Shown: piece by piece, positions 1 to 33,704 of the stretch
Layout of the letters: each line of letters starts with the position of its first letter
How positions within the stretch are numbered: position 1 is the first letter of the stretch
UHGV virus genome: UHGV-0014912
From: a virus
Length of the DNA stretch: 33,704 nt
Direction: 5' to 3' (one strand)
Position numbers and translations under genes: made by a program
The notes under the pieces: model-generated
Databases searched by the model: none
Told to the model about the DNA's origin: nothing
What the model saw: the letters and a program-made list of their open reading frames with translations, nothing else

Positions 1-270
1 GTTAAGCGAGATTTTGTGCCTGGCAGGCCATTGGGTTGAGAATATTAGAGTATTGGAAGCGCATTATAAGTTCATTCCAGCTCACAGTGAAATCAGATGT
101 GTACGAAATCACATTTTTTGCCTTTGGCTTGAGTGTAGACCTTAAGCGAGGAGCAGGATCTTCTTTCAGACTTATGGCATAATGCGCGGTTTGTCATATC
201 TCTTTTCAGGATACGCCTGTGTTAGTTTCCAGTAACGTCACAATATAGTTTCAAAGCGACAAAATCAAGA

Positions 271-295
271 CATCAAAAGGGAGCACGAGGCTCCC
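271..295 (-). terminator. Intrinsic terminator downstream of the tape measure gene
   Basis: Hairpin GGGAGCACGAGGCTCCC (279..295) preceded on the plus strand by AAAA, giving a U-run after the stem on the minus-strand RNA. Confidence 0.55.
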
Positions 296-300
296 ATTAG

Positions 301-2700
301 TTACATCTTGCGTCTGTTGCTGTCTTGAACAATAGCCGCGATGTTCTGTTGCTGACGTTTTAATTGTTCAGCAAACCAACGCTGATCAGTAACATTTCCA
401 TTTACGTGAATACTCGCGTCGATTTTTGTTGCTTCTCCTGTTTTGTTATTATCCAAGAATTCTTTTAAGTCGCCGTTTGTGCGTTCATCAACAACACGTT
501 CGCCACCATCAAGCAACCATGTCCCTTCTCTTGGCACTTCTGAAATACCATCGTGAGCCATACCAGTAATATTCACTGATTTCATCTGCAAGACTTGTCC
601 GATAACTCGCGCATAGCTTGAAGCAGCCATAGCGTAACCCATTGGACCAGGATATTTAGCCATTGCAGCAGTTGCGGATTCATAAGCGTTTAACATACCG
701 CTTGCGATTGCTGTACCCTTTTGAATAGCAAATACAGCTTGAGCAGCGTCTGAACTTTCACCTGCGATGCCAGCTATTATTGAACCCATACCAGAAGCAA
801 ACCCGTTATACATTTGGAGTTTCGTCTGAGTTTCCAAGAAAGTAATTTGTTTCGACTTCGCGGCATACGCTTGGTCAAGACGTGCTTTCTGTTGCAGGAA
901 CTGCTCGTGACTGATTAACTGACCATCATATAATTTCTGGTTCTGTTCGCGCATTTTCTGAAATTGTTCATCTAATGCGGCTTGTTGAATAGCCATTTGT
1001 TCTTCGTCAGTTGCAAAACCCAACGCACTAAGATTTTTGATATTAGCCATATTACCATTGCCGCTCGTTGCTTTAATAGCTTCAAGACGTGCCTGATGGT
1101 CTTGCTGTAATGCTTCAATCTGTGTGTTGTATTCTTGCTGACTGATTAACGACTGTGCTTTCTTCGCTTCAAGTTGTTCAAGCTGTTGCTGATATACAAC
1201 TTCAAGACTTGTCGTGATTGCTCCAATTTCTTCAGGACTCGTCATAAGAGTCTGTTTAAATTCTTCGTTAGATGTTTTAAACAGCATGTTTCGGCGTTTC
1301 TTAGCCTGTTCAGCGGAGATAATTCCTTTTTTCTCAAGTTCTGAGATGGTTTTAATAGCCTGATGAACTTGACTAACCTGATTTGAAATCGTTCGACCTT
1401 CTTGACTCAGAATTGCAGCATCAAGACTGGAAAGATTCTGTAACGCAGCCTCCCTGTCTTGCATCATCTTATCGTAGGCAGCTTTAGATTCTCTTGCGGC
1501 TTGCTCCTGTAAGCGTTGCTTTTCTTTAGCAGCGCGTTCTTGTTCTCTTGCTACTCTATCAGCTTCGCGTTTAGCGTTATCAGCTTCTTTTTTCGCTTCC
1601 TCAGCGGCTTTCTCATTACGCTGTTTCTGCAACTTCGCTCGTGTTATTTCGTCTTGCTTACGTTTTTCATAAGCTTTATCACCTTGAGCTTTGGTCTTTT
1701 TCAGAAAACGTTCTGTCGTATCAAGATAATCTTTTTGCAGTTTACGTTGACCTGCGCCAGAAGTCGGGTTAGCGTCTGCATAAGCATCAACAACTGAATC
1801 CGCCATCCAATTAGCTAACATCTTATCAGGACGTAAGCTGTCGATTTCAGTAAAGAAGTCGAGAATACTAGTAGCTGTCCATTCTTTATTCGCGATGTCA
1901 TAAAGATTATTCATCTTAGTGACTAACGGGTCCATAACGTTAACAGCTAAATTATCCAAGTTCACAGAAAGAGTTTTCATCTTTTCATCGAATTCTTGGT
2001 ATTCCCTTGCTGTTTCGTTTGTAATACTAGCTGATTGGTTATTGATAGCGTTTAATGCTTCTTGAGTTGAGCCGTATTTTTCAAGAACAGTAATCAAGTG
2101 AGAACCGTCAGACGCCATAGACTCCATTCCGTTAACGATTTCGGCTTGACTTGCACCAGCTTTTTTCAAGTCATAATAAGTCTGAACAAGTGCTTTAATA
2201 CCGCCTTCGGCGTCGTTAATATATTGAGTGTATCGCTCAAGACCAATACCCCATTTATCAAGGTCATCACTAATACCGCCTGCACCTTCTCTGAATGAAT
2301 CACCGAGATGGTCGAGAGTATCTTTGTTAAGATCTCCGAAACGGTCAATTTCAATTCCTGTAGCGCGAAATTCTTTTTGAAGCTGTTGCAGATATTCAAC
2401 TGAAAGTCCAGTTGACGTAGAGATCTGATTAAGTTCTCTTGTTTTTTCTAAAGCGGTATTAAGAACAGCTACACCTGCGCCTGCTGCCATTCCTGCGATC
2501 CCCAGAGCTTGCATACCTGAGGACATTCCTGCAATAGTTGATATTCCACTGTTGAGATTATTCAACGGTCCTGTCATATTACTAAAAAGCCCATTAGCAA
2601 TCGAATCGAGTTCGTTCAGTTTCTCCATAGACTTATCAATAGATTTTGAAAGGCCTTTGTTATCTCCGTTAATCTCAACGTCATAACGTGATTTAGCCAT
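301..2700 (-). CDS. Tail tape measure protein
   Basis: 799 aa; long K/E/A/Q-rich coiled-coil centre, Gly/Ala-rich hydrophobic C-terminal segments (GFASGMGSIIAGIAG...), directly downstream of a G/T-like chaperone pair. Confidence 0.6.
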   Translation of the reverse strand: MAKSRYDVEINGDNKGLSKSIDKSMEKLNELDSIANGLFSNMTGPLNNLNSGISTIAGMSSGMQALGIAGMAAGAGVAVLNTALEKTRELNQISTSTGLSVEYLQQLQKEFRATGIEIDRFGDLNKDTLDHLGDSFREGAGGISDDLDKWGIGLERYTQYINDAEGGIKALVQTYYDLKKAGASQAEIVNGMESMASDGSHLITVLEKYGSTQEALNAINNQSASITNETAREYQEFDEKMKTLSVNLDNLAVNVMDPLVTKMNNLYDIANKEWTATSILDFFTEIDSLRPDKMLANWMADSVVDAYADANPTSGAGQRKLQKDYLDTTERFLKKTKAQGDKAYEKRKQDEITRAKLQKQRNEKAAEEAKKEADNAKREADRVAREQERAAKEKQRLQEQAARESKAAYDKMMQDREAALQNLSSLDAAILSQEGRTISNQVSQVHQAIKTISELEKKGIISAEQAKKRRNMLFKTSNEEFKQTLMTSPEEIGAITTSLEVVYQQQLEQLEAKKAQSLISQQEYNTQIEALQQDHQARLEAIKATSGNGNMANIKNLSALGFATDEEQMAIQQAALDEQFQKMREQNQKLYDGQLISHEQFLQQKARLDQAYAAKSKQITFLETQTKLQMYNGFASGMGSIIAGIAGESSDAAQAVFAIQKGTAIASGMLNAYESATAAMAKYPGPMGYAMAASSYARVIGQVLQMKSVNITGMAHDGISEVPREGTWLLDGGERVVDERTNGDLKEFLDNNKTGEATKIDASIHVNGNVTDQRWFAEQLKRQQQNIAAIVQDSNRRKM

Positions 2701-3055
2701 TATTCACCTTTTTTGTTTTTCTCAGTTTAACTTTATCCAACAGAGCTGGGTCGAACATCGATTCAATAGCTTTCTTACGTTTAAGCTCCTGTTGTTCTTT
2801 CTCTTTTTCGATTTCTTCTTGAGACTTAAACACAGAATCTTTAATAAGCTGATGGTCTTTCATGTTCAACTTTTTTCTGTACTCTTTGGTCAGATTCGGG
2901 TTATTTGCTTCGATAGTGTGAATCAATCGAGCTTGATAGAAATCGTTATAGACAGGACTTTGTGGTTCAATAAACGAGTCGAAAAACCATAATTCGTAAT
3001 ACATCATTACGGACATCTGTTGAATTTCTTCGTTTGATAATCCGCGACGTAACAT
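2693..3055 (-). CDS. Tail assembly chaperone, T-like frameshift extension (probably expressed as a G-T fusion)
   Basis: Reading frame stays open upstream of its first ATG and overlaps the 3' end of the 3091..3399 ORF in the -1 frame; sits immediately upstream of the tape measure gene. Confidence 0.4.
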   Translation of the reverse strand: MLRRGLSNEEIQQMSVMMYYELWFFDSFIEPQSPVYNDFYQARLIHTIEANNPNLTKEYRKKLNMKDHQLIKDSVFKSQEEIEKEKEQQELKRKKAIESMFDPALLDKVKLRKTKKVNNG

Positions 3056-3090
3056 TGTTCGATACTGAAATGATTTTGCCCAGTTCTGCC

Positions 3091-3399
3091 TTAGTTCTTT
3101 TCCAGAACGTCTGAATCCTTAGTCAGAATACTAGCGTTTGAAACAGCGCTTGCGAGTTGTGAACGAACAGTCGTATAAAGTTTCTGAACTTGAGCGATTT
3201 CTTTAAAAACGCTTGTTCCGTCTTCGTGCTGAATGCAATTTAGAATCATTCGGTCGTTACGTTCTTCTGTGTTTTCATTTTTGAAATAGAATTCACCAAA
3301 CTCGGATACAGTCATCGGACGTGCATAGAATTTATAACCGTTGATTTCAACAGGTTCGCGTTTTGGTGATAGTGATGCTAACATTTCATCGAAATTCAT
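3091..3399 (-). CDS. Tail assembly chaperone (G-like)
   Basis: 102 aa ORF directly before the T-like ORF and tape measure gene; 28-nt -1 overlap containing GGAAAAG. Confidence 0.45.
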   Translation of the reverse strand: MNFDEMLASLSPKREPVEINGYKFYARPMTVSEFGEFYFKNENTEERNDRMILNCIQHEDGTSVFKEIAQVQKLYTTVRSQLASAVSNASILTKDSDVLEKN

Positions 3400-3435
3400 T
3401 TTTGTTTCCCTTTGTTGAGTTTTCTTTTATTTATG

Positions 3436-3460
3436 AAAAAGGGAGCACGAGGCTCCCTTT
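3436..3460. terminator. Bidirectional intrinsic terminator; second copy of the GGGAGCACGAGGCTCCC hairpin
   Basis: Same 17-nt stem-loop as at 279..295, flanked by AAAAA upstream and TTT downstream. Confidence 0.55.
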
Positions 3461-3461
3461 G

Positions 3462-3779
3462 TTATTTCCATTGAAAGAAATATCCGTACATTCTGAAACC
3501 TTTGTGGATATATTCAATCATTCCTAAGTTCTTCGCTTCGGTCTCAAAAAATGGACCTTGCAGTCGAACTGTCTGTCCTAATTTGAAATGACAATTAGGT
3601 TTTTTCTTCTGCGTTGATACAATAAAAACGTTTTTATCGTTGAACAGATATTTTTTAATGCGCTTATCTTTGATGTGTTCACAACTGTAAGGAACAGTCA
3701 TTGACTCTGGATTAATCTCATTAACGTAGATGTCGGCAAGTTCTTCTAATCTGTAAGTATCAAAATCGTGAATGTTCAT
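3462..3779 (-). CDS. Hypothetical phage protein
   Basis: 105 aa ORF with GGAG-type RBS and CTAAATAAAG motif upstream; no motif recognised. Confidence 0.35.
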   Translation of the reverse strand: MNIHDFDTYRLEELADIYVNEINPESMTVPYSCEHIKDKRIKKYLFNDKNVFIVSTQKKKPNCHFKLGQTVRLQGPFFETEAKNLGMIEYIHKGFRMYGYFFQWK

Positions 3780-3794
3780 TTTCTCTCCTTTTGA

Positions 3795-3804
3795 CTTTAT
3801 TTAG
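3795..3804 (-). promoter_or_regulatory. CTAAATAAAG motif (late-promoter-like) upstream of the 3462..3779 gene
   Basis: Exact 10-mer (minus-strand sense) about 17 nt upstream of the ATG with an RBS in between; one of four exact copies, all upstream of minus-strand gene starts. Confidence 0.4.
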
Positions 3805-4339
3805 TACCCGCAACACGCTTAACTGTTTTTAAAATATCGTCAGAGATTTGATTCCATGAACCCAGAGTTTTTCTTCTGTGTTGATTTTTCTTGAATACAG
3901 CAATTAAACGACGGTCTTGCTTTTTAACGTTAGTTTTAATGAGGATCGTTCGAGTTACGCCATCTTTTTTCTGCTTGACAGCTTCAAGATTATTTCTTGA
4001 TTTCAAGTTAGGAATGTTACCGAATTTGTTTTTTGAACCTCTTACGCCAGTTGGAACAAACTTGTTAATTCCTTTGTTATCATCAATCAACGGAGCAAGA
4101 TAATCAGCCTGCTTGTCTTTGATGTATATCCTATTTCGTGACCCGTTCTGATCGTATCTGAAACTGAAACCTACAGCGTTCTTAGTGAAATTAACTGGTC
4201 CATCGACTCGTCTATTGATTTTTCTTTGCAACTCAACAGAAGCAAGTTTAGACGCTTTGGTCACTTTCTTACTGAACACGTCAGATTCTTTGATTCGCCA
4301 TTTTTCAAGGTCTTTCATGACATCTTTTGCTTTTGCCAT
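3797..4339 (-). CDS. Hypothetical basic phage protein
   Basis: 180 aa, Lys/Arg-rich; start overlaps the stop of the upstream ORF (ATGA). Confidence 0.35.
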   Translation of the reverse strand: MAKAKDVMKDLEKWRIKESDVFSKKVTKASKLASVELQRKINRRVDGPVNFTKNAVGFSFRYDQNGSRNRIYIKDKQADYLAPLIDDNKGINKFVPTGVRGSKNKFGNIPNLKSRNNLEAVKQKKDGVTRTILIKTNVKKQDRRLIAVFKKNQHRRKTLGSWNQISDDILKTVKRVAGTK

Positions 4340-4536
4340 TAGTTAGCTCCTGACATCAGAAGCGTCCCAAATGTTTTTATCTGTTCTTCGCTGATAAGAA
4401 TCATCTTAGGTGCATTAATATCGAAAGCTTGAAGAACAGGAACAGCAACAGTGTTATAAGTTATAGTAACGAGAAATAGAACAATAAGATAATCTTTAGC
4501 GTGTTTTGCCATTGCTTGGAGATATTTCATTTTCAT
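4339..4536 (-). CDS. Small membrane protein (possible holin-like); true start may be internal
   Basis: 65 aa with one hydrophobic helix (LIVLFLVTITYNTVAVPVL); overlaps the 3' end of the endonuclease VII gene. Confidence 0.25.
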   Translation of the reverse strand: MKMKYLQAMAKHAKDYLIVLFLVTITYNTVAVPVLQAFDINAPKMILISEEQIKTFGTLLMSGAN

Positions 4537-4972
4537 ATTTCACCTTTATTTGGTTTGAATAGACTTTTTCAAGCTCCTTTTTCGTTTTGAGATTTGAACC
4601 TGTGATAGCTTTCATCTCAGAAAGATTTTTTCGAGAGAACGCTTTCTTTAAATCAGAAATAAGTTGTGGATGAGTAGGATTGTCTGAGTAGTCTTTTTCA
4701 AGATACTTAACAAGATTCTTTAAAAACTCTATGTAGTCGATTTTCCCATCGAGACCTGAACGTTTAAACTGATGTTTTATTCTGCCCTCGAGGACGTTTG
4801 CTTGAGCGATTAATAATCCTCTGCATCTGCCTGCGTTAGAGCCGGTTAAAATATGGTCGTGGTCAAGATGGGCTTTATTAACTTCATGAATCTTTATGCC
4901 AGTTAAAGCACAAAGACCTTTTTGCTTTTGAAAGAGTTCTTGCTTATAAATCGGAATCTCTTTTCTTTTCAT
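4496..4972 (-). CDS. Endonuclease VII-like Holliday junction resolvase (T4 gp49 family)
   Basis: Motif block HLDHDHILTGSNAGRCRGLLIAQANVLEGRIKHQFKRSGLDGKIDYIEFL matches my recollection of T4 endonuclease VII (HLDHDH...VRGLL...EG..KH.F.RSGL). Confidence 0.7.
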   Translation of the reverse strand: MKRKEIPIYKQELFQKQKGLCALTGIKIHEVNKAHLDHDHILTGSNAGRCRGLLIAQANVLEGRIKHQFKRSGLDGKIDYIEFLKNLVKYLEKDYSDNPTHPQLISDLKKAFSRKNLSEMKAITGSNLKTKKELEKVYSNQIKVKYENEISPSNGKTR

Positions 4973-5253
4973 TTTCCTCTTAGAACTGCTAGGTCGATAT
5001 CTAGCTTTGCTGTCCTTCCTTCTAAATTCTTCAAATCAGATTTGACCTCTCGAACTTCATCCTGTTGTCGTGTTAAATCGCTTATAAGCGAAGCATCTTT
5101 GGCGTCATTAACTGCGATGCTTTTTTCGATGTCTGAGAAACGTTTTTCAAGGTCAAGTCGTTTTTCATTGTTTGATTTAATTTCGGTATAAACCCAAGCC
5201 AAGAAACCTCCTAGAGCACCCAAGATGGAAATGATCAGTGCTATATCGACCAT
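4969..5253 (-). CDS. Membrane-anchored coiled-coil protein (i-spanin-like or assembly protein)
   Basis: 94 aa; N-terminal TM helix (IALIISILGALGGFLAWVY) followed by a charged coiled coil. Confidence 0.3.
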   Translation of the reverse strand: MVDIALIISILGALGGFLAWVYTEIKSNNEKRLDLEKRFSDIEKSIAVNDAKDASLISDLTRQQDEVREVKSDLKNLEGRTAKLDIDLAVLRGK

Positions 5254-5283
5254 CTTGAATCTCCTTTTTAAAGACCTCCTTGT

Positions 5284-5293
5284 CTTTATTTAG
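5284..5293 (-). promoter_or_regulatory. CTAAATAAAG motif upstream of the 4969..5253 gene
   Basis: Exact 10-mer about 33 nt upstream of the ATG. Confidence 0.35.
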
Positions 5294-5295
5294 AA

Positions 5296-8200
5296 CTATA
5301 CTTTACTAATAAAGTAAACTGCTCTTGATGCTACCGCACGGTTCAACTCAGCCGTATATGTTAAGTCAACAGCTTGACCAGCTTCGATATAAGCGACACC
5401 ACCGTTTGAGCCGTTTAACGAACGGGATTCCGTGTAAACAACTTCCTGACCGTTTGATAATCTCAGCCACGCTTTACCACCGCCCCAACCAGTACCGCCT
5501 GAATATGTCCAACCTGAAATAGCAACGTTAGGAATAGCAATCATGCGTCTCCAGTTGACAGCAGGAAAATGAACTGTTCCCCACGGATCTATAAATCCCA
5601 TGTCAATAACGTCGCCTTCAATTCTGTCAGCGTATACAGTTCCTGTGAAATAACCTGAACCGCCTCTGATTTCTCCTGAGAAATAACCTGAGTCAGCTTG
5701 AATATTTCCTTTAACGTTAACGTTTTGGAAAGAAGCCCAACCGTCTTTTCTGATTGTCCAACCTTGAGTACCACCGGAAGAGAACCAGTTGTCAGAAGAT
5801 ATTTCATAAGCAATCTGAGCCGAACCGATCTGAGCATTACCAATTTTCGCTGATGTAATAGCACCGTTTTCAATCTTCGCGTTGTTAATAGCAGCATCGC
5901 GAATCTTTGCCGTATCAATTGAAGCGTTTGCAATCTTCGCATTACCGATTGAAGCATCACGAATCATAGCATCTTGGAGATAAGTCTTGTTATCTGCAAC
6001 CATGAACGGAGGAACAGCACCTTCAGGAGTGTTGTTATTCGTAATAGCGATTTTATCAGCGTTGAAAATAATGCTTGATGATTTCGAACCGTCAGCATTT
6101 TTATTAGCGAGCATACTGATACCAGCAACAACACCGTCGGCATTAGTCTGAACTGCCCATTTGCTGTTAATAGTTCCTGTCAGTTCGTCAACACTTGCTT
6201 TTGCTTCTGTTGAAACACTTGCAATTGCTGAGTCAGTTTCAGCTTTCAGTTGGCTAATTGCGCTTGCTGTTGCTTCTCTATCGTTAGCTTGAGTTTTTTC
6301 AACAGTCGTGATAGCAGCGTTTAATTTACCGTCAAACTCAGCCGATTGAATAGTAATAGCCTGATTGATAGCGCCATTCGTTCCATCAGTTATTTGAGTG
6401 TGTAACTCAGCGTTTTTGGTAATAATCGTCTGATTCAGTTCTGTTGTTACTTTTTGCTCCGACGCTATAACTTCTGTATCGGTATATTCCTTAGCAAGTT
6501 TCAAAGCGTCTTCAATAGCACCGTCAACGCGTTCGTTCAGGTCTAACAAGTCTTCTAATTGGTCTTTCATATCGTCGTTCCATGGAATATCCCATTTCAT
6601 ATCGATATAAGTCGCCTGTGACCAAGTAATCTGGTCTTGTCCGAAAACGTCATACCATGCTGCACGAACATAATATTGACCATCTTCTAACGGGAAGTTG
6701 TCTAAAAACGGACTTGAGCTTGAATAAACGTGAACAATTTCATTAAAGCTTTGGTCTTTCGCAATATGAACAATTGTGCCTTTGAAGTCAGGTACTTCAG
6801 GAATATTATCACGTGGGTCATTCCATGAACACATCAGCATTCCAGGACCATTCGAAGCTGTGAAACCTTGAATTGCAGGAGCTTGATTGTTCTTGACAGT
6901 AATAACACTCGGATCTGATTTCATACCAGCGTGACCGTATGCAGTAACAGAAACTTTCAGTTCGCGACTCAGACCATTACCCAAGTTCATATTAAAGTCG
7001 TATACAAAACCTAAATCTTTAGTCTTGTAAATTACAGGTCGTTGACCTTCGATTTTAATTTCGTAATACTGAAAAACTTCACCGAATGTCTGTAACGTGT
7101 CGTCAACATAGAATTTCTGTGCGCTCTGGTCGTCCCAGGCGAATTCAAATTGAGTCTTGTTAGTGGTGTACTGATCCTCAACCGCGTTCGTTAGGCGCAA
7201 TCCTGTAACGCTTGGTAAGTTATACGTAACATCAGGGTTAACGTTATTCACATATACCCATTCTGAACGATACACAACACCAGAAGCACAAACACGAATA
7301 TCAAATTTCTGATTAGGGTCAAGACTCATAATCAAGAAATAATCGCCTGATGTGAAACCTGCTTGAGTCCAAGAGTTCTGACCAGCAAGACTATACTGAA
7401 TATAATAACCTGCGCGGTTATAATCAGGTTCAGACGTCCATTGCACTTTCAAAGTTCTTCCTAAAGCGGTTTCAGCAACTGCTTTAACTGTCAGATTCTT
7501 CGGTGGAATAAGAACAGCTTTGTTAGGAATGTTACTTCCTGAGTTATCAGGGTCTTTCGCGTAGTCAAGATCGGTATAAACTTCTTCGATATATTCAGCA
7601 GCGGTAATAGTAACGATACCAGCAGCACCTTTTTCCATCGTGCGATCAACGTTAGTTACACGCCATAAGGAATCAGTCAGTTCCAGTTCTTCGAAATTAA
7701 CTCTGATAATATCCCAGACCTGAACGGTATAAGCATCAGCAGACGAAAAACTAATAACCTGTTGTAACAGTGATTTGTTTCGTTCTATTGAAGCAATTTT
7801 GTCCAACTGAGCTTTATCTTTAACGAATCTGTAACTAATATCTTTTGCGATAATACGTTTATCTTTTGCGATAGTTCCATCATTTGTTACGTCAGACGGA
7901 TAACGAAGAACTTGGTCAGAATAGTCAATCAAAGGATCTTGATATTTCACGTTCAGAGTGTTGTAGTAATTCTCTGTTCCACCATCGTTCAAGCTAACAG
8001 TTCCGGCGTTAATATTATCCTCGTTGAAATCATATTGAACAACACCAGGACCATCGATAACGCAAGTAACTAATCCGAAAGACTCTGTGATAATACCGTT
8101 AAAAGCACCTGCAATCTGAGTTAAGTTTTCTTTGAATGAACCATTCGGGTCAGTTGCACCGTTTGAAAACAGACTGTTCAGTTTTGCGTGTTCTGCACAT

Positions 8201-8985
8201 TGCTTGAAACTATCAAGATTGATTTTATCAAGTGGAATACCCAGACCGTAACGTTCGTTCGTTAGATAATCGACTGCTTGACTAGGACCATTGTTTGAAG
8301 GAGAGATGCCTCCTGTGTTCAGGTCAGTAATCAAACGTCCTCTAACGTCAACAGCTACTTGACTGTTAGGTTGCAGGATATCAGCTTGGTTTTCTAAGTC
8401 TTTGTTACGTTTACGCATAACGACACAAACAGAAGCGATACCATTACCAGTTGCAGAATCAGGCCAACCAGCTGGGTCATTTCCTAGATATTTCTGAGCA
8501 AGCGTGAAAACGTGACCGTATGGTTTACCAGTTGAGAATTCAACTTCAACGAAATTCTGATATTCAGCAGCGATAGAGCCTTTATCTAAAATGCCATCTC
8601 TGTAAGTTCCATCAAGTAAGATTTTCTGATTATCCATATACAGGTTTTTGAAGCTATCAACTTCACCTTCACAGATTGCAAAGACTTGCACCAGATAAGT
8701 CGTATCGACACCAACAGATTTCCAAACGTTAATAGTCCCTGTACGTTGTTCGCCGTAGATAATAGGAATTACGCTTGCAGGGTCAGACGTTGTTCCTAGT
8801 GTCGTTGCAGTGTCTGCGCTATTAAATCGAGGAACAGATTCTTTCATCGAATAGGACATTAATCCTGAAACAGCAGCAACAGCGACACCAATACCGATAG
8901 CAACAGCAAGAGCAGCACCAGCGGCATATGCCGCAGCAGCAGCGGAAGCACCCGCAATAATTGCACCAATAGCAGCAATAGCCAT
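5296..8985 (-). CDS. Tail tip / host-specificity protein (lambda J-like) with an I-like hydrophobic N-terminal segment
   Basis: 1229 aa; N-terminal region loosely resembles the start of lambda J; C-terminal tandem short repeats ([40 protein letters not shown]); N-terminal Ala/Gly-rich hydrophobic stretch. Confidence 0.55.
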
Positions 8986-9401
8986 TATTTTCTCCTGTTG
9001 AAAATTAATTCAAAATTAAAATCGTTAACGTTCACTAGTTTGTATTTGTTTTCGTGTTCAACCAATGCTTGATTATTGAAAACGATGGACGCAACGTAAT
9101 AGACACGGTTTTTATGTTTTTTCTTAATTAAGATAACCGAGCCAGTTTCTATCTTTTCTGATTTCGCAAGATGATTTTCACAAGCTTCGAGAACGTTGTT
9201 AAAACCAGTTAGCTCTTTGCAAATCTTGAGACCTTCGGGAATACTCTTGTATTTGTCTTTTAATTTGTCTGTGTATTCAGTAGCACAAACAAGGTCGATA
9301 TATTCAGCAACAAGGATATTACAGTCGTTTTGACCGAACTGATGTTCTTTGTTGATATATCGATTCAGTAATTTTGATAAGTCAGCTTGAAATTTAAACA
9401 T
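8985..9401 (-). CDS. Hypothetical tail-associated protein (possibly a K-like cysteine peptidase)
   Basis: 138 aa immediately upstream of and coupled to the J-like gene; Cys and His residues present ([11 protein letters not shown]) but no confident motif. Confidence 0.25.
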
Positions 9402-9414
9402 GTTTCACCTCTGA

Positions 9415-9424
9415 CTTTATTTAG
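9415..9424 (-). promoter_or_regulatory. CTAAATAAAG motif upstream of the 8985..9401 gene
   Basis: Exact 10-mer 17 nt upstream of the ATG, directly after the terminator of the preceding gene. Confidence 0.4.
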
Positions 9425-9426
9425 AG

Positions 9427-9452
9427 CCAAAAAAGGACTCATAAGGAGTCCT
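9427..9452 (-). terminator. Intrinsic terminator after the putative major tail gene
   Basis: Stem AGGACTC / GAGTCCT with loop ATAAG, preceded on the plus strand by an A-run (U-run on the minus RNA). Confidence 0.6.
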
Positions 9453-9467
9453 TCTTACTTCGTTCAA

Positions 9468-9947
9468 TTAAGCTTCTGGAGTAGTCGTATCGATAACGCC
9501 TGAAGCAACTGGACCACCGTCAACAGAAAGTGTCAGAGTCAGACCAGAAACTTCTGATTCTCCACCATTGTGAACAGCGCTTGACAAGAAACCGTTATAC
9601 ATTTTCGCAACGCCCAGATCTTTAGCAGCATCGACCCAATAAACGATTTTGAACTGACCACGTTTACCATCTTCCGCAAGCTTAATCAGAACATCATGAA
9701 CGCTTTCTGGAATATAGTTAACAGTCAAGTCGATATCAGGAACAGAACCACGACCAACAAGCTTACGAGAATACTTATGAGAGAAGTTCGGAGCTGTAAT
9801 AACTTCACGCTCAATACCAGTAGAAGGGAATGCACCAGTCTCTGGAATTTCAACGAATTTGTCGTTATTCAAGTCTGTGTTAGTGATATCAGAGTTATAG
9901 AACACACTGACGTAAGAGCCAGAGAAAATATCAAATTTATCAGCCAT
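9468..9947 (-). CDS. Putative major tail (tube-like) protein
   Basis: 159 aa; loose pattern resemblance to lambda V; TATAAATA element 30 nt upstream and a strong terminator downstream, consistent with a highly expressed structural gene. Confidence 0.35.
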   Translation of the reverse strand: MADKFDIFSGSYVSVFYNSDITNTDLNNDKFVEIPETGAFPSTGIEREVITAPNFSHKYSRKLVGRGSVPDIDLTVNYIPESVHDVLIKLAEDGKRGQFKIVYWVDAAKDLGVAKMYNGFLSSAVHNGGESEVSGLTLTLSVDGGPVASGVIDTTTPEA

Positions 9948-9976
9948 TTTGTTTTCCTATTTGAGTTAATATAGTT

Positions 9977-9984
9977 TATTTATA
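9977..9984 (-). promoter_or_regulatory. TATAAATA element (T4-late-promoter-like) upstream of the 9468..9947 gene
   Basis: Minus-strand TATAAATA about 30 nt upstream of the ATG. Confidence 0.3.
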
Positions 9985-10006
9985 AAGGGAATTCCTCCCC
10001 TTTTTG

Positions 10007-12829
10007 TTATTTAGCTTCAAGTTCTTTAACGCGAGCACTTAATTCCTTGATAGCGTTAACAAGCAATGCGTTTACAGCAGCAGGGTTAACACCAAGAATT
10101 TCATCTTCACCGAAAGAACTAACAGCTTCTGGAAGAACTTCTTTTAAGTCTTGAGCAATAATACCTGCTTCTCGAACTTCGAATGAATATTCAGTTTCGA
10201 CTAAATCGGATTTCTTATCGTATACGTAACCAGTAAGTTTCTCGACTTTATCAACTGCGTTTTCAATTTCTTCAAAGTTTGATTTCAGACGTTTATCGGA
10301 AGTGCTAACCCATTGTGGAGCACTTGCTGTTCCGTTACCATCGAAGTGATAGTTTGCACCACCCACGTGTAATTGAGCCGCTGGTGCTGCGCCTTCTGGA
10401 TTATAAACGTCCATCGCAGCGCCATATTCTGAACCCCAGTGAACATGTTTCCAGATATTGATACATTTATTACGCGCAGGAGCTTCAACAATCATTCCAG
10501 CAGGACGTATACGCCATGCACCCCAATCAGCCCATCCCTCAACTTGACCTTGAATCATCGCATTACCTTCTCCAGTTCTAGTATTTCCTACGTAAATACC
10601 GCGAGATTCATTAGGAGAATTAACTGCAATTTGACGAACAGTATTTAATCCTGAAGGATTAAACGTAGCAAGATGAATCGAATCTGTAATAATCTCTAAA
10701 TGTCCGTCAGTTCTTTGACGAATACCAGTATCATTATCCCCAAAGGTGATAGAGTTCCCGCCTATACTGTTATGAGTGTTAACACCGAAACTCGTAATTC
10801 TATTTGTTTCAACTTGTTGAGCGTTAACCTTATTCGTAAAGAAGCCACCATAAGCATCAAAAATATAATTTGCTGCAATATCTTTTCGACCTTCTTCGTT
10901 AATACTTGCAACTCTAAGAACACCTTTGCCATTATCAATTGCGTTGTCTCTGATCATACCCAGTTCAACACGAGTCGGCCAACCTTTACCAAGTGAAACA
11001 CTTTGTAAACCATATCCAGGATAATAATCGCTTGTACCGGCTTGGTCACCAAATTCAATTGTTACAGGAGGAAGTTGATTCCATTGGTCTGCCCAAGCGT
11101 GACTATTGTCAGCAGCCCATTTTCTTCCGTCGATTATAATGTTTTTTTCGTGAAATCTTGCAATTCTATTACCGCCTACATTAACACCGAAGTATTTGTT
11201 TCCTGAATCCAACTCCAAGTCAACAGTAGAACTTTCGTCTTGATTAATAGTAGAACGTGCAATTAATCTATTCTCACCAGGACTTAAACGACCAAATAAC
11301 CATGATGTTTTGTCACCGTCTGTGCCTCTAATATATGCAGCTTCGCGGTTTTTCGTTTTTAGATTAATCGCTTCATATTCAGCAGACGTATTAAAACGAG
11401 TTGCGTTAATTGTTCCGTCACCTTGCATCGAAGCAATAAAATTATCAGGTCCAACACCGTGAAACCAACTGATTGAGTTAGTAGCTCTAGGATCGTCGCT
11501 TTGACCAACAACAGCTTCATGAAAAATAGTTAGGTCATTTCTAGCTCTCAGTTTACGAAGATGGTTTGATTGTTGCTCCTGAGCATTCCAAACAGGCAAA
11601 GATTCGCTATCGTAGCTTCCGTAAGACTTGTAGTTATAAATCGTCTGATAGAAACTTGCAGGACCAGAAACACCAAGACCTTCTTTAGTATCAATAAAAG
11701 TTCTGCCTGAGCCTCTCAGATAATGATAATATTTTCCCGAGTTAACTAATCCGAAATAACTTGTTGCATCACCAACGTTATTTCCATCTGTTGTCGTATC
11801 TATTTGAATTAAGGCATTACCTTCAGGAGCTATCTCATTAACATTTCCATCGGCATCACTTCTGAATCGGAAATGAGTTTTTCTATTAAAGAAGTTCTCC
11901 GAACCTGCGATAGAAGCTGTTACAACGTTATTTGAATAGAAGTTTAACCATCCGTCTTCTCTCCATTTAAAGCCTGTATCAGAATCTCCCATCATAATAC
12001 TATTAGAACCTAAGGCATTAGGATTAGAACCAAGATTTATATAATTTGTTTTAATACCATCTGCATTTAACTTAGGAACAGTTAAGTCTCCTGTCATCGT
12101 ATCACCAGACTTACTGACTTTTTCGTTAATCATATTAGTCAGAGTCTGATTATCAACAGTCAGTCGGTCATTAACTGCTTTAATCTTTTCGTCGGCATCA
12201 GCTTTATTCGCATCAACTTTGGTATTAATAGCTGTATCGTTCTGGTCAACTTTTGAATTCAGATTATCAACGCGAGTGTTAATAGCCGCGTCGTTAGCAT
12301 CGACTTTCTGTTCGAGTTTCGTCAGGTCAGCACTTGAGCCTGTTTGGACTTTACTGATTTCAGAATCAACGTAATCTTTACGAGTAGCGCTTTCAGGAGC
12401 AGCAGGAGCAGAAGGTAAAGAAAACTGACCATTACCGTTAAGCACAAAGTCAGAACGCTCTCCTGTAGCTTTTCCTTTCTCTACCGTAATACGAAGTTCG
12501 CCTTTAGCGTCTGTCTGAGCAGGAGAACTAATACGCGCTTTTGCTTTACCGTGTTCATCAGCAAAAACAATATCGCTTTTATCAAGATTTTTTAAAGTCA
12601 GATTCGAATCGGATTCGATATAACTTGCTTTAATTTTGCCAGTAAAGGTCTGACCGCCTTCAACAACAGCGTCAGCACCATTACCGATGTTAATAACAGA
12701 GTCGCCTAGTTTAGTGAAAATCTTTCGATCGGCTAAGTTAATAGCGATTTCACCATCAAGCATGTTTTTTGCTTCTGGCTTTCTTCCGGCGACGTCTGTT
12801 CTATAATGTTTAACTTTGTTATTTGCCAT
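10007..12829 (-). CDS. Tail fibre protein with C-terminal intramolecular chaperone (S74-type autoproteolytic) domain
   Basis: 940 aa; periodic coiled-coil repeats (NTRVDNLNSKVDQNDTAINTKVDANKADADEKIKAVNDRL); C-terminal block (SDKRLKSNFEEI...GVNPAAVNALLVNAIKEL...ELEAK) typical of endosialidase-type chaperone domains. Confidence 0.65.
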   Translation of the reverse strand: MANNKVKHYRTDVAGRKPEAKNMLDGEIAINLADRKIFTKLGDSVINIGNGADAVVEGGQTFTGKIKASYIESDSNLTLKNLDKSDIVFADEHGKAKARISSPAQTDAKGELRITVEKGKATGERSDFVLNGNGQFSLPSAPAAPESATRKDYVDSEISKVQTGSSADLTKLEQKVDANDAAINTRVDNLNSKVDQNDTAINTKVDANKADADEKIKAVNDRLTVDNQTLTNMINEKVSKSGDTMTGDLTVPKLNADGIKTNYINLGSNPNALGSNSIMMGDSDTGFKWREDGWLNFYSNNVVTASIAGSENFFNRKTHFRFRSDADGNVNEIAPEGNALIQIDTTTDGNNVGDATSYFGLVNSGKYYHYLRGSGRTFIDTKEGLGVSGPASFYQTIYNYKSYGSYDSESLPVWNAQEQQSNHLRKLRARNDLTIFHEAVVGQSDDPRATNSISWFHGVGPDNFIASMQGDGTINATRFNTSAEYEAINLKTKNREAAYIRGTDGDKTSWLFGRLSPGENRLIARSTINQDESSTVDLELDSGNKYFGVNVGGNRIARFHEKNIIIDGRKWAADNSHAWADQWNQLPPVTIEFGDQAGTSDYYPGYGLQSVSLGKGWPTRVELGMIRDNAIDNGKGVLRVASINEEGRKDIAANYIFDAYGGFFTNKVNAQQVETNRITSFGVNTHNSIGGNSITFGDNDTGIRQRTDGHLEIITDSIHLATFNPSGLNTVRQIAVNSPNESRGIYVGNTRTGEGNAMIQGQVEGWADWGAWRIRPAGMIVEAPARNKCINIWKHVHWGSEYGAAMDVYNPEGAAPAAQLHVGGANYHFDGNGTASAPQWVSTSDKRLKSNFEEIENAVDKVEKLTGYVYDKKSDLVETEYSFEVREAGIIAQDLKEVLPEAVSSFGEDEILGVNPAAVNALLVNAIKELSARVKELEAK

Positions 12830-12841
12830 TTTCTTTATCCG

Positions 12842-13870
12842 TTAAAAAACTCCTGCATCTAAGGTTTCTCCTAACGCTACACAATTAATCTCTAATGGAG
12901 TTGGTTTATTACTTGGAGAATAGACTTCTGAGCCTTTGACCTTTACAGAAGTTGAGTTAATTTCATTACTATTTAGAGCCAGAATTTCACCTTGAGGAGC
13001 AGAAATCTTTTTACGTACTGTCAGATATTCCTCAATAACAAGTGAACCTTTCAGAGTTCCACCAGTAATTGGCAAAGCGTTAATATCTTCAGGAGTAGGA
13101 CGTTCAAGTTCTGTATAGACTTTCACCCACGGAGATTCTGTAACAGTTTCGTCGTGTGCAAGTTGCTTATTTCTGATTCTTATACTTGGATTACCGACTG
13201 ACGAACCAATAAGCTCCCAACCTTGACCATCAGGATGCTGAATAGCCATAGCAGACGTGCCAGAGTTATAAGGGTTATCGCTGTTCATTGCATCAACTGT
13301 TATCCATCTATTACCAGTTAATAGACCTAAGTCTTTGACACCCTCGATTTCTTCTGTACCAGCACCAACACCATAATCACCAACGTTTAACGGAGTTGTG
13401 AATTCAGCAAAGCCAGTAAAAATCTGACCATCAGGAGAAAGATTAAAAGTCGTAGTAACAACTGAGTTTTCGGAGCCTGTTGTTTCTTTCTTAGTTACCC
13501 AAGCGTTGAAAATATGATACAGACCGGATTCATTTTCTTTTTTCGATTCACCATCGATAACATAAAGGTTTCTGAATCTGATCAGTTTCTTTTCCATTAG
13601 CGCTTCGTCAAGCAACTGATAAACTGGGTCATCAGAAGTTTCAAAAAGACTTATAGAAGTGTCATTAACTGTTACATCACCAGATAATTTAACCGTAAAG
13701 TCATCGCGAAAGTCTTCCAGCGATTGGACATCTTTCTTGAAACCGATAACAGGAAAAGCAGCAAGATTCGCAGTTGAAATATATCCTGGGTCGTTATAAC
13801 CGGGGTGCTCAACGACTTCTGGGTTTACTGAAACTCTTACGTTATTTCCTACAAAAATATCATTTGTCAT
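12842..13870 (-). CDS. Tail structural protein (tube-like or fibre-associated)
   Basis: 342 aa between the head-tail genes and the tail fibre; C-terminal LPITGGTLKGSL resembles the GGTMTG motif of fibre shafts. Confidence 0.3.
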   Translation of the reverse strand: MTNDIFVGNNVRVSVNPEVVEHPGYNDPGYISTANLAAFPVIGFKKDVQSLEDFRDDFTVKLSGDVTVNDTSISLFETSDDPVYQLLDEALMEKKLIRFRNLYVIDGESKKENESGLYHIFNAWVTKKETTGSENSVVTTTFNLSPDGQIFTGFAEFTTPLNVGDYGVGAGTEEIEGVKDLGLLTGNRWITVDAMNSDNPYNSGTSAMAIQHPDGQGWELIGSSVGNPSIRIRNKQLAHDETVTESPWVKVYTELERPTPEDINALPITGGTLKGSLVIEEYLTVRKKISAPQGEILALNSNEINSTSVKVKGSEVYSPSNKPTPLEINCVALGETLDAGVF

Positions 13871-13877
13871 TTCTGCC

Positions 13878-14276
13878 TCACATTATGTATTCAAAAGTTA
13901 AAATTACTTGTGCGCTAACATGACCATTTGATGCTTCACCGTCGTAATCGGTAAAACTCGAACTCGGATAAATTTTATTGATTTTAAATTCACGAAGTTT
14001 CGGATCATCAGCTTTAATAGAAATCAGGTCGTAAACAGCTTTGTGAACGTCTGTTTCCTTTTTCTCAGAGAAAATATTAATCGTAATATTTAAAACGGCT
14101 GATAGCTTCGATTGAAGATTAATTCTTGTGTATTCTTCTGTCATTTCTGGAATCATCACTTGAACTGTTTCTGTAACTCCAGTTGTAAAAGCATTCTTTA
14201 CGTATTTCAGTTTTAGTTCTTTTACAATTATTTCTTCCAGTGCTCGTTTAATTCCTAAGCGTGGCATATTAATCAT
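13878..14276 (-). CDS. Hypothetical head-tail connector or completion protein
   Basis: ORF track extends to 14336, but GGAGAC RBS plus ATG at 14276 immediately after the upstream stop suggests the shorter start; position between capsid and tail genes. Confidence 0.3.
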   Translation of the reverse strand: MINMPRLGIKRALEEIIVKELKLKYVKNAFTTGVTETVQVMIPEMTEEYTRINLQSKLSAVLNITINIFSEKKETDVHKAVYDLISIKADDPKLREFKINKIYPSSSFTDYDGEASNGHVSAQVILTFEYIM

Positions 14277-14565
14277 AGAATGAGGTCTCCTGTTCATTTT
14301 TATAAGCAAGGTAGCAATTAACGAGTCCTGAACCATCGTTTGTCAGATAAGCGACGTTATACAAAATCTCGTTTAACAAAACAGAATCGTCTTGCTTAAT
14401 TGAGTTAATATCAGTGGTTATATAGATTGTCTCGCTTACTTGTCCGTTATCGTTATTAATTTCAATCTCAACAATACCAAGAGCGTCTTTATCGTTGATT
14501 TTAATTTTTTGACCGAAACGAGTTAAGAAAGACTGTTTTTGTTTTTCTGTATATGGGAAAATCAT
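14269..14565 (-). CDS. Hypothetical head completion or adaptor protein
   Basis: 98 aa directly downstream of the capsid gene terminator; RBS AAGGAGA. Confidence 0.3.
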   Translation of the reverse strand: MIFPYTEKQKQSFLTRFGQKIKINDKDALGIVEIEINNDNGQVSETIYITTDINSIKQDDSVLLNEILYNVAYLTNDGSGLVNCYLAYKNEQETSFYD

Positions 14566-14580
14566 GTTGTCTCCTTTTTA

Positions 14581-14590
14581 TTTTATTTAG
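14581..14590 (-). promoter_or_regulatory. CTAAATAAAA motif upstream of the 14269..14565 gene
   Basis: Near-exact copy (9 of 10) of the CTAAATAAAG motif between the capsid terminator and the RBS. Confidence 0.3.
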
Positions 14591-14600
14591 TCCAGAAACG

Positions 14601-14625
14601 AAAAAGGGACCCCTTTCGGAGTCCC
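14601..14625 (-). terminator. Intrinsic terminator after the major capsid gene
   Basis: GGGAC...GTCCC stem-loop with flanking A/T runs, immediately 3' of the capsid stop. Confidence 0.55.
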
Positions 14626-14644
14626 TTTGATTAATCAATTAAGA

Positions 14645-16615
14645 TTATTTTGCAGCTTTAGAACCAGCAGCTTCTGCTTTTTCATACAGATACAGACGGT
14701 CGTCAGCACAAACTTTCCAATCGATGTCAGCCCAAACACGTGGAACGATAGCACCGCGTGATTTGTAAGTTGTATCGTCCAGGTCAAGTGCAAGACCTTC
14801 CCATTCAGCAACAGTAACAGCAGAGAAATCACCAGCGATAACATTACCATCTTTCACCAGACCGGATCCGATAACGTCCTGTCCGCCGATTTTGTTCATG
14901 TCGTCGATGATATAACCAGCAACGTTCTGATCACGCAGGGTGGTTTTCAGATCACCTTCAAGAGCAGCAGCCATCAGATATTTGAACTTAGCCATTTCAA
15001 CGCCGTTACCTTTAGCTTTTGCAGCTTCAACGATGAACTCTTTGTAGGACATTCCCATTTTCTGAGCTACTAACTGTGCAACGATACTTTCTGGAGCTTT
15101 AGCATCGGTAATAGAACCGAACATCAGACCTTCCAGTTTAGCGCGAGACTGTTTTACGATGTGATCAGAAATGAAGCTTCCCAGATTAGGCATAGTCAAC
15201 AGAGCCTGACGAGAGATTGGGTTACCACCAGTAAATGTCTTAGGCATGAACTGAATGTTGGTAAATGCGCTTTCACCTTCTGGAGATTCACCGTTTTCGT
15301 CAACGAAACCGAATGCATCAACTGAGGATTTAGTCTGCTTAGGAACAGAAATTGGAGTTGTCAGACCGGTCAGGAAGTTCATTCCCAGTTGATCAGCAAC
15401 AGTGCCTTTCAGAAGCATTTCAACGAATGAATCGTAACGCTGAACTTCTTGCTGTACGCTTGATACAGTAGAAACGGTGTTGATTGCGCGGGCGTTCTGA
15501 GCAAGAGTATTAACAGGCAAGAAAATACCAGTCGAAACGTTCTGACCACGTTGTAGACGCTTACGAGTCATTTCCTGAGTATATTCAGCAGCAGCACCGC
15601 GAACAGCTTTACCAGCCATCATAGAGCGAACAGCATCACCAAGGTCGAATTTATTTTCCAGATTTACTTTAGTATCTTTAGTCATTTTACGAATTACCGC
15701 CGGAGCTTTGTTAGGTTTAATAGAGCGTTTGAATGCACGAGCTGTCATGCCTTTTGCAATTGCGTTCGCAACTTCTTTCTGCGGAACTTTATAACGTTCT
15801 GCGACTTCCAGAATTTCTTCTGTTTCTTCTGCGCGTTCTTCTTCTGTCAGTTCGTCATCAGCATGGGATTTATCAGTTTCGGTAACAGCAACGTCACCAG
15901 CTTGTTCTGCGTTTGCTTTATCTTCTGCAAGAATTTCTTCGCGTTTTGCGCGAGCTTCTTCTGGCATTGATTCAATTTCATCGATAGACATATCGGTCAA
16001 TTCTTCAATCGCCATTTCAACGATTTCGTCAACGGTAATATCTTCAAAACGTTTCATCTTATTTCCTCTATTTGTTGAATTTAATTTTTCGCGCAATTTC
16101 GTAGCGCTTTTGTTATCTGTATTTAGAAGTCTTCCCAGCCCAACAAAATCGTCAGCAGGAACAGTTACGAAACTAATTTCGTATGGTGCCCATTTTGTAA
16201 CTAACAGATTATCGCCTTGAAGTTCATATTCATTGATGTCGTATCCGAAGGAGATTTTACTAATAGTTCCTTCTTTAACTTTTTCATAAACTTCTTTAGC
16301 TAATGCACCGTGTTTACTAAATTGGACTTTTGCGCGACCAAATCGGTCACTATCGATTCGAACAGAACCAGGAATTACTTTTCCCAGATGATTATCGAAA
16401 TTATGATTGAACAGCAGAGCCGCACCATTATTAATTCGAGTCAAGTCGGCATTATCTGGACCATCGTGAACAAGAATTTCATTAACAGTAACAGGGTGAC
16501 CATATTCGTTTTCAATCTGACGCTCGACAGGAGTTTCAGAGCTAAACGCAATTTCAAAAATACCATCGGATTCAGTAATATCTTGAACTGTATACTCGCG
16601 TTTTAATTTAAGCAT
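14645..16615 (-). CDS. Prohead protease - scaffold - major capsid protein fusion (HK97-fold capsid), with an in-frame internal start for a capsid-only product
   Basis: Single ORF; N-terminal ~165 aa protease-like, acidic scaffold-like linker, C-terminal capsid-like region; ORF track start at 16627 is TTG, ATG at 16615 has a GAGGA RBS; internal in-frame ATG at 16057 with AGAGGAAATAAG RBS. Confidence 0.65.
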   Translation of the reverse strand: MLKLKREYTVQDITESDGIFEIAFSSETPVERQIENEYGHPVTVNEILVHDGPDNADLTRINNGAALLFNHNFDNHLGKVIPGSVRIDSDRFGRAKVQFSKHGALAKEVYEKVKEGTISKISFGYDINEYELQGDNLLVTKWAPYEISFVTVPADDFVGLGRLLNTDNKSATKLREKLNSTNRGNKMKRFEDITVDEIVEMAIEELTDMSIDEIESMPEEARAKREEILAEDKANAEQAGDVAVTETDKSHADDELTEEERAEETEEILEVAERYKVPQKEVANAIAKGMTARAFKRSIKPNKAPAVIRKMTKDTKVNLENKFDLGDAVRSMMAGKAVRGAAAEYTQEMTRKRLQRGQNVSTGIFLPVNTLAQNARAINTVSTVSSVQQEVQRYDSFVEMLLKGTVADQLGMNFLTGLTTPISVPKQTKSSVDAFGFVDENGESPEGESAFTNIQFMPKTFTGGNPISRQALLTMPNLGSFISDHIVKQSRAKLEGLMFGSITDAKAPESIVAQLVAQKMGMSYKEFIVEAAKAKGNGVEMAKFKYLMAAALEGDLKTTLRDQNVAGYIIDDMNKIGGQDVIGSGLVKDGNVIAGDFSAVTVAEWEGLALDLDDTTYKSRGAIVPRVWADIDWKVCADDRLYLYEKAEAAGSKAAK

Positions 16616-16668
16616 TTTAGTCCTCAAGATTGAGCGTCTTTCGACGCTCTTTTGTTTTCTGAATATAT

Positions 16669-18225
16669 TTAGATGTCCTTCCCAGAGTTGTCCGAATTAA
16701 TTTCTGCAACCTCAACTTGTGCACCAGCAGCAAGTTGAGCAGGAGCCGCAGCAACTTTAATTTGATTATCGTACTTAGGAATATAACGATTTCGTTCCTG
16801 TTCAATCTGAGCAAACACCATGTCTGGATCTTCACCACGACTAATAATAACGTCAGCAGCAGATTTAAAACCGTTTTCAACATCAATAGAGTCTTTCTGA
16901 GAATCTTTAATTGGGTCAATTGATTCCCACGCTGGATAAGTCCAAGAGATTTTGCTTAGAACCAGAGGAATAGCAGTCATCTTAATGTCAACTTGCTCTT
17001 TAAGAATTGCCCATCCTAACCATTTCTCGAAAATAACCTCGAAAACTTGCTCTTTAAGGTCACGCTGAACAGATTTAAACATCACTCTTTGAGCTTGATC
17101 ACCGAAGCGAGCCGCGGAGTAGTTAATATTTGCAGTGTCACCTTTCCAGCCTTGCTTATAAAAGCCATAACCCATTGCAAGGTGGTCTTCCAAACGATCG
17201 GTAAAGCTAATGAAATCATCACCGCCTTGAGTGCTTGTAAATTGCTTAATATCATGACCTGCAGGCAATTGATGAATCGTACCAGCTTCGAATTCTTGAA
17301 TAATATCAGGAGCAGCATATTCTTTGTCTTCGTCGTCTTCTGCCAGATCGATACTTTCTTGACCATCTTTATCCTGAGTGATGAAGCCCATAGAACTTGC
17401 GGCAGCACGTTTTTGAACCAGAGTTGCAAAAGCAAAAGCGTTATATTGATTCATAGTGTCGATATTCGCCACAGCTTCTGGAATACCTCTGCGTTGATCA
17501 GGAAATAATTCTCTGTAATAGTGAATAATCTCGTTAGCAGGAACACCGTAACAATCACCGCCTTCTGTTTGTGTCGATTGATTCATTTCTTTAAACCAAT
17601 AACGAACAGGAGCGTCGTCGTTGTCGTATTCGATACCATCTAGAATATAACCGTCGTCTGTTTGCTGTCTGTCACCGTATTTACAGCGGGCAGCTTCGAT
17701 AATCTCCAGTTTGAATTCATCATCTTCGTGAATTCTGATAAAAACTTCACCGTCGATAAATCGTGAACGTTCTACGAGTTGTTGAAAACGACGCCAGTTA
17801 ATACGTCTGTTTTTGCTAAAGCGTTTAGCGTTTTTTGACCAGAATTCAAACTGAGTCATAATTTCATTGTTTAGCTGAACATTAGGACGTCCGTCAGTTC
17901 CTAGAATTCGAACCTGAGGATTAATTCCTTCACCAATAACGTTATCAACTTGATACTGAACAGCGCGTTTACCCAAAGGAGTATTAATGCTGATAGTTCT
18001 GGACATCGCTCGTACGTTGTCAGCAGATGAACGAATTTCGTTATTGATTGTTGCAGTTCTGATTAACGATTCTTGAAAATCGTCATCAAGTCGATCTGTT
18101 CTTGGACCAATCTGACGTTTTAATTCATTACCAAAAGCTGTATCGTTGTTAATAACAAGTTTCGGACTTTTTTGTTTTCGCTGTTTTGATTCAGGACGTT
18201 TTCTGAACCAATCTAGAATATTCAT
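16669..18225 (-). CDS. Portal protein (lambda B-like)
   Basis: 518 aa; block NYSAARFGDQAQRVMFKSVQRDLKEQVFEVIFEKWL resembles the lambda B region SYSSARASANESWRYFMGRRKFIAARLATQMF; follows the large terminase. Confidence 0.65.
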   Translation of the reverse strand: MNILDWFRKRPESKQRKQKSPKLVINNDTAFGNELKRQIGPRTDRLDDDFQESLIRTATINNEIRSSADNVRAMSRTISINTPLGKRAVQYQVDNVIGEGINPQVRILGTDGRPNVQLNNEIMTQFEFWSKNAKRFSKNRRINWRRFQQLVERSRFIDGEVFIRIHEDDEFKLEIIEAARCKYGDRQQTDDGYILDGIEYDNDDAPVRYWFKEMNQSTQTEGGDCYGVPANEIIHYYRELFPDQRRGIPEAVANIDTMNQYNAFAFATLVQKRAAASSMGFITQDKDGQESIDLAEDDEDKEYAAPDIIQEFEAGTIHQLPAGHDIKQFTSTQGGDDFISFTDRLEDHLAMGYGFYKQGWKGDTANINYSAARFGDQAQRVMFKSVQRDLKEQVFEVIFEKWLGWAILKEQVDIKMTAIPLVLSKISWTYPAWESIDPIKDSQKDSIDVENGFKSAADVIISRGEDPDMVFAQIEQERNRYIPKYDNQIKVAAAPAQLAAGAQVEVAEINSDNSGKDI

Positions 18226-18704
18226 GGATTTTTAAACCTCACTTTGATGGTCGTAACAGGTGATTCACCGTTTGCCATTTTTTCGGATCTAATAAGACTT
18301 GCCAGATTCGAAACAAGACGTTTTCTGGCTAATAGCAACGAATCAAGAGTTTCATAAACGAAAGATTTTCCGTTGATGCTCATTTGTTGAATAGCTTCTT
18401 CGTTGTTTGTAAGTCTGTATTCAATAACTTTGTCCAAGTCGTTTATTAATTCTCGAAGTTGTTGTTTCTTCGATTTTTCATTAAACGGTGACTTAACTTT
18501 AATTAATTCATTTGAAATCAAAGCGCCGTTACTAAAGATAACAACCGAGAAAGTTCCTTCGATAAAATCAGAAGTATCCACCCCGATATCAGCGGGGCAG
18601 TTTTCTTGCTTGAACAAAACAGTTTCTTTTGAACCGATTTGAACGTTAGCGCCTTGAGCATTAGTTAATTGAAGTTTTTCACCGATGAAAATTTCTTTTG
18701 TCAT
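18222..18704 (-). CDS. Hypothetical protein between terminase and portal (possibly head-tail joining, W-like)
   Basis: 160 aa; stop overlaps the portal start; no confident motif. Confidence 0.3.
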   Translation of the reverse strand: MTKEIFIGEKLQLTNAQGANVQIGSKETVLFKQENCPADIGVDTSDFIEGTFSVVIFSNGALISNELIKVKSPFNEKSKKQQLRELINDLDKVIEYRLTNNEEAIQQMSINGKSFVYETLDSLLLARKRLVSNLASLIRSEKMANGESPVTTIKVRFKNP

Positions 18705-18728
18705 TCTGGTATCCTCATCAGTAATATT

Positions 18729-18738
18729 CTTTATTTAG
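18729..18738 (-). promoter_or_regulatory. CTAAATAAAG motif overlapping the large terminase stop, upstream of the 18222..18704 gene
   Basis: Exact 10-mer 27 nt upstream of the ATG. Confidence 0.35.
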
Positions 18739-20630
18739 TTAAGCCATCCACGTTTCTTTTGATTGCTTCGTTGTATACGATGCACAGAACGAGCCTGAAC
18801 GCGTTTAGGTTCTTGCTTAACTGGTTCTATTAGCTCTTGCTCTAAGTCTTCAGGAATTTCGACCTCTGCTTTGGAAGCTAGCTTTCTCCACTCGTGAAAT
18901 TTGATTTTCTCTAGAACTTGCAGACGCGCACAATAACCGTAGTTAAAGCAGTCAAGACCTTCGTTTCTGACTCCACCTTGCTTAATAACCCATCTGACAG
19001 TATTACCAGAGCGTTTAAGTTCTTCCGACATTAGCTGTTCGGTATAATCATCTGGAACATCATCAGAGATTTCGACTCTTACAGGCGTATTCTGAACATT
19101 CTTTATGCTTCTGTTTAGTAGCTCGCGAACCATGTCTTTGCCTTTGTTAACTCCAATCATGAACAGTTCATAACCGCCTGTTTTCGTGATTTTCGTTGGC
19201 ACATATGGAGCATCAACTGATGAAGCACCCTTAATAGCGTGTAAGTTTCTCCATTGAGAACAGAAACGATATATTGTTTTTGTTGCTCGACCATTTGAAC
19301 TATCGACGTTCGCCCATGCAAGAGTTAATTTTCTTCCTGAGTCAGTTCTGAAAGTCGCTTTCAGATAAGCAAGAAGGTCTTTATAAGCAGGCGAGTCGAT
19401 AACTTCGGCGTTCATCGTCATGAAAGAGCGATGGTCGAGGATATAAACTGTTTTCTCGTTGTGACCCATCAGTGTTACTTCCAAACGGTCTTGCTGTTGG
19501 TCAACACCCGCAGTTAAAAACAATGTGTCATCTGGAATATTTCTAATACCGATATCAGTTTTTAATTCATCAAGCTTTGAGGACTCCAGTTCTTCGTTTA
19601 AATCGTCAAACGGAATACCGAGAACAGTGTTATAAAACGTTGACAAACTGAAAGTCTGAAAAGCGTCTTTGAAGTCTGCAACGACTGATTTAATACTGGA
19701 CATCGGACTGTACAAACGATTTATATGGAATCCTGCAACATTCGATTCTGGATTAGTCTGAATCCATTCACCTTGTTTTACCGCTCTTGCTCTTTCTCCT
19801 TCTGTGAAATGATGTTCACAAACAGGACATTGAATATAAGCACTGTCGGGATCTGGTAGAGATTTACCGTCTTGTTTCAACCATTCGAATTTAATATTTT
19901 CCCAAATAAGTTCATGCATATGTCCACATTCAGGACATGGCACATGATATTTGCGCTTATCGGAGTTTTCATACTGCGTGTTAATAGCACCGTATTTGCC
20001 AGTAGGAGTTGAACAGATAAAGACACGAGCATCCTCGCCGAAAGTCGTAGCACGTTGCTCGGCTATCATTATCGGGTTGCCTTCTTCGGTGTCTGTTTCT
20101 ACTGCGTCAACTTCGTCTAACAGGAGCAACGGTAATGTCTTGCCTCGTAAGTGAGAAGGGGAGTTCAAACTCATGAAGTACCAAAAGCCACCGTTGCGGA
20201 GCTGAATCTGTGATGTGTTATTAACTGCGTTTCTGTCGTTCTTATCCGTGACTATTCGTTGCATCTCTTCGGATGCGTCAATCATTGGCTTAATCTTGCC
20301 TGATAACCACTGAGTTGTTTCTTTTGCTGTTGACTGTAAAACACCTGCGTTGCCTGGTTCTGTCGCAGACTTATAGAACAACACACCGTTCAGAATCGTT
20401 GTCTTGCCGATCTGTGCAGACGTCATCAGAACGATTTTTTTCTTTCTCTCTTTTATTACATCTATCATCCCGCGCTGGAACTCGAATAATTTCATCGGTT
20501 GTCCTGAGTGCGGACCATCTGGGAATTTCAAGTTAGCTTCGACCCACTCTGATGGTGTGTAGTCCGGTGGTGGAAGCAAGAAACGTTTTGCACGTTTTAG
20601 AATCAATTCTAGTTTTTGTTTGTTTTTCAT
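18735..20630 (-). CDS. Terminase large subunit (lambda GpA family)
   Basis: 631 aa; Walker A-like LMTSAQIGKTT, Walker B-like LLLLDEVD, zinc-ribbon-like CPECGH...CPVCEH, C-terminal nuclease-like region; AGGTGA RBS. Confidence 0.85.
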   Translation of the reverse strand: MKNKQKLELILKRAKRFLLPPPDYTPSEWVEANLKFPDGPHSGQPMKLFEFQRGMIDVIKERKKKIVLMTSAQIGKTTILNGVLFYKSATEPGNAGVLQSTAKETTQWLSGKIKPMIDASEEMQRIVTDKNDRNAVNNTSQIQLRNGGFWYFMSLNSPSHLRGKTLPLLLLDEVDAVETDTEEGNPIMIAEQRATTFGEDARVFICSTPTGKYGAINTQYENSDKRKYHVPCPECGHMHELIWENIKFEWLKQDGKSLPDPDSAYIQCPVCEHHFTEGERARAVKQGEWIQTNPESNVAGFHINRLYSPMSSIKSVVADFKDAFQTFSLSTFYNTVLGIPFDDLNEELESSKLDELKTDIGIRNIPDDTLFLTAGVDQQQDRLEVTLMGHNEKTVYILDHRSFMTMNAEVIDSPAYKDLLAYLKATFRTDSGRKLTLAWANVDSSNGRATKTIYRFCSQWRNLHAIKGASSVDAPYVPTKITKTGGYELFMIGVNKGKDMVRELLNRSIKNVQNTPVRVEISDDVPDDYTEQLMSEELKRSGNTVRWVIKQGGVRNEGLDCFNYGYCARLQVLEKIKFHEWRKLASKAEVEIPEDLEQELIEPVKQEPKRVQARSVHRIQRSNQKKRGWLN

Positions 20631-20775
20631 AAGTCACCTAAGCTAATGAATCCTTTATGGATTCCATCTCTCATGACTCTATTTATGAAAATATCCACAA
20701 TTATTTTCGGAGGTCGCTTGCACCTGGATTTTCGCCTGTTAAAGTTCAATCCATCGAAACACGGGGAATAACGAA

Positions 20776-21216
20776 ATGAAAAACGCATTAACTGTTGAAA
20801 ATAAAATTGCTTCTGAGTTAAACGCTGGTACTGAATTATCAGAACGTAAGCTTGCAGAGAAATTTGAAACAACTCGTTCCGTTGTTTGTCGTGTTAAAGC
20901 GAACATCGAGAAATACACAGTTGTTGAAGCTGTACAGGAAGAAAAACCTGAAGTTAAAAAACTTAATACAGCAGAAGTTATCGACACTGTAAAAGCTGAG
21001 GAGATTACTCACAAAGCTGTAGGACTCGATAATATTGAAAAGCTTCTCGCTAGTAAGTCAGCGAATAAAAAGCCCGCTGAAATTAGCTTGTTAATTTTTA
21101 AATCGGTAAAAGGAGATTTTGAGTTATTCAGTAAGCAAATGAAGGGAAAATCATCGCAGTATATTAAAGACCAATTTTTACGCTCTAAAAATAAACTTGA
21201 TAAGGATTCAAAATGA
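20776..21216 (+). CDS. Putative DNA-binding (HTH) protein, first gene of a three-gene coupled operon
   Basis: 146 aa; N-terminal HTH-like segment (TELSERKLAEKFETTRSVVCRVKAN); transcribed divergently from the large terminase gene. Confidence 0.35.
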   Translation: MKNALTVENKIASELNAGTELSERKLAEKFETTRSVVCRVKANIEKYTVVEAVQEEKPEVKKLNTAEVIDTVKAEEITHKAVGLDNIEKLLASKSANKKPAEISLLIFKSVKGDFELFSKQMKGKSSQYIKDQFLRSKNKLDKDSK

Positions 21217-21311
21217 AAGCTGTTAAAACTGTAATCGCTGTTATCGTTGCTGTTTCTTCTATGTCTGCTAATGGTATCGCGATAGACTTTGATTATTGCG
21301 TTAAGATATGA
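21213..21311 (+). CDS. Small hydrophobic peptide (32 aa), translationally coupled on both sides
   Basis: MKAVKTVIAVIVAVSSMSANGIAIDFDYCVKI; ATGA overlaps with both the upstream stop and the downstream start; below the ORF-track size cutoff. Confidence 0.25.
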   Translation: MKAVKTVIAVIVAVSSMSANGIAIDFDYCVKI

Positions 21312-21556
21312 AATTAGATATCCCACCGACATGGAGACACGATTTTAAGATTTCATCATGTGGCAAGTACATAACGTTAGAACTCTTTATACCGAGTGTC
21401 TCCGCGATGGTGGGATATCGTGCAAAGAGGATTACAATTCGTGCTATGTTTGATGCTTTTCAGTTTAATGATCGCAAGACGCAACAAACGTTAATTCGCT
21501 TGCTTGAAGAACTGAACAAAAAATATTATTCAATAATTGAGATATTTCCAAAATGA
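21308..21556 (+). CDS. Hypothetical protein
   Basis: 82 aa, ATGA-coupled to the small peptide ORF and followed by a terminator. Confidence 0.3.
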   Translation: MKLDIPPTWRHDFKISSCGKYITLELFIPSVSAMVGYRAKRITIRAMFDAFQFNDRKTQQTLIRLLEELNKKYYSIIEIFPK

Positions 21557-21561
21557 CAAAA

Positions 21562-21585
21562 GGGAGCTTAGTGCTTCCTTTTTTA
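21562..21585. terminator. Bidirectional terminator between convergent genes
   Basis: GGGAGC / GCTTCC stem (one G-U pair) followed by TTTTTT on the plus strand and preceded by AAAA. Confidence 0.5.
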
Positions 21586-21882
21586 GATATCACCCGTCAT
21601 AACATCATTAAAGAATTTTCTCGCCTGAGCATTAGTACCCATAAAAGCGATGAACTCACCATCCAGAACAATCTGTATAGCGCGTTTGATAAAATCATCT
21701 TGAACACGTTTCGATAATATTATATCAACCGGTCTTGGATCCATATCAGTTAAATCTGGATGTTCCTGAATCGGCCTGATAATAGATTCTGACTGACGAA
21801 CAATTATCGGCATTTCGTGTCTGTGTTTTTCCAGAAATTCAATATCGAATTCTGTTTTACCGTCTAGCAAAAGTTGTTTCAT
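21583..21882 (-). CDS. Hypothetical protein (last gene of the HEG-lipoprotein operon)
   Basis: 99 aa; start overlaps the lipoprotein stop (ATGA). Confidence 0.3.
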   Translation of the reverse strand: MKQLLLDGKTEFDIEFLEKHRHEMPIIVRQSESIIRPIQEHPDLTDMDPRPVDIILSKRVQDDFIKRAIQIVLDGEFIAFMGTNAQARKFFNDVMTGDI

Positions 21883-22091
21883 AGTTTTCCTTCATTTAAT
21901 TTTCTGCAACTGTCAATATCGAGTTTAGCTGTTTCTGGATTATACTCTGTGAGATTACAGATAACACCTTGCTGTTTGAATGTTTCAACGTTGATATTAC
22001 TGTTAATACATCCTATCAGAGAAAAAGCTCCGACAATCGTCAGAGCCATGATAATAGGTTTAAAAAGTTGTTTTGCTTGTTCGTTATTCAT
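21879..22091 (-). CDS. Small outer-membrane-type lipoprotein (candidate superinfection-exclusion, Cor/Llp-like)
   Basis: 70 aa; signal peptide with lipobox LIGC (PIIMALTIVGAFSLIGC); mature part about 45 aa; TAATG-coupled to the upstream HEG. Confidence 0.4.
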   Translation of the reverse strand: MNNEQAKQLFKPIIMALTIVGAFSLIGCINSNINVETFKQQGVICNLTEYNPETAKLDIDSCRKLNEGKL

Positions 22092-22699
22092 TACGCTGCC
22101 TCTCTTAAACGACGTGCTTGTTGTGCTAGTTTCATTTTCTCGATAGTTTCAGCAGAACGAGTTCCGATAACACGACCTTTATTTGCTTTGCCGATTTTCT
22201 TTTTTGTTTCTTCTGACTGAACAGAACCGGTTTTTGCTTTTGAGATTTTTCTACGTGTCTCTAGTGAAACAACATGACCAGTCATGCTATCAGAGATTTT
22301 CTTGTTTCTTTCTTTAATTTGTTGTTCTGTCATGGATTTAAAAACGTTGCCTCCCGCTTGTCCTGATGAAATATTTAATAAGTTAGCTTGCTGTTGTCTT
22401 GCGTGTTTAATGCAAGCAGTTTCGAAGTCATACGCTTCCTGTTCGTCTGTGAAAGTCTTTAGAACAACTTTAAACACAACGTCTGTCGGTTTCATTTCTG
22501 CTAGTTTCTCACGAACTAAACGACCGCTGCCTATATAAAGCATGTCAGGCTGTTCATTGTAAGATTGTTTGCCGTAATAAACGTAACTGACATCATTGAT
22601 GCGAAAAACGGTTTTATAAACTGCGTAAGCTTTGATTTCAGCGTTACGGATATCAGAACGGGTTTTGTAAGTTACGTTGTTAATAGTGCGCTTGTGCAT
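22091..22699 (-). CDS. GIY-YIG homing endonuclease with NUMOD3 repeats (Seg / I-TevI-like)
   Basis: 202 aa; N-terminal GIY-YIG-like AVYKTVFRINDVSYVYYGKQ; three C-terminal NUMOD3-like repeats (GHVVSLETRRKISKAKTG, SVQSEETKKKIGKANKG, RVIGTRSAETIEKMKLAQ). Confidence 0.7.
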   Translation of the reverse strand: MHKRTINNVTYKTRSDIRNAEIKAYAVYKTVFRINDVSYVYYGKQSYNEQPDMLYIGSGRLVREKLAEMKPTDVVFKVVLKTFTDEQEAYDFETACIKHARQQQANLLNISSGQAGGNVFKSMTEQQIKERNKKISDSMTGHVVSLETRRKISKAKTGSVQSEETKKKIGKANKGRVIGTRSAETIEKMKLAQQARRLREAA

Positions 22700-23117
22700 T
22701 TGAGTTTCCTTAAAGTTAAAAATAAAAGTGAAAGAGATTTACATTCAGTTGTTTTTCTGAATTACACTTGTATTTAGTAACTAGGTTTATCTATAACCTG
22801 ATAAAAACAGGGAATAGCACTAAATGATCAAGGAACACTCCTATTAAATTAACGTTTGTTAATAAATCCTAGGACGCATCAGGTTGAAACCAGATAGCAA
22901 TATGAACAGGAGTAACATCAAGGTCGGTTAATGCAGCAGGATAGATCCTAGAAAGAACCTGATAACAGCTTGAACATAACGAGAAAGGGCGCTAGCCCGT
23001 CGAAAGCTCGCTTGCGAGATTGAGACTAACTAACGAATTCAGATTTAATTAGCGATCATTAAGTTTATTAGATATCCAGTGATCAGTATAATGCAGTTAA
23101 CCAGTAATCAATATTAT

Positions 23118-23337
23118 CCAGATCTGAAAACAAGATAGGCGCAGCCGCGCGAAGCGCTAATAATATTATCTAGAAAAAACATTATTAACTTAGTCAAACT
23201 TGATTATCTGGATTACTGAGTGATCATAACAATGTTGACTTAGTGTTATCTGTCGCGCTTACGCGCTAATGTTATTAATTGGGGCTAACGCCCTCTCGTC
23301 GAGCAAGCTCTCCTCGCTATCTGGTTTTCAGATCTGG
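23118..23337. repeat. 21-bp imperfect inverted repeat pair (23118..23138 and 23317..23337) bracketing a ~180 bp segment with iteron-like TATC(C/T)(A/T)G copies
   Basis: CCAGATCTGAAAACAAGATAG versus CTATCTGGTTTTCAGATCTGG (two mismatches); six TATCCAG / TATCTGG / TATCTAG / TATCTGT motifs between 23073 and 23324. Confidence 0.5.
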
Positions 23338-23429
23338 TTCTTTCCTTGTTTTTAAAACCTTCCATATCATCTTTATCCAATTGTTCTTATAGGGAGATTT
23401 TTCTCAGTATCCATGCGCTTCTCCGACTT

Positions 23430-23471
23430 GCATCGATGCGCTATCGATGCGTTTTGCTGTACATCGATGCA
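23430..23471. promoter_or_regulatory. Three tandem operator-like palindromes (GCATCGATGC core)
   Basis: GCATCGATGC at 23430..23439 (perfect 10-bp palindrome) with related copies ending at 23450 and 23470, about 90-130 bp upstream of the 23562 gene. Confidence 0.45.
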
Positions 23472-23529
23472 CTTTGTTCCGATTGTTTTTGATCATTTTG
23501 TGCTGAGATAAGTTTACGACTTCTCTCCT

Positions 23530-23537
23530 TATAAATA
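23530..23537 (+). promoter_or_regulatory. TATAAATA element (T4-late-promoter-like) upstream of the 23562..24008 gene
   Basis: Exact TATAAATA 25 nt upstream of the ATG, followed by AAGGAG RBS. Confidence 0.35.
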
Positions 23538-23561
23538 TTCTTTGAACAAAGGAGAATCCTA

Positions 23562-24008
23562 ATGAGCTACTATTTTTGTAACGTCGGTGAAGTTTTCGAC
23601 GGAGAAATTTCTATTCTTCGAAAGCGTGATATTTTCACAAACACGATTATCGGAGATGTATCAACCCAAAAAGAAAAAATGAAAAAATGTTCACCTAGTA
23701 TTCAGAGACATTTAGAAAAAAGTCAGAATCTTGATATCGGTTGCGTCTATGTTTTAAAGCTTGAGAACGAAAAATGGTATGTTGGATATACTAAAAACAT
23801 ATTAGGAAGAATTAAAGAACATGCTATGGGTATTGGTGCTGAATGGACAAAAACTAACAAACCTATTCAACTTGTTAATTTTTTCATCGGAGATCATAAA
23901 ATTGAGAGAAGATTTACTGAAGAATTAATGATTAAGTTCGGCTGGCAAAATGTTAGAGGTGCAAGATGGACTGCTAACGAGATTCTTTGTCCTATGATGT
24001 TCAGATAA
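23562..24008 (+). CDS. GIY-YIG nuclease-domain protein with a ~60 aa N-terminal extension
   Basis: 148 aa; GCVYVLKLENEKWYVGYTKNILGRIKEH fits the GIY-(~10)-YVG pattern of small GIY-YIG proteins. Confidence 0.55.
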   Translation: MSYYFCNVGEVFDGEISILRKRDIFTNTIIGDVSTQKEKMKKCSPSIQRHLEKSQNLDIGCVYVLKLENEKWYVGYTKNILGRIKEHAMGIGAEWTKTNKPIQLVNFFIGDHKIERRFTEELMIKFGWQNVRGARWTANEILCPMMFR

Positions 24009-24182
24009 TTTTTCGAGAGTTTGTTTACTATCCCGGTGATGGGTATAAATACTAGTATAAGTTAAAGATTCGCACTGATTGAGAGATTTCTTCCTCGTTT
24101 GTTTACTCTCAGTCATTACGATTATAAAATAACTATGAAAGCAAGTTCATTTAGAAAATCCAAATAAAATTCCTTAAAGTTT

Positions 24183-24208
24183 GAAGCACTCTTCGGAGTG
24201 CTCTTTTT
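24183..24208 (+). terminator. Strong intrinsic terminator
   Basis: AGCACTC-TTCG-GAGTGCT stem-loop followed by CTTTTTTC. Confidence 0.7.
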
Positions 24209-24394
24209 TCAACATTACAAAAAAGGCAACCCATGAAATTTATTCCAAATAAGTTCGAAATTGAATCTCGATTAGATGCTGGTGAAACTTTTCAGCAGAT
24301 TGCAGAATCAAAGAAAATGAATAAAGCAACGCTGTATAACGCTTGCAAAAAACGCAACATCAGAACGACTAAACAGAAATAAAAGGAAAACAAA

Positions 24395-25312
24395 ATGAAA
24401 TTTTCAGTATTTGATAACTTAAACGGAACCACTAACGTTAGCTTGAATAAAAAAATTGTTAAGACTAACGAAATGACCAACAACAGAAACAAACTGAAAG
24501 CATTTGTCGGAAGTTTTACCGATATTCATCGCAACGTTAGAGCAAAAATGCTAACTAAAATTGAAAATGCTTTGACTGTAAAAGATATGCGTAACTTTGA
24601 AATCGGTATGTCCGAACTGAATGATAAACCTGCTATCGTTGCTTATACAACTGATAAAGCTGTTATCGTTTGTTCAGAAGCAAATCGTTGGAAAGCTCTT
24701 GGTTCAGACCTGACTTTAGTTCATGCGAAAGAATCCCAAAACTTTGTTCAGCAATATATTGGTGATTTTATCGAGATTAAAGAAGAAATTGAATTTCCGA
24801 CTGAACAGAAAGTTGACGTTATTTCTAACGAGTTGGAAGAATTGAGAAAAGAAATTGAGAAAATGAAAAAAGAAAAGGCAGAACATAAAAAACTTATCTC
24901 TGCCTATGCGAAAAATTATAAGGGTGATGAATTATCTTTTGATGAAGACCTGACGATTATCAAACATCAGAACAGTATTAAATCAGAAGTTGGCGCTTCC
25001 GAAATTTCTAACGAATCAACTGTATTTAGTGTAACAGAAACAGCAGAAAATTTAAACGACGACCTGATCGTTTCTATCGATCAATCAAACAAGGAAAATA
25101 AAATGCCTTTATATGATTATTCCTGCGAATGCGGAAACTATTTCGAAAAAACAAGAAAAATCTCTGAACGTTCTAGCGCTGAATGTCCTGAATGCCATAA
25201 AGAAGCAAAACAGCAACTGACAGCACCAGCCGGAATTCAAAACGGTTATTACGAACAAGGCAGAATGTTCATTAACAGAAACAAACAAACGTTTAAAACT
25301 GCTACACGATAA
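24395..25312 (+). CDS. Coiled-coil protein with a C-terminal FmdB-type zinc-ribbon domain
   Basis: 305 aa; C-terminal MPLYDYSCECGNYFEKTRKISERSSAECPECHK (CxC...CxxC); internal AAGGAAA RBS before that Met suggests possible separate expression of the zinc-ribbon part. Confidence 0.4.
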   Translation: MKFSVFDNLNGTTNVSLNKKIVKTNEMTNNRNKLKAFVGSFTDIHRNVRAKMLTKIENALTVKDMRNFEIGMSELNDKPAIVAYTTDKAVIVCSEANRWKALGSDLTLVHAKESQNFVQQYIGDFIEIKEEIEFPTEQKVDVISNELEELRKEIEKMKKEKAEHKKLISAYAKNYKGDELSFDEDLTIIKHQNSIKSEVGASEISNESTVFSVTETAENLNDDLIVSIDQSNKENKMPLYDYSCECGNYFEKTRKISERSSAECPECHKEAKQQLTAPAGIQNGYYEQGRMFINRNKQTFKTATR

Positions 25313-25330
25313 AGGAGCATCGCGCTCCTT
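25312..25330. terminator. Bidirectional terminator between convergent genes
   Basis: GGAGC-ATCGC-GCTCC stem-loop flanked by AAA and TTAATTAATTT. Confidence 0.45.
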
Positions 25331-25877
25331 AATTAATTTCTATCATGTCTTGTGATTGTTCAGATTCTTTTTCGTCTTCTGATTCGTCCTGTTCGTTCGG
25401 ATCTTCGTTTAGTTCCTGTTCGAACAGTTCAACACCGTTTAGAGTATCGTCGATAATTCTTTTCAGTGTTTCTTTCACCGTCTGAACATCAGAAGCTGAT
25501 TCCAAAATTTCGATAGCATGTTTATTCGGTATTAATCGCATAACAGATTTTAAGTCAGCACAAAAACGGTTCAACTCAGATTGAACATATTCAACTGGAA
25601 TTAATTGCTCCGATTTTTCTTGCGCTGTGTATTGAGCCAAGTCTGCTTTTGCTTTCTGCTCGCGGAGTTTTTCTTTCTCCATTTCATCGCGAACGGACAT
25701 ATTACGCATCGGGTTAATTTTGTTCTCAATTATCCAACGAGTGCCTTCGTCTTCTGGAATACCAGAGGGATTATCTGAATACGGAAGTCCTTCTGCACGC
25801 CAGCTCTTGATAGCGTTCAGGGTATAACCATAACGACGCGCCATATCAGTCATTGAAATATATGTTTTTCTTGCCAT
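25329..25877 (-). CDS. Putative terminase small subunit (lambda Nu1-like winged HTH)
   Basis: 182 aa (lambda Nu1 is 181 aa); N-terminal block SMTDMARRYGYTLNAIKSWRAEGLPY resembles Nu1 QLADIFGASIRTIQNWQEQGMPV; acidic C-terminus; a MerR-like regulator is the alternative. Confidence 0.45.
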   Translation of the reverse strand: MARKTYISMTDMARRYGYTLNAIKSWRAEGLPYSDNPSGIPEDEGTRWIIENKINPMRNMSVRDEMEKEKLREQKAKADLAQYTAQEKSEQLIPVEYVQSELNRFCADLKSVMRLIPNKHAIEILESASDVQTVKETLKRIIDDTLNGVELFEQELNEDPNEQDESEDEKESEQSQDMIEIN

Positions 25878-26213
25878 TGTTTTTCTCCAATCGTAGAGGG
25901 AATAAGGGTTTAACTGTATTTATCAGTCAGCGTCAGGGAATCCTCCGGGATATTTATGTCAACTGGAATGAACTGCACTGTAAATAATCCCTCACAGGTG
26001 AAATTTAAATCGAGCGCTTGAAACATCTCGGTGTTTCAGAAGTCCCAGAGTAACTATTATTTTTTGTTAGAGGGGGGCAGAAGATGAGTCGTTAAAACTT
26101 ATTTAAGCAATATCATTAATGATTTATATTTGGCTGCGTTTTAGGCTAATCAGCAGCCAAATTTTTAATTGTCGATGAAACGCCAGTATCGCTAAAAATA
26201 GAGCTATATAAAA

Positions 26214-33704: not shown

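Follow-up and report, generated by a model that had tools for sequence, protein, structure and literature searches.

In a prophage of enteric bacteria, the second of the two chaperone genes in front of the tape measure gene is very probably expressed by programmed −1 frameshifting of ribosomes, in the manner of lambda G/GT, at the heptamer G_GAA_AAG near the end of the first. The pair was analysed within the window, i.e., the whole 33,704-nt stretch of viral genome UHGV-0014912, where the minus strand is the coding strand for all genes of this junction. Support for the frameshift comes from the geometry of the two ORFs (hereafter G and T), the identity of G as a chaperone, the conservation of the site in relatives, a −1-frame coding signal upstream of the presumed T start codon, and the lack of an independent start for T. 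Features are listed in Table 1.

Table 1. Features of the chaperone/tape measure junction in the window.
Feature	Position	Strand	Remarks
Terminator-like intergenic hairpin with U-run (3438..3460), then CATAAATA	3428..3460	−	Upstream of G
G, tail assembly chaperone ORF, zero-frame product, 102 aa	3091..3399	−	
SD-like TAAGGA, 12 nt 5′ of the heptamer	3116..3121	−	Anti-SD duplex −5.8 kcal/mol
G/T overlap, 28 nt	3091..3118	−	−1-frame stop TAA at 3121..3119
Slip site G_GAA_AAG (predicted)	3097..3103	−	Sole in-phase A_AAG in the overlap; conserved in relatives
T extension after the predicted slip, 134 codons + stop, −1 frame	2693..3097	−	
ATG taken as T start by gene callers; most likely an internal Met of GT	3053..3055	−	Without SD; not conserved
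Tape measure protein gene, 799 aa	301..2700	−	phrog_13674, E = 1.1e-72

The first-pass annotation had described a 102-aa ORF that overlaps the following ORF by 28 nt in the −1 frame, and its coordinates were reproduced: G begins at ATG 3399 and ends at TAA 3093..3091. The second ORF, as called, runs from ATG 3055 to TAA 2695..2693 (120 aa), and the distance between the two starts (3399 − 3055 = 344; 344 mod 3 = 2) places it in the −1 frame relative to G. This frame is closed by the TAA upstream of the overlap and is open from 3118 to 2693, i.e., across the overlap and ahead of its first ATG, as had been claimed; with the G stop included, G and the open frame share the 28 nt at 3118..3091. G and T lie directly upstream of the tape measure gene (2700..301), the start of which shares 8 nt with the end of the T frame. 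Also upstream of G, but not adjoining it, is the major tail gene (9947..9468; phrog_158, E = 4.6e-15); J, EndoVII and other genes fill the 6 kb between them. No promoter or terminator match was found between G and T. The hairpin upstream of G is kept in 8 relatives with compensatory stem changes, and CATAAATA, located 3′ of it, may be a promoter for G-T-TMP. We searched for a gp55-like late sigma factor to match the ATAAATA motifs, and none was recognised.

G is a tail assembly chaperone, as indicated by profile and fold comparison (gpG-like fold). It matched phrog_344 ‘tail assembly chaperone’ (E = 5.6e-7), and 16 of its 19 homologues matched Pfam Phage_TAC_13 at E ≤ 0.01 (best 7e-6). These matches, with the tape measure gene directly next, bear out the earlier description of the genes as a tail assembly chaperone pair. 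Fold comparison was needed to see the likeness of G to PDB structures because a profile of G homologues gave no significant match to PDB sequences; identity to the HK97 tail assembly chaperone (PDB 2ob9) was only 15%. The T domain of the window sequence matched no PHROG or Pfam family, and phrog_337 ‘tail protein’ was touched by 2 of 10 relatives.

GGAAAAG (plus-strand CTTTTCC) is present at 3103..3097, inside the overlap, and is phased G_GAA_AAG within the zero-frame sequence GAC GTT CTG GAA AAG AAC TAA. It had been termed non-canonical, rightly so, since it does not fit X_XXY_YYZ. The minimal Z_ZZN motif A_AAG is in phase and is conserved among relatives. A_AAG is the top-ranked, most shift-prone tetramer in E. 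coli (PMC4066793), and NNA_AAG sites are in natural use, e.g., IS1222 G_CGA_AAG (PMC5009743; PMC4066793). The genes of the window contain 43 in-phase A_AAG in 9223 codons, and AAG is their minor Lys codon (22%); the chance of at least one in-phase A_AAG in a 9-codon overlap is ~4%. A literature search for GGAAAAG and frameshifting returned nothing on ribosomal frameshifting; the match concerned mouse Fancm and meiotic crossovers.

We compared 65 related junctions (~40 distinct sequences; T identity from 99% down to 33%) from Escherichia, Enterobacter, Klebsiella, Citrobacter, Buttiauxella and viral contigs. The family was present in 36 of 5426 complete E. coli genomes; E. coli L3Cip3, an inducible lysogen, is 97.7% identical. 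A_AAG was counted by script at 64 junctions and both by hand and by script in Escherichia phage DCP80. A contig scan with a single protein query confirmed no relatives; an alignment query yielded no more than 3 loci, and of these L014 (Phycisphaerae) was a short spurious match and was left out. Neither a DNA search of 2400..3800 against deposited phages nor tblastn of G against phages produced a match. All 65 junctions have G followed by T in the −1 frame, and in-phase A_AAG occurs once, and only once, in every overlap, at the homologous position. The likeness in position and geometry to the G/GT frameshift, proposed earlier for the single sequence, thus extends to the whole family, in which frame relation, site and position are all kept. 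Six heptamers occur at the site: G_GAA_AAG, A_GAA_AAG, G_GTA_AAG, A_GTA_AAG, A_AAA_AAG and T_TTA_AAG. Canonical heptamers are found in only four relatives, A_AAA_AAG in L013, L026 and L064 and T_TTA_AAG in DCP80. Conservation centres on the A_AAG tetranucleotide, on which tRNA-Lys would slip; the P-site codon varies. In a 164-column alignment of 13 relatives (72% mean identity), no run of more than 2 nt is invariant except GAAAAG, and the flanking C-terminus of G varies freely. It is this comparison with relatives that decides that the site is more than chance. The zero-frame stop lies 0-1 codons past the slip site in 62 of the 65 loci.

T could instead be a separate 120-aa protein, made from ATG 3055 by independent initiation or termination-reinitiation without any frameshift. 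We consider this improbable. The ATG lies 36 nt past the G stop in the window and in several relatives, and gene callers and RefSeq annotate T as a free-standing ORF; however, the starts chosen by the callers differ among relatives and give lengths of 81-121 aa. The ATG has no SD, its anti-SD duplex being +0.7 kcal/mol vs −3.7 to −8.7 kcal/mol for nine neighbouring genes. In L005, L006, L007, L009 and L011 the codon is ATT or ATA (Ile) instead, and the first in-frame ATG of T is found 31-89 codons in. Amino-acid conservation in the T frame begins at the slip site, 15 codons ahead of the ATG, with GK-E-[IL]-RQN as the first motif. Codon-position entropy from the slip site to the ATG is 0.68 / 0.57 / 1.05, the third position being the most variable, which is the periodicity of a coding −1 frame. 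The tblastn homology of T to DCP80 also begins upstream of the ATG. These findings indicate that T has no independent start, having neither an SD nor a conserved Met. Some free T may be produced in the window by reinitiation at ATG 3055.

Still less probable is a frame change that arises in the RNA or DNA, e.g., by slippage of transcription on the A-run or through population heterogeneity, or one at another place in the overlap. The site does carry an A-run, and polymerase slippage is conceivable on the seven A of L013, L026 and L064; however, the window and most relatives have four A (GGAAAAG) or three (GGTAAAG), which is shorter than known transcriptional slippage requires. The codon phase of A_AAG is invariant, which fits tRNA re-pairing rather than polymerase slippage. 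No other in-phase slippery motif was found in any overlap examined. The overlap is 16 nt in 37 loci and 10 nt in L026 and L064; overlaps of 10–16 nt in relatives pin the site and leave no alternative place for the frame change. That T is unexpressed, or that a frameshift mutation has split a single, now decayed gene into this pair, is hardly credible: searches of the prophage recognised no replication or regulatory genes, and it might be defective, but the identical split, phase and site recur at 65 loci in several enteric genera and viral contigs, T is under protein-level constraint (70% mean column identity, 21 invariant columns), and neither an unsplit, ancestor-like in-frame G-T fusion nor a match spanning both halves was found among 1.84 billion representative proteins.

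At G_GAA_AAG, the occurrence and efficiency of slippage and the functions of the G and T domains are inferred as follows. The majority of ribosomes would make the 102-aa G (11.5 kDa) and stop at its TAA. A minority would slip by −1 while GAA (Glu100) occupies the P site and AAG (Lys101) the A site. The tRNA-Lys would move from AAG to AAA with perfect re-pairing, and the tRNA-Glu from GAA to GGA via G-C, G·U and A-U pairs; GAA→GGA re-pairing via G·U has been proposed for a different phage motif (PMC10885494). Reading in the −1 frame would then begin at GAA 3097..3095 and run up to the stop at 2695..2693, giving a predicted GT fusion of 235 aa (~27 kDa) that is composed of G residues 1-101 and the T part, with the junction …DVLEK-ELRQNW… (longer form, …DSDVLEK-ELRQNWAKSFQYRTMLRRGL…). 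As in lambda, the tape measure protein would be bound by the G part and the tail tube protein recruited by the T part; the G:GT ratio would follow from a low frequency of slipping. Trypsin cleaves the GT junction at K101; therefore, mass spectrometry of the junction peptide needs another protease.

RNA structure prediction downstream of the slip site, one of the checks proposed in the first-pass annotation, revealed no conserved structure. The single-sequence fold had an MFE of −17.8 kcal/mol vs a shuffle mean of −16.0 kcal/mol (z = −0.67), and RNAalifold on 13 relatives gave 0 pairs. A downstream stem-loop or pseudoknot stimulator, which in stimulated cassettes of the dnaX / IS3 / IS911 type follows the slip site by 5-9 nt, was ruled out by this shuffle-tested and alignment-based folding. 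On the upstream side, where such cassettes carry an internal SD about 10-14 nt ahead of the slip site, the TAAGGA duplex is the best anti-SD window in the whole G gene. L007, L010 and some distant relatives likewise carry an SD-like element, but L002, L003, L005, L008, L009, L011 and L012 lack one. TAAGGA is possibly a local enhancer, i.e., an upstream stimulator of the dnaX type that is not conserved. In reporters, A_AAG gives ~0.15% frameshifting without a stimulator, barely above background, and ~5.6% only with a strong pseudoknot (PMC4066793). Frameshift efficiency at this site could be very low, because the family has no conserved stimulator and unstimulated A_AAG is weak in such reporters. 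It is conceivable, though we think it rather unlikely, that the ribosome shifts on A_AAG (NNA_AAG) alone without RNA structure and that the nearby zero-frame stop acts as a pause or stimulator in the manner of a ‘shifty stop’.

The closest parallel is the lambda G/GT frameshift (Levin, Hendrix & Casjens 1993; Xu, Hendrix & Duda 2004, 2013, 2014; summarised in PMC5009743). Both systems have two ORFs directly ahead of the tape measure gene, the second being in the −1 frame, and the slip (predicted here) occurs at a Lys AAG near the end of G to give a G-T fusion. The chaperone fold is common to both, and neither has an evident strong RNA stimulator. The lambda site is the canonical G_GGA_AAG, whereas G_GAA_AAG differs from it by one base, because of which P-site re-pairing needs the G·U pair here. 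No sequence similarity between the pair and lambda G or T was seen, and the major tail gene, which is not adjacent here, lies 6 kb upstream.

A_AAG sites without full XXX re-pairing are known from IS1222 (G_CGA_AAG) and Bacillus subtilis cdd (A_CGA_AAG) (PMC5009743, citing Licznar et al. 2003). As predicted here, tRNA-Lys moves from AAG to AAA after a codon that ends in A. However, those sites, one in an IS transposase and the other in a cellular gene, depend on flanking stimulators, whereas the present site belongs to a tail chaperone pair, has no conserved stimulator and, in most relatives, is followed within 0-1 codons by the zero-frame stop. In E. coli dnaX (A_AAA_AAG) the A-site event is the one predicted here, and L013, L026 and L064 carry this very heptamer at the homologous position; the possible SD-like stimulator of the window, 12 nt upstream of the slip site, is placed much as in dnaX. 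The strong downstream hairpin of dnaX, with ~50% efficiency, has no counterpart here.

The first ~30 kb of Escherichia phage DCP80 (PQ671644) is the only deposited phage record with detectable homologues (identities: T, 33%; TerL, 51%; major tail, 57%; hub, 46%). Its G and T stand in the same −1 relation and are annotated as separate hypothetical proteins. In contrast to the window, DCP80 has the canonical T_TTA_AAG as its slip heptamer, which precedes the G stop by 11 codons, and the order of its tail genes is the classical one (major tail, G, T, TMP, hub, J), with the major tail gene adjoining G.

Within the family, G is labelled ‘hypothetical’ or, wrongly, ‘cytochrome’, and T is a stand-alone ORF with arbitrary starts; ribosomal slippage is not recorded. 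What is new is an unannotated member of the G/GT frameshift class; the mechanism was already known, and the established picture of G/GT frameshifting is unchanged. The practical value lies mainly in the annotation of prophages in E. coli, Enterobacter, Klebsiella and Citrobacter, and tools and surveys restricted to X_XXY_YYZ would miss this site. For recoding biology, the family provides a natural series of six heptamers at one position, with only A_AAG in common and no conserved RNA stimulator. The series could be used to test the contributions of P-site pairing and stop-codon proximity to low-level −1 frameshifting. If frameshifting on A_AAG alone is true, the exchange of P-site codons (GAA, GTA, AAA, TTA) would represent a natural series for the tuning of the G:GT ratio.

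In the window, the tail assembly chaperone ORF (G), the −1-frame ORF that follows it (T) and the tape measure protein gene (TMP) all lie on the minus strand. The G and T frames overlap by 28 nt, and the T-frame stop falls 8 nt within the following 799-aa gene. The overlap contains GGAAAAG (plus strand CTTTTCC). Because the zero frame of G ends GAC GTT CTG GAA AAG AAC TAA, the heptamer is phased G_GAA_AAG. The first-pass annotation had described this overlap, a T frame open through it ahead of the first ATG, and a heptamer that is non-canonical relative to the lambda site G_GGA_AAG; the sequence agreed on each point.

Coordinates of features in the window, unless another record is named
Feature	Coordinates	Strand	Remark
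G (102 aa)	ATG 3399 to TAA 3093..3091	minus	
T frame (141 codons)	open 3118 to stop 2695..2693	minus	−1 vs G; closed before by TAA 3121..3119
First ATG of T frame	3055	minus	
Heptamer GGAAAAG	3103..3097	minus	plus strand 3097..3103
TMP (799 aa)	2700..301	minus	
ATAAATA sites 1-5	3428-3434, 9977-9983, 20680-20686, 23531-23537, 24045-24051		
ATAAATA sites 6-9	25917-25923, 25951-25957, 28246-28252, 28265-28271		
Hairpin with U-run	3438-3460		immediately upstream of G
Hairpin	9985-10005		ahead of major tail gene
Prophage element	301-31922		
Major tail gene through TMP	301-9947		
Endonuclease VII-like gene	4496-4972		
660-aa ORF	14645-16627		
NUMOD3 ORF	22091-22699		
298-aa ORF	26214-27110		
Distal-tail and hub genes (191, 215 aa)	28270-29492		opposite strand
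Insertion sequence in Enterobacter locus L002	4186-5399 of L002		

The 799-aa protein was identified as a tape measure protein (phrog_13674, E = 1.1e-72), and the 102-aa protein matched phrog_344 'tail assembly chaperone' (E = 5.6e-7). G matched Pfam Phage_TAC_13 weakly (17.6 bits, under the 28.8-bit cut-off); 16 of 19 G homologues matched it at E ≤ 0.01 (best 7e-6). RefSeq lists the products of G, T and TMP as hypothetical proteins, and no frameshift site was annotated in the RefSeq and NCBI entries examined. G and its homologues (P0027-P0046) carry the name 'cytochrome' in many NCBI/UniRef entries, among them ones of E. coli, Citrobacter, Klebsiella and Salmonella; the name is without support and looks like a propagated misannotation.

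A DNA-level search of deposited phages gave no match to window 2400..3800. Protein searches revealed T homologues in prophages of Enterobacter, Escherichia, Klebsiella and Citrobacter. We compared 10 loci obtained by exact protein look-up, 50 viral contigs and 2 usable genome contigs obtained by T alignment, one RefSeq E. coli copy, and Escherichia phage DCP80, the sole deposited phage match. At all 65 junctions (~40 distinct sequences), T lay in the −1 frame after a G-like ORF of ~100-117 aa, in keeping with the G/GT geometry proposed in the first-pass annotation. Each overlap contained exactly one in-phase A_AAG. The heptamer was G_GTA_AAG in 35 loci, G_GAA_AAG in 19, A_GAA_AAG in 5, A_AAA_AAG in 3, A_GTA_AAG in 2 and T_TTA_AAG in one (DCP80); it always held the same position with respect to a conserved motif of the T frame, K-x(1-4)-N-[WPS]…F..R. 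Thirty-seven loci had an overlap of 16 nt; in L026 and L064 it was just 10 nt, with a −1-frame TGA immediately 5′ of AAAAAAG, which leaves no other place for the frame change in these two loci. In the window's clade, 13 relatives with a mean column identity of 72% shared a single invariant run of more than 2 bases, GAAAAG, and the G C-terminus around it varied freely. In L002, an insertion sequence with a DDE_Tnp_1 transposase sits where T ends, ahead of TMP, and gives T a different C-terminus (…SRSCLPKLTR); this copy is probably inactive as a result.

Conservation patterns indicate that reading of T starts at the slip site and not at the ATG. Aligned T-frame proteins were conserved from the first post-slip residues (GK-E-[IL]-R-Q-N…), and the tblastn match to DCP80 began at open-frame residue 8, ahead of the ATG. 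Over the 15 codons from slip site to ATG, entropy at −1-frame codon positions 1/2/3 was 0.68 / 0.57 / 1.05, the same pattern as past the ATG (0.91 / 0.53 / 1.29). Independent initiation or reinitiation of the 120-aa T has a low probability in this particular sequence; as the family's mechanism, translation of T alone is contradicted by this coding signal 5′ of the ATG and by an ATG that is neither conserved nor preceded by a Shine-Dalgarno sequence (+0.7 kcal/mol, where nine neighbouring starts give −3.7 to −8.7). L005, L006, L007, L009 and L011 have Ile in place of the Met at 3055 and then no ATG for 31-89 codons. No promoter-like or terminator-like sites were found between G and T. Transcriptional slippage could also change the frame at the A run, but is unlikely, as the A run is just four residues long and it is the codon phase that stays invariant. 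Decay of a once-single gene is contradicted by retention of the split across genera and by protein-level constraint on T. When the predicted fusion was used as query in a full HMMER scan against 1.84 billion representative proteins, the hits were only separate G-like or T-like proteins of ~56-130 aa and none spanning both halves; the split is therefore the family's normal state.

Taken computationally, a lambda G/GT-type −1 frameshift at G_GAA_AAG is well supported and very probable. The predicted GT fusion would be 235 aa, comprising G residues 1-101 through Lys AAG and continuing from GAA (3097..3095), with the junction …DSDVLEK|ELRQNWAKSFQYRTMLRRGL…. All family heptamers share A_AAG, which shifts more readily than any other tetranucleotide in E. 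coli (Sharma et al. 2014, PMC4066793; Atkins et al. 2016, PMC5009743); the reason given is that there is only one tRNA-Lys, whose pairing is poor on AAG and perfect on AAA. Sites of the NNA_AAG type occur in nature, e.g. IS1222 G_CGA_AAG, and their efficiency varies with the P-site tRNA (PMC5009743, PMC4066793). On G_GAA_AAG, tRNA-Glu would re-pair with GGA via G-C, G·U and A-U. GAA→GGA re-pairing was proposed in PMC10885494 for a different phage motif; the catalogue in that paper includes a 'twofour' pattern, which GGAAAA fits by name. RNA structure prediction 3′ of the slip site, suggested in the first-pass annotation, gave no support (z = −0.67; no consensus pairs). TAAGGA, 12 nt 5′ of the site, forms the strongest anti-SD duplex within G (−5.8 kcal/mol) at a spacing that suits dnaX-type stimulation; it is missing from many relatives. 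The zero-frame stop lies 0-1 codons past AAG in 62 of 65 loci, and 4-11 codons past it in L028, L029 and DCP80. Efficiency here may be low, since A_AAG alone gave only about 0.15% in reporters (PMC4066793); a low value would be compatible with a chaperone required in small amounts.

ATAAATA occurs 9 times in the window (8.7 expected; no overall excess), with all nine copies in the 13% outside ORFs (naive P about 1e-8) and oriented toward the next gene. A start codon lies 16-70 nt downstream of eight; for the copy at 24045, the next listed ORF (24395) is 344 nt away. The genes that the eight point at include G, major tail, TerL, small terminase, distal tail and lysozyme. (C/T)ATAAATA resembles TATAAATA, the late promoter of T4; the element has no recognised gp55-like sigma factor. 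The motif could be the element's promoter type, and perhaps a hint that it depends on late transcription of the T4 kind. The copy upstream of G follows a GC-rich, terminator-like hairpin, which is kept in 8 relatives (L001-L011 intergenic regions) with differing, compensating stems and always with an ATAAATA-like motif after it; a comparable pair precedes the major tail gene. The arrangement resembles a terminator with a promoter behind it, which would put G-T-TMP in a transcription unit of its own.

The prophage (~31 kb) has host genes on its flanks, and E. coli chromosomes hold near-identical copies (97.7% identity across window 2600..3500). It carries full head, tail, lysis and packaging genes, among them large and small terminase, portal, protease-capsid fusion, major tail protein, J-like tip protein, fibres and lysozyme, together with a large serine recombinase. 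Profile searches recognised no replication, repressor or antirepressor genes in it; possible readings are a defective prophage, a satellite-like element, or just a lineage that has been little studied. The 660-aa ORF, an apparent protease-capsid fusion, matches major head protein and head maturation protease families (phrog_617, phrog_4523, phrog_80). The 298-aa ORF has a CAP12/Pycsar-type TIR effector domain (E = 4.8e-38), is also present in E. coli L007 and is likely anti-phage defence cargo. The endonuclease VII-like gene within the tail module is kept in relatives and owes its identity to them: the syntenic genes of L002-L011 match PF02945, DCP80 annotates a 'recombination endonuclease VII', and RefSeq has an 'endonuclease domain-containing protein'. 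Away from the tail module there is also an ORF of the NUMOD3 homing-endonuclease type.

G/T has the same functional arrangement as lambda G/GT, in which the G:GT ratio is about 30:1 at G_GGA_AAG (PMC5009743). Compared with that textbook case, the heptamer is non-canonical and the tail order unusual, as J, an endonuclease VII gene and others separate G from the major tail gene, 6 kb upstream; neither is unprecedented. The window order is major tail, 138 aa, J, 94 aa, EndoVII, 65 aa, 180 aa, 105 aa, G, T, TMP, host, with the distal-tail and hub genes 25 kb off beside the recombinase. DCP80, in contrast, has the classical order (major tail, G, T, TMP, hub, J, EndoVII, 183 aa, 99 aa). The window layout is not a one-off scramble, because J-through-TMP-then-host recurs in the fetched Enterobacter, Klebsiella and Citrobacter loci (4-kb flanks, beginning inside J). 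The DCP80 record (PQ671644.1, L066, 1-40000) is classed as a T4-like Gaprivervirus of 141 kb; its first ~30 kb is a siphovirus-like module akin to the window prophage (identity 51% for TerL, 57% for major tail and 46% for hub) and is joined to the T4-like genes motA, ndd and rIIA. Either the assembly is chimeric, or the record hints that elements of this sort travel together with T4-like phages.

What the first reader, a model, noticed from the sequence alone, without database searches (positions are those of the whole stretch)
3795..18738. Recurrent CTAAATAAAG / TATAAATA motif upstream of structural genes: possible T4-type late promoters in a lambda-like prophage
The exact 10-mer CTAAATAAAG (minus-strand sense) occurs four times (3795..3804, 5284..5293, 9415..9424, 18729..18738), each 17-33 nt upstream of a minus-strand start with an RBS in between; by my rough estimate well under one is expected by chance. 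Near-variants sit upstream of the 98-aa gene and the protease-capsid gene (CTAAATATA), and exact TATAAATA lies upstream of the putative major tail gene (9977..9984) and the GIY-YIG gene (23530..23537). These resemble the -10-only late promoters of T4 that depend on a gp55-type sigma, but no gp55 homologue is visible in this window.
Basis: partly seen in the sequence, partly recalled or inferred. Interest (0 to 1): 0.6.

Follow-up and report, generated by a model that had tools for sequence, protein, structure and literature searches.

The report
T4-type late promoters, no sigma
A 32-kb phage-like element integrated in E. coli puts the short promoter box used by T4-type lytic phages in front of all its virion and lysis genes, yet it lacks the phage sigma factor that reads that box, so it probably needs an infecting T4-like or ViI-like phage to switch those genes on.

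Summary
CTAAATAAAG occurs 4 times (0.08 expected). It is part of a wider box, N[A/C]TAAATA. Of 21 copies in the element, 16 lie 10-85 nt upstream of a same-strand start codon, a zone covering 3.9% of oriented positions (P~5e-19). The box precedes the packaging, head, tail, lysis and nuclease genes on both strands. It is absent from the integrase, GntR-like and TIR defence genes.

At homologous junctions the core TAAATA is invariant in relatives down to ~32-40% capsid identity, while flanks drift and hairpin stems change by compensatory substitutions. The box has no -35 partner and does not fit sigma-70. It matches gp55-type late promoters: TATAAATA in T-evens, CTAAATA in Aeh1, and the same A/C mix in E. 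coli phage CBA120, at the same distance from the ATG.

The window holds the whole element (between ldtB and ybiT). Neither it nor ~45 related loci encode gp55, gp33 or gp45.

Best reading: these are gp55-class late promoters served in trans by a superinfecting T4-like or ViI-like phage, making this a helper-dependent, virion-encoding element. Promoter function is well supported. Trans-activation is inferred and untested.

The parts
270..31960 (.). Whole integrated element (~31.7 kb, 39% GC) between host ldtB and ybiT. The boundaries are approximate.
   Evidence: The ybiT flank is 99.8% identical to E. coli. Relatives occupy the same ldtB/ybiT site. GC is 0.33-0.44 in the element against 0.53 in the host flank. 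No long att repeat was found.
20680..20687 (-). Box CATAAATA, 50 nt upstream of terL (18735-20630). This is the start of the long late operon, in a divergent intergenic region.
   Evidence: It is the only block conserved in this intergenic region across the aligned lineages.
18732..18739 (-). It overlaps the terL stop codon and lies 28 nt upstream of the 160-aa head-tail joining gene and the portal gene.
   Evidence: Homologous junctions carry TATAAATA or AATAAATA in other lineages.
16666..16673 (-). Box TCTAAATA upstream of the protease-major capsid fusion gene (14645-16615/16627).
   Evidence: Conserved as NCTAAATA, AATAAATA or TATAAATA in all lineages.
16632..16649 (-). Stem-loop GAGCGTCGAAAGACGCTC in the capsid mRNA leader, downstream of the box.
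   Evidence: Kept by compensatory changes in every lineage. Listed.
14606..14625 (-). Intrinsic terminator hairpin plus T-run after the capsid gene, 14 nt before the next box.
   Evidence: The stem covaries between lineages.
14584..14591 (-). Box ACTAAATA, 19 nt upstream of the 98-aa head-closure-like gene (14269-14565).
9987..10000 (-). Hairpin after the 940-aa tail-fibre gene, immediately before the major-tail box.
9977..9984 (-). Box TATAAATA, 30 nt upstream of the 159-aa putative major tail gene (9468-9947).
   Evidence: The homologous box is TCTAAATA, GCTAAATA or AATAAATA in relatives.
9434..9452 (-). Terminator hairpin plus T-run after the major tail gene.
   Evidence: Compensatory changes are seen in relatives.
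9418..9425 (-).
5287..5294 (-).
   Evidence: Retained in L001 despite an upstream insertion.
3798..3805 (-). It overlaps the stop codon of the 180-aa gene and lies 19 nt upstream of the 105-aa gene (3462-3779).
3441..3457 (-). Terminator hairpin GGGAGCCTCGTGCTCCC after the 105-aa gene. An identical copy lies at 279-295, after the tape-measure gene at the end of the late operon.
3428..3435 (-). Box CATAAATA, 29 nt upstream of the 102-aa tail-chaperone-like gene (3091-3399), followed by the 120-aa gene and the 799-aa tape-measure gene.
22771..22778 (-). Box ACTAAATA, 72 nt upstream of the operon of the NUMOD3 gene (22091-22699), the 70-aa gene and the 99-aa gene.
   Evidence: The box and its downstream leader are conserved while the upstream sequence is unalignable.
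23530..23537 (+). Box TATAAATA, 25 nt upstream of the GIY-YIG gene (23562-24008), on the plus strand.
24044..24051 (+). Box TATAAATA at the head of a conserved ~180-nt leader that precedes the 49-aa HTH-like ORF (24233-24382) and the 305-aa gene (24395-25312).
25917..25924 (-). Box GATAAATA, 40 nt upstream of terS (25329-25877). A second box, CATAAATA, lies at 25951-25958.
   Evidence: GATAAATA is conserved in all lineages. terS was identified by phrog_57.
28265..28272 (-). Box CATAAATA, 29 nt upstream of the lysozyme gene (27751-28236).
28245..28252 (+). Box CATAAATA upstream of the Dit gene (28270 or 28282 to 28845) and the hub gene. It is paired with the lysozyme box as an inverted repeat 12 bp apart, in a ~45-bp divergent intergenic region.
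   Evidence: Both boxes change together between lineages: CATAAATA here, GCTAAATA in L001, AATAAATA in L018.
10008..10015 (-). GCTAAATA overlapping the stop codon of the tail-fibre gene. Ambiguous: it lies upstream of a hairpin and may be conserved only because it is coding sequence.
12970..12977 (-). Intragenic TCTAAATA, 141 nt upstream of the tail-fibre gene. Similar intragenic copies lie at 16120-16127, 653-660 and 25023-25030. Their function is unclear.
   Evidence: The copies at 12970-12977, 16120-16127 and 653-660 are conserved in relatives but fall in conserved codons; 25023-25030 was not checked.

Best explanation
The recurrent motif is the -10-region box of a gp55-class (T4-type) late promoter, with consensus N[A/C]TAAATA. 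In four places it is extended to CTAAATAAAG.

About 15 such boxes head the transcription units for every packaging, head, tail, lysis and nuclease gene of a ~32-kb siphovirus-like element integrated between ldtB and ybiT of E. coli. Several of them sit directly after intrinsic terminators that close the preceding unit. The genes for lysogeny and defence (serine integrase, GntR-like regulator, TIR cassette) have no box.

Host sigma factors are not expected to use these boxes. The element encodes no gp55, gp33 or gp45. The late genes should therefore stay silent until a gp55-type sigma is supplied in trans by an infecting virulent phage, either a T4-like Straboviridae or a ViI-like Ackermannviridae. 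RNA polymerase carrying that sigma would then start about 6 nt downstream of each box.

On this reading the element is a helper-dependent phage with its own complete virion genes, a satellite-like or virophage-like parasite of gp55-encoding lytic phages.

What is shown: the box, its placement, its conservation, its identity with known gp55 boxes, and the absence of the cognate factor. What is inferred: that the boxes are transcription start signals, that gp55 reads them, and that the gp55 comes from a helper phage.
For: 1. Placement. 16 of 21 [A/C]TAAATA copies lie in oriented upstream windows that cover 3.9% of positions (P = 5e-19). Boxes occur on both strands, always co-oriented with the downstream gene. 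Composition-matched controls are negative.

2. The boxes cannot only be signals within longer transcripts. They are the only conserved blocks in the divergent intergenic regions that must contain promoters: terL/GntR, and the ~45-bp lysozyme/Dit spacer, where two boxes face each other 12 bp apart. Four boxes lie just downstream of terminator hairpins.

3. Conservation. The core TAAATA is invariant at homologous junctions from 100% down to ~32-40% capsid identity, while flanks diverge and stems covary. The pattern disappears in AT-rich relatives at 24% identity or less, which serve as a negative control.

4. Not sigma-70. There is no -35 element or TGn extension. The box has A, not T, at the position that would be -7. 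Sigma-70-like sites are depleted (33 found against 46.7+-7 expected, and 16 against 32.7+-5.6) and none coincides with a box.

5. Match to known gp55 boxes. T-even late genes have TATAAATA 29-33 nt before the ATG, and the gp18 promoter reads TATAAATAAAG. CBA120 late genes carry ACTAAATA seven times, plus GCTAAATA, CCTAAATA, TATAAATA and CATAAATA, about 30-45 nt before the ATG. Published consensus sequences agree: -13 is free and -12 is C in Aeh1 (PMC1524935); CTAAATAcCcc in Ackermannviridae (PMC7283392), which encode gp55, gp33 and gp45 (PMC3184105). The variable positions here (-13 any base; -12 A or C) are the same ones.

6. The factor is absent. Six-frame searches with T-even and CBA120 gp55, gp33 and gp45 find nothing in the window (E >= 0.4) or in ~45 related loci. 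Pfam, PHROGs and NCBIfam find no sigma factor or late activator. The whole element is in the window.

7. Links to gp55-encoding phages. The endonuclease VII is closest to those of T4-like phages (46%). The NUMOD3 protein resembles the DNA-binding half of Seg-like homing endonucleases of T4-like phages. The only cultured-phage record with a related structural module (DCP80) is a co-assembly with T-even phages, and that module uses pure TATAAATA, 11 copies on the coding strand and none on the other.

8. No recognisable replication module or CI/Cro/Q-type control genes.
Against: There is no experimental evidence of any kind: no mapped 5' ends and no known helper.

The DCP80 association is only co-occurrence in a chimeric assembly, and it is a single case.

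T-even phages degrade cytosine-containing DNA and block its transcription through Alc (established T4 biology, from my own knowledge). A T-even helper would therefore require the element to escape this or to be replicated with modified bases.

T-even late promoters rarely carry C at -12, so half of the boxes here may fit T-even gp55 poorly. They fit CBA120-type usage better.

The element carries a complete head, tail, packaging and lysis set, unlike any described satellite.

Several conserved small or unknown proteins have no assigned function: the 49-aa HTH-like ORF, the 305-aa protein and the GntR-like protein. One of them could be an unrecognised activator.

All 17 contigs that carry the exact element show it integrated, and no excised form was seen. 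Several relatives carry IS insertions in terL or the capsid gene, so some copies are decaying.
Confidence: 0.5

Rival explanations
1. The boxes are late promoters, but an element-encoded factor reads them. This would be a sigma-like or activator protein with no detectable similarity to gp55. Candidates are the 49-aa HTH-like ORF with the 305-aa coiled-coil/Zn-ribbon protein, or the GntR-like protein. The element would then be an autonomous temperate phage with a novel late switch.
For: Three non-structural proteins of unknown function are conserved in all four complete lineages: the GntR-like protein, the 305-aa protein, and the small HTH ORF just upstream of it. The 49-aa/305-aa operon has its own conserved leader, with a sigma-70-like -35/-10 pair and a terminator hairpin, which looks regulatory. 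In CBA120 the gp33 homologue lies next to an FmdB-type Zn-ribbon protein that is 43% identical over 46 residues to the C-terminus of the 305-aa protein.
Against: No sigma-like signature is found by Pfam, PHROGs or NCBIfam. The AlphaFold model of the 305-aa protein shows an alpha/beta domain plus a coiled coil, not an all-helical sigma region 2, and it has no PDB match (best E = 0.03). Its Zn ribbon is missing in most family members, and the motif is generic. An HTH or wHTH activator does not explain an asymmetric 8-bp -10-type box that is identical, including its variable positions, to the gp55 box. With sigma-70, the invariant A at the position that would be -7 is disfavoured.
Confidence: 0.25
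2. The boxes are relics. The structural module descends from a gp55-encoding phage and kept its promoters, but the integrated elements are defective and the boxes no longer do anything.
For: Several relatives carry IS insertions in terL, the capsid gene or tail genes. The gene order is rearranged relative to the DCP80 module. No excised form was seen.
Against: In this window all the virion genes are intact. The core TAAATA is strictly maintained at about 15 junctions over divergence at which neutral intergenic sequence has become unalignable. Boxes have also changed flavour at fixed positions (ACTAAATA, TATAAATA and AATAAATA at the same junction), which indicates continuing selection rather than frozen relics. 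The relocated Dit/hub unit has a box of its own.
Confidence: 0.1
3. The boxes are weak -10-only promoters, or AT-rich UP-like elements, used by host sigma-70 or sigma-S, possibly held silent by H-NS. There is no dedicated factor.
For: TAAATA matches TATAAT at 3 of 6 positions, including -12 T and -11 A. The element is AT-rich foreign DNA, which often carries spurious sigma-70 starts (general knowledge).
Against: No -35 element or TGn extension is conserved. The base at the position that would be -7 is an invariant A instead of the essential T. Sigma-70-like sites are depleted in the element and none overlaps a box. The strict orientation and the restriction to late genes would be left unexplained.
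Confidence: 0.05
4. The motif acts at the RNA level, as an endoribonuclease processing site, an S1-binding translational enhancer or an mRNA stability element in a polycistronic late transcript. It is not a promoter.
For: It is AU-rich, lies upstream of SD sequences, and in two cases overlaps the stop codon of the upstream gene.
Against: Boxes occur where no upstream co-oriented transcript is expected: the divergent terL/GntR and lysozyme/Dit regions, and directly downstream of strong terminators. The distance to the ATG ranges from 17 to 74 nt, which is too loose for a ribosome-binding enhancer. The sequence is identical to a known DNA promoter class.
Confidence: 0.05

Closest known systems
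Bacteriophage T4 late promoters (TATAAATA at -13 to -6, read by gp55 with gp33 and the gp45 clamp)
   Same: An 8-bp -10-type box with the core TAAATA and no -35 element. It lies about 20-45 nt upstream of late structural and lysis genes, often right after the terminator or stop codon of the preceding gene. Exact TATAAATA occurs at three sites here, and the 3' extension TAAATAAAG is shared with a T-even gp18 promoter.
   Different: Half of the boxes here have C at -12, which is rare in T-even DNA. The genome carrying them is an integrated 32-kb siphovirus-like element with no gp55, gp33 or gp45 and no T4-type replication genes.
Late-promoter motifs of Aeromonas phage Aeh1 (CTAAATA from -12) and of ViI-like Ackermannviridae (CTAAATAcCcc), e.g. 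E. coli phage CBA120
   Same: The same NCTAAATA/NATAAATA mixture at the same distance from the ATG. ACTAAATA is the commonest form both here and in CBA120 (PMC1524935; PMC7283392).
   Different: Those phages encode their own divergent gp55, gp33 and gp45 (PMC3184105). The downstream cCcc of the Ackermannviridae motif is absent here, where the following bases are usually AAG or AAA. The only protein similarity to CBA120 is a generic Zn ribbon.
Phage satellites (P4, PICI, capsid-forming PICI, PLE of Vibrio cholerae)
   Same: An integrated element with its own integrase and defence cargo. It has no recognisable replication or lytic-switch module, and its late expression appears to depend on another phage. 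Like PLE, the presumed helper would be a virulent phage, and the element carries a nuclease-less homing-endonuclease-derived DNA-binding protein (compare PLE CapR, PMC8096241).
   Different: It encodes a full head, tail, packaging and lysis set instead of borrowing the helper's virion parts. The proposed dependence is on the helper's sigma factor, through shared promoters. No described satellite is known to me to work this way, and nothing of the kind was found in the searchable literature.
Virophages of giant viruses (e.g. Sputnik), which carry the late promoter motif of their helper virus (from my own knowledge, not checked here)
   Same: The logic is the same: a small virus with its own capsid genes whose genes carry the helper's late promoter, and which therefore depends on the helper's transcription machinery.
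   Different: A different domain of hosts and unrelated proteins. Here the dependence is inferred from sequence only.
Lambda-type head module (gpA terminase, gpB portal, protease-capsid fusion) of temperate siphoviruses
   Same: The terminase (PF05876, PF20454), portal (PF05136) and protease-capsid fusion (PF04586, PF05065) are of the lambda/HK97 type.
   Different: There is no Q antiterminator, no single pR'-type late promoter and no CI/Cro switch. Instead there are many internal terminator-promoter units. GC is 39% in a ~51-53% GC host.

Membership tests
gp55-dependent (T4-type) late promoters | An 8-bp box at about -13 to -6 with the core TAAATA (TATAAATA, NATAAATA or NCTAAATA) | tested here: met
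   About 15 boxes of the form N[A/C]TAAATA lie upstream of genes. The core is invariant in relatives. The repertoire equals that of T-even and CBA120 late genes.
gp55-dependent (T4-type) late promoters | No -35 element or other conserved upstream sequence | tested here: met
   Upstream flanks are unalignable or are terminator hairpins that differ between sites. No sigma-70-like hexamer pair coincides with a box.
gp55-dependent (T4-type) late promoters | Placed before late (virion, packaging, lysis) genes with short leaders | tested here: met
   The boxed genes are terL, terS, the portal unit, capsid, tail genes, lysozyme and nucleases. The integrase, GntR-like, TIR and 245-aa genes have no box. 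The box-to-ATG distance is 17-74 nt, mostly 17-50.
gp55-dependent (T4-type) late promoters | The genome that carries the promoters encodes the cognate gp55 sigma (and gp33 and gp45) | tested here: not met
   No homologue appears in any of the six frames of the window (E >= 0.4), in complete relatives or in ~45 related loci, using T-even and CBA120 probes. There are no family hits either.
gp55-dependent (T4-type) late promoters | Transcription starts ~6 nt downstream of the box and requires gp55-RNA polymerase | not testable with these tools
   This needs 5'-end mapping or in vitro transcription.
Sigma-70 promoters | A TTGACA-like -35 and a TATAAT-like -10 with A at -11 and T at -7, or an extended TGn -10 | tested here: not met
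   In the TAAATA register, -7 is an invariant A. In the other register, -11 is T. There is no TGn, no -35, and no overlap with predicted sigma-70-like sites.
Phage satellites (P4, PICI, cf-PICI, PLE) | An integrated mobile element with its own integrase | tested here: met
   A serine recombinase lies at 30417-31922, next to the ybiT junction. Relatives occupy the same site.
Phage satellites (P4, PICI, cf-PICI, PLE) | Lacks functions essential for a lytic cycle, which a helper phage supplies | tested here: inconclusive
   No late sigma and no recognisable replication genes were found. Several ORFs remain unknown, however, and no helper has been identified.
Phage satellites (P4, PICI, cf-PICI, PLE) | Uses the helper's virion proteins (capsid and/or tail) | tested here: not met
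   The element encodes terS, terL, portal, protease-capsid, connectors, major tail, chaperones, tape measure, Dit, hub, tail tip, fibre and lysozyme.
Lambdoid prophages | CI/Cro-type immunity and Q-type antitermination of one late operon | tested here: not met
   No such genes were found by Pfam, PHROGs or NCBIfam. The late region is split by terminators, each followed by a box.

The most novel reading that the evidence does not exclude
This window contains a member of an undescribed family of integrated, fully virion-encoding elements in Enterobacteriaceae (E. coli, Citrobacter, Enterobacter, Kluyvera, Atlantibacter). These elements have given up their own late transcription control, and apparently replication too. 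They are switched on by the late sigma factor gp55 of virulent T4-like or ViI-like phages that infect the lysogen. That would make them a bacterial counterpart of virophages. Different lineages appear to have tuned the -12 and -13 bases of all their promoters to the gp55 specificity of their particular helper: TATAAATA in the module found with T-even phages, and NCTAAATA/NATAAATA in the others.
Probability: 0.4. Interest if true: 0.85.

Novelty: new variant of a known kind. Interest (0 to 1): 0.72.

Why it matters
gp55-type late promoters have so far been described only in the large virulent phages that encode gp55 themselves. Finding the same promoter class in front of every virion and lysis gene of a small integrated element that lacks gp55 has two implications.

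First, it gives a concrete, testable prediction: these genes are silent until a T4-like or ViI-like phage infects the cell.

Second, it would reveal a new mode of phage-on-phage parasitism in E. coli and its relatives, one that works by borrowing the helper's sigma factor. Such elements would affect the outcome of infections by T4-like and ViI-like phages, which are among the phages most used in therapy and biocontrol. They also carry anti-phage cargo such as the TIR effector and, in a relative, retron Ec67.

There is a practical point as well. Annotation pipelines call these elements ordinary or defective prophages, and one relative has already been co-assembled into a "T-even" genome record.

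Tried and rejected
- Sigma-70 reading of the box. Rejected: no -35 or TGn, the wrong base at -7, and sigma-70-like sites are depleted and do not overlap the boxes.
- The bare 10-mer count as the signal. Six other 10-mers reach 4-5 copies, so the argument rests on placement rather than count.
- A stop-codon or AT-rich-spacer artefact. Rejected: the distance to the upstream stop codon varies from -6 to +56 nt, boxes occur in divergent regions with no upstream gene end, and composition-matched permutations are not enriched.
- gp55, gp33, gp45 or RpbA in the element. Six-frame phmmer and blastp with T-even and CBA120 probes found nothing.
- The 305-aa conserved protein as a hidden sigma factor. 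Its homologues are all hypothetical proteins of Enterobacteriaceae. The AlphaFold model has moderate confidence (pLDDT 63) and shows an alpha/beta domain plus a coiled coil. The PDB fold search gave no significant match.
- T4 middle (MotA-box) promoters. Not enriched: 1 found against 0.4 expected.
- Rfam families in the window. None.
- DCP80 as a genuine hybrid phage. Rejected: its duplicated T-even segments are 94-98% identical and it has two structural modules, so the record is a co-assembly. The module is unique among phage records and absent from complete E. coli genomes.
- First genome-contig scan with the portal alignment. It found nothing. The second scan, with the capsid alignment, found only Atlantibacter and Endozoicomonas.
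- Excised or circular forms. All 17 contigs with the exact portal protein are chromosomal.
- att repeats. No direct repeat of 8 bp or more at the ends.
- Literature. No paper was found on gp55-type promoters in prophages or on satellites of T4-like or ViI-like phages. The 1990 retron-Ec67 paper could not be retrieved, so the idea that this family is the classical 34-kb Ec67 element rests on my memory only.

Full report
**1. The observation**

Dinucleotide-preserving shuffles give 0.08 copies on average and never reach four. Exact TATAAATA occurs at 9977-9984 (-) and 23530-23537 (+) as stated, and also at 24044-24051 (+). On its own it is not enriched: 3 observed against 1.65 expected.

The count of the 10-mer is not remarkable in itself. 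Six other 10-mers reach four or five copies. Those all lie scattered inside coding sequence, whereas the four CTAAATAAAG copies all sit at gene boundaries.

**2. What the motif really is**

Aligning the sites shows a shorter and more frequent core. TAAATAAA occurs seven times, all in minus sense and all at gene boundaries. The general form is [A/C]TAAATA.

The element holds 21 copies. Sixteen lie 10-85 nt upstream of a start codon on the same strand. That zone covers only 3.9% of oriented positions, giving a binomial P of 5e-19. ATAAATA scores 8 of 9 and CTAAATA 8 of 12. Permutations of the same letters show no such concentration, and the box is the most frequent 7-mer in upstream windows.

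Boxes occur on both strands, always co-oriented with the downstream gene. The boxed genes are:
- packaging and head: terL, the 160-aa head-tail joining gene (with the portal), the protease-capsid fusion, the 98-aa head-closure-like gene, and terS;
- tail: the 159-aa major tail gene, DUF6950 (with the tail-tip gene), the 105-aa gene, the chaperone and tape-measure unit, and Dit with the hub;
- lysis and nucleases: lysozyme, the 94-aa gene (with endonuclease VII), the NUMOD3 operon and the GIY-YIG gene.

The unboxed genes are the serine integrase, the GntR-like gene, the TIR cassette and a 245-aa gene.

At four junctions a terminator hairpin with a T-run lies 2-14 nt before the box. At two junctions the box overlaps the upstream stop codon, in two different frames.

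**3. What carries it**

The right flank is E. coli ybiT at 99.8% identity. Relatives at about 80% nucleotide identity occur in 7 of 5426 complete E. coli genomes, always between ldtB and ybiT and always 32-35 kb long. The window therefore contains the whole element, roughly positions 270 to 31960. Its GC content is 39%, against 53% in the host flank.

It encodes a lambda-type terminase, portal and protease-capsid fusion, a siphovirus tail set, lysozyme and terS. It also carries a T4-type endonuclease VII, a GIY-YIG protein, a NUMOD3 protein, a TIR-domain defence protein and a serine recombinase.

No replication module, CI/Cro-type switch, Q-type antiterminator, sigma factor or known late activator was found by Pfam, PHROGs or NCBIfam.

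**4. Comparative footprinting**

At homologous junctions in four complete E. coli lineages the box is conserved. Upstream flanks diverge or become unalignable, and hairpin stems change by compensatory substitutions.

Further relatives extend this: 13 IMG/VR contigs, 26 metagenome contigs, two Atlantibacter chromosomes and a ~25-kb module in the GenBank record of "Escherichia phage DCP80". Across all of them the core TAAATA is invariant at each junction, down to about 32-40% capsid identity. The two bases 5' of the core vary.

Position -13 can be any base. Position -12 is A or C, rarely T and almost never G. Lineages have preferences: all C in L010, L025 and L027; all A or T in L013 and L032; TATAAATA in DCP80. 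At the junction between terL and the head-tail joining gene, the same position reads ACTAAATA, TATAAATA or AATAAATA depending on lineage.

AT-rich relatives at 24% capsid identity or less show neither the strand bias nor the upstream placement. They serve as a negative control.

**5. Promoter or something else?**

Three arguments favour a promoter.

First, the box is the only conserved block in the divergent terL/GntR intergenic region.

Second, the ~45-bp spacer between the divergently transcribed lysozyme and Dit genes consists essentially of two boxes facing each other 12 bp apart. Both change flavour together between lineages. Each gene's upstream side is the other gene's coding sequence, so both promoters must lie within this spacer.

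Third, boxes directly follow intrinsic terminators. That is the expected layout for re-initiation, but makes little sense for a signal inside a read-through RNA.

A sigma-70 reading fails. No -35 element or TGn extension is conserved. In the only register that gives T at -12 and A at -11, position -7 is an invariant A. Sigma-70-like sites are depleted in the element (33 found against 46.7+-7 expected, and 16 against 32.7+-5.6), and none overlaps a box. Rfam finds nothing.

**6. Comparison with known gp55 promoters**

The T4 late promoter is TATAAATA at -13 to -6. In other T4-like phages -13 is poorly conserved, and in Aeromonas phage Aeh1 the consensus is CTAAATA from -12, with a divergent gp55 (PMC1524935). 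Ackermannviridae carry the motif CTAAATAcCcc (PMC7283392) and encode gp55, gp33 and gp45 homologues (PMC3184105).

I checked real genomes as well. In the T-even DNA held in the DCP80 record, gp22, gp18, soc and gp34 have TATAAATA 29-33 nt before the ATG, and the gp18 promoter reads TATAAATAAAG. In E. coli phage CBA120, late genes carry ACTAAATA (gp22, gp18, Hc2, orf209 and three tailspike genes), GCTAAATA, CCTAAATA, TATAAATA, CATAAATA and TTTAAATA, about 30-45 nt before the ATG.

That is the same repertoire, the same variable positions and the same geometry as in this element.

**7. The missing factor**

Six-frame phmmer and blastp searches with T-even gp55, gp33, gp45 and RpbA, and with CBA120 gp55, gp33 and gp45, find nothing in the window (E >= 0.4). 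They also find nothing in 8026 ORFs from the related loci.

Apart from virion, packaging, lysis and integrase genes, only three things are conserved in all four complete lineages: a GntR-like wHTH protein, a 305-aa protein and the TIR cassette. A 49-aa HTH-like ORF is also called upstream of the 305-aa gene, and small ORFs are annotated at the same position in two relatives, L001 and L003.

The 305-aa family is confined to Enterobacteriaceae, and most members lack the Zn ribbon. Its AlphaFold model (mean pLDDT 63) shows an alpha/beta domain followed by a coiled coil and has no significant PDB match. That is unlike the helical sigma region 2 fold.

An unrecognised element-encoded factor cannot be excluded. 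I give it about 0.25.

**8. Links to gp55-encoding phages**

The endonuclease VII has its best cultured-phage matches in T4-like Straboviridae (46% identity, 1669 records). The NUMOD3 protein resembles the DNA-binding half of Seg-like homing endonucleases of T4-like phages.

The only cultured-phage record with a related structural module, DCP80, is filed as a Tevenvirinae genome. It is in fact a co-assembly. Its duplicated T-even segments are 94-98% identical, and it contains both a T4-type and a lambda-type virion module. That module carries 11 TATAAATA copies on its coding strand and none on the other, matching the box of the T-even phages it was sequenced with.

This is suggestive co-occurrence from a single case. 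It is not proof of linkage.

MotA-type middle promoters are not enriched in the element.

**9. Most likely mechanism**

The boxes are gp55-class late promoters that organise the late genes into about 15 short units delimited by terminators. The element cannot supply the sigma factor itself. I therefore infer that it is transcriptionally dependent on a superinfecting gp55-encoding virulent phage, T4-like or ViI-like.

Its own endonuclease VII would suit packaging from branched, T4-style replication intermediates. That last point is inference from established T4 biology.

My confidence by step:
- about 0.85 that the boxes are promoters;
- about 0.65 that they belong to the gp55 class in function as well as in sequence;
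- about 0.45 that the sigma comes from a helper phage.

Points against the helper model:
- there are no experimental data;
- T-even phages degrade cytosine-containing DNA and shut off its transcription (my knowledge);
- C at -12 is rare in T-even promoters;
- the element has a complete virion gene set, unlike any known satellite;
- some relatives are decaying through IS insertions;
- all 17 contigs carrying the exact element show it integrated.

**10. Novelty**

The promoter class is known. A gp55-less integrated element whose entire late programme is written in that promoter class is not described in the literature I could search. I rate it a new variant of a known kind.

There is a substantial chance (about 0.4) that it marks a new kind of helper-dependent element, a bacterial analogue of virophages.

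Noticed in passing
window 24044-24394 (+): A conserved leader lies upstream of an unannotated 49-aa HTH-like ORF (24233-24382) and the 305-aa gene. In order it contains a TATAAATA box, a sigma-70-like TTTACT-17-TAAAAT pair (24102-24130), and a hairpin with a T-run (24185-24210) that is kept by compensatory changes (GCACTCTTCGGAGTGC versus GCGCTCGCAAGAGCGC in relatives). It could be an attenuator, or it could specify a ~150-nt small RNA.
   Followed up: partly
window 16632-16649 (-): A stem-loop in the capsid mRNA leader, 16 nt after the box, is preserved by compensatory substitutions in every lineage, including DCP80. It is probably a 5' stabiliser or a processing site.
   Followed up: partly
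window 22091-22699 (-) and 23562-24008 (+): The NUMOD3 protein matches only the DNA-binding half of Seg-like homing endonucleases of T4-like phages and has no nuclease domain. A separate 148-aa GIY-YIG protein is encoded on the other strand and was not found in the three complete E. coli relatives compared (L001-L003). This resembles the domesticated endonuclease CapR of the PLE satellite.
   Followed up: partly
window 26214-27409 (-): The cassette of a TIR-domain (CAP12/Pycsar-effector type) protein and a YuaX-like 95/99-aa protein is 97-99% identical between lineages whose structural genes are only 60-95% identical. This points to recent exchange of a defence cassette. It has no late box but has sigma-70-like sites upstream (27487-27515 and 27659-27688).
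   Followed up: no
L002 31107-32861 and L005 29374-31143 (E. coli MS 115-1 and 2021CK-01361): In these relatives the variable region between terL and terS carries a retron Ec67-type reverse transcriptase. From memory, retron Ec67 was described in 1990 as lying in a 34-kb foreign element at 19 min on the E. coli map, which would fit this family. I could not retrieve the paper to check.
   Followed up: partly
L006-L008 (GenBank PQ671644, Escherichia phage DCP80): The record is labelled a complete Gaprivervirus genome, but it is a chimeric co-assembly. It has three rIIA copies and several duplicated segments at 94-98% identity. It also contains a T4-type virion gene set alongside a 25-kb lambda-type/siphovirus module related to this element.
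   Followed up: yes
window 279-295 and 3441-3457 (-): The same 17-nt terminator stem-loop, GGGAGCCTCGTGCTCCC, occurs twice: after the 105-aa gene and after the tape-measure gene at the end of the late operon.
   Followed up: no
window 28270-28285, 16613-16627, 13878-14336: Three start codons probably need revising. Dit more likely starts at ATG 28282, which is preceded by the SD sequence GAGAGG. The capsid fusion starts at ATG 16615 (gene callers give 656 aa). The 152-aa ORF is called as 132 aa elsewhere.
   Followed up: partly
window 27751-29492 compared with L006 13200-18700: Gene order differs from the canonical siphovirus order kept in the DCP80 module (MTP, TAC, TMP, Dit, hub, DUF6950, J-like). 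Here Dit and the hub are inverted and sit next to the lysozyme and integrase genes as a separate unit with its own box. This suggests that having one promoter per unit makes the module tolerant of rearrangement.
   Followed up: partly
L051 42859-43339 (CBA120) and window 25103-25228: In CBA120 the gp33 homologue overlaps an FmdB-family Zn-ribbon gene. The C-terminus of this element's 305-aa protein is 43% identical to that Zn ribbon over 46 residues. The motif is generic, and most homologues of the 305-aa protein lack it, so the significance is doubtful.
   Followed up: partly

Follow-up and report, generated by a model that had tools for sequence, protein, structure and literature searches.

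One gene in the window, the whole 33,704-nucleotide stretch of DNA that was analysed, joins a prohead protease, a scaffold-like region and a major capsid protein in a single frame. The start signals conserved inside it suggest that it is translated from nested in-frame starts on one mRNA, with the protease tethered through the full-length chains. We give this reading a probability of about 0.65. The gene, which encodes the capsid protein of an E. coli prophage, is of a known kind, and the nested-translation variant of it is plausible from the sequence comparisons described below.

The fused gene occupies positions 14645..16615 of the minus strand, as do all features described here, and comprises 656 codons followed by a TAA stop (14647-14645), with a predicted product of 72.3 kDa. 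The open reading frame is listed as 14645..16627, or 660 aa when counted from TTG 16627. The true start is almost certainly ATG 16615, because a Shine-Dalgarno (SD) sequence GAGGA (16621..16625, duplex energy -5.9 kcal/mol) lies 5 nt upstream of it, every homologue aligned opens with MLKLKR, and the database protein P0001, 100% identical to the window product, is 656 aa long. TTG 16627 overlaps this SD and is unlikely to serve as a start. The original prediction of a single frame of 656-660 codons without a stop between the domains held, as the frame was clean and contained both Pfam domains; frameshifting or a hidden stop was ruled out on the same ground.

The gene is flanked by two structured elements. 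The hairpin predicted just upstream of the protease ribosome-binding site was found at 16632..16649 as an intergenic stem-loop, GAGCGTC-GAAA-GACGCTC, between the stop codon of the portal gene (16671-16669) and the SD of the fused gene. Relatives carried a hairpin of different sequence at the same place, with all 7 pairs changed on both sides and 100% of cells paired, and none of 500 shuffles reached the observed pairing; these stems were of equal length and aligned by hand, so that the alignment was fitted to the structure. MAFFT with RNAalifold found no consensus hairpin in the intergenic region because the stems were misaligned. Just past the stop codon, at 14603..14628, the terminator scan placed an intrinsic terminator, AAAGGGACTCC-GAAA-GGGGTCCCTTT followed by TTCGTTTC, with 11 pairs, 6 of them GC.

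In the AF2 model, low-confidence linkers at residues 152-188, 301-312 and 374-395 divide the protein into four folded blocks. The N-terminal part (16121..16615, aa 1-165, with a folded core of aa 1-151) is a Peptidase S78 prohead protease domain of the HK97 gp4 type. Pfam PF04586 (Peptidase_S78) matched aa 66-158 with an E-value of 6.6e-12 and 46.3 bits against a cut-off of 21, and the model of this part was compact and β-rich over aa 1-151, with pLDDT values of 65-84 up to aa 150. The two lines of evidence agree on the protease-like region that had been proposed. His50, His71, His76, Ser100, Ser122 and Ser148 were invariant in an alignment of 32 sequences; Ser122 is the candidate for the catalytic serine. 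Comparison of the protease domain with PDB sequences gave chance matches only, to chaperonin TCP-1.

The middle of the protein (15467..16057, aa 187-383) was assigned as a scaffold-like propeptide region from AF2 secondary structure, pLDDT and composition. Two helical parts, the first of them acidic (aa 195-299) and the second spanning aa 316-373, flank the disordered residues 301-312. Asp and Glu together make up 30% of aa 187-300. The acidic, scaffold-like linker of the original prediction corresponds to a helical and partly acidic region.

The capsid protein proper (14648..15466, aa ~384-656, ~29.4 kDa) was delimited by Pfam, Foldseek and PDB entry 8GTA. Pfam PF05065 (Phage_capsid) matched aa 397-643 with an E-value of 2.8e-7 and 30.7 bits against a cut-off of 24.2. 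In Foldseek, the modelled C-terminal block matched 8GTA, the capsid of phage R4C, best (E 3e-17), followed by the HK97, D3 and GTA capsids, the matches ranging from E 1e-17 to 1e-11. As modelled, this block has the HK97 fold, and the capsid-like assignment of the C-terminal region was upheld. The profile match to 8GTA begins at profile position 385, and the R4C virion chain in 8GTA has 268 residues, starting from precursor residue 362 of a 629-aa gene product. By analogy, the mature capsid protein that stays in the virion is expected to be the C-terminal aa ~384-656, an N-terminus extrapolated from the first residue of the deposited chain of a relative ~22-26% identical. Processing is not discussed in the R4C structure paper.

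The first candidate for an internal start is Met187 (ATG AAA, with the ATG at 16055..16057). The predicted product, aa 187-656, would have 470 aa and 51.4 kDa and contain scaffold and capsid without the protease. AGAGGAAATAAG precedes this ATG, with an SD GAGGA at 16064..16068, spelled by the codons AGA GGA at a spacing of 6-7 nt. Both codons are minor ones in the gene, AGA accounting for 2 of 30 Arg codons and GGA for 10 of 46 Gly codons. A strong ribosome-binding site had been proposed here. The in-frame ATG and its SD are indeed present, but the strength is moderate: the duplex with the 16S tail has an energy of -6.0 kcal/mol, against -5.9 at the gene's own start, and ~11% of the codon positions in the gene equal it. 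Considered by itself, the window sequence had an SD before 2 of the 19 internal ATGs, against a background of 10.7%, which is not beyond chance, and synonymous resampling of the window's 7 upstream codons gave P = 0.17. The significance of the internal restart comes from comparative sequence data and not from the single sequence. For this purpose an SD was scored by its contiguous matches to TAAGGAGGTGA(TC) within 4-11 or 4-13 nt; free duplex energy by itself proved too permissive as a score and was dropped. The comparative set consisted of IMG/VR loci, 11 contigs encoding named homologues and 7 GenBank phage records, and a genome-contig scan gave 5 loci.

Among 19 distinct relatives with at least 50% identity and available DNA, which are not phylogenetically independent, 18 had an SD of 4 nt or more, spaced by 6-10 nt, ahead of the first in-frame ATG past the protease. 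The remaining one had twin ATGs after the protease, the second with the correct SD spacing. Other in-frame ATGs of these relatives had an SD in only 28 of 291 cases (9.6%; Fisher 7e-16, not corrected for phylogeny). The SD at the Met187 site was spelled AGA-GGA, AAA-GGA, GAA-GGA, AAG-GAA, GAG-GAA or ACA-AGG-AAA. It was thus encoded through different amino acids (RG, KG, EG, KE, EE, TRK) and codon registers, in an otherwise unalignable linker, and therefore appears to be kept at the nucleotide level. An SD with the first linker ATG also occurs in R4C (GGAGG-5-ATG), VP882 (GAGGTG-5-ATG), ep3, Persinger and Alexa, and family-wide in 17 of 32 clusters against a background of 12.6%.

In the AF2 model, Met187 falls among the last residues of the disordered segment 152-188, at a predicted domain boundary. 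The unpaired probability of the mRNA at this codon was 0.69, within the top 4% of the gene (mean 0.46, sd 0.11). The mRNA was also more open here than at ATG 16615, where the value was 0.33, the one hint that the shorter product might be made in excess over the full-length chain. A conserved ATG with an SD, a domain boundary and open mRNA form the signature expected of a nested start of the lambda C/Nu3 type, which is supported by these comparisons. On the same features, with ATG and SD in 19 of 19 relatives, the proposal of two products with a common C-terminus is plausible. Lys, Glu and Gly codons, frequent in such linkers, readily spell AAGGA, and a Lys-Gly pair gives AAGG whatever the codons. 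In several clades (e.g. L019, L053 and L002 from Leclercia) the acidic linker of ~130 residues is free of Met; therefore, a start after the protease is neither universal nor required for the architecture.

A second in-frame start candidate, Met311 (ATG at 15683..15685), would yield aa 311-656, a product of 346 aa and 37.4 kDa with a short propeptide and the capsid domain. Upstream of it, at 15693..15701, lies an SD-like GGCGGTAAT, which holds a rare GCG Ala codon and has a duplex energy of -6.5 kcal/mol. The ATG was kept in 19 of 19 relatives. In 18 of them, codon -5 was either a rare G-ending synonym (GCG, ACG, TCG, GTG or AAG; usage 1-26%) or ATG (Met), and the rare codon was used under five different amino acids. 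The remaining relative (L012) had ATT at this codon, yet carried AGGT in the following codons. The net pattern is GGT(G/A) 7-12 nt before the ATG. In other clades, AAGGA with an ATG was located a few codons downstream of the Met311 position. At the equivalent place (profile positions 300-320) AAGGA with an ATG was present in 20 of 27 clusters, including the clades with a Met-free linker. Neither site had an SD-preceded internal ATG in 8 of 35 clusters.

Judged from these sequence comparisons, Met311 may match or exceed Met187 in importance. A tentative alternative is that Met311, and not Met187, is the principal internal start; we regard this as possible but doubtful. The main unit would then be a 37-kDa, HK97 gp5-like chain consisting of a propeptide of ~73 residues and the capsid domain, and residues 187-310 would serve mainly as tether or scaffold of the full-length chain only. 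Use of Met187 as well would be compatible with this arrangement. The wider conservation of the second site, which is present even where clades have no linker Met, speaks for it, as does the rare-codon signal at -5. The local mRNA structure at Met311 is also the weakest among all in-frame ATGs (-3.7 kcal/mol), and the codon is positioned where the disordered segment 301-312 gives way to the helical block 316-373. However, the SD at Met311 is degenerate in the window's clade, where GGCGGTAAT and its counterparts show 0 to 7 contiguous matches at 7-12 nt, whereas all 19 relatives have a clear AAGGA or GAGGA as the SD at Met187. At the second site, an SD-preceded ATG is also missing from the lineages of ep3/Persinger/Alexa, R4C and VP882.

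In the favoured reading, nested translation with a tethered protease, ATG 16615 would direct synthesis of the full 72-kDa protease-scaffold-capsid chain and ATG 16057 (Met187) that of a 51-kDa scaffold-capsid chain without the protease, and ATG 15685 (Met311) may also serve, giving a 37-kDa chain. All products would have the C-terminal capsid domain in common, and co-assembly into the procapsid is therefore expected. The full-length chains, as the minor product, would place a covalently tethered protease inside the procapsid, and this covalent tether would replace the non-covalent targeting of HK97 gp4. The protease would then remove everything N-terminal of about residue 375-390 and leave the ~29-kDa capsid protein. 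A broader version, in which three nested starts (Met1, Met187 and Met311) set the ratio of protease to scaffold to coat, is widespread but unannotated in thousands of proteobacterial prophages, and has clades that use one or both internal sites, is a speculative extension that we hold to be more doubtful than probable.

The gene could instead act as a single polyprotein only, in which each subunit is the full 72-kDa chain and its own protease, once assembly is complete, excises itself together with the scaffold. The internal ATG and SD motifs would then be idle, either as relics of once-separate genes or as by-products of Lys/Glu/Gly-rich coding. Several observations fit such a gene: clades with a Met-free linker manage without a Met187-type start, the window's own SD does not exceed chance, and the fusions in small actinophage genomes have been described as single genes (PMC7302621; PMC5513430). 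By a rough estimate, 415 copies of the 43-kDa internal part would still fit a T=7 procapsid. A relic, however, is unlikely to keep its ATG and SD in 19 of 19 relatives while the length and sequence of the linker and the register of the SD shift. The fixation of rare G-ending codons before Met311 under five amino acids also argues against idle motifs, as do the AAGGA and ATG that the Met-free clades retain at the second site and the location of both Met residues at the ends of predicted disordered linkers. On balance we consider the polyprotein-only arrangement unlikely.

An artefactual fusion, in which the stop between the protease and capsid genes was lost through faulty sequencing or assembly or through prophage decay, found no support, though some prophage copies are damaged, e.g. 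by an IS3 insertion in two E. coli genomes, and was rejected as vanishingly improbable given the conservation of the fusion: the identical 656-aa protein occurs on independent contigs, and the gene is one open reading frame in 99 of 99 complete related loci (35 clusters), including that of the isolated and virion-imaged phage R4C. Database homologues with both Pfam domains number more than 2000. These sequences identify the protease-scaffold-capsid fusion as the conserved state of a large family and not a sequencing slip.

With active internal starts, capsid genes of this common kind would specify two or three proteins instead of one, while the current names "prohead protease" and "major capsid protein" each cover half of the protein. 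The strength of initiation on one mRNA would then govern the number of protease and scaffold units per procapsid, and the sub-stoichiometric level of a covalently fused protease would be explained. The principle of lambda C/Nu3 and herpesvirus UL26/UL26.5 would be extended to the coat protein itself. Better annotation would follow, and the design of self-processing HK97-fold nanocontainers could be aided. If the starts are unused, the gene is an unremarkable representative of a known family. In the literature searched, both such fusions and nested protease/scaffold genes are reported, but translation starts within a fused protease-scaffold-capsid gene are not.

The fusion itself is not new and is already known and annotated in phages. 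Known fused genes include R4C gene 006 and those of VP882, phiHAP-1, the Xanthomonas FoX phages and the Rhodobacter RcC-cluster phages, and small actinophages have analogous fusions. In the literature such genes are called "fused major capsid and protease" (PMC8601537) or "protease-scaffold-capsid fusion" (PMC7302621), and PHROG 617 and PHROG 4523 are annotated as "major head protein" and "major head and protease protein", respectively. The PHROG 617 profile matched aa 4-639 of the window protein over positions 5-612 of its 626 positions (E 1.5e-79). Genes of this type share the order found in the window, an S78 protease, a helical or acidic middle and an HK97-fold capsid in one open reading frame. 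The window gene resembles them in architecture and over its full length, and differs only in sequence divergence, with 25% full-length identity to the phages concerned. Identity reaches 61% with the nearest isolated phage, whose record appears chimeric. Megablast with the gene returned nothing from 50,697 phage records; relatives surfaced at the protein level only.

A tripartite order is also known from Gifsy-2, a lambdoid prophage of enterobacteria whose head is T=7 (2010, Virology 402:355; cited in PMC8538268 and PMC3121763). Its single gene reportedly codes for a protease at the N-terminus, ~200 residues presumed to act as scaffold in the centre and a capsid protein at the C-terminus. The protease is reportedly ClpP-like and not S78, and the capsid part is of the lambda gpE type, with a decoration protein of the lambda gpD type. 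The likeness to the window gene is drawn from this description. Because the window protease is S78 by Pfam, the resemblance is probably one of architecture only.

The window protein shares its protease family (Pfam S78) with HK97 gp4 and its capsid fold with gp5, and in gp5, likewise, the scaffold function resides in an N-terminal capsid propeptide removed by the protease. HK97 uses two genes, and gp4 is packaged through non-covalent binding. In the window gene, by contrast, a disordered linker of ~35 residues connects the protease to the propeptide and capsid within one frame, and the propeptide has about double the length.

In lambda C/Nu3, Mu I/Z, HSV-1 UL26/UL26.5 and HFTV1 gp17, an in-frame start after the protease yields an abundant C-terminal product, and the full-length protease, which has the same C-terminus, is rarer. 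Lambda C/Nu3, HSV-1 and HFTV1 gp17 are precedents for nested protease/scaffold starts (bioRxiv 10.64898/2026.09.13.751334), that of HFTV1 having been demonstrated by Ribo-seq and mass spectrometry. The window gene resembles these four systems, Mu I/Z included, in having an in-frame internal start candidate just past the protease domain. In all four, however, the capsid protein has a gene of its own, whereas the fused open reading frame of the window gene ends in the capsid domain, which would be common to all products. The gene may therefore work like C/Nu3 and yet not be a member of the C/Nu3 arrangement: its protease would hang on a shell subunit instead of a scaffold molecule, and there may be two internal starts instead of one.

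A single open frame spanned 14645-16627 on the minus strand in the ORF listing. The original prediction described it as a 656-660 codon frame joining protease, scaffold and capsid. The joined frame was borne out: both Peptidase_S78 (Caudovirus prohead serine protease, residues 66-158) and Phage_capsid (residues 397-643) scored above the curated Pfam cut-offs in one ORF. The length of 656 codons also held. The true start is almost certainly the ATG at 16615, because GAGGA lies 5 nt upstream, the homologues all start with MLKLKR, and the database protein P0001, with 100% identity to the fused protein, has 656 residues. The 660-codon version starting at TTG 16627 is unlikely; this codon lies inside the ribosome-binding site. 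The genes upstream of the fused gene encode a lambda-family portal (16669-18225), a head-tail joining protein and the large terminase. A strong intrinsic terminator (14603-14628, minus strand), with an 11-pair stem, a GAAA loop and a T-run, directly follows the capsid gene stop, ahead of the next head gene. The window is an E. coli prophage. At the prophage end, within 30417-33704, a large serine recombinase (integrase) of 501 residues (PHROG 95) adjoins the host gene ybiT (99.8% identity to E. coli), which suggests an integration site beside ybiT. The tail gene order is unusual at 9468-13870 (minus strand), where a 940-residue fibre gene similar to T4-type distal long tail fibres (PHROG 1699, 9e-107) is flanked by 342- and 159-residue genes that both match the major-tail-protein PHROG 158.

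An AlphaFold2 model of the fused protein, built from a 32-sequence alignment (mean pLDDT 71), showed a β-rich protease core (residues 1-151), a disordered segment (152-188), helices (195-299), a short disordered segment (301-312), further helices (316-373), a third disordered segment (374-395) and an HK97 fold (396-650). Asp and Glu made up 30% of residues 187-300. The top Foldseek match in the PDB was the capsid of roseophage R4C (8GTA, E 3e-17), followed by HK97, D3, GTA and other HK97-fold capsids. The family profile also matched 8GTA by sequence (E 6e-31), from profile position 385. R4C gene 006 encodes 629 residues, while the 8GTA chain has only 268, and residue 1 of the chain is residue 362 of the precursor. 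Thus the virion shell, as imaged in at least one relative, showed no more than the C-terminal ~270 residues. Mapped from R4C, the mature part of the window protein would start at or before about residue 384, with a mass of ~29 kDa.

The fusion proved to be widespread. The 626-position profile PHROG 617, named 'major head protein', matched residues 4-639 (E 1.5e-79), and PHROG 4523 carries the name 'major head and protease protein'. Database matches exceeded 2000 proteins, mostly from enterobacterial genomes, and both Pfam domains were present in all 120 matches listed. Full-length tblastn matches at ~25% identity were found in VP882, phiHAP-1, the Xanthomonas FoX phages, Persinger, Mica, ep3 and Rhodobacter phages, all annotated 'major capsid protein'. 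Protease and capsid shared one ORF in 99 of 99 complete related loci (35 clusters at 70% identity). [quoted passage not shown] On the strength of these PHROGs, matches, loci and publications, the architecture by itself is not novel; the fusion is a conserved, known state.

Public annotation of these genes varied. Near-identical full-length proteins (the P0001/P0121 cluster in the match list) go under two names, 'HK97 family phage prohead protease' and 'phage major capsid protein', each of which fits only half of the protein. In E. coli NZ_AP027790.1 and NZ_CP112988.1 (matches H44 and H45), an IS3-family transposase splits the homologous gene, so RefSeq lists a separate 'prohead protease' and 'major capsid protein' there. 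Locus L001 is PQ671644.1 (Escherichia phage DCP80), a 141-kb record filed under Straboviridae/Tevenvirinae. Its first 8000 positions hold a lambda-like terminase, portal and fused capsid module, in which the fused gene, with 61% identity to the window gene, is annotated 'hypothetical protein'. The record resembles an assembly chimera or a second phage that was co-assembled.

The original prediction placed an internal start with a strong ribosome-binding site at ATG 16057 (Met187). The Shine-Dalgarno (SD) motif was present, as GAGGA, and its -6.0 kcal/mol equalled the first start (-5.9), but 'strong' did not hold, since about 11% of codon positions in the gene match this value. Resampling of synonymous codons in the window alone gave P = 0.17, and the window sequence by itself is weak evidence for this candidate start. 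The comparative evidence was strong. We compared the DNA of 19 distinct relatives (50-91% identity), and in 19 of 19, AAGGA, GAGGA or AAGG lay 6-10 nt before the first in-frame ATG past the protease motif PADDxVGLGR; in L093, which has twin ATGs, the second had this spacing. The later linker ATGs, three to five in each of the 19, had no such motif. Across the whole gene, only 28 of 291 other in-frame ATGs were preceded by one (Fisher 7e-16, uncorrected for relatedness). Around this site the linker varied in both length and sequence. The codons carrying the motif differed in amino acids and in register (AGA-GGA for RG, AAA-GGA for KG, GAA-GGA for EG, AAG-GAA for KE, GAG-GAA for EE and ACA-AGG-AAA for TRK), which points to selection on nucleotides rather than protein. 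The window spells it with AGA and GGA, which account for 2 of the gene's 30 Arg codons and 10 of its 46 Gly codons, respectively. Disordered segment 152-188 has Met187 at its end, and the mRNA around this start had a computed mean unpaired probability of 0.69 (gene mean 0.46, sd 0.11; first start 0.33). The pattern extended to distant isolated phages, namely R4C (GGAGG-5-ATG), VP882 (GAGGTG-5-ATG), ep3, Persinger and Alexa, and was absent from FoX5. Family-wide, it occurred in 17 of the 32 clusters having a linker ATG (background 12.6%).

A second candidate, Met311 (ATG 15685; conserved ATG and SD-like region at 15683-15701, minus strand), was absent from the original prediction. Its ATG was present in 19 of 19 close relatives. 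The codon at -5 was a rare G-ending synonym (GCG Ala, 1-12% of Ala codons; ACG Thr, TCG Ser, GTG Val or AAG Lys) or ATG (Met) in 18 of 19, creating an SD-like GGT(G/A), often GGTGAT, 7-12 nt ahead of the ATG. The exception, L012, has ATT there, yet carries AGGT in the following codons. Other clades, including an E. coli prophage clade at 41% identity, have AAGGA, using the minor Lys codon AAG, before an ATG a few codons downstream. Met311 ends disordered segment 301-312, and its computed local mRNA structure was the weakest among all in-frame ATGs. A third translation product of 37 kDa (computed mass 37.4 kDa) is possible.

The chief rival reading is one polyprotein, made without internal initiation. 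It gains credibility from clades whose linker, a low-complexity, acidic, E/T/Q/P-rich stretch of ~130 residues between protease and capsid part, is free of Met (L019, L053, L037, L030, L002 from a Leclercia MAG, L068, L022, L033 and others). In the part checked, profile positions 158-235, these had no Met, GTG or TTG, so a start right after the protease is impossible there. These clades also have AAGGA and an ATG near the Met311 site; an SD was found at this second site in 20 of 27 clusters and at either site in 27 of 35. The rival is also credible because the nested starts are read from sequence and predictions. We consider it unlikely. The original proposal of two products with a common C-terminus is supported by the SD and ATG in all 19 relatives.

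The hairpin predicted just upstream of the protease ribosome-binding site was located at 16649-16632 (minus strand; GAGCGTC-GAAA-GACGCTC), between the portal and capsid genes. A hairpin of different sequence, with GAAA or UUCG as its usual loop, occupied the same place in L001, L007, L010, L011, L018, L089-L094 and L097-L099, and was absent from L012 and L013. Among six sequences, 7 of 7 pairs had changed on both sides with 100% of cells paired, a pairing reached in 0 of 500 shuffles, with stems chosen by folding each sequence. The predicted stem-loop is kept as structure, not as sequence. In L095 (190-390) and L096 (179-391), an extra gene of 66-70 residues (Pfam PF17594, GP57) in the gap between the portal and fused capsid genes occupies the hairpin's place. 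On the gene strand of the window, the hairpin lacks a trailing T-run, and it is terminator-like on the opposite strand and only there; L010, L018, L098 and L099 have a TTTT run after it. The hairpin and the strong terminator downstream of the gene may together delimit or stabilise the capsid-gene transcript; alternatively, the hairpin may attenuate read-through from the portal gene.

Taken together, the fused gene adds a member to an already known family of fused capsid genes, and the comparisons consistently support a nested-start variant, possibly with two internal sites. No description of nested starts in fused capsid genes was found in the literature searched. Initiation would occur at 16615, at 16057, probably with higher frequency, and possibly at 15685. 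Every product would end in the common capsid domain and could co-assemble, with the protease carried in covalently by a minority of full-length chains. Once assembly is complete, it would cut off everything up to about residue 375-390, the peptides would exit, the shell would expand and DNA would be packaged. Nested starts in lambda C/Nu3, Mu I/Z, HSV-1 UL26/UL26.5 and, as recently shown, HFTV1 gp17 work as proposed here. The analogy to lambda C/Nu3 drawn in the original prediction therefore fits the mode of working. It does not extend to membership of that arrangement, because the common C-terminus of the fused gene, unlike those of C/Nu3, I/Z, UL26/UL26.5 and gp17, is the coat protein.

Follow-up and report, generated by a model that had tools for sequence, protein, structure and literature searches.

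The 4.7 kb between the two terminase genes of this prophage are probably (we would say about two chances in three) an old, clade-defining module that came to separate a once-adjacent Nu1-type terS and GpA-type terL, and that has since combined a control function with the uptake of mobile cargo. The element is a 35-kb E. coli prophage between ybiT and ldtB, and we analysed a stretch of 33,704 nucleotides of it (the window). As the original prediction described, terS and terL are co-oriented with 4698 bp between them, and ORF calls reproduced every listed gene and coordinate.

18735..20630, minus strand: terL, GpA-type large terminase, 631 aa (Pfam GpA_ATPase 4.8e-62, GpA_nuclease 1.7e-50; phrog_15 1.6e-150)
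25329..25877, minus strand: terS, Nu1-type small terminase, 182 aa (phrog_57 'terminase small subunit' 1.2e-20, residues 4-174)

No known relative with a TerL at least 52% identical lacks the split, and no more distant one has it. The gap measures 4.3-7.6 kb in 17 of 17 independent relatives whose TerL is 52-95% identical (records from E. coli, Citrobacter, Atlantibacter and metagenomes), and it is absent from 20 of 20 records with a TerL 38-46% identical, in which a terS homologue abuts terL and overlaps its start codon. The adjacency described as normal for these genes holds for the distant set and fails for the close one.

A conserved scaffold around a probable control region

The interval has a conserved scaffold with three parts: a GntR-like gene transcribed away from terL, a long stretch that lacks ORFs (0.8-1.5 kb in relatives), and an operon of small-HTH, coiled-coil and Zn-ribbon genes that runs towards terS. 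The interval had been called an accessory island, which fits its variable slots but not its presence in every relative with a TerL at least 52% identical or the conservation of part of its content; o146, the ORF-free region, o49/o305 and the Zn-ribbon are conserved core, and the remaining slots vary.

20631..20775: divergent intergenic region, terL/o146
20776..21216, plus strand: o146, GntR-like winged-helix regulator (Pfam GntR 1.1e-4, under the curated cut-off)
22700..23561: ORF-free putative control region, 862 bp, no ORF reaching 50 aa
24019..24210, plus strand: o49-operon leader, two promoter-like sites on GTTTGTTTAC boxes, -10 at 24044-49 and 24125-30
24233..24382, plus strand: o49, small HTH protein whose gene opens the scaffold operon (weak phrog_125, invertase HTH, 1.9e-3)
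24395..25312, plus strand: o305, N-terminal alpha/beta domain, coiled coil, FmdB-type Zn-ribbon (Zn_ribbon_8 1.3e-10)
25312..25330: terminator-like hairpin AAGGAGC-ATCGC-GCTCCTT between the convergent o305 and terS stops

Homologues of o146, named 'GntR family transcriptional regulator' in RefSeq, are 49-65% identical in L001, L002 and L004-L009 and missing from L010, L011, L018 and L019; in the close clade the gene invariably adjoins terL, divergently. The DNA between the two is contiguously 73-75% identical in L004, L007, L008 and L009 and 94% in L063, and would have to hold the terL-operon promoter. At the other end, o49 has a positional equivalent in all split relatives. Its neighbour o305 had been listed as a zinc-ribbon protein; by comparison it is a deletion fusion of two genes that most relatives keep apart, with the Zn-ribbon as the fused-on part. 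No sequence or fold similarity of o305 to Ant or any characterised regulator was detected.

The ORF-free region is 70-88% identical in relatives and matches nothing in Rfam, whether at gathering thresholds or at E<=1. Its earlier label, 'structured', is fair: positions 22960-23345 fold with z = -3.0, the same on both strands, and the hairpins of the window with all-G/C 4-bp stems all cluster at 22987-23293. Every split relative shows a 3-7x excess of hairpins in its ORF-free region, and this includes L010 and L019, whose regions cannot be aligned. From consensus and comparison, by which all promoters and terminators here were called, we predict the following elements in this region and in the o49 leader.

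23063..23092, plus strand: conserved sigma-70-type promoter, GTTTAT, 18 nt, TATAAT(GC)
23100..23345, plus strand: candidate non-coding transcript of ~230 nt, with GC mini-hairpins at 23147-57, 23255-66 and 23282-93 and a terminal hairpin with T-tracts at 23301-10 and 23324-54
23429..23475, plus strand: three ATCGATGC boxes, the first two also forming a terminator-like hairpin, then TTTTG
24102-24130, plus strand: predicted promoter in the o49 leader
24185-24202, plus strand: intrinsic terminator (stem-loop, T-run), 22 nt upstream of the o49 start codon

Upstream of the first promoter lies a near-invariant palindromic box, TTAACGATCATTAA, with a Dam site. GTTTAT and TATAATGC are invariant in all ten aligned sequences, and the 18-nt spacer, identical in just 4-8 of the ten, has no indels. 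The hairpins of the candidate transcript keep pairing by compensatory changes (GGGC/GCCC, UGGC/GCCA, GCGC/GCGC), its terminal hairpin occurs as GCGC, GACGC, GAGC or GGGC, and a T-rich tract follows that hairpin on the plus strand in all relatives. The o49 leader is 94% identical to that of L063 though both flanks have been replaced; across nine sequences 98.4% of the cells of its terminator stem are paired, with one compensatory pair (GC in five, AU in four), and only in the plus-strand reading are the loops UUCG or GCAA. This covariation is thin because the closest relatives are few, about eight distinct sequence types, and the two hairpins conserved best have stems without any variation, which are thus uninformative on RNA versus DNA function. 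The boxes at 23429..23475 track the N-terminal type of o305 (TGCGATGC in L001/L064, additional GGGCACC boxes in L002, and none of these boxes in L063), and may be o305 operators. Together, these features suggest a promoter- and terminator-dense regulatory leader. In the rest of the element no gene for regulation or replication could be recognised.

Could the ORF-free region and o49/o305 rather be a replication module, an iteron- and Dam-site-bearing origin by its initiator gene, lodged between packaging genes? We think this unlikely. The best-conserved elements resemble a promoter and intrinsic terminators with strand-specific RNA tetraloops, o305 and o49 have no similarity to Rep, DnaA-like or helicase-loader families, and the equivalent gene of L019 encodes an Ant antirepressor, not Rep. 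In its favour, nowhere in the 35-kb prophage could an initiator, helicase, primase or polymerase be recognised, the o305 family is of unknown fold, and the three direct boxes vary in step with the N-terminal type of o305. The region is also AT-rich (GC 0.33-0.40) with clustered GATC sites, 8 against ~1.7 expected, and these are enriched in most relatives; however, the L010 region has no GATC, DnaA boxes are not conserved and the TATC motif is window-specific.

Less probable again is a cos/pac site in the hairpin region, with the neighbouring GIY-YIG/NUMOD3, HNH and EndoVII proteins as accessory packaging nucleases, as in HK97-like and staphylococcal cos phages (HNH). In lambda, cos sits just upstream of terS, and there this locus has a separate conserved block.

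26012..26054, minus strand: conserved block GTTACTCTGGGACTTCTGAAACACCGAGATGTTTCAAGCGCTC, ~140-180 bp upstream of terS, found by comparison of relatives

It is kept across close relatives irrespective of the upstream gene, once per locus in 23 loci, and by its position alone is a candidate cos or late-promoter site. The nucleases are a mixed argument: most relatives have some nuclease gene in the gap, in L010 (HNH_3) and L019 (EndoVII) directly upstream of terL, but the families differ, and the L004/L037 type has none of these nucleases in its gap, where the endonuclease part of its retron RT is the only nuclease annotation. Likewise, GC-rich dyads within AT-rich DNA would suit a packaging site, and the conserved promoter and terminators would not. 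HNH-terminase cooperation is documented in other phages (Kala 2014 and Quiles-Puchalt 2014, cited in PMC12967558).

Cargo slots and their turnover

At least three slots within the scaffold vary in content even between 95%-identical prophages. Against L063 alone, at least eight indels or replacements fall inside the interval on a backbone 94-96% identical.

21213..21311, plus strand: o32, remnant (signal-peptide codons) of a YadA-anchor gene, from comparison with L063
21308..21556, plus strand: o82, small protein, no Pfam or phrog family match, stop/start codons overlapping with o32
21583..21882, minus strand: o99, variable cargo gene
21879..22091, minus strand: o70, small predicted lipoprotein (lipobox LIGC in the translation)
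22091..22699, minus strand: o202, NUMOD3 nuclease with GIY-YIG-like N-terminus, homing-endonuclease type (NUMOD3 1.9e-8; phrog_314 3.1e-18)
23506..24004, plus strand: o148 cassette, small GIY-YIG nuclease (gene 23562-24008; Pfam GIY-YIG 1.6e-7)

The 32-aa peptide taken for a gene is the 5' end of one that is intact in relatives (L063 2487-3089, YadA_anchor 1.7e-12). A 1.09-kb deletion at ~21273 left it: window 18847-21273 corresponds to L063 121-2547, and 21270-21585 to L063 3636-3951. The next gene, o82, has tblastn matches only in L001, L007 and L009 and is also in L063; o99 occurs only in the L001 type, with ~40 bp in its place in L063; and o70 has homologues 40-51% identical in L001, L007, L008 and L009 and 77% DNA identity in L063. 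Both o70 and o99 lie downstream of o202, and the homing endonuclease operon that the three were said to form is not fixed, a 1.66-kb cassette lying between o70 and o202 in L063. The nuclease itself is ~60% identical in L001, L002, L007, L008 and L009 and missing from L004/L037, L010, L011, L018 and L019; having diverged about as much as its neighbours (~60% aa), it may be a domesticated scaffold gene rather than mobile cargo.

The o148 cassette is found only in this prophage, preceded by a partial copy of the leader promoter. Homology stops at ~23472-23505 and is back at 24005, so that L004 has 15 bp against 533 bp here; a search among 5.8 billion entries returned only the gene's own cluster, and a GIY-YIG gene on the far side of the region in L063 is 25% identical. 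By this comparison o148 is a recent insertion of ~0.5 kb. A recent origin of the entire interval, inserted in this prophage between adjacent terS and terL, is in contrast very improbable: its GC (0.32-0.38) is slightly below that of the flanks, but split and scaffold are common to 17 independent records and conserved to the same divergence level as terL, which refutes the idea for everything except 23506-24004.

Relatives also bear out the suggestion of an insertion hotspot for selfish and defence cargo. Among the cargo of their intervals are a retron Ec67-family RT (in E. coli MS 115-1 and 2021CK-01361; RVT_1 4e-23), an Hcp-Tlde1 cassette, a YadA-like gene, GIY-YIG, HNH and EndoVII nuclease genes, an Ant antirepressor gene and, in L007, a three-gene cassette. 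The window's own cargo would be purely selfish (o202, o148), beside debris of past cargo, the truncated YadA-like o32.

The terminase pair and its proposed expression

To judge from its family, the 182-aa gene is a genuine Nu1-type terS that pairs with terL. Pfam Phage_Nu1 is matched by 7 of 16 family members (best 4.1e-7), and among TerS structures the family profile matches RppC (6hlk, 3.7e-4) and lambda Nu1 (1j9i, 8e-3). The original prediction allowed that the gene might be a MerR/HTH regulator, so that nothing was split, and we see virtually no chance of this: the window protein itself has no Pfam match and the N-terminal HTH of some members weakly matches generic HTH families, but the full-length phrog_57 match, the Phage_Nu1 and lambda Nu1 matches and the homologues overlapping the terL start codon refute it computationally. 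A MerR-type fold would not have discriminated, since lambda Nu1 itself has a MerR-like winged helix.

Between terS and terL lie nine ORFs on both strands (one a gene remnant) and a 0.86-kb non-coding region, and therefore neither co-transcription, which the convergent genes and the terminators between them also preclude, nor translational coupling is to be expected. We propose that terS and terL belong to different transcription units. From the promoter at 23063-23092, plus-strand transcription would yield a hairpin-rich RNA of ~230 nt, and two further downstream promoters would feed a short leader closed by the intrinsic terminator just before o49, so that o49-o305 would be expressed only through read-through or antitermination. 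In function the scaffold most likely resembles the secondary-immunity (antirepressor) regions of phages P1, P22 and N15, because the equivalent operon in L019 (Atlantibacter) encodes an Ant protein (phrog_63, 1e-34); given that o305 has no detectable Ant similarity, the analogy draws on position and on this one relative.

Relation to known systems

Like lambda cos-Nu1-A, the locus pairs a Phage_Nu1-type wHTH TerS with a GpA ATPase-nuclease TerL; the two genes agree with lambda in order and direction, and gpW-like and portal genes come after them. Unlike lambda, it has 4.7 kb between terS and terL, and the lambda arrangement with overlapping genes is retained by its more distant relatives.

Antirepressor regions controlled by RNA or terminators include P1 immI (c4-icd-ant), N15 CA RNA-antA/B/C, P22 sar/ant and P4 CI RNA. 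As in these, a long non-coding leader with promoter(s), a predicted structured RNA and an intrinsic terminator directly precedes a small regulatory operon. None of them is placed between terS and terL, however, and neither in sequence nor through Rfam does the leader resemble c4, CA, sar or CI.

Free-standing GIY-YIG/HNH homing endonucleases of the I-TevI/Seg type share with the interval the NUMOD3 and GIY-YIG domains, the presence/absence polymorphism and sharp breakpoints of o148, and different nuclease families at equivalent positions in relatives. Yet o148 is a catalytic domain without a recognisable DNA-binding module, and o202, about as diverged as the backbone, may be fixed; cleavage and homing by the two are putative.

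Anti-phage systems and morons reportedly gather in prophage hotspots such as the variable loci of P2-like phages and of P4-like satellites (Rousset et al. 2022). [quoted passage not shown] Here too we find a fixed site by packaging genes, differing content in near-identical prophages and retron Ec67-family RT cargo, although the window's interval holds no recognised defence system (PADLOC, run on o305 as the only island gene) and the phage is a GpA/Nu1 one with lambda-type J-like tail-fibre genes and a serine integrase. Thus, the hotspot is a variant of known prophage cargo hotspots rather than a fresh island, sited between terS and terL themselves and built round a conserved regulatory scaffold.

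Separation of a terminase pair in an E. coli prophage and its relatives

The small and large terminase genes, terS and terL, are co-oriented and 4698 bp apart, as originally predicted and as the six-frame ORF list bears out; the predicted gene map and domains were reproduced as well (NUMOD3/phrog homing endonuclease o202, GIY-YIG protein o148, Zn_ribbon_8 protein o305). The features are, in order:

18735-20630, minus strand: terL, GpA ATPase (PF05876, 4.8e-62, N-terminal) plus GpA nuclease (PF20454, 1.7e-50, C-terminal)
between the terminase genes, plus strand: o146, o32, o82
next, minus strand: o99, o70, o202
22700-23561: ORF-free region
next, plus strand: o148, o49, o305
25329-25877, minus strand: terS, 182 aa, phrog_57 terminase small subunit (1.2e-20, residues 4-174)

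We placed TerS and TerL on all fetched loci by tblastn. Where TerL is 52-95% identical, 4.3-7.6 kb separate terS from terL in 17 of 17 independent records, drawn from E. coli, Citrobacter, Atlantibacter, IMG/VR proviruses and a Logan assembly. At 38-46% identity terS abuts terL in all 20 records, whose sources include Yersinia, Serratia, Leclercia, Enterobacter and Pluralibacter. Because these two classes follow TerL identity without exception on either side, the interval is, on the evidence of these alignments, a long-established insertion by which a TerL subclade is set apart. A reading as a recent accessory island does not survive this comparison: with the split common to 17 independent records, a recent origin of the interval as a whole is refuted, and we hold it to be highly improbable. 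The GC content of the interval is 0.32-0.38, slightly below that of its flanks.

Is the 182-aa gene really terS? The window protein itself stays below detection in a Pfam search, but Phage_Nu1 is matched by seven of the 16 homologues that we aligned (best 4.1e-7). The family profile also gives weak but consistent matches to TerS structures, namely the TerS-like RppC 6hlk (3.7e-4) and other TerS chains, and a weak one (8e-3) to some 30 N-terminal residues of 1j9i, the DNA-binding domain of lambda Nu1. In 20 more distant prophages, homologues 25-34% identical lie directly upstream of terL and overlap it. The adjacency usual for a Nu1-type small subunit thus fails in the window and holds in these relatives; its loss is the anomaly studied here and no argument against TerS identity. 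Judged by sequence and gene order, the two genes are a real terminase pair, of lambda type, and the small subunit is predicted to bind DNA at cos/pac and to recruit TerL. The other original suggestion, that the Nu1-like call is wrong and the gene a regulator, is rejected because of these profile matches and terL-overlapping homologues; it counts as refuted and retains next to no probability.

The element is a ~35-kb prophage which, in complete E. coli genomes, lies between ybiT and ldtB (window 1-31950; 2865-37900 in the related locus L041). The right flank of the window, at 53% GC, is in fact E. coli ybiT (99.8% identity). With a GC content of ~39% the element lies far below E. coli, yet in that species it uses one and the same site, ybiT-ldtB; Citrobacter and Kluyvera relatives also adjoin ybiT. 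A search of 5426 complete E. coli genomes found relatives in only 7, and in several of these relatives IS elements have inserted into terL or the capsid gene. The element carries a large serine recombinase gene, a lysozyme gene and a few tail genes, terS and the interval, and then the terL-portal-protease/capsid-tail genes. Outside the interval we recognised no repressor, replication, lysis cassette, holin or spanin genes.

The tail and head genes have peculiarities of their own. Upstream of the tape-measure gene come the genes for a J-like central fibre (1229 aa) and for a second fibre of 940 aa, an unusual order (301-20630, 28270-29492); the distal-tail and hub-like genes are on the other strand, beyond the integrase junction, and in the head gene (660 aa) protease and capsid are fused. 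An endonuclease VII gene sits within the tail module (4496-4972; Pfam 1.3e-10, phrog_423 6.6e-36); in the Atlantibacter locus, L019, an EndoVII gene is instead found directly upstream of terL. The lysozyme/distal-tail/tail-hub segment (27751-29492) has one orientation relative to terS in the window, L001, L004 and L008 and the reverse one in L002, L007 and L009. We abandoned the idea of an invertible segment: the 21-nt inverted repeat around it (27659-79/29531-51) is not conserved and lies at chance level.

No close relatives were found among 50,697 phage records, and the phage GenBank collection gave no matches to megablast with 12 kb or to tblastn with TerS. The phage record with the best TerL match (51%), Escherichia phage DCP80 (GenBank PQ671644, our L042/L065), was dropped, as it looks like a chimeric assembly. 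One of its ends carries a GpA-terL/portal module (51% identical), with a 1.28-kb hairpin-rich ORF-free stretch before terL, and the other carries T4-like genes (topoisomerase, ndd, antiholin). In representative genomes a scan with a single TerL found nothing, and a profile scan found distant relatives and Atlantibacter only. Conserved-core pattern scans of metagenome and viral sequences gave only duplicates of known types and chance matches, so that covariation depth could not be raised. A literature search turned up no paper on this family, nor one on a serine-recombinase prophage integrated at ybiT.

A recurring scaffold with changing cargo

Close relatives keep the same order in the interval: a GntR-like gene divergent from terL (o146 in the window, with a weak GntR-type wHTH match), a variable stretch, usually a NUMOD3 nuclease gene, the ORF-free region, a small HTH gene, a ~200-310-aa coiled-coil protein, an FmdB-type Zn-ribbon (its own gene in most relatives, fused in the window) and finally a hairpin common to this operon and the convergent terS. 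In the more divergent loci L010, L011, L018 and L019 the sequences are unrelated and the architecture is kept: an operon on the minus strand whose first gene encodes a small HTH protein, 1.3-1.5 kb without ORFs, a nuclease gene and terL.

To our reading the most telling evidence on cargo change is the comparison with L063, because its TerL and TerS are 95% and 97% identical to those of the window. The backbone is 94-96% identical, and at least eight indels or replacements lie inside the interval. Against L063, o32 is the signal-peptide stub of a YadA-like gene that remains after a 1.09-kb deletion. A ~175-bp deletion made the fusion o305, to which no fold could be assigned. An 18-nt inverted repeat (20615/25272) considered as an insertion scar was discarded as Lys/Asn-rich coding sequence at chance level among 116 pairs.

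Cargo of the interval in related loci
Retron Ec67-family reverse transcriptase, adjoining terS: E. coli MS 115-1, 2021CK-01361
Hcp-Tlde1 three-gene cassette, YadA-anchor gene, second GIY-YIG gene: L063
YadA-like gene: L039, L064
Three-gene cassette without known function: L007, L038
HNH_3: L010
EndoVII, HNH, Ant antirepressor: L019

The locus thus behaves like the cargo and defence hotspots of prophages. Its position between core genes is fixed in the 17 independent records, its content differs between close genomes (gaps of 4.3-7.6 kb; the replacements against L063), and relatives carry defence or competition systems (retron Ec67-family reverse transcriptase, Hcp-Tlde1). The predicted insertion hotspot therefore stands as far as fixed position and changing cargo go; what has to be given up is the notion of cargo throughout, since a conserved scaffold recurs in the relatives. 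A PADLOC run on o305 recognised no defence system inside the window interval.

The Hcp, Tlde1-domain and 184-aa proteins of L063 (4342-5782) form a cassette in the packaging-gene interval that may be a phage-borne T6SS effector/immunity module. A second cargo slot lies immediately upstream of terS (26031-27754; o298, 26214-27110; o99b, 27110-27409) and is occupied by a small gene paired with one for a TIR effector of CAP12/Pycsar type (Pfam 4.8e-38; PADLOC PDC-S35 9e-71); L063 has, between flanks 94-96% identical, three small genes unrelated to this pair in its place.

Selfish passengers are the best reading of the nuclease genes, clearly so for o148. This gene has a GIY-YIG catalytic domain (PF01541, 1.6e-7), no DNA-binding domain recognisable by Pfam and no close relatives in a database of 5.8 billion protein clusters; it occurs only in the window, where 533 bp correspond to 15 bp in L004. 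For o202, Pfam detects NUMOD3 repeats only (1.9e-8), a candidate DNA-binding module, and GIY-YIG-like motifs (VYYGK...YIGSG) were read by eye; the gene is missing from the L004/L037 type. Both genes thus show presence/absence polymorphism with precise breakpoints in close relatives, and o202 is possibly a domesticated passenger.

Predicted promoter, hairpins and boxes of the non-coding region

The ORF-free stretch covers 862 bp without an ORF of at least 50 codons. A 13-codon ORF (23380-23420, minus strand) was rejected as coding because it is not conserved in L001. The equivalent region of relatives measures 0.8-1.2 kb and is 66-88% identical at the DNA level, on par with the coding flanks. 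At gathering thresholds neither the window nor any of six related loci matched an Rfam 15 family, and at E<=1 the sole match was a chance snoRNA outside the region; no tRNA or tmRNA genes were found.

In an alignment of ten sequences (nine distinct), GTTTAT and TATAATGC are invariant on the plus strand, separated by an 18-nt spacer that is constant in length and only 4-8/10 identical. This is a textbook promoter signature, and we predict a plus-strand promoter here (23063-23092). In front of it stands a near-invariant palindromic box, TTAACGATCATTAA, centred on a Dam site. Downstream, short GC-only hairpins follow in series within AT-rich sequence. Such hairpins are found nowhere else in the prophage. 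Every relative with the split shows a 3-7x enrichment of them in its corresponding region, even L010 and L019, which cannot be aligned; the same kind occurs upstream of terL in the DCP80 record. Two of them (GCGC-GAA-GCGC and GCGC-TT(A)C-GCGC) have invariant stems. In two further hairpins pairing is kept by compensatory changes and T-tracts follow on the plus strand, a pattern consistent with termination of a candidate transcript of ~230 nt. MFE z-scores are about -3 on both strands and, being symmetric, assign no strand to RNA as against DNA; RNAalifold recovers only the invariant GCGC elements.

Further downstream the window has three ATCGATGC boxes, which change together with the N-terminal type of o305: TGCGATGC in L001/L064, additional GGGCACC boxes in L002 and none of these boxes in L063. 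GATC occurs at 8 sites in 811 bp against ~1.7 expected from the window average, several of them positionally conserved.

A leader precedes o49. Two promoter-like sites lie on GTTTGTTTAC boxes, and a strong intrinsic terminator follows, 22 nt before the o49 start codon. Its stem is paired in 98.4% of cells of the nine sequences, with one compensatory pair, and its loop is UUCG in four and GCAA in five. Because these are canonical RNA tetraloops on the plus strand only, there is good evidence from the alignment that the terminator works as RNA in the plus direction. Between the window and L063 the leader is 94% identical, although both its flanks are replaced.

Prediction of antisense duplexes over the whole sequence gave z-scores of 0.2 to -3.2 in four of nine sequences and no consistent site. 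The only striking complementarity is that of the leader UUCCUUAAAGU to the ribosome-binding site of o202. The window has exactly two copies of the 11-mer ACTTTAAGGAA, read on the minus strand: the copy at 22706-22716 is the o202 ribosome-binding site, and the copy at 24170-24180 has its complement in the plus-strand leader RNA, just before the o49 terminator. Both copies change together in relatives (CTTTAAGG vs CTTAAGG), which suggests either trans anti-Shine-Dalgarno pairing or gene conversion.

Proposed control and its meaning

Since convergent genes and terminators lie between them, terS and terL would be separate transcription units, and the terL operon would be driven from the 145-bp region common to terL and the GntR-like gene. 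The ORF-free region would serve as a regulatory leader, with expression of o49-o305 requiring read-through of the terminator at 24185-24210, and the co-varying boxes may be operators for the product of this operon itself. What the comparisons show is the split, its scaffold, the turnover of cargo and the conservation patterns of the promoter and terminator elements. Beyond this, we think that the scaffold is a phage (anti-)immunity or late-control region working like immI regions, because the operon of the Atlantibacter locus encodes Ant and the element has no other recognisable control genes. That locus alone has an antirepressor gene (among Ant/KilAC/Rha) in the operon (PF03374 2e-8, phrog_63 1e-34). 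Comparative evidence also places a promoter and a leader with its intrinsic terminator just ahead of the operon, as in immI. The parallels meant here are P1 immI, N15 antA-C/CA RNA and P22 immI. The likeness concerns the mode of working only and we make no claim of membership, since o305 has no detectable Ant similarity and antisense pairing is only a candidate idea.

The ORF-free region could even encode an undescribed two-part regulatory RNA system, a reading to which we give a probability of roughly one in five. One part would be a hairpin-studded RNA of ~230 nt whose promoter overlaps the Dam site, and the other a leader or sRNA of ~75 nt ending in the UUCG/GCAA-capped terminator. Both would gate the antirepressor-like operon through termination control, and o202 would be silenced in trans via the co-varying 11-12-nt anti-Shine-Dalgarno stretch.

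The region could alternatively be a replication origin, with its initiator encoded next door. Repeat boxes, AT-richness and GATC clustering are present, and an iteron-type origin would account for them as well as for the missing replication genes and for the co-variation of the repeats; but with no recognisable initiator or other support from protein similarity, no conserved DnaA boxes and a poorer fit to the promoter/terminator grammar, we rate it as unlikely. A cos site with accessory nucleases is more doubtful still: a conserved block (26012-26054) already occupies the lambda-like position upstream of terS, and the interval nucleases share no homology among themselves and are not found in every relative.

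The behaviour of the locus echoes an old finding on the retrons Ec67 and Ec86, which in 186-like prophages, a different phage family, adjoin cos and a packaging gene (Dodd & Egan 1996, as cited in PMC6868368). What is new here is a hotspot between terS and terL themselves, stable across a clade, together with a conserved non-coding scaffold whose role is only proposed.

Few features of tailed phages are as conserved as the order of their packaging genes, and since the small subunit is hard to recognise, annotation pipelines call it by its adjacency to terL. The pair can nevertheless stay stably separated over long evolutionary time. The junction is a recombination hotspot at which Enterobacteriaceae trade retrons and selfish nucleases as well as adhesin-like genes and cassettes of T6SS effectors, and the stretch between a Nu1-type terS and a GpA terL offers defence mining a new, easily anchored place to look. 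If the two-part RNA system is real, a lysis-lysogeny or late-gene switch would lie between terS and terL; and if the non-coding region is an RNA-based switch or an origin, this would explain how a 35-kb prophage without recognisable repressor or replication genes is controlled.

Follow-up and report, generated by a model that had tools for sequence, protein, structure and literature searches.

A regulator-led accessory operon with a putative deletion scar next to the large terminase gene of an enterobacterial prophage

A three-gene operon in a prophage beside ybiT

The window, i.e. the whole stretch of 33,704 nucleotides that was analysed, contains a short operon of three ORFs on the plus strand. 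The lead gene (20776-21216) encodes a 146-aa HTH protein, the middle ORF (21213-21311) a 32-aa peptide, MKAVKTVIAVIVAVSSMSANGIAIDFDYCVKI, and the third ORF (21308-21556) an 82-aa protein. Both the junction between the 146-aa gene and the 32-aa ORF and that between the 32-aa ORF and the 82-aa gene are ATGA stop/start overlaps, so that coordinates, strand and coupling of the operon described in the original prediction could all be reproduced from the sequence. The same holds for its position divergent from the large terminase gene terL (18735-20630, minus strand), which is separated from the operon by a control region of 145 bp (20631-20775). TerL is of the gpA type, i.e. it combines a GpA ATPase with a nuclease, as indicated by PF05876/PF20454 on its orthologues.

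The terminator that had been proposed to close the operon corresponds to a hairpin at 21558-21582, located between the stop codon of the 82-aa gene and a convergent gene, with a folding energy of -12.9 kcal/mol, a z score of -3.1 against shuffled sequences and a run of U residues behind it. A strict terminator scan made no call for this hairpin. Its 25 nt are 96% conserved in the relative L008 despite different flanking genes there, and the hairpin probably serves as a bidirectional terminator between the two convergent genes.

A megablast search of the phage, plasmid and complete E. coli collections with the locus found no closely related DNA, and the genomic context was obtained from protein-level and exact-sequence look-ups. 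Judged from these, the window is a serine-recombinase prophage of ~33 kb located beside E. coli ybiT. A large serine recombinase is encoded at its right end (30417-31922, minus strand) and adjoins an ABC-F gene with 53% GC, the product of which is 100% identical to E. coli YbiT. E. coli L3Cip3 carries a 74%-identical element of ~36 kb, including two IS3 copies, between ldtB and ybiT, and by this comparison the prophage family integrates between ldtB and ybiT in E. coli and related enterobacteria.

terL is the first gene of a structural operon of ~20 kb that extends on the minus strand from 20630 down to 301 and encodes TerL, head-tail joining and portal proteins, an S78 protease-capsid fusion, the tail fibre, the major tail protein, a J-like tip protein, endonuclease VII and the tape-measure protein. 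Based on TerL the nearest cultured phage is Escherichia phage DCP80 with 51% identity. The small terminase gene terS (25329-25877, minus strand; phrog_57, E 1.2e-20) shares its strand with terL and lies 4.7 kb upstream, and the DNA between the two terminase genes is accessory, including the three-ORF operon.

Origin of the 32-aa ORF and the cargo of related prophages

The closest relatives of the window are L006-L010, whose 146-aa protein is 95% identical to that of the window and whose HTH gene overlaps a 209-aa gene by ATGA. Positions 20501-21271 of the window align with positions 5726-6496 of L006/L008 at 96% identity. Past 21271 the alignment jumps 1116 nt in the relative and resumes at its position 7613, with 21270-21307 of the window matching 7613-7650 of L006 at 92% identity. 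The junction at 21270-21271 has a 2-nt overlap, 'AA', and keeps the reading frame. On the 5' side of this junction, codons 1-20 of the 32-aa ORF (21213-21272), together with the RBS, correspond to the signal peptide region of the relatives' 209-aa gene. The protein encoded there begins MKAVKTVIAVIVAVSSMSANAYDSS, is identical to the 32-aa peptide in 20/20 residues at its N-terminus and has a YadA_anchor domain at its C-terminus (E 1.3e-12), i.e. a domain that is present in the parent gene of the relatives and deleted from the window. On the 3' side, codons 21-32 and the stop codon (21273-21311) correspond to the 3' end of the relatives' 154-aa exported-protein gene, as the last 12 residues of the peptide are the C-terminus of that protein (...GIAIDFDYCAKI*). 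The 154-aa parent gene, which codes for a signal-peptide protein, is located further downstream in L006-L010, and both parent genes are intact in these relatives. Compared with L006 the window also lacks a 123-aa signal-peptide gene, and the breakpoint shares TTGCG; on these alignments a single deletion is enough if the ancestor had an L008-type arrangement. Judged from the two-sided match, the 32-aa ORF is a leftover signal peptide that was fused to the tail of another gene by a deletion of ~1.1 kb and, as such a chimera of the ends of two unrelated genes, is no conserved gene.

An identical 32-aa sequence is present in 17 contigs, which stem from different samples. Six of these loci differ from the window by only 0-5 SNPs over 825 nt, which points to one recent, near-clonal lineage instead of independent conservation of the ORF. 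Outside this lineage no 32-aa ORF was found; the other relatives have full-length genes at this place or nothing. Direct reading of the peptide gives the layout of a signal peptide with MKAVK as n-region, TVIAVIVAV as h-region and SSMSA-N-G as c-region. The hydrophobic core comprises ~9-14 residues followed by A-N-G, whereas about 18 or more residues would be expected for a membrane-spanning helix. The parent stretch has the n-h-c order and the small-x-small motif of a Sec signal and forms the N-terminus of a predicted exported protein, the cleavage motif A-N-A of the parent being changed to A-N-G at the junction. Thus, of the two options that had been offered for the peptide, the signal-peptide-like one fits, since all 20 residues are those of a YadA-anchor signal peptide.

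All relatives examined possess the 146-aa HTH gene in divergent orientation to terL, and downstream of the HTH gene, usually stop/start-coupled to it, they carry a gene for an 81-86-aa protein of the same family as the 82-aa protein of the window. Between these two genes lies a variable number of cargo genes for exported proteins, including the 209-aa YadA-anchor mini-autotransporter, signal-peptide proteins of 154, 124 and 123 aa, and a 302-aa lipoprotein. Homology among the 154-, 124- and 123-aa proteins could not be demonstrated by BLASTP (E 0.032 and 6.5). In the commonest form the HTH gene is followed by the 124-aa gene (signal peptide) and an 84-aa gene, all ATGA-coupled. L006 has the order HTH-209-154-123-82 and L007-L010 have HTH-209-(34)-154-84-89. 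The HTH gene is directly adjacent to the 81- or 82-aa gene in the Citrobacter loci L034/L035 (HTH-81-89) and in L037 (HTH-82-59). It is followed by a 59-aa gene in L005 and L025, by the 302-aa lipoprotein gene, the product of which has a weak LprI-like match, in L039, and in E. coli L011-L015 by a 59-aa gene, with genes for a reverse transcriptase and a TIR protein farther along. Altogether, there are at least seven gene contents in the stretch bounded by the conserved HTH gene on one side and by the conserved hairpin or a NUMOD3 gene on the other. Variable cargo at a fixed position, combined with predicted promoter and terminator signals of its own, is what characterizes a moron or accessory operon, and by this comparison the locus is an ordinary regulator-led prophage accessory operon with a deletion scar. 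The idea that the operon is an exclusion module is borne out only insofar as the slot holds exported and surface cargo in relatives; in the window that cargo has been deleted.

The third protein of the operon is an orphan. Its family consists of 14 clusters that all stem from this prophage group and lack annotation. The 82-aa protein has no Pfam, PHROG, PADLOC or PDB profile match, a scan of IMG/VR was empty, a single-sequence search returned only near-identical copies of the protein itself, and the AlphaFold model is poor (pLDDT 58). By direct reading the protein is basic. In L018 the homologue was called at 49 aa, yet the full ORF is intact, so that a damaged gene can be dismissed there. With dN/dS values of 0.06-0.27 for the 82-aa gene and 0.12-0.29 for the HTH gene both are under purifying selection and thus real genes. 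The start codon of the 82-aa gene has no usable Shine-Dalgarno sequence of its own, and therefore its translation probably depends on coupling via the ATGA overlap.

Two toxin-based explanations of the operon have to be weighed against the deletion scar. The 32-aa ORF had been flagged as a dedicated membrane toxin or superinfection-exclusion peptide under control of the HTH protein, and indeed its short length and hydrophobicity, its good RBS, its coupling to a regulator gene and a frame that is intact in 17 contigs speak for this. Nevertheless, we find this hardly credible, as the ORF is a deletion-made chimera confined to one near-clonal lineage and its hydrophobic stretch is an n-h-c Sec signal with a core too short for a transmembrane helix. 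Moreover, PADLOC, Pfam and PHROG gave no defence or toxin family match in the operon. Rfam found no family in 20500-24500, and none in the locus or the non-coding region close to it. Alternatively, the 146-aa and the 82-aa protein might form a pair resembling type II toxin-antitoxin systems, in which the HTH protein would be the antitoxin and the small basic protein the toxin. Such pairs typically have an HTH gene followed by a small ATGA-coupled gene, the 82-aa protein is basic, and the two genes are direct neighbours in L034/L035 and L037. However, neither protein matches a toxin or antitoxin family in Pfam, PHROGs or PADLOC, and the HTH gene occurs without an 82-aa homologue in L005, L011-L015, L025 and L039. 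Many lineages carry one to four unrelated genes in the interval between the two, which is hard to square with a tightly balanced synthesis of antitoxin and toxin, and we thus regard such a pair as very unlikely.

The 146-aa HTH protein and the divergent control region

The 146-aa protein consists of an HTH region at about residues 1-51 (conserved over 1-48), a variable linker (residues 49-85) that is predicted to be disordered, and a helical C-terminal domain (residues 86-145, conserved over 86-139). In the AlphaFold model a three-helix N-terminal domain is combined with a helical C-terminal domain, and the fold matches are generic HTH proteins, the best of which include region 4 of σ factors. 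Thus, the HTH-like character that had been noted has weak support from the model and from the Pfam GntR HTH profile (PF00392), which matches with E 1.1e-4 and 22.3 bits, below its gathering cut-off of 27 bits. A PDB profile search returned nothing significant, with a GntR protein at E 0.11. The model has no β-wing, and none of the effector-binding or oligomerisation domains of GntR-type regulators (FadR, HutC, MocR, YtrA) was found in the protein. Instead, a helical domain occupies the C-terminal ~55 residues and recurs in T4-like phages in fusion with SprT-like proteins, and homologues of the 146-aa protein are found in the early-gene regions of these phages. At 90% identity the family forms 22 clusters, which all belong to enterobacterial prophages, and only 8 representatives are found among 1.84 billion proteins; some homologues have been named GntR automatically.

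An alignment of the control region across seven relatives has a mean column identity of 78%. A strict σ70 scan of the region returned nothing. A putative promoter of the HTH operon, TTGCAC-N16-(TGt)TAAAGT, is located at 20718-20745 on the plus strand; it is of the extended -10 type and falls below the -35 criterion of the strict scan. CTTGCA (20717-20722) and TGTTAAAGT (20737-20745) are invariant in the aligned relatives, and from this we infer that TTGCAC-N16-TGtTAAAGT is the extended -10 promoter of the HTH operon. The divergent region also contains the palindrome GAATCC-TTTAT-GGATTC noted before (20648-20664, unstranded), which would fall in the 5' leader of terL. Perfect 6+6 inverted repeats with a spacer of 0-10 nt, however, occur 138 times in the window, i.e. 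about 0.6 times per 145 bp, and 29% of all 145-bp windows hold at least one of them. Furthermore, one arm of the palindrome is broken already in 95%-identical relatives, and in L003, L005 and L025 its site falls within the terL coding sequence. The palindrome was therefore dismissed as an operator, as it occurs at chance level and is not conserved.

A probable regulatory element is the late box TCATAAATAGAGT (the TCATAAATA box) at 20676-20688 on the minus strand, which is invariant in all relatives. The invariant block at 20678-20689, TnTATTTATGAA, reads TCATAAATAGAGT on the terL strand. TCATAAATAnAGT with up to one mismatch occurs three times, compared with 0.40 expected occurrences. Five copies of CATAAATA are found in the window, all of them intergenic and each pointing at the next gene, i.e. 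terL, terS and the genes for the distal-tail protein, lysozyme and the tail chaperone, with the tail-chaperone copy directly following a terminator hairpin. As 8-mers of the same composition are intergenic in only 15% of cases, five out of five corresponds to P about 9e-5. The 74%-identical element of E. coli L3Cip3 keeps copies of the box at the orthologous sites. The consensus of the motif across the element is (C/G)ATAAATA, and from its placement the box is a probable late-gene promoter or operator of the element. It matches 7/8 positions of the T4 late promoter TATAAATA.

Two further functions of the 146-aa protein can be envisaged. It might be the small terminase or cos-binding subunit, comparable to λ Nu1, with the intergenic region as packaging site. 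This is extremely improbable, as the TerS-family gene at 25329-25877 already accounts for that function and the 146-aa protein has no TerS profile match in Pfam or PHROGs. In addition, its gene is on the strand opposite to terL in every relative, and the T4-like phages that carry homologues in their early regions own a gp16-type TerS; the assignment as small terminase was thus rejected. Alternatively, the protein might be a positive late-gene factor that activates the CATAAATA promoters. The late boxes are poor σ70 -10 elements and resemble TATAAATA, and therefore probably need a dedicated factor. Moreover, the fold matches to σ region 4 and the homologues in T4-like phages would be in line with such a role. 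On the other hand, the promoter of the 146-aa gene looks constitutive and host-type, and the gene leads cargo of the moron type, which is typically expressed in lysogens. A gp55-like nature of the protein was ruled out, as hhalign gave a probability of 0.1% for similarity to T4 gp55, and there is no gp55-like ORF in the element, a tblastn search with T4 gp55 against the whole element having found no match. We consider an activator of this kind conceivable, but doubtful.

Based on these findings we favour, with fairly good confidence, the explanation that the locus is an accessory operon with a deletion scar, in which translational coupling has been preserved and the 146-aa protein acts as a regulator. 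The deletion of ~1.1 kb removed the cargo, and codon 20 of the YadA-anchor gene thereby became fused, with the frame maintained, to the final 12 codons of the 154-aa gene. The resulting stump keeps the strong AAGGA RBS of the lost YadA-anchor gene and a terminal ATGA. Ribosomes would terminate over the start codon of the 82-aa gene and re-initiate there, so that expression of the 82-aa protein is kept; thus, by preserving the ATGA, the in-frame stump would preserve the coupling that feeds the 82-aa gene. The 32-aa product itself may be exported, clipped after A-N-G and degraded. The 146-aa protein would be a transcription regulator that is produced from the conserved extended -10 promoter and acts on the shared 145-bp region, where the copy of the late-gene box TCATAAATAnAGT that belongs to terL is located. 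By analogy, it is more likely to be a repressor of the structural operon that is expressed during lysogeny than an activator, because its gene leads a moron-type cargo operon from a host-type promoter and because in λ cI-rexAB, too, the regulator is co-transcribed with accessory genes.

We further speculate that the 146-aa protein, perhaps with the 82-aa protein as a partner, is a dedicated factor that reads or blocks the (C/G)ATAAATA boxes, which is an unlikely idea. If true, a set of T4-late-like promoters would exist in a small temperate element that has no gp55-type σ factor, and the element would contain a new late-transcription switch, the DNA-binding module of which also occurs in T4-like phages, fused there to SprT-like proteases.

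Implications and known systems

The hydrophobic mini-ORF is of little importance in the sense in which it was flagged, as it is an artefact of gene loss and not a new toxin. It calls for caution, since an orphaned signal peptide can take the form of a short hydrophobic ORF wedged in between two coupled genes. The prophage family at ybiT is uncharacterised and is found in E. coli, Citrobacter, Enterobacter and Kluyvera. For this family the comparison defines a slot for surface or periplasmic cargo that adjoins defence genes, two conserved uncharacterised proteins, i.e. the 146-aa HTH protein and the 82-aa protein, and a candidate motif for late-gene control.

Type I toxins and other small hydrophobic toxic peptides include Hok, TisB, Ibs and Ldr. 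The 32-aa ORF resembles them in its small size and its hydrophobic stretch, but this stretch is an inherited Sec signal peptide by alignment, the ORF as a whole is not conserved, and no antisense RNA partner is known for it. The 146-aa protein resembles GntR regulators in its N-terminal HTH, which is similar to the GntR DNA-binding domain, but the score remains below the cut-off, and the protein has neither a wing nor an effector domain, their place being taken by the SprT-linked helical domain of ~55 residues. Similar to the T4 late promoters that are read by gp55, a box precedes each late transcription unit of the element. In contrast to T4, however, the element is a temperate prophage of 33 kb without a gp55 homologue, and its box could equally be the half-site of an operator.

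In the λ cI-rexA-rexB operon and other prophage moron or lysogenic-conversion operons a regulator gene leads the accessory genes as well, the cargo can be swapped among related prophages and the slot borders late or packaging genes. Unlike λ CI, the 146-aa protein, whose repressor role is putative, has a different HTH and no S24 peptidase domain, and the two are not related in sequence or domains. Unlike rexAB, the cargo of the relatives consists of exported or surface proteins, and in the window it has been deleted.

Eib proteins are YadA-like trimeric autotransporters that are encoded in prophages. The parent of the stump is likewise a signal-peptide protein with a C-terminal YadA_anchor domain that is encoded in a prophage. 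Of the Eib proteins, EibG has been described (PMC13534694). Compared with the Eib proteins, which have about 400-500 aa, the parent is short (209 aa), and the window keeps only its signal peptide of 20 residues.

Element architecture and its phage relative

The ~33-kb element lies between ldtB and ybiT and combines a full head/tail/terminase/lysozyme set with a serine recombinase; its distal-tail and tail genes (28270-29492, +) are separate from the main tail block. Of its ORFs, those searched against Pfam or PHROGs gave no match to replication proteins, CI/Cro-type repressors or holins. The 74%-identical element in E. coli L3Cip3 (L025/L026) spans about 1497200-1533430 of NZ_CP062211. The only cultured-phage relative of the head module is Escherichia phage DCP80 (L001, PQ671644, 1-9650), which has the same head-module gene order and a TerL that is 51% identical to that of the window. 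The DCP80 record is 141 kb long and is classed as T4-like Gaprivervirus, with which a gpA-type terminase sits strangely.

The interval between the terminase genes and its non-coding core

The genes terS (25329-25877) and terL (18735-20630) are located on the same strand with 4.7 kb between them, and this gap (20631-25328) holds opposite-strand genes, the three-gene operon and two GIY-YIG/NUMOD3 homing-endonuclease-like genes (22091-22699, -, and 23562-24008, +). The former, encoding 202 aa, is followed by a small lipoprotein-like gene (21879-22091), and in most relatives the position of both is fixed. In the operon's 146-aa protein (20776-21216), residues 86-139 form a C-terminal helical domain of ~55 residues, an unannotated module with which SprT-like metalloprotease-domain proteins encoded by T4-like Cronobacter and Citrobacter phages also end, e.g. 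proteins P0041-P0043 and the product of Cronobacter phage S13 151197-151901.

A non-coding stretch of ~860 nt (22700-23561) contains no credible ORF and has no match in Rfam. Its core (about 23025-23505) is ~74% conserved across all relatives, including those with other cargo genes. The stretch features an invariant TATAATGCAGTTA, the GC-rich hairpins GCGCGAAGCGC and CGCGCTTACGCGC, inverted CAGATCTG repeats, six GATC sites within 511 nt, and three ATCGATGC boxes (23432, 23443 and 23463), which are found nowhere else in the window. Possible roles of the stretch are those of an origin, a cluster of operators or a packaging site.

A possible small regulator and candidate defence genes

A 49-aa ORF (24233-24382, +) with a clear HTH-like sequence, RLDAGETFQQIAESKKMNKATLYNACKK, directly precedes the gene for a 305-aa zinc-ribbon protein; it may encode a second small regulator, and several relatives have a called gene of 49 aa at the equivalent site. 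Further along, a gene at 26214-27110 (-) codes for a CAP12/Pycsar-type TIR-domain protein (E 4.8e-38), which matches PADLOC's candidate defence system PDC-S35 (E 9e-71); upstream, an ORF of 99 aa (27110-27409, -) is coupled to this gene. In E. coli relatives the corresponding accessory region also harbours a 584-aa reverse-transcriptase gene.

An element-wide (C/G)ATAAATA box

In the window a (C/G)ATAAATA box occurs at 3428-3435, 20680-20687, 25917-25924, 25951-25958, 28245-28252 and 28265-28272. The box is element-wide, being found upstream of the tail-chaperone, terL, terS, distal-tail and lysozyme genes, always in the orientation of the gene downstream, and it is kept at the orthologous sites of the 74%-identical E. 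coli prophage. Although the element has no gp55-like gene, i.e. none for a counterpart of the T4 late sigma factor, the boxes are similar to the T4 late promoter, TATAAATA.

Follow-up and report, generated by a model that had tools for sequence, protein, structure and literature searches.

A Seg-like GIY-YIG endonuclease gene and a polymorphic exported-peptide gene at a fixed slot of a rare prophage family: a candidate accessory operon

We begin by asking why a gene of homing-endonuclease type overlaps the gene of a tiny exported protein. Such endonuclease genes are usually seen in phages as solitary selfish inserts. The window (the whole stretch of 33,704 nucleotides that was analysed) represents a whole ~32-kb siphovirus-like prophage inserted at ybiT, between ldtB and ybiT, with genes for a serine recombinase, TerS, TerL, portal, capsid and tail proteins and a lysozyme. 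It belongs to a family of siphovirus-like prophages of 32-36 kb whose integration adjoins ybiT and whose predicted integration enzyme is the large serine recombinase. The family is rare, with 7 carriers among 5426 complete E. coli genomes. DNA searches with the region return no close relatives among isolated phages, the closest TerL found when seeking them being 51% identical, and a scan of GTDB at one genome per species with the nuclease profile gives no match. No Rfam match and no tRNA is found over the whole window, and no replication or repressor function is recognised among the element's proteins. Defence cargo lies nearby, namely a TIR protein matching PDC-S35 (PADLOC) and, in the relative L014, the retron Ec67. 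The same region of the element also gains and loses other GIY-YIG genes.

The three ORFs of interest (Table 1) are all real genes. On the minus strand, the junction of the nuclease and peptide genes reads ...GCG TAATG AAT... (1-nt overlap), and that of the peptide gene and the 99-aa ORF reads ...CTATGAAA..., where ATGA gives a 4-nt overlap. The starts are preceded by Shine-Dalgarno-like motifs (AAGGA for the nuclease, GAGG for the peptide and AAGGA for the 99-aa ORF), and a promoter scan predicts none between the three genes. The ORFs, junctions and motifs confirm the minus-strand operon with TAATG and ATGA overlaps that an earlier note on this DNA had described, and they support its reading as a compact, co-oriented and translationally coupled unit.

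Table 1. Features of the operon, its flanks and the nuclease
Feature	Position	Strand	Size, basis or property
Nuclease ORF	22091-22699	-	202 aa
Peptide ORF	21879-22091	-	70-aa precursor
Third ORF	21583-21882	-	99 aa
Hairpin with flanking A and U runs, between convergent units	21556-21583		-12.9 kcal/mol on + strand (z -2.5), weaker on - strand
Stable hairpin followed by UUUUUCUCU, within the signal-peptide codons of the peptide gene	22026-22047	-	terminator-like; -14 kcal/mol, z -3.7
Leader upstream of the nuclease gene	22700-23045	-	blastn of L014 against the window and other loci
Control region, common to all E. coli variants	23045-23472		sequence conservation
GIY-YIG-fold domain of the nuclease, N-terminal	residues ~20-112
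NUMOD3 helical repeats of the nuclease	residues 125-201		basic C-terminal tail, pI 10.7

Where would transcription of this unit start and end? The sole sigma-70-like sites facing the operon lie at 23232-23203 and 23188-23160 on the minus strand; they are weak and 460-530 nt upstream. The control region also contains a 21-nt inverted repeat (23118-38 / 23317-37) and CATCGATGC(G) palindromic repeats (23408-23473), and we presume that it is the promoter and operator region of the operon, the promoter being placed by inference. The leader of the window lineage is missing from the 'empty-site' relative L014, in which blastn finds part of the equivalent leader of the L012 lineage. The hairpin directly after the last gene is 97% conserved in L014 and 88% in L012, with differing flanks, and is likely a bidirectional terminator that ends the operon. 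The hairpin inside the peptide gene may be an attenuator; comparable hairpins occur in the L028 and L019 alleles and are missing from five others.

The third ORF encodes an acidic product (pI 5.1), predicted to be cytoplasmic, that has no family assignment and no match in Pfam, PHROGs, PADLOC or phage genomes. Its 12 clusters, 75-99% identical, are all from E. coli. The ORF is present with three different peptide alleles (those of the window, L019 and L073), absent from L012, L022, L071 and Serratia, and an indel between close relatives, since the window has it and a Citrobacter element with a 95.5% identical nuclease does not. Its place in the unit holds in the window, where it is an overlapping operon gene, but does not extend to the conserved unit; judged by this distribution it is lineage-specific cargo of the operon.

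We turn to the first gene. Pfam recognises NUMOD3 in two stretches of the 202-aa protein (1.9e-8), its GIY-YIG model gives no match, and the protein is matched by PHROG 314 'homing endonuclease' (3e-18) and PADLOC 'HEase' (4e-7). Identity to the T4-like Seg endonucleases is 30-34% over ~80% of the protein. Because the nuclease profile retrieves only noise from PDB sequences, fold comparison is needed for the remaining part, and it recovers the GIY-YIG catalytic fold, a three-stranded sheet with helices, ahead of the modular DNA-binding region formed by NUMOD3. Y28, Y41, E93 and N109 are invariant in 19 sequences, with the conserved tyrosines on the first two strands. E93 and N109, spaced by 16, are the putative catalytic Glu and Asn, and we take E75 and N90 of I-TevI, 15 apart, to be their counterparts. 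This assignment is alignment-based and leaves the Arg equivalent to I-TevI R27 ambiguous, as R60 is near-invariant, being replaced in one family member, and K65 is the aligned alternative. An extra conserved PDMxYIGSG loop follows strand 2, and a scan for hydrophobic or membrane segments finds none (gravy -0.76). The label GIY-YIG/NUMOD3 endonuclease, which the locus had been given from its letters, stands, with NUMOD3 seen by Pfam and the GIY-YIG part by fold comparison only; the evidence supports an endonuclease of the Seg/I-TevI type.

The resemblance to known enzymes is close in some respects and loose in others. Like SegA-G of T4-like phages and I-TevI, the nuclease is a small basic protein of ~200 aa with C-terminal NUMOD3 repeats; unlike them, it is missed by the Pfam GIY-YIG model and carries the extra loop. 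The T-even Seg enzymes are encoded by lytic phages, whereas this one belongs to a temperate prophage-like element, and the Seg genes are scattered, whereas this gene keeps a single position throughout the nine lineages examined, and its divergence follows that of the backbone.

The next question is whether the gene is a recent arrival. It occupies its syntenic slot in nine diverged lineages from E. coli, Citrobacter and Serratia, with 45-96% amino acid identity across them; for TerL, in those E. coli and Citrobacter loci that allow the comparison, identity is 79-94%. Between the window and Citrobacter L071 the nuclease is 95.5% and TerL 94% identical, and in other lineages the values are 60-67% and 79-92%, so that the divergence of the nuclease tracks that of the backbone. 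Its dN/dS is 0.19-0.35. Five of the seven complete E. coli genomes with the element have the gene, one of them with an IS3 interruption; both nuclease-free elements have an IS-broken TerL gene, and every member with an uninterrupted TerL gene carries the nuclease at the syntenic slot. Neither sporadic presence nor a phylogeny incongruent with the host genome, the mobility hallmark of homing endonucleases, is seen. Kept by purifying selection and passed on together with the element, the nuclease is a resident of long standing and no recent solitary invader; it is probably either domesticated or persistently homing. The two nuclease-free elements could be true empty sites, which would favour active homing; L014 keeps leader and terminator and has neither the nuclease nor the peptide gene. 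The earlier note had pictured a solitary selfish gene whose cassette had picked up hitch-hiking cargo, a picture at odds with the fixed slot, the backbone-like divergence and the independent recombination of the mature peptide domain described below.

Could so constant an enzyme handle the element's own DNA? It would then process an origin or packaging site, or autoregulate its control region as I-TevI does, and the peptide would be an unrelated passenger. We hold this to be unlikely. Its presence in every member with an uninterrupted TerL gene fits, as do its position as the first gene beside a non-coding control region of 860-1000 bp and the fact that no replication or repressor function is recognised in the element. 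In relatives, 3-6 exact GCGAAGCG motifs (4-6 in most) fall within the control region, with few or none elsewhere per locus. Striking as these clusters are, we rejected them as nuclease binding sites, for the window lineage has only one exact copy, no more than chance. Against a core role, EN-1077 carries the element with IS3 inside the nuclease gene, which counts if that copy is viable, and the nearest relatives are the Seg homing enzymes; we know of no GIY-YIG/NUMOD3 protein with a core DNA-handling role.

The second gene is more variable. In the window its product follows the lipoprotein signal rule PROSITE PS51257 ({DERK}(6)-[LIVMFWSTAG](2)-[LIVMFYSTAGCQ]-[AGS]-C, with Cys at 15-35 and K/R within the first 7 residues) by its lipobox TIVGAFSLIGC, Cys28 and Lys7. 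The lipobox core is LIGC with Ile at +2, a residue that predicts outer-membrane sorting under the +2 rule, and the window allele is predicted to be lipid-anchored and outer-membrane-directed. The mature domain of 43 aa has a conserved loop, C45-x3-EYNPETAKLDID-x-C62-R, and this two-Cys core (C-x16-C) is kept in all alleles; an AF2 model (pLDDT 55) was judged unusable. Only ~13 clusters of the family are found among 5.8 billion and 1.84 billion proteins, with homologues downstream of the nuclease in nine lineages, and no match is found in PHROGs, PDB, Pfam, NCBIfam, PADLOC or 50,697 phage genomes. Eight of the 13 family representatives follow the lipobox rule and five fail it, four by having no Cys in the signal region and Serratia with VGVC; these five include the variant that occurs on by far the most contigs seen here. 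The L073 peptide fails likewise. The 70-aa lipobox protein reported before is thus borne out for the window copy, and a description as an outer-membrane lipoprotein suits this allele but not the family, of which the lipobox is no essential feature. The best reading of the second gene product is an exported, putatively periplasm-acting disulfide-loop peptide.

Does this peptide work as Cor and Llp do? The suggestion had been that a mobile homing endonuclease cassette may carry a hitch-hiking outer-membrane lipoprotein, a candidate for masking FhuA, BtuB, OmpC or LamB in Cor/Llp fashion. Like Cor (phi80, N15, T1) and Llp (T5), the window peptide is a small phage-encoded lipobox protein (~70 aa), for which outer-membrane sorting is predicted and an exclusion role is plausible by analogy. 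The Seg-like architecture of the nuclease, the canonical lipobox with its Ile at +2, the leader and terminator kept in L014 where both genes are missing, and the turnover of other GIY-YIG genes in the region agree with such a cassette, and T5 llp is annotated as an early, separately expressed small lipoprotein gene too. The similarity, however, ends at the lipobox: hhalign gives probabilities of 4.8% (phi80 Cor) and 1.5% (T5 Llp) with the lipobox alone aligned (13 columns for the peptide family against phi80 Cor), and no Cor or Llp PHROG matches the peptide at E<=10, nor does any PDB entry. About half of the peptide alleles have no lipobox, and the Cys that is obligatory in Cor and Llp is not kept throughout this family. 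The gene is not adjacent to tail genes (the tail-fibre gene is ~9 kb away and the J-like gene 13 kb), and it shows neither linkage to nor co-variation with a receptor-binding module. Elements whose tails are nearly the same can still differ widely in this highly polymorphic gene: the window and L3Cip3 peptides are 40% identical despite 92% nucleotide identity in the tail region (301-14276). Many ancient alleles are unexpected for a binder of a conserved host receptor, and the nuclease, present in every member with uninterrupted TerL, diverges with the backbone. The Cor/Llp-like label is not upheld, and the cassette reading as a whole seems to us quite unlikely.

Small size and a lipobox would also suit Rz1 and release proteins, and the layout of nuclease, small ORF and small lipoprotein superficially recalls a colicin operon. 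The peptide could then be a lysis component, whether an o-spanin, an antiholin-type regulator or a colicin-style release lipoprotein. The lone lysozyme gene (27751-28236) has no holin or spanin annotated beside it, and positions 4969-5253 encode a 94-aa Rz-like protein that has a transmembrane segment and a coiled coil. The Rz-like gene is, however, 17 kb and the lysozyme gene 6 kb away from the peptide gene, which does not lie in, overlap or adjoin an i-spanin gene in a lysis cassette as an o-spanin gene would. With one Pro in 43 residues the mature peptide is not Pro-rich, and about half of the alleles have no lipobox. Two more specific candidates were dropped: a spanin partnership through the 7-residue 'TAKLDID' shared by the peptide and the Rz-like protein, which does not co-vary in L3Cip3, and the colicin-operon analogy, as the nuclease lacks the translocation and receptor domains of colicins and the lipobox is not conserved. 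A part in lysis is highly improbable.

A different comparison is offered by T4 Spackle and the PliC/MliC pair of lysozyme inhibitors, periplasmic proteins of superinfection exclusion or inhibition that come in soluble and lipid-anchored forms. The peptide is likewise small and exported, and its anchor varies within the family as between MliC and PliC; unlike these proteins, it is much smaller (~40 residues) and has no detectable homology to them.

We now consider how the two genes have evolved together. The order of nuclease and then peptide recurs in nine of nine lineages, often with overlapping stop and start codons, which makes the linkage real and carries this part of the earlier note well beyond the window. 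The alleles themselves tell of exchange. Within an allele the peptide dN/dS is 0.05-0.14, and in one and the same pair of elements dS is 1.29 for the mature peptide domain against 0.11 for the neighbouring nuclease gene. In the L012/L028 pair, 86% nucleotide identity stops ~57 nt into the peptide gene. Three independent comparisons place recombination junctions in the signal-peptide codons, just past the nuclease gene and in the part that holds the terminator-like hairpin, and recombination exchanges entire alleles of the mature domain whichever nuclease allele lies beside them. Positive selection was considered for the divergence of the peptide and rejected: omega values of 0.33-0.41 together with very high dS indicate an exchange of old alleles, not rapid adaptive change. 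By analogy, such shuffling of alleles supports a resemblance to proteins engaged in phage-phage or phage-host conflict.

The junctions beside the nuclease gene, together with the existence of an empty-site relative, suggest an additional role for the enzyme. As a local recombination engine, it would cut related elements within or near the 5' part of the peptide gene, and co-conversion would swap the mature-domain alleles. This is a rather improbable extension; were it true, the prophage family would possess a self-propagating 'specificity cassette' made up of the nuclease and a diversifying envelope determinant.

The constant adjacency of the two genes could also mean functional dependence. 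A precedent for joining such activities is SNIPE, a membrane-bound defence nuclease in which a transmembrane segment, DUF4041 and GIY-YIG are held on a single polypeptide tethered to the inner membrane (10.1101/2025.11.03.685801). The window operon likewise unites a GIY-YIG nuclease with a component at the envelope, in a context of phage conflict. As a split analogue of SNIPE, the pair would form a two-component system, directed against phages or excluding other elements, in which the peptide in the periplasm would sense or stall a tail during injection and the nuclease in the cytoplasm would destroy the incoming DNA; the nine-of-nine adjacency, often with stop/start overlap, and the TIR protein and retron nearby speak for it. 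Unlike SNIPE, however, the 202-aa nuclease is soluble and does not combine the three parts, having no hydrophobic segment and no DUF4041 by Pfam, and the envelope part is a separate, mostly periplasmic peptide. Signal cleavage leaves the lipoprotein alleles with nothing in the cytoplasm for the nuclease to contact, the free recombination of peptide alleles relative to nuclease alleles argues against co-adaptation, and PADLOC holds no model for such a system. We regard a joint mechanism of this kind as very unlikely.

The gene structure, fold, family membership, synteny, selection and recombination pattern are observed, and from them we tentatively favour, at somewhat less than even probability, an accessory operon, at a fixed slot of a rare prophage family, in which a resident nuclease of Seg-like type is encoded together with a polymorphic peptide acting in the periplasm. 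Its expression, targets and exclusion activity are what we infer. Transcription would be driven by the conserved upstream control region, with the downstream genes translated by coupling. The nuclease would cut DNA of related or competing elements that do not carry its own allele, giving marker exclusion or homing as with the T4 Seg enzymes, and its cutting would stimulate recombination locally. The peptide would be exported by Sec as ~40 residues and work in the periplasm, the anchor of other alleles being lost or replaced by an uncleaved or SPase-I signal. There, at the envelope, it would work independently of the nuclease as a polymorphic determinant of exclusion or immunity, and its linkage to the nuclease would reflect operon compaction and co-inheritance with no joint mechanism implied. 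That the peptide is possibly an exclusion or immunity factor is suggested solely by its location, size and evolutionary pattern.

On this preferred reading of an accessory operon, a Seg-like enzyme has long been kept under selection in a temperate element, always directly upstream of a tiny orphan exported peptide with old, recombination-shuffled alleles. Should the peptide prove to determine exclusion or immunity, it would represent a new and very small family of such factors and a tractable case in which to ask if a resident endonuclease promotes the exchange of alleles in a neighbouring gene. The practical gain is modest, as the element is rare and the peptide gene is missed by standard RefSeq annotation; in the L3Cip3 record, for example, the gene is present but unannotated.

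Two side observations complete the survey of the locus. A divergent lipoprotein gene precedes the peptide gene of the L026 variant, where no nuclease gene is seen immediately upstream, although the contig ends at this point. The gene giy148, which is also carried in the window, has a sporadic distribution, unlike that of the 202-aa nuclease.

The family of the 202-aa nuclease occurs in nine lineages, and in all nine a homologue of the 70-aa peptide lies downstream on the same strand, so the nuclease-peptide linkage is real and old, which bears out the pairing with a lipoprotein gene put forward in the earlier note. What surrounds the peptide differs. The window type (the window and related loci L002-L011) continues into the 99-aa ORF and the L073 type into a 102-aa ORF; in the L019 type (L015, L019) a 62-aa ORF, the peptide and a 104-aa ORF are all coupled; in Serratia (L016, L017) a 30-nt gap, the peptide and unrelated acidic ORFs follow the nuclease; and the peptide lies downstream of the nuclease in the L028/L030 type and 0.1-1.1 kb downstream in L032/L033. 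The third ORF, previously counted as part of the unit, is variable and stands outside the conserved part: it is absent from the Citrobacter portucalensis element (L071), from the E. coli L3Cip3 element (L012), where the peptide overlaps the nuclease by 8 nt, and from L022, where the peptide has an ATGA overlap and no gene lies further on. Beside distant GIY-YIG/NUMOD3 proteins in viral contigs, no peptide neighbour is found. In one variant (L026) the peptide gene follows a divergent LprI-like lipoprotein gene; a nuclease gene is missing directly upstream, and the contig ends at that point. This stable pairing of nuclease and peptide is a new form of a known kind of arrangement.

The operon itself is laid out as first described: the ORF coordinates and the junctions GCGTAATGAAT and CTATGAAA, read on the minus strand, give three ORFs with TAATG and ATGA overlaps. 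All three have a Shine-Dalgarno-like motif 5-8 nt ahead of the start codon, and a consensus scan gives no promoter-like sites within the three-gene unit. A hairpin with A and U runs on its flanks lies between the 99-aa ORF and the convergent plus-strand genes, and is kept in relatives despite differing flanks. Another hairpin falls in the signal-peptide codons; comparable ones, made of other bases, are seen in alleles L028 and L019 and are absent from five other alleles. Either it acts as an attenuator within the operon, or it may arise by coincidence from the codons for ALTIVGA.

Features of the operon, its control region and the surrounding element (window positions unless a locus is named)
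Feature	Position	Strand	Basis or remark
Nuclease ORF, 202 aa	22091-22699	-	ORF reading
Peptide ORF, 70 aa	21879-22091	-	ORF reading
Third ORF, 99 aa	21583-21882	-	ORF reading
9-bp hairpin and U-run in signal-peptide codons	22026-22047	-	-14 kcal/mol, z -3.7
GCATCGATGC palindromes	23429-23473
21-nt inverted repeat	23118-38 / 23317-37		arms 178 nt apart
GCGCTAAT(A/G)TTATTA repeats	23045-23473		same control region
Control-region intervals for GCGAAGCG	23045-23473; L012:6600-7230; L016:6540-6660; L022:3717-3995; L033:6-279
giy148, stand-alone GIY-YIG gene, 148 aa	23562-24008	+	Pfam GIY-YIG 1.6e-7
Insertion carrying giy148, ~520 bp	23473-24004
Promoter-like site	24102-24130		
Terminator-like hairpin and T-run	24185-24210	+	just upstream of 49-aa HTH gene
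Complete element, about 32 kb	261-31950		ldtB-ybiT interval
Endonuclease VII/HNH-like gene, 158 aa	4339-5253 region	-	phrog_423, 7e-36; within tail cluster
32-aa ORF	21213-21311	+
Variable slot	21213-21556	+	between operon and GntR-like gene beside TerL
TerS	25329-25877		phrog_57
TIR-domain protein	26214-27409	-	CAP12-PCTIR_TIR; PADLOC PDC-S35, 9e-71; downstream of lysozyme gene
Large serine recombinase	30417-31922		inserts element

In the 202-aa protein NUMOD3 repeats are the sole Pfam detection, and it matches PHROG 314 'homing endonuclease' (3e-18), PADLOC 'HEase' (4e-7) and, weakly, TIGR01453. Among 50,697 phage genomes searched by tblastn, T4-like phages have proteins annotated as Seg-like GIY-YIG endonucleases that show 30-34% identity, beginning at residue 25. 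Residues Y28, Y41, G43, K44, Y55-G59, E64, K65, E93 and N109 are invariant across the family, and the E93-N109 spacing is that expected of the metal-binding Glu and the Asn of I-TevI; the placement of the catalytic Arg is not certain. Together with a dN/dS of 0.19-0.35, these features identify a nuclease of the Seg/I-TevI type in which most of the active site is conserved, a fresh member of an already known nuclease type.

Is this nuclease a selfish, mobile homing gene? The relative without the nuclease and peptide genes (L014) keeps the terminator and about 225-250 bp matching the nuclease leader of L012/L028-type elements, with only about 130 unrelated bp between them, a clean presence/absence polymorphism. 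Absence is limited to elements with an IS-broken TerL gene; outside those, the nuclease holds a fixed position and its divergence parallels the backbone. The selfish description fits giy148 instead, a precise insertion relative to the L012, L014 and L019 lineages, directly past CATCGATGC repeats. The equivalent Citrobacter interval (L071:8458-9126) is taken up by another gene, of 222 aa and with a YYYGK...GSG motif, and a third NUMOD3 protein lies at L071:5612-6127. On the precise insertion and the different Citrobacter gene, it is giy148 that is sporadic and looks selfish, and the 202-aa nuclease that is resident; free-standing endonuclease genes seem to treat the giy148 site as a hotspot.

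The window peptide satisfies PROSITE rule PS51257 (TIVGAFSLIGC, Cys28, Lys7). In E. coli the +2 residue decides the outer-membrane destination of lipoproteins, and with Ile at +2 the peptide would be predicted to go there; its mature part has 43 residues, a pI of 5.1 and two further cysteines. The family, with a conserved core C-x3-[DE]Y[NDE]P-x-TA-x2-[DQ]I-x2-CR, forms six clusters among 5.8 billion proteins and, clustered at 50% identity, seven in a set of 1.84 billion, has no matches in Pfam, PHROGs, NCBIfam, PADLOC, PDB or isolated phage genomes, and is a tiny orphan family. At L012:5613-5864 (NZ_CP062211.1) this conserved, selected gene is absent from the RefSeq/PGAP annotation, as it is from the EN-1077 record. 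The lipobox claimed in the earlier note holds for the window allele but not as a family feature: 8 of 13 representatives pass the rule, four of the 13 are missing the signal-region cysteine, in Serratia a non-canonical VGVC stands in its place, and the lipobox is lacking in the L073 allele and in the L019 type, by far the commonest variant by contigs (gauged by its linked 104-aa protein, indexed in 496 blocks). The anchor is not conserved in the family. A spanin or release protein is disfavoured, the lipobox being optional and both gene position and peptide composition unsuitable. The product of the 99-aa ORF, an acidic cytoplasmic protein, is assigned to no family and has only 12 close homologues, in E. 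coli.

The peptide had also been called Cor/Llp-like. With the T5 Llp sequence checked against GenBank and phi80 Cor taken from its record, the peptide profile aligns over the lipobox only (probability 4.8% for phi80 Cor, 1.5% for T5 Llp), so the comparison does not place it in that family; by analogy, it is possibly a functional counterpart acting in exclusion at the envelope.

Between the window and the Citrobacter element the nuclease is 95.5% identical (dS 0.11), TerL 94% and the peptide 68%, the mature peptide having a dS of 1.29 and an omega of about 0.33; the 99-aa ORF is lacking in the Citrobacter element. Between L012 and L028, 86% nt identity across the nuclease gene ends about 57 nt into the peptide gene. 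Against L3Cip3, nt identity is 92% in the tail region (window 301-14276), 73-77% in the head and terminase genes and 70% in the nuclease gene, no nt similarity is found from the peptide gene across the 99-aa ORF, and the two peptides share 40% identity. Within alleles omega is 0.05-0.14. From these comparisons, the peptide is under strong purifying selection within each allele, and old peptide alleles are swapped by recombination at junctions in the signal-peptide codons, an exchange independent of both nuclease allele and tail module. The pattern fits a polymorphic specificity determinant and is at odds with a peptide that binds a conserved host receptor or is co-adapted with the nuclease. 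That the nuclease drives the exchange in its neighbour we consider improbable.

Nuclease and peptide might, by analogy, form a split SNIPE-like mechanism; this is disfavoured because lipoprotein alleles, once cleaved, leave nothing in the cytoplasm, and the alleles of the two genes assort independently. We lean, with slightly less than even confidence, to an accessory operon of a long-resident Seg-like nuclease, a polymorphic periplasm-acting peptide and lineage-specific cargo, in which nuclease and peptide would work side by side in conflicts between elements or with phages, not as one machine; operon expression, targets and any exclusion activity are inferred. The gene layout first proposed (ORFs, overlaps, linkage) stands, and the interpretation put on it is supported in part.

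Several kinds of repeat lie in the 0.9-1 kb of non-coding DNA that separates the operon from the divergent HTH/Zn-ribbon genes, and they are candidate operator, origin or packaging sites. Exact GCGAAGCG motifs cluster there in every non-window lineage including Serratia (3-6 copies, 4-6 in most), and the window lineage has one exact copy only. The terminator-like hairpin beyond giy148 carries compensatory changes (GCACTCTTCGGAGTGC in the window and L014, GCGCTCGCAAGAGCGC in L012), and with its promoter-like site could form a short leader, small RNA or attenuator.

The window ends in 1.8 kb of E. coli ybiT (99% identity) and begins with 260 bp from the ldtB side, so it spans a complete element. 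It encodes TerS, a GpA-type TerL 5 kb away from it, portal, protease-capsid fusion, tail tube, tape measure, distal tail protein, J-like protein, tail fibre and T4-type lysozyme, a full head, tail and lysozyme set; no replication, repressor or holin genes are recognised among its genes. It is prophage-like and may be a viable phage, a defective one or a GTA-like particle producer. The family is rare, TerL placing it in 7 of 5426 complete E. coli genomes; five of the seven carry the nuclease gene, one copy being interrupted by IS3, and the nuclease-free elements are those of 2021CK-01361, which also has retron Ec67, and MS 115-1, both with IS-broken TerL genes. The TIR-domain gene of the window, with a YuaX-family gene upstream, and the retron Ec67-type reverse transcriptase/endonuclease of L014 (L014:7740-9509) mark the right arm as a defence-cargo region.

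Mosaicism between window 301-14276 and 14271-24952, compared with L018, is strong. Relative to the L3Cip3 element, nt identity reaches 92% in the tail module and 93-98% in the right arm, and only 70-79% in the head, terminase and control block. The slot beside the operon is hypervariable and rich in envelope proteins, and in relatives (L015:7082-8193; L022:5233-6135) holds a gene for a YadA-anchor protein (191 aa), a secreted protein (133 aa) or an LprI-like lipoprotein (300 aa); the window 32-aa ORF resembles the YadA-anchor N-terminal signal sequence and may be a remnant of such a gene. On either side of the endonuclease VII/HNH-like gene lies a small ORF for a membrane protein, of 94 aa (N-terminal transmembrane segment and coiled coil, Rz-like) and 65 aa (one transmembrane segment) respectively; these two may be lysis or holin-type genes, at a distance from the lysozyme gene.

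Follow-up and report, generated by a model that had tools for sequence, protein, structure and literature searches.

What function could keep about one kilobase of DNA free of genes, at the same place, in a family of otherwise divergent prophages? The question is raised by UHGV virus genome UHGV-0014912, a sequence of 33,704 nucleotides (here called the window) that holds a ~32-kb E. coli prophage adjoining ybiT. Its family consists of uncharacterised enterobacterial prophages of ~32-36 kb, and its ~12 divergent relatives (55-88% identity) have E. coli, Citrobacter, Enterobacter and Kluyvera as hosts. No cultured relative of the family was found; the closest phage terminase is 51% identical and the remainder are ~30% identical or less. 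Defence cargo varies within the family (TIR, retron Ec67, Hcp/Tlde1) in E. coli, Citrobacter and Enterobacter.

A first-pass annotation of the window had seen no credible ORF between positions 22700 and 23561, and none emerged here: the longest is at most 48 aa, and the small ORFs are not conserved. That annotation allowed that homologous phages might carry an ordinary coding gene at this position. Instead, all relatives fetched (E. coli, Citrobacter, Enterobacter and Kluyvera-type contigs) keep an ORF-free gap of 1.0-1.2 kb there, and the variants differ by indels of lengths that are not multiples of three. Two small ORFs, 23413-23511 and 23285-23380, were rejected as genes because neither frame nor length is kept across variants; the frame opened by the ATG at 23413, for example, runs for 32 aa in the window versus 14 aa in the translated variants L002 and L036. 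The flanking genes are as annotated, a NUMOD3/GIY-YIG-like gene on the - strand (22091-22699) and a GIY-YIG gene on the + strand (23562-24008; Pfam GIY-YIG, E 1.6e-7), and the operons on either side of the region are divergent. The NUMOD3/GIY-YIG-like gene adjoins the gap in all relatives except L002, which an IS5 disrupts. By comparison with the relatives, the GIY-YIG gene has inserted into the non-coding region, breaking it in two, and is foreign to the ancestral element. The homology of the relatives skips from ~23490 to 24005-24166, positions 23506-24004 are missing from them, and L035 carries a different ORF at the insertion spot. A promoter-like box (GTTTAC..TATAAAT) followed by a Shine-Dalgarno sequence, at 23512-23561 on the + strand, serves the inserted gene. 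The non-coding region resumes 3' of the insertion, at 24009-24232, a continuation overlooked in the first-pass annotation.

We searched the ORFs for Pfam and PHROGs matches. These identified structural genes, the small and large terminase subunits, endonuclease VII, homing endonucleases, a TIR protein, lysozyme and a serine recombinase. None of the ORFs scanned was recognised as encoding a Rep protein, initiator, helicase, primase or polymerase, or a CI-type repressor, and the PGAP annotation of one relative lists no replication gene. The sequence of the region itself matched nothing in the phage database or among plasmids. Scans of genome representatives gave 0 matches with a first pattern and 5 unrelated chance matches with a second, and a metagenome scan returned nothing beyond two known variants. 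An Rfam covariance search, which the first-pass annotation had proposed, gave 0 matches at or above the gathering threshold for the window and 6 related loci (Rfam 15); matches to CRISPR-DR37, snoZ118 and GAIT at E<=10 were rejected as chance. No tRNA or tmRNA was found.

The left boundary of the region (22738-22785, + strand) consists of TTTACA, a 19-nt spacer with the dyad TTCAG..CTGAA, and TACACT, all inside the conserved block CTGAATTACACTTGTATTTAGTAACTAGG. In an alignment of 13 variants the TTTACA reads TTGACA in 11 relatives. This element is a candidate rightward promoter, P_L, of MerR-like spacing (19 bp) and with a weak -10. It is followed at 22790-22986 (+ strand) by a purine-rich, variable stretch with conserved islands, GCATCAGGTT at 22876-22885 and GGAGAAGCGAGGAGGGA in relatives. 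The AT skew changes sign along the region, from +0.24 (22801-23200) to -0.29 (23201-23600).

A strong predicted sigma-70 promoter, P1, occupies 23042-23096 on the + strand. It comprises the conserved upstream block GATTTAATTAGCGATCATTAAG, a -35 TTTATT (23064-23069) and a -10 TATAAT (23087-23092) followed by GCAG, with a predicted start near 23100. The 17-nt spacer is fixed in length and free in sequence across variants. The core TATAATGC(A/T) is present in 12 of the 13 distinct variants, L037 being the exception, and a promoter scan found P1 to be the only promoter-like site common to all six variants scanned. There is no conserved ORF or RBS downstream of it. P1 had gone unnoticed in the first-pass annotation. 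Any leftward promoter for the right half appears weak, the candidate -10, TATAAG, lacking the near-invariant final T.

Downstream of P1 lies a large imperfect palindrome (23118-23337). The 21-nt arms reported earlier, L (23118-23138) and R (23317-23337), are indeed 95% complementary with 178 nt between them, and each arm carries one CAGATCTG, a sequence found nowhere else in the 33.7-kb window. Between the arms are GGCGCAGCC (23138-23146), hairpin A, GCGCGAAGCGC (23147-23157), an AT-rich variable centre (~23160-23250), hairpin B, GCGCTTACGCGC (23255-23266), and hairpin C (23281-23293) followed by a segment at 23295-23316. A T-rich run (23338-23353) directly follows the R arm on its 3' side. 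The two GC-rich hairpin islands of the first-pass annotation are likewise present, as GGGCGCTAGCCC at 22987-22998 and GGGGCTAACGCCC at 23281-23293. The palindrome folds at -77 kcal/mol, with z-scores of -5.3 on the + strand and -4.9 on the - strand; both strands fold equally well, and the dyad alone is therefore no proof of an RNA. For each of the 11 variants folded, the minimum-energy structure includes a long-range closing helix (z -1.7 to -7.6), and the strand preference is inconsistent among them. Complementarity of the L and R arms is strong in only 5 of the 11. It recurs in every variant through different sequences and is on that account taken as selected. The idea that the L-R helix closes a single large RNA domain was rejected in view of the restricted strong complementarity and the absence of strand bias. 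The centre is AT-rich and varies by indels, and the dyad around it is maintained through differing sequences. All variants are collinear, and none of the relatives carries an inverted central segment. GATC sites reach 13.3 per kb in the 300-bp core, compared with 1.56 per kb in flanking phage DNA (about 8-fold, 13 variants summed). The region thereby contains a candidate AT-rich unwinding region with GATC sites, as expected of an iteron-type theta origin. Depending on the variant, the motif TTTTCAGATCTGG is found in the P1 spacer, at the +20 region or in the R arm.

Small hairpins of the form GCG-N1-2-AGC lie on the + strand to the left of this centre and on the - strand to its right. In the window there are three on the + strand (22989, 23139 and 23149) and two on the - strand (23257 and 23284). 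Summed over the family, + strand copies outnumber - strand copies 45 to 0 on the left and - strand copies dominate 41 to 4 on the right, against a background of 10 + 9 such hairpins in 32 kb. The 4 exceptions, in L011 and L036, are counting artefacts: the script mistook a duplicated hairpin for the centre and assigned these sites to the wrong side. Each element carries 5-13 copies, and the GCGNAGC/GCGNNAGC motif lies on a defined strand, as in ssi-type signals. This motif is the "mini-hairpin DNA" of the G4/St-1 primase sites and of RSF1010 ssiA (PMC13037366). The tetraloops are GNNA, with a pyrimidine at the third position in 6 of 7 types, and are therefore not GNRA; the stem of about half of the GCGNAGC units is only 2 bp long. 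This is the signature of DNA mini-hairpins, of which we would expect RNA versions to be less stable. The same polarity would equally be expected from two convergent RNAs.

The leftmost hairpins belong to a compact element, module U (22987-23026, + strand), which contains two hairpins: H1, GGGC-GCTA-GCCC, and a rod, H2, whose GTC/GAC stem is followed by a tandem GA/GA loop, an inner stem and, at the tip, the hairpin CTCG-CTTG-CGAG. Module U was present in every variant where it was sought and is duplicated in L011, L036 and L037. Units were compared by hand parsing with a chimera control; the MAFFT alignment was out of structural register. RNA minimum-energy folding gives this structure for 12 of 13 versions, and its stems covary (GTC/GAC, GTTC/GAAC and GTTTC/GAAAC; AGAT/ATCT, AGTC/GACT and AAC/GTT), with G-T wobbles tolerated on the + strand only. 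The + strand is the stabler one in all 13, by a mean of 3.8 kcal/mol; the values for the window are -16.5 (z -2.5) on the + strand and -12.1 on the - strand. Among 2.9 million viral contigs the module U pattern was found in one family member only, the other six matches being chance occurrences in GC-rich, coding-looking sequence.

To the right of the palindrome is the most conserved block of the region, CCTTCCATATCATCTTTATCCAATTGTTCTTATAGGGAGATTTTT (23358-23402), with invariant stretches in the alignments and no special RNA fold (z ~0); it is probably a protein or promoter site at the DNA level. It is followed by a cluster of four ATCGATGC repeats (23409-23473), which the first-pass annotation had overlooked. 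The sites are ATCCATGCGCT, GCATCGATGC (23430-23439), TATCGATGCG (23442-23451) and, at 23459-23472, the palindromic GTACATCGATGCAC. The first and second can additionally pair into a hairpin, with GTTTTG after it (23429-23457), and this hairpin plus T-run scores as a terminator. A small RNA running from 23372 to the 23457 hairpin was considered and rejected, its fold being no better than that of shuffled sequences. The repeat units are 8-11 bp long and partly palindromic, spaced 23, 11 and 20 bp apart and lying ~200 bp from the AT-rich centre; such short, irregular and distant repeats fit operators as well as iterons. Beyond the inserted GIY-YIG gene, the continuation of the control region (24009-24232, + strand) contains tandem rightward promoters, PA (~24019-24052) and PB (24102-24130), with a shared -35, GTTTGTTTAC. 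A terminator-like hairpin whose stem covaries between variants (24185-24209, + strand) separates PB from a gene for a 49-aa HTH protein (24233-24382).

The sequence of the repeats is specific to the variant: L023 and L040 have TGCGATGCA, L011 has GGGCACC, and L018, L019 and L026 have further types. Repeat type tracks divergence of the N-terminal domain of a downstream protein of 200-330 aa. The ATCGATGC repeats are thus possibly bound by a phage-specific protein, for which the 305-aa product of 24395-25312 is the candidate. Its AlphaFold model has a mean pLDDT of 64, and no informative fold match was obtained (best Foldseek hit against the PDB, E 0.018). TerS, the GntR-like protein and the small HTH protein were rejected as binders because their DNA-binding parts, constant or mismatched, do not track repeat type; the GntR-like HTH is invariant across variants. 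The iteron-like motifs proposed earlier fared less well. Rather than six copies of TATC(C/T)(A/T)G, there are five exact ones (both strands) in 22937-23173, four of them within 23073-23173; the local enrichment is genuine, since the whole window has 26. The TATC motifs are not the conserved repeats. The proposed near-DnaA box, TTATCCAGA, lies at 23114-23122, one position away from where it had been placed; it has one mismatch and gives way to other sequence in most relatives. Boxes with one mismatch occur at chance level (11 in the window against 8.3 +/- 3 expected), and the region holds no significant or conserved DnaA box.

It appears from these features that the region is the central non-coding control region of this prophage family, and the sequence comparisons support a conserved, functional hub with origin-like and operator-like features. 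The first-pass annotation had hedged between an iteron origin, an operator cluster and a structured RNA; the hub itself is borne out, whereas the DnaA box, TATC iterons, Rep gene and Rfam match that might have accompanied it are not. We tentatively favour, as a serious possibility falling somewhat short of probable, a transcription-activated and largely host-dependent replication origin joined to an early promoter/operator region, by analogy with the c2 ori or ColE1. That the region acts as an origin is an inference, as are the priming or R-loop step and the choice of repeat-binding protein. The phage origin would be the core at ~23040-23345. Transcription from P1 would enter the GATC-rich, AT-rich and easily melted centre flanked by the GC-hairpin dyad, and duplex opening, an RNA-DNA hybrid or both would expose the very stable hairpins with G(N)NA loops that lie, to either side of the centre, on the displaced sense strand. 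These may recruit the host replication machinery, for example PriA, DnaB and primase, in the manner of ColE1 and of G4/ssi signals. Such recruitment would account for the replication of a phage in which no initiator, helicase, primase or polymerase is recognisable. To the right, 23358-23561 together with 24009-24232 would form a cluster of early rightward promoters and operators, at which the repeat-binding protein may set immunity or origin specificity.

Several known systems resemble parts of this arrangement. The origins of the lactococcal Ceduovirus (c2) phages are non-coding, lie between divergent gene blocks, are flanked by two early promoters and have type-specific sequences; a non-coding transcript made from them (PE1-T) is required for replication, and plasmids carrying them replicate without phage proteins (PMC7150918). 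Those origins and the present one are both non-coding regions of several hundred bp between divergent blocks, with early promoters in the same direction, no RBS or ORF after the first promoter, and a position that is kept though the sequence has diverged between phage types. There is no sequence similarity, however, the present host is Gram-negative and the phage temperate, and the present region is larger, with polar GC mini-hairpins, a dyad and a GATC cluster, features that we do not know from c2. ColE1 uses a promoter-driven, untranslated, structured transcript that runs into its origin, host functions only, and single-strand hairpin signals. A predicted untranslated transcript from a promoter conserved in nearly all variants likewise enters the core here, as in a transcription-primed origin, alongside candidate single-strand hairpin signals. 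Unlike ColE1, the region has no Rfam match to RNAI or any other family and no plasmid match, hence no RNA II/RNA I homology; no convincing antisense promoter was found ~100 nt downstream, and the architecture is a dyad around an AT-rich centre. The complementary-strand origins of G4/St-1 and the RSF1010 oriV sites ssiA and ssiB share the motif class (GCGAAGC, GCGTAGC, GCGTTAGC, GCGATAGC and others), and the ssi signals also lie on opposite strands flanking a centre, beside repeats and an AT-rich stretch. There are 5-13 copies here as opposed to one or two, and no phage primase (RepB'-like) or helicase gene was recognised; the present genome is double-stranded, so single-strand exposure must come from melting or transcription. 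The iteron origins (lambda ori, P1 oriR, and the F, RK2 and pSC101 oriV) share variant repeats, AT-rich DNA and, in oriC and P1 oriR, a GATC cluster. Their repeats, three or more in direct orientation and bound by a cognate initiator, are 17-22 bp and evenly spaced, whereas those here are irregularly phased and 8-11 bp, with no recognised Rep gene and no significant DnaA box.

In a stronger form of the origin reading, which we regard as unlikely, this would be an initiator-free origin of new design. Transcription would enter the AT-rich centre with its many Dam sites, arrays of very stable GCG(N)NAGC mini-hairpins on the displaced sense strand and the module U rod would hold an R-loop or bubble open and admit the host restart primosome or primase, the strand switch would set bidirectional replication, and the repeats with the 305-aa protein would gate the process as an immunity or specificity layer. 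If the region is an origin, it shows a 32-kb enterobacterial temperate phage replicating with host proteins only, and offers a compact host-dependent replicon and a natural setting for "mini-hairpin DNA", which to our knowledge has so far been known mainly from ssDNA phages and IncQ plasmids.

It is also possible, if rather doubtful, that the region encodes at least one structured non-coding RNA with a regulatory rather than replicative role. The candidates would be a P1 transcript of ~235-360 nt forming a long rod and a leader from the left boundary that carries module U. P1, conserved and without an ORF behind it, suits such a transcript, whose region folds far better than shuffled sequences in all variants; the T-rich run after the R arm and the terminator-scoring hairpin among the repeats suit it too, but no clear terminator common to all variants was found. 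The covarying stems of module U, its wobbles confined to the + strand, its common fold and its consistently stabler + strand likewise point to RNA, but the module lies upstream of P1 and would rely on the weak promoter proposed at the left boundary. The palindrome, moreover, folds on both strands as a DNA-level dyad would, strong arm complementarity is limited to a minority of variants, the GNNA loops and 2-bp stems carry the DNA mini-hairpin signature, and Rfam matches are absent at either the gathering or the E-value threshold. Such RNAs might act in processive antitermination of the HK022 put type, which would be useful given the conserved terminator-like hairpin between PB and the HTH gene, or in RNA-based immunity or antisense control (P4 CI, P1 c4, pCF10), with which the lack of a recognised CI-type repressor and the invariant GntR-like HTH agree. 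Like HK022 put and lambda nut, module U is small, has two stem-loops, is strand-specific and lies between a putative early promoter and a terminator-like hairpin. It differs in that no sequence or Rfam relation was found, in that it precedes P1, and in that similar hairpins across the centre face inward, away from the flanking operon. If the RNAs exist, module U and the P1 transcript add undescribed structured RNAs to a host that is well studied; under either this or the origin reading the 1-kb gap is a natural target for knocking out or controlling prophages.

A purely transcriptional switch is a still less probable account. The region would then hold only promoters and operators for the GntR-like, HTH and 305-aa regulators, with neither an origin nor a functional RNA, and its hairpins and palindromes would serve as double-stranded binding sites, as anchors for looping or as insulators separating the leftward from the rightward operons. 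The divergent operons, several conserved promoter-like boxes, palindromic sites such as GTGCATCGATGCAC and CAGATCTG, the operator-like mobility of TTTTCAGATCTGG and the unstructured conserved block at 23358-23402 all agree with this. Yet switch regions of temperate phages span 100-300 bp, and this one covers 1 kb; double-stranded sites would not be expected to give more than 85 hairpin motifs that keep strictly to one strand polarity and whose loops are fixed at their G...A ends but free in the middle, the compensatory changes and one-strand wobbles of module U indicate a single-stranded fold, and the phage would be left without a candidate origin. Most improbable by far is a packaging (cos) site or other recombination site, such as an invertible segment. 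The 21-bp inverted repeats do flank 178 bp, and the small HTH protein resembles an invertase HTH (phrog_125, E 0.002), but that protein is only 49 aa long and lacks the invertase catalytic domain, and the relatives show no inverted centre; an invertible DNA switch was rejected, neither both orientations nor an invertase gene having been found. The position between terS and terL, and GC-rich palindromes with repeated sites that could resemble the R sites of cosB, would suit packaging. The region is 1.8 kb from terS, however, whose N-terminal DNA-binding domain hardly varies, in contrast to the repeats; a lambda-type cos site was rejected on these grounds. A far better candidate for cos is a ~95% conserved block with a G-run directly upstream of terS, at ~26010-26213.

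The ORF-free region at 22700-23561 is certainly conserved and functional as a non-coding element, and is not the remnant of a decayed gene. The first-pass annotation had found no credible ORF here, and this is borne out: the longest is 48 aa. The region is present in seven complete E. coli genomes, at ~74% identity and with no annotation beneath it, and in six IMG/VR contigs. Searching with the 305-aa protein encoded downstream (24395-25312), together with contig look-ups, yielded further variants from Citrobacter, Enterobacter, Kluyvera-like genomes and more E. coli. In each of these relatives, a stretch of 1.0-1.2 kb devoid of called genes lies directly upstream of a small HTH gene. Except in locus L002, which is disrupted by IS5, a NUMOD3/GIY-YIG-like gene (22091-22699 in the window, - strand, ~200 aa) abuts the non-coding region at its opposite end. 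The ~12 distinct versions share 55-88% identity and form a small set linked by common descent. In three viral contigs (L018, L019 and L026; terminases 73-82% identical) the gaps measure 1.1-1.5 kb and are non-alignable, yet identical in layout. The region had no match in phage or plasmid sequence collections. The analysis throughout is computational.

Nearly the whole window is prophage. Genes for tail, head, portal and a gpA-type terminase occupy 301-20630 on the - strand. The right arm carries a GntR-like gene, small ORFs, the NUMOD3/GIY-YIG-like gene, the ORF-free region, a GIY-YIG gene (23562-24008, + strand), a 49-aa HTH gene, the 305-aa coiled-coil/zinc-ribbon gene and a Nu1-type small terminase gene (25329-25877, - strand). 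Beyond these are a TIR gene, a lysozyme gene, two tail genes and a large serine recombinase gene (30417-31922). From 31962 on, GC content rises to 52% and the sequence is E. coli ybiT (99.8% identity). Among 50,697 phage records, the closest terminase is 51% identical and the others ~30% or below. The terS and terL genes are 4.7 kb apart, an unusual arrangement, and the whole control region sits between them. An endonuclease VII (T4 gp49-like) gene inside the tail block (4496-4972, - strand; phrog_423, E 7e-36) might hint that branched intermediates of replication or recombination arise ahead of packaging.

At the center of the region is a large imperfect palindrome (23118-23337). The 21-nt inverted repeat reported at its ends (23118..23138 and 23317..23337) lies exactly as claimed, with 95% complementarity, and in a window-wide count CAGATCTG is confined to its two arms; the two GC-rich islands reported with it are also present. 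Hairpin A (GCGCGAAGCGC), one of the palindrome's GC hairpins, is exactly complementary to hairpin B or D across the center. The arms pair via differing sequences in differing variants; between locus L039 and the window, for example, a C insertion in the left arm is paired with an A-to-G change in the right arm. The center is AT-rich, and variants differ there by indels. Both palindrome strands fold much more stably than shuffled sequence (z -5.3 and -4.9 in the window), and no consistent strand preference in this folding was found among variants. GATC occurs at 13.3/kb in the 300-bp core versus 1.56/kb in flanking phage DNA (8.5-fold, 13 variants).

Family-wide, small hairpins of the form GCG-N1-2-AGC are confined to the + strand to the left of the palindrome center (45 vs 0) and to the - strand to its right (41 vs 4). 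The four exceptions are sites in loci L011 and L036 that were assigned to the wrong side, the script having mistaken a duplicated hairpin for the center. Elsewhere in the window the two strands hold 10 and 9 copies in 32 kb. The loops have fixed G...A ends and a free middle (GAA, GTA, GCA, GCTA, GCCA, GTCA, GTAA, GATA, GTTA, GACA), and about half of the units have a 2-bp GC stem alone. Read as RNA, the tetraloops are mostly non-GNRA, with a pyrimidine at the third position in six of seven types. Exactly the same motif has been reported as "mini-hairpin DNA" at the G4, St-1 and alpha3 primase sites, RSF1010 ssiA and the N4 hairpin promoters (PMC13037366).

A predicted sigma-70 promoter, P1 (23042-23096, + strand), consists of a conserved upstream block, a -35 of TTTAT(T/C), a 17-nt spacer constant in length and free in sequence, and a -10 of TATAAT with GCAG after it. 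Of 13 distinct variants, 12 have P1 (locus L037 lacks it), and a GATC site just upstream of its -35 is nearly invariant. P1 was the sole promoter-like site common to all six variants scanned; other promoter calls are weak, and none convincing was found leftward for the right half. At the left boundary (22738-22785, + strand), a TTGACA box, which reads TTTACA in the window, is separated by 19 nt, often containing the dyad TTCAGA..TCTGAA, from a TACACT within an almost invariant block; together they look like a promoter directed rightward and spaced in the MerR manner. Next comes a variable stretch rich in purines, with a few conserved islands (22790-22986).

Between this stretch and P1 lies module U, a two-hairpin unit (22987-23026, + strand): a 3-5 bp GC hairpin (loop GNNA, GAA or CTTG), then a rod. 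The rod is built from an outer stem (GT(T)C/GA(A)C), a loop of tandem GA/GA, an inner stem of 3-4 bp and a hairpin at the tip; the tip reads CTCG-CTTG-CGAG in the window and GCGAAGC in most variants. Covariation is seen in the outer stem (GTC/GAC, GTTC/GAAC, GTTTC/GAAAC), and five or more complementary versions of the inner stem occur (AGAT/ATCT, AGTC/GACT, AAC/GTT, AA/TT and, including a G-T wobble, CGA/TTG). Under RNA parameters, energy minimization yields this shared fold for 12 of 13 versions. The + strand is the stabler in all 13, by a mean of 3.8 kcal/mol. Five versions outscore all 5'/3' chimeras in a test built on a manual parse of the units. The module is duplicated in loci L011, L036 and L037.

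We tentatively favor the core (about 23040-23345) as a replication origin, in which transcription from P1 would activate or prime initiation. The hairpin strand switch at the center fits bidirectional initiation. We favor this because the phage has no recognizable replication gene or other candidate origin: replication initiator, helicase, primase and polymerase families had no matches among the ORFs scanned, and such genes are absent from the PGAP annotation of one related prophage. Further reasons are the combination of a promoter, an AT-rich, GATC-rich variable center, dyad hairpins and nearby variant-specific repeats; a hairpin motif known from priming sites; and a tested precedent, the Ceduovirus origin, described in PMC7150918 as non-coding, promoter-flanked and sequence-diverse, functioning without phage proteins and requiring its own non-coding transcript. 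The near-DnaA box proposed earlier lies at 23114-23122; such boxes occur at chance level (11 observed vs 8.3 +/- 3 expected).

In the main rival reading, which is somewhat less probable, the P1 transcript and a leader containing module U would act as regulatory RNAs in antitermination or immunity. Hairpin polarity cannot tell hairpins of an RNA from hairpins of the displaced DNA, the two strands being identical in sequence. That the whole is purely an operator region is improbable: neither the strand-specific, covarying single-strand folds nor the 1-kb size would be explained. A cos site here is unlikely, a much better candidate being the intergenic block directly upstream of terS (25878-26213, especially ~26010-26213). 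This block is ~95% conserved among variants that elsewhere differ by 30-40%, includes a G-run whose length varies (AGAGGGGG..GCGCAG) and probably represents cos.

To the right of the core origin candidate, the region is an early cluster of predicted promoters and operators. The most conserved block (23358-23402) has no special fold and is followed by a repeat cluster (23409-23473). The iteron-like motif proposed earlier, TATC(C/T)(A/T)G, does occur, in five copies on both strands within 22937-23173 and not the six claimed; the actual repeat family is ATCGATGC, with four copies in the cluster. At the equivalent position other loci carry TGCGATGCA (L023, L040), GGGCACC (L011), GAAATTGCAT (L018), TTGAGTGTCA (L019) or AACGTTGCACA (L026). 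As repeat binders, the small terminase and the GntR-like protein were rejected, the DNA-binding domain of the former and the winged helix of the latter being almost invariant while the repeats differ, as was the 49-aa HTH protein, whose three types mismatch the repeat type. The N-terminal ~235 aa of the 305-aa protein follow repeat type, in a correlation confounded by overall sequence divergence: 54-95% identity goes with ATCGATGC, 49-52% with TGCGATGCA, 32% (L011) with GGGCACC, and undetectable similarity (L018, L019, L026) with other repeats. This protein combines a beta-rich domain at the N terminus (pLDDT 75-88) with a long coiled coil, the conserved motif KGEKLSFDEEL and an FmdB zinc ribbon, which several relatives encode separately; neither its predicted fold nor the N-terminal domain gave an informative structural match. 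Tandem rightward promoters PA (about 24019-24052) and PB (24102-24130), both with GTTTGTTTAC, precede the HTH gene. Between PB and the RBS of this gene, a terminator-like hairpin with a T-run (24185-24209) covaries in its stem (AGCACTC-TTCG-GAGTGCT vs AGCGCTC-GCAA-GAGCGCT), which suggests that the rightward operon is controlled by attenuation or antitermination.

The window GIY-YIG gene is an insertion, since in relatives the sequence at ~23490 continues straight into 24005-24166; past the gene the non-coding element resumes at 24009-24232. Locus L035 has an unrelated ORF (3933-4601, 222-aa protein) at the same point between repeats and PA, and this point looks like a hot spot at which selfish genes insert. 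The NUMOD3/GIY-YIG-like "homing endonuclease" may be a domesticated phage DNA-binding or nicking protein and not a mobile gene. The arms around the control region are a site of defense and virulence cargo, which varies among loci (window 26214-27409; L002 7911-9680; L039 1342-2231; left arms of L037, L038 and L040) and includes a TIR (CAP12/Pycsar-type) with a YuaX-like gene, a retron Ec67 RT, Hcp with a Tlde1-domain protein, and YadA-anchor proteins.

The non-alignable gaps of L018 (6240-6470), L019 (5400-5640) and L026 (6240-6440) hold, all on the - strand, a ~190-nt element after a TATAAT-like box. It has no Rfam match and no counterpart in the window. Its stems show compensatory changes (CCGGCTTCGGCCGG vs CCGGACTTCGGTCCGG, with AAGGG..CCCTT kept), and it is a candidate undescribed structured RNA.

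Follow-up and report, generated by a model that had tools for sequence, protein, structure and literature searches.

The window, by which we mean the whole stretch of 33,704 nucleotides that was analyzed, is a prophage with a GC content of about 39%, low for E. coli, that terminates in a serine recombinase beside ybiT. Its annotated E. coli relatives span about 35 kb between ybiT and ldtB, and one of them (NZ_AP027790, positions 3149864-3184725; loci L036/L037) encodes a serine recombinase together with structural and lysis genes. Nothing in this ~35-kb element was recognized as a gene for a repressor, an antirepressor, or replication. The gpA-type large terminase gene terL (18735-20630, minus strand) is followed by genes for the portal, the protease-capsid protein, and the tail; the closest annotated phage match of TerL shares 51% identity and comes from a record of doubtful assembly. 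The small terminase gene terS (25329-25877) also lies on the minus strand, and the two terminase genes are unusually far apart, with 4.7 kb between them (20631-25328).

This terS-terL interval contains a gene for a 146-amino-acid GntR-like helix-turn-helix (HTH) protein (20776-21216, plus strand), a gene for an I-TevI-like NUMOD3 endonuclease, and an 860-bp non-coding region that ends in a cluster of palindromic repeats. To the right of the palindromes follow a GIY-YIG gene, a small HTH ORF of 49 amino acids (24233-24382), and a zinc-ribbon protein. Across related prophages the interval combines a conserved core (the GntR-like HTH protein, the NUMOD3 endonuclease, the non-coding module, and the small HTH protein with its partner) with variable cargo such as a reverse transcriptase of the retron Ec67 family (CP107720, L032 7740-9509), an AAA_21/HNH gene pair (L061), or YadA-anchor proteins, so that it looks like a hotspot for accessory or defense genes. 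The 49-amino-acid HTH ORF and the 305-amino-acid zinc-ribbon ORF are separate in the window (24233-25312); at L032, an annotated 246-amino-acid hypothetical protein (6569-7309) covers only the homologue of the 305-amino-acid ORF (tblastn 6632-7207), and the HTH homologue (6463-6597) begins upstream of it and is unannotated. D-type loci encode the C-terminal FmdB-type zinc ribbon in an ORF of its own, 69 amino acids long.

From position 23427 the window reads CTT GCATCGATGC G CTATCGATGC G TTTT GCTGT ACATCGATGC AC on its plus strand. Direct reading of this sequence confirmed a perfect 10-bp palindrome, GCATCGATGC, at 23430-23439 (copy 1), followed by the 2 near copies that the preliminary description had placed 11 and 20 bp further on: CTATCGATGC at 23441-23450 (copy 2, offset 11, 2 mismatches to GCATCGATGC) and ACATCGATGC at 23461-23470 (copy 3, offset 20 from copy 2, 1 mismatch). 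A weak fourth copy, ATCCATGCGCT, lies at 23409-23419 on the same strand, 23 bp upstream of copy 1. Rather than 3 independent palindromes, the cluster is best viewed as one unit, ATCGATGCRYT, repeated in direct orientation; with the bases that follow each palindrome, the units read ATCGATGCGCT (23430-23442), ATCGATGCGTT (23441-23453), and ATCGATGCACT (23461-23473).

A lone 10-bp palindrome would be unremarkable in this DNA, because the window holds 33 of them and about 39 are expected. The 8-mer ATCGATGC, which occurs 3 times on the plus strand, is restricted to the cluster and found nowhere else in the 33.7 kb. When the whole window was shuffled 300 times by dinucleotides, just 4 of the shuffles contained any 8-mer tripled within 45 nt. 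The sole other 8-mer triple of the window, TTCTTCTG (3 times at 15815-15846), falls within the sequence that codes for the protease-capsid protein, where it probably reflects repeated codons. Since the cluster is kept in related prophages, it cannot be put down to chance. Its copies are spaced centre to centre by 11 and 20-21 bp, which add up to 31-32 bp; these distances are near 1, 2, and 3 helical turns and place the sites on roughly one face of the helix.

We compared 13 prophage variants, namely the window (W) and 12 relatives from E. coli, Citrobacter, and Enterobacter that came from E. coli genomes, IMG/VR contigs, a metagenome scan, and homologues of the GntR-like protein. These 13 variants are not 13 independent lineages, given that W, F, and G are near identical at the repeats. 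Copies of the locus in 3 assemblies were identical to the window and showed zero variation. Complete E. coli genomes matched by DNA similarity in 7 of 5426 cases, a DNA similarity search of phage and plasmid collections gave no match, and neither did 2 pattern or protein scans of genome contigs. The metagenome scan yielded only new copies of variants already known, and the loose pattern ATCGATGCNNNATCGATGC mostly produced chance matches across viral contigs.

The GIY-YIG gene (23562-24008, plus strand, assigned by a GIY-YIG domain match) starts close to the repeats as stated before, at a distance of 132 bp from copy 1 and 92 bp from copy 3, and the preliminary description had proposed that the palindromes tightly repress it. 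A dedicated operator of this gene would make sense in that a nuclease is plausibly toxic and in need of tight repression; a related idea is that the repeats are the homing or cleavage site of the GIY-YIG gene. However, the gene is missing from all 12 other repeat-bearing variants. It sits on a window-specific insertion of about 515 bp (23490-24004, plus strand) that is absent from the relatives and flanked by the imperfect direct repeat TGATCATTTTG / AGATAATTTTT. The alignment of variant A covers window positions 23045-23472 and picks up again at 24005, with 14 bp in between; variant F (Citrobacter, L060) is near identical to the window around the repeats and its slot is empty; and variants G and K carry an unrelated gene for a protein of 222/236 amino acids in the slot. 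The protein itself is an orphan: Searches found no relatives beyond its own cluster, which consists of copies of the same prophage, and tblastn against the other variants tested gave no match. The gene's own putative promoter, a weak site at 23513-23541 on the plus strand (TTTACG at 23513-23518, a 17-nt spacer, and TATTCT at 23536-23541), also argues against this arrangement as a GIY-YIG operator, since the nearest promoter-like hexamers lie at least 42 nt downstream of the repeats. We consider both versions of this link to the nuclease very improbable.

Relatives keep the repeats with the slot empty or otherwise filled, and the repeats therefore predate the GIY-YIG gene and are independent of it; the gene is a later, lineage-specific insertion. 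The repeats are part of the backbone that a small family of enterobacterial prophages of ~35 kb has in common. The main result is a correction: The window viewed alone suggests a link between palindromes and nuclease, while comparison with the relatives shows the nuclease gene to be a passenger next to repeats of the prophage backbone.

The core of the cluster, ATCGATGCG-YT-ATCGATGCG, is unchanged in 12 of the 13 variants, a raw count that overstates the invariance because the variants are not independent. The sole variable position between copies 1 and 2 is 23441 (C or T), inside the loop of a hairpin that these copies can form. Nearby sequence does vary, with changes at 6 of 20 nt just upstream of the repeats and bases 3' of the T-tract that change freely. 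Copy 3 is a perfect GCATCGATGC in variants C, F, G, I, J, and K, has one mismatch in W, A, and B, and is missing from D and H; its orientation is effectively symmetric, and its offset is 20 or 21 bp. Copy 4, TCCATGC(G/A)CTT, is kept in W, A, B, C, F, G, H, I, and K and missing from J, D, and E.

J and D have unrelated flanks and have lost the 5' GC of copy 1, which removes 2 GC clamp pairs and weakens the hairpin to -5.7 kcal/mol (compared to -11.5 kcal/mol), yet their ATCGATGCG pair is intact. Recombination between copies 2 and 3 has deleted one copy and the T-tract in variant H, which is common in Enterobacter, and K, J, and D2 keep the repeats without the promoter that lies upstream in other variants. 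Variant E has a tandem 11-bp pair of the related unit TTTGCGATGCA (2 times) with the core CGATGCRYT in common, and this pair is unable to form a strong hairpin with itself; E also contains an inverted third copy and a decayed remnant of a W-type pair. D-type variants display 4 direct GGGCACC repeats with 11/19/11-bp spacing immediately upstream of the ATCGATGCG pair (L039 6443-6500, minus strand; L067 9010-9065), the first 2 of which form a hairpin followed by T5. It is the sequence of the repeats that is conserved and not merely a structure.

We tentatively interpret the repeats as a phased, sequence-specific protein-binding array at the edge of the accessory-gene slot, a reading that is quite possible though short of probable. 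Recognition by a protein is favored because it accounts for how many copies there are, for their phasing, and for the fact that the repeats are strictly invariant and persist across the variants. An operator array is expected to comprise 2 or more conserved palindromic or pseudopalindromic sites spaced by whole helical turns, and what we find are 3 copies plus a weak fourth with invariant cores, spaced by 11 and 20-21 bp with the fourth copy 23 bp upstream. The terS-terL interval itself encodes HTH proteins whose conservation extends across the variants. The cooperative repressor-type arrangement proposed in the preliminary description survives as a putative protein-binding array, while its GIY-YIG target does not. 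The repeats overlap no promoter-like hexamers, the nearest of which begin at 23513, 42 nt after copy 3, and the next rightward promoter of the relatives lies 36 to 76 nt from copy 2, as counted from the sequences. Such a variable distance is a poor fit to a repressor or activator of fixed geometry. Neither CGATGCRYT nor ATCGATGC occurs elsewhere in the window, which is at odds with a repeated operator motif and speaks against the earlier suggestion of an immunity-type operator, given that typical immunity operators recur elsewhere in their prophage.

As we picture it, the array would act from its position inside the 4.7-kb terS-terL interval, at the right edge of the non-coding module and immediately left of the accessory-gene slot. 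The bound complex would most likely control or block rightward transcription into the slot and the downstream HTH operon and could do so as an upstream regulatory site or as a roadblock. Since the unit contains ATCGAT, neighboring copies are also able to pair in RNA, and copies 1 and 2 plus UUUU may add to the same insulating effect as a rightward terminator; the hairpin with its U-tract may accordingly be a by-product or an added insulating function. If a prophage regulator binds the repeats, they mark the entry point of the accessory slot within the terS-terL interval and would offer a handle on the expression or silencing of cargo in lysogens of a poorly known ~35-kb family of E. coli, Citrobacter, and Enterobacter.

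The best candidate for the putative binding protein is the GntR-like protein encoded at 20776-21216, with its HTH at the N-terminus. Its Pfam match to GntR scores 22 bits and is below the family cutoff, and an AF2 model shows an N-terminal HTH that resembles Lrp, GntR, and DeoR regulators with weak E-values. The protein is present in all non-degraded variants with an invariant helix, RSVVRRVK; no covariation was seen between any candidate recognition helix, that of the GntR-like protein included, and the deviating motif of variant E. The small HTH protein is a poorer candidate because it is divergent, with 34-46% identity between variants that have identical repeats. TerS is another possible candidate. 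A sequence search of the candidate proteins against solved structures returned nothing useful.

Arrays of this kind have well-known counterparts, and the repeat array belongs to an ordinary, common class of regulatory cis-elements. The Arc/Mnt operators of phage P22 have subsites 11 bp apart, and parC of plasmid R1 consists of 11-bp repeats bound by ParR. The array shares with these tandem subsites the short, partly palindromic units, neighbors at 11 bp, distances of whole helical turns, and strict conservation. Unlike in these systems, no ribbon-helix-helix or other cognate protein was found for the putative sites here, and the array lies off the promoter at a distance that varies among relatives. 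Lambda OR1-3 and OL1-3 are 17-bp sites spaced by about 23-24 bp that overlap promoters at 2 loci. Three related pseudopalindromic sites in a prophage recall such operator clusters and suggest cooperative binding, but the sites of the array are about 10 bp long, spaced by 11 and 20 bp, and located at a single locus upstream of promoters.

The preliminary description, which viewed the palindromes as protein-binding sites only, had missed the hairpin of copies 1 and 2 and the TTTT (23452-23455) behind it. Folding predicts 9-10 pairs with GC pairs in the stem, a 3-nt loop, and about -11.5 kcal/mol, and a generic terminator scan picks hairpin and T-tract (23429-23455) on the plus strand only, as a hairpin at 23429-23451 followed by TTTTGCTG. 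The U-tract consists of UUUU after a single G, with 5 T in 8 nt. The main alternative to the protein-binding array is that the repeats are an intrinsic terminator and nothing else: a rightward, Rho-independent stem-loop of copies 1 and 2 with a UUUU tail that would end a non-coding transcript of about 355 nt and insulate it from the downstream promoters, with copy 3 as a spare or alternative pairing partner.

The presumed transcript would start from a sigma-70-like promoter at 23064-23092 on the plus strand (TTTATT, a 17-nt spacer, and TATAAT, then a conserved GCAGTTA), 340 nt upstream of the hairpin and followed by around 330 nt without any conserved ORF. In 10 of 13 variants its hexamers (TTTATT/C and TATAAT) are preserved at a distance of exactly 17 nt, with a spacer that differs freely in sequence; the promoter is missing in K, J, and D2, and a scan calls one in D. 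Downstream of it, alignments revealed 4 short GC hairpins on the plus strand: H1 (23147-23157, GCGC-GAA-GCGC), H2 (23255-23266, GCGC-TTAC-GCGC), H3 (23282-23293, GGGC-TAAC-GCCC), and H4 (23295-23303, CTC-GTC-GAG). Their stems are conserved, indels are confined to the loops, and compensatory pair changes can be read from the alignments for H3 (variant C) and H4 (variants W and D). The module at 23064-23340 may represent a non-coding RNA that has so far gone undescribed, or else a signal in single-stranded DNA. Both of its strands fold equally well and above shuffles, and RNAalifold detected almost no covariation. A search of the window for trans targets with complementarity to the module gave none. 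Rfam at its gathering threshold gave no match in the window, which also has no tRNA; at relaxed E-values, positions 22000-24300 gave 3 chance-level matches (E 1.5-4.4), none of them at the repeats, and locus L024 gave none. Between the module and the repeats lies a conserved block (23358-23402) with the nearly invariant core TTGTTCTTATAGGG, which is held at a fixed distance from the repeats with zero indels in W, A, B, and C.

Several other ideas for this region were rejected. A leftward promoter in the conserved block would have TATAAG as its -10 element, and its -35 element is not conserved. Candidate peptides of a hidden small ORF in the module, on both strands, lose their frame between variants. 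A 21-nt inverted repeat (23118-23138 and 23317-23337, 95% complementary and 178 nt apart) around the palindrome CCAGATCTGG, together with the retron reverse transcriptase of CP107720, had raised the idea of a retron msr-msd. The position of the repeat is not conserved, with the CCAGATCTGG motif found instead in the spacer of the upstream promoter in B, C, and D, and the window has no reverse transcriptase.

For a terminator speak not only the scan match and this promoter with conserved hexamers and no conserved ORF behind it, but also that the hairpin reaches -11.5 to -13 kcal/mol in 9 variants and that a T4-5 tract, present on the plus strand only, is kept in 11 of 13 (it is lost in H and different in E). 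In addition, the distance of the repeats to the upstream module is fixed while that to the downstream promoters varies (36-76 nt), copy 3 drifts more than copies 1 and 2, and variants D and E with their weakened hairpins have another hairpin and T-run just upstream. The 9-10-bp stem with GC pairs at its base, the 3-nt loop, the immediate U-tract, and the unidirectional signal downstream of a conserved promoter without an ORF in between all resemble intrinsic terminators. However, a terminator needs just one inverted repeat and not 3 or 4 self-palindromic units in direct phase, whereas here the arms of the stem are themselves direct repeats of such a unit and are joined by a third and a fourth copy. 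The stem positions carry no substitutions in 12 variants, with zero compensatory or G-U changes at 18 stem positions, so that conservation of structure over sequence is not what the alignment displays. This differs from a genuine terminator further downstream (24185-24202, plus strand), a strong hairpin followed by T6 about 750 bp from the repeats and directly ahead of the HTH ORF at 24233, where variants show a compensatory stem change and a swap between UUCG and GCAA tetraloops. The U-tract of the repeats is only 4 nt long and lost in the widespread variant H, the GC clamp is lost in J and D, and the promoter in K, J, and D2, but the repeats are kept in all of these. Around 0.9 scan matches are expected by chance in the region, and the equal folding of both strands of the upstream module does not favor a transcript of one of them. 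A role as terminator alone is thus conceivable but rather unlikely.

Another alternative is that the repeats are iterons of a replication origin or terminase recognition sites akin to cosB or pac, forming one signal together with the adjacent AT-rich DNA, clustered GATC sites, and GC mini-hairpins of the GCGAAGC type. The repeats are indeed direct and in helical phase, hairpins of the GCGCGAAGCGC type are conserved, and the stretch at 22700-23561 is enriched in GATC (4.4-fold over the window average, 8 sites) and in TTATCY (5.6-fold, one orientation throughout). The ~35-kb element lacks a recognized replication initiator or repressor, and TerS has an N-terminal HTH that hardly changes between variants. 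But no Rep-like gene lies nearby, and DnaA boxes occur at chance level window-wide with one 8/9 match in the region. Regarding packaging, lambda's site is located upstream of terS, with cosB between the nicking site and the terS start, whereas the array lies inside the terS-terL interval at a distance of 1.9 kb downstream of terS. Good conservation (86-88%) is also seen in the region upstream of terS. Typical iterons and the R sites of lambda have longer units at wider spacing than the array. An origin or packaging function is therefore improbable in our view.

We also considered a broader version in which the array and the hairpin-rich, promoter-driven module together form the control centre of a prophage family without recognizable repressor or replication genes, acting perhaps as an origin of the iteron type or as an immunity switch based on RNA and protein. 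This would be a long shot; if true, the control centre would lie within the terS-terL interval, where it would border a hotspot in which nucleases, retrons, and other defense genes accumulate.

Beyond the slot, 2 tandem promoter-like sites on the plus strand (24021-24049 and 24099-24130, TTGTTT-N17/18-TATAAA) read TTTGTTTAC ... TATAAA(A)T. Together with the strong hairpin ahead of the HTH ORF, these sites suggest a short RNA or an attenuator at 24021-24232. On the other side of the non-coding region, a conserved hairpin (ATTCAG-N8-CTGAAT, 22740-22765) lies just upstream of the start codon of the NUMOD3 endonuclease gene on the minus strand and could control it. Just upstream of terS, positions 26214-27397 hold the gene of a TIR-domain protein (Pfam CAP12-PCTIR_TIR; PADLOC PDC-S35, E 1e-70) and a small ORF of the YuaX family, and both are conserved in the E. 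coli relatives.
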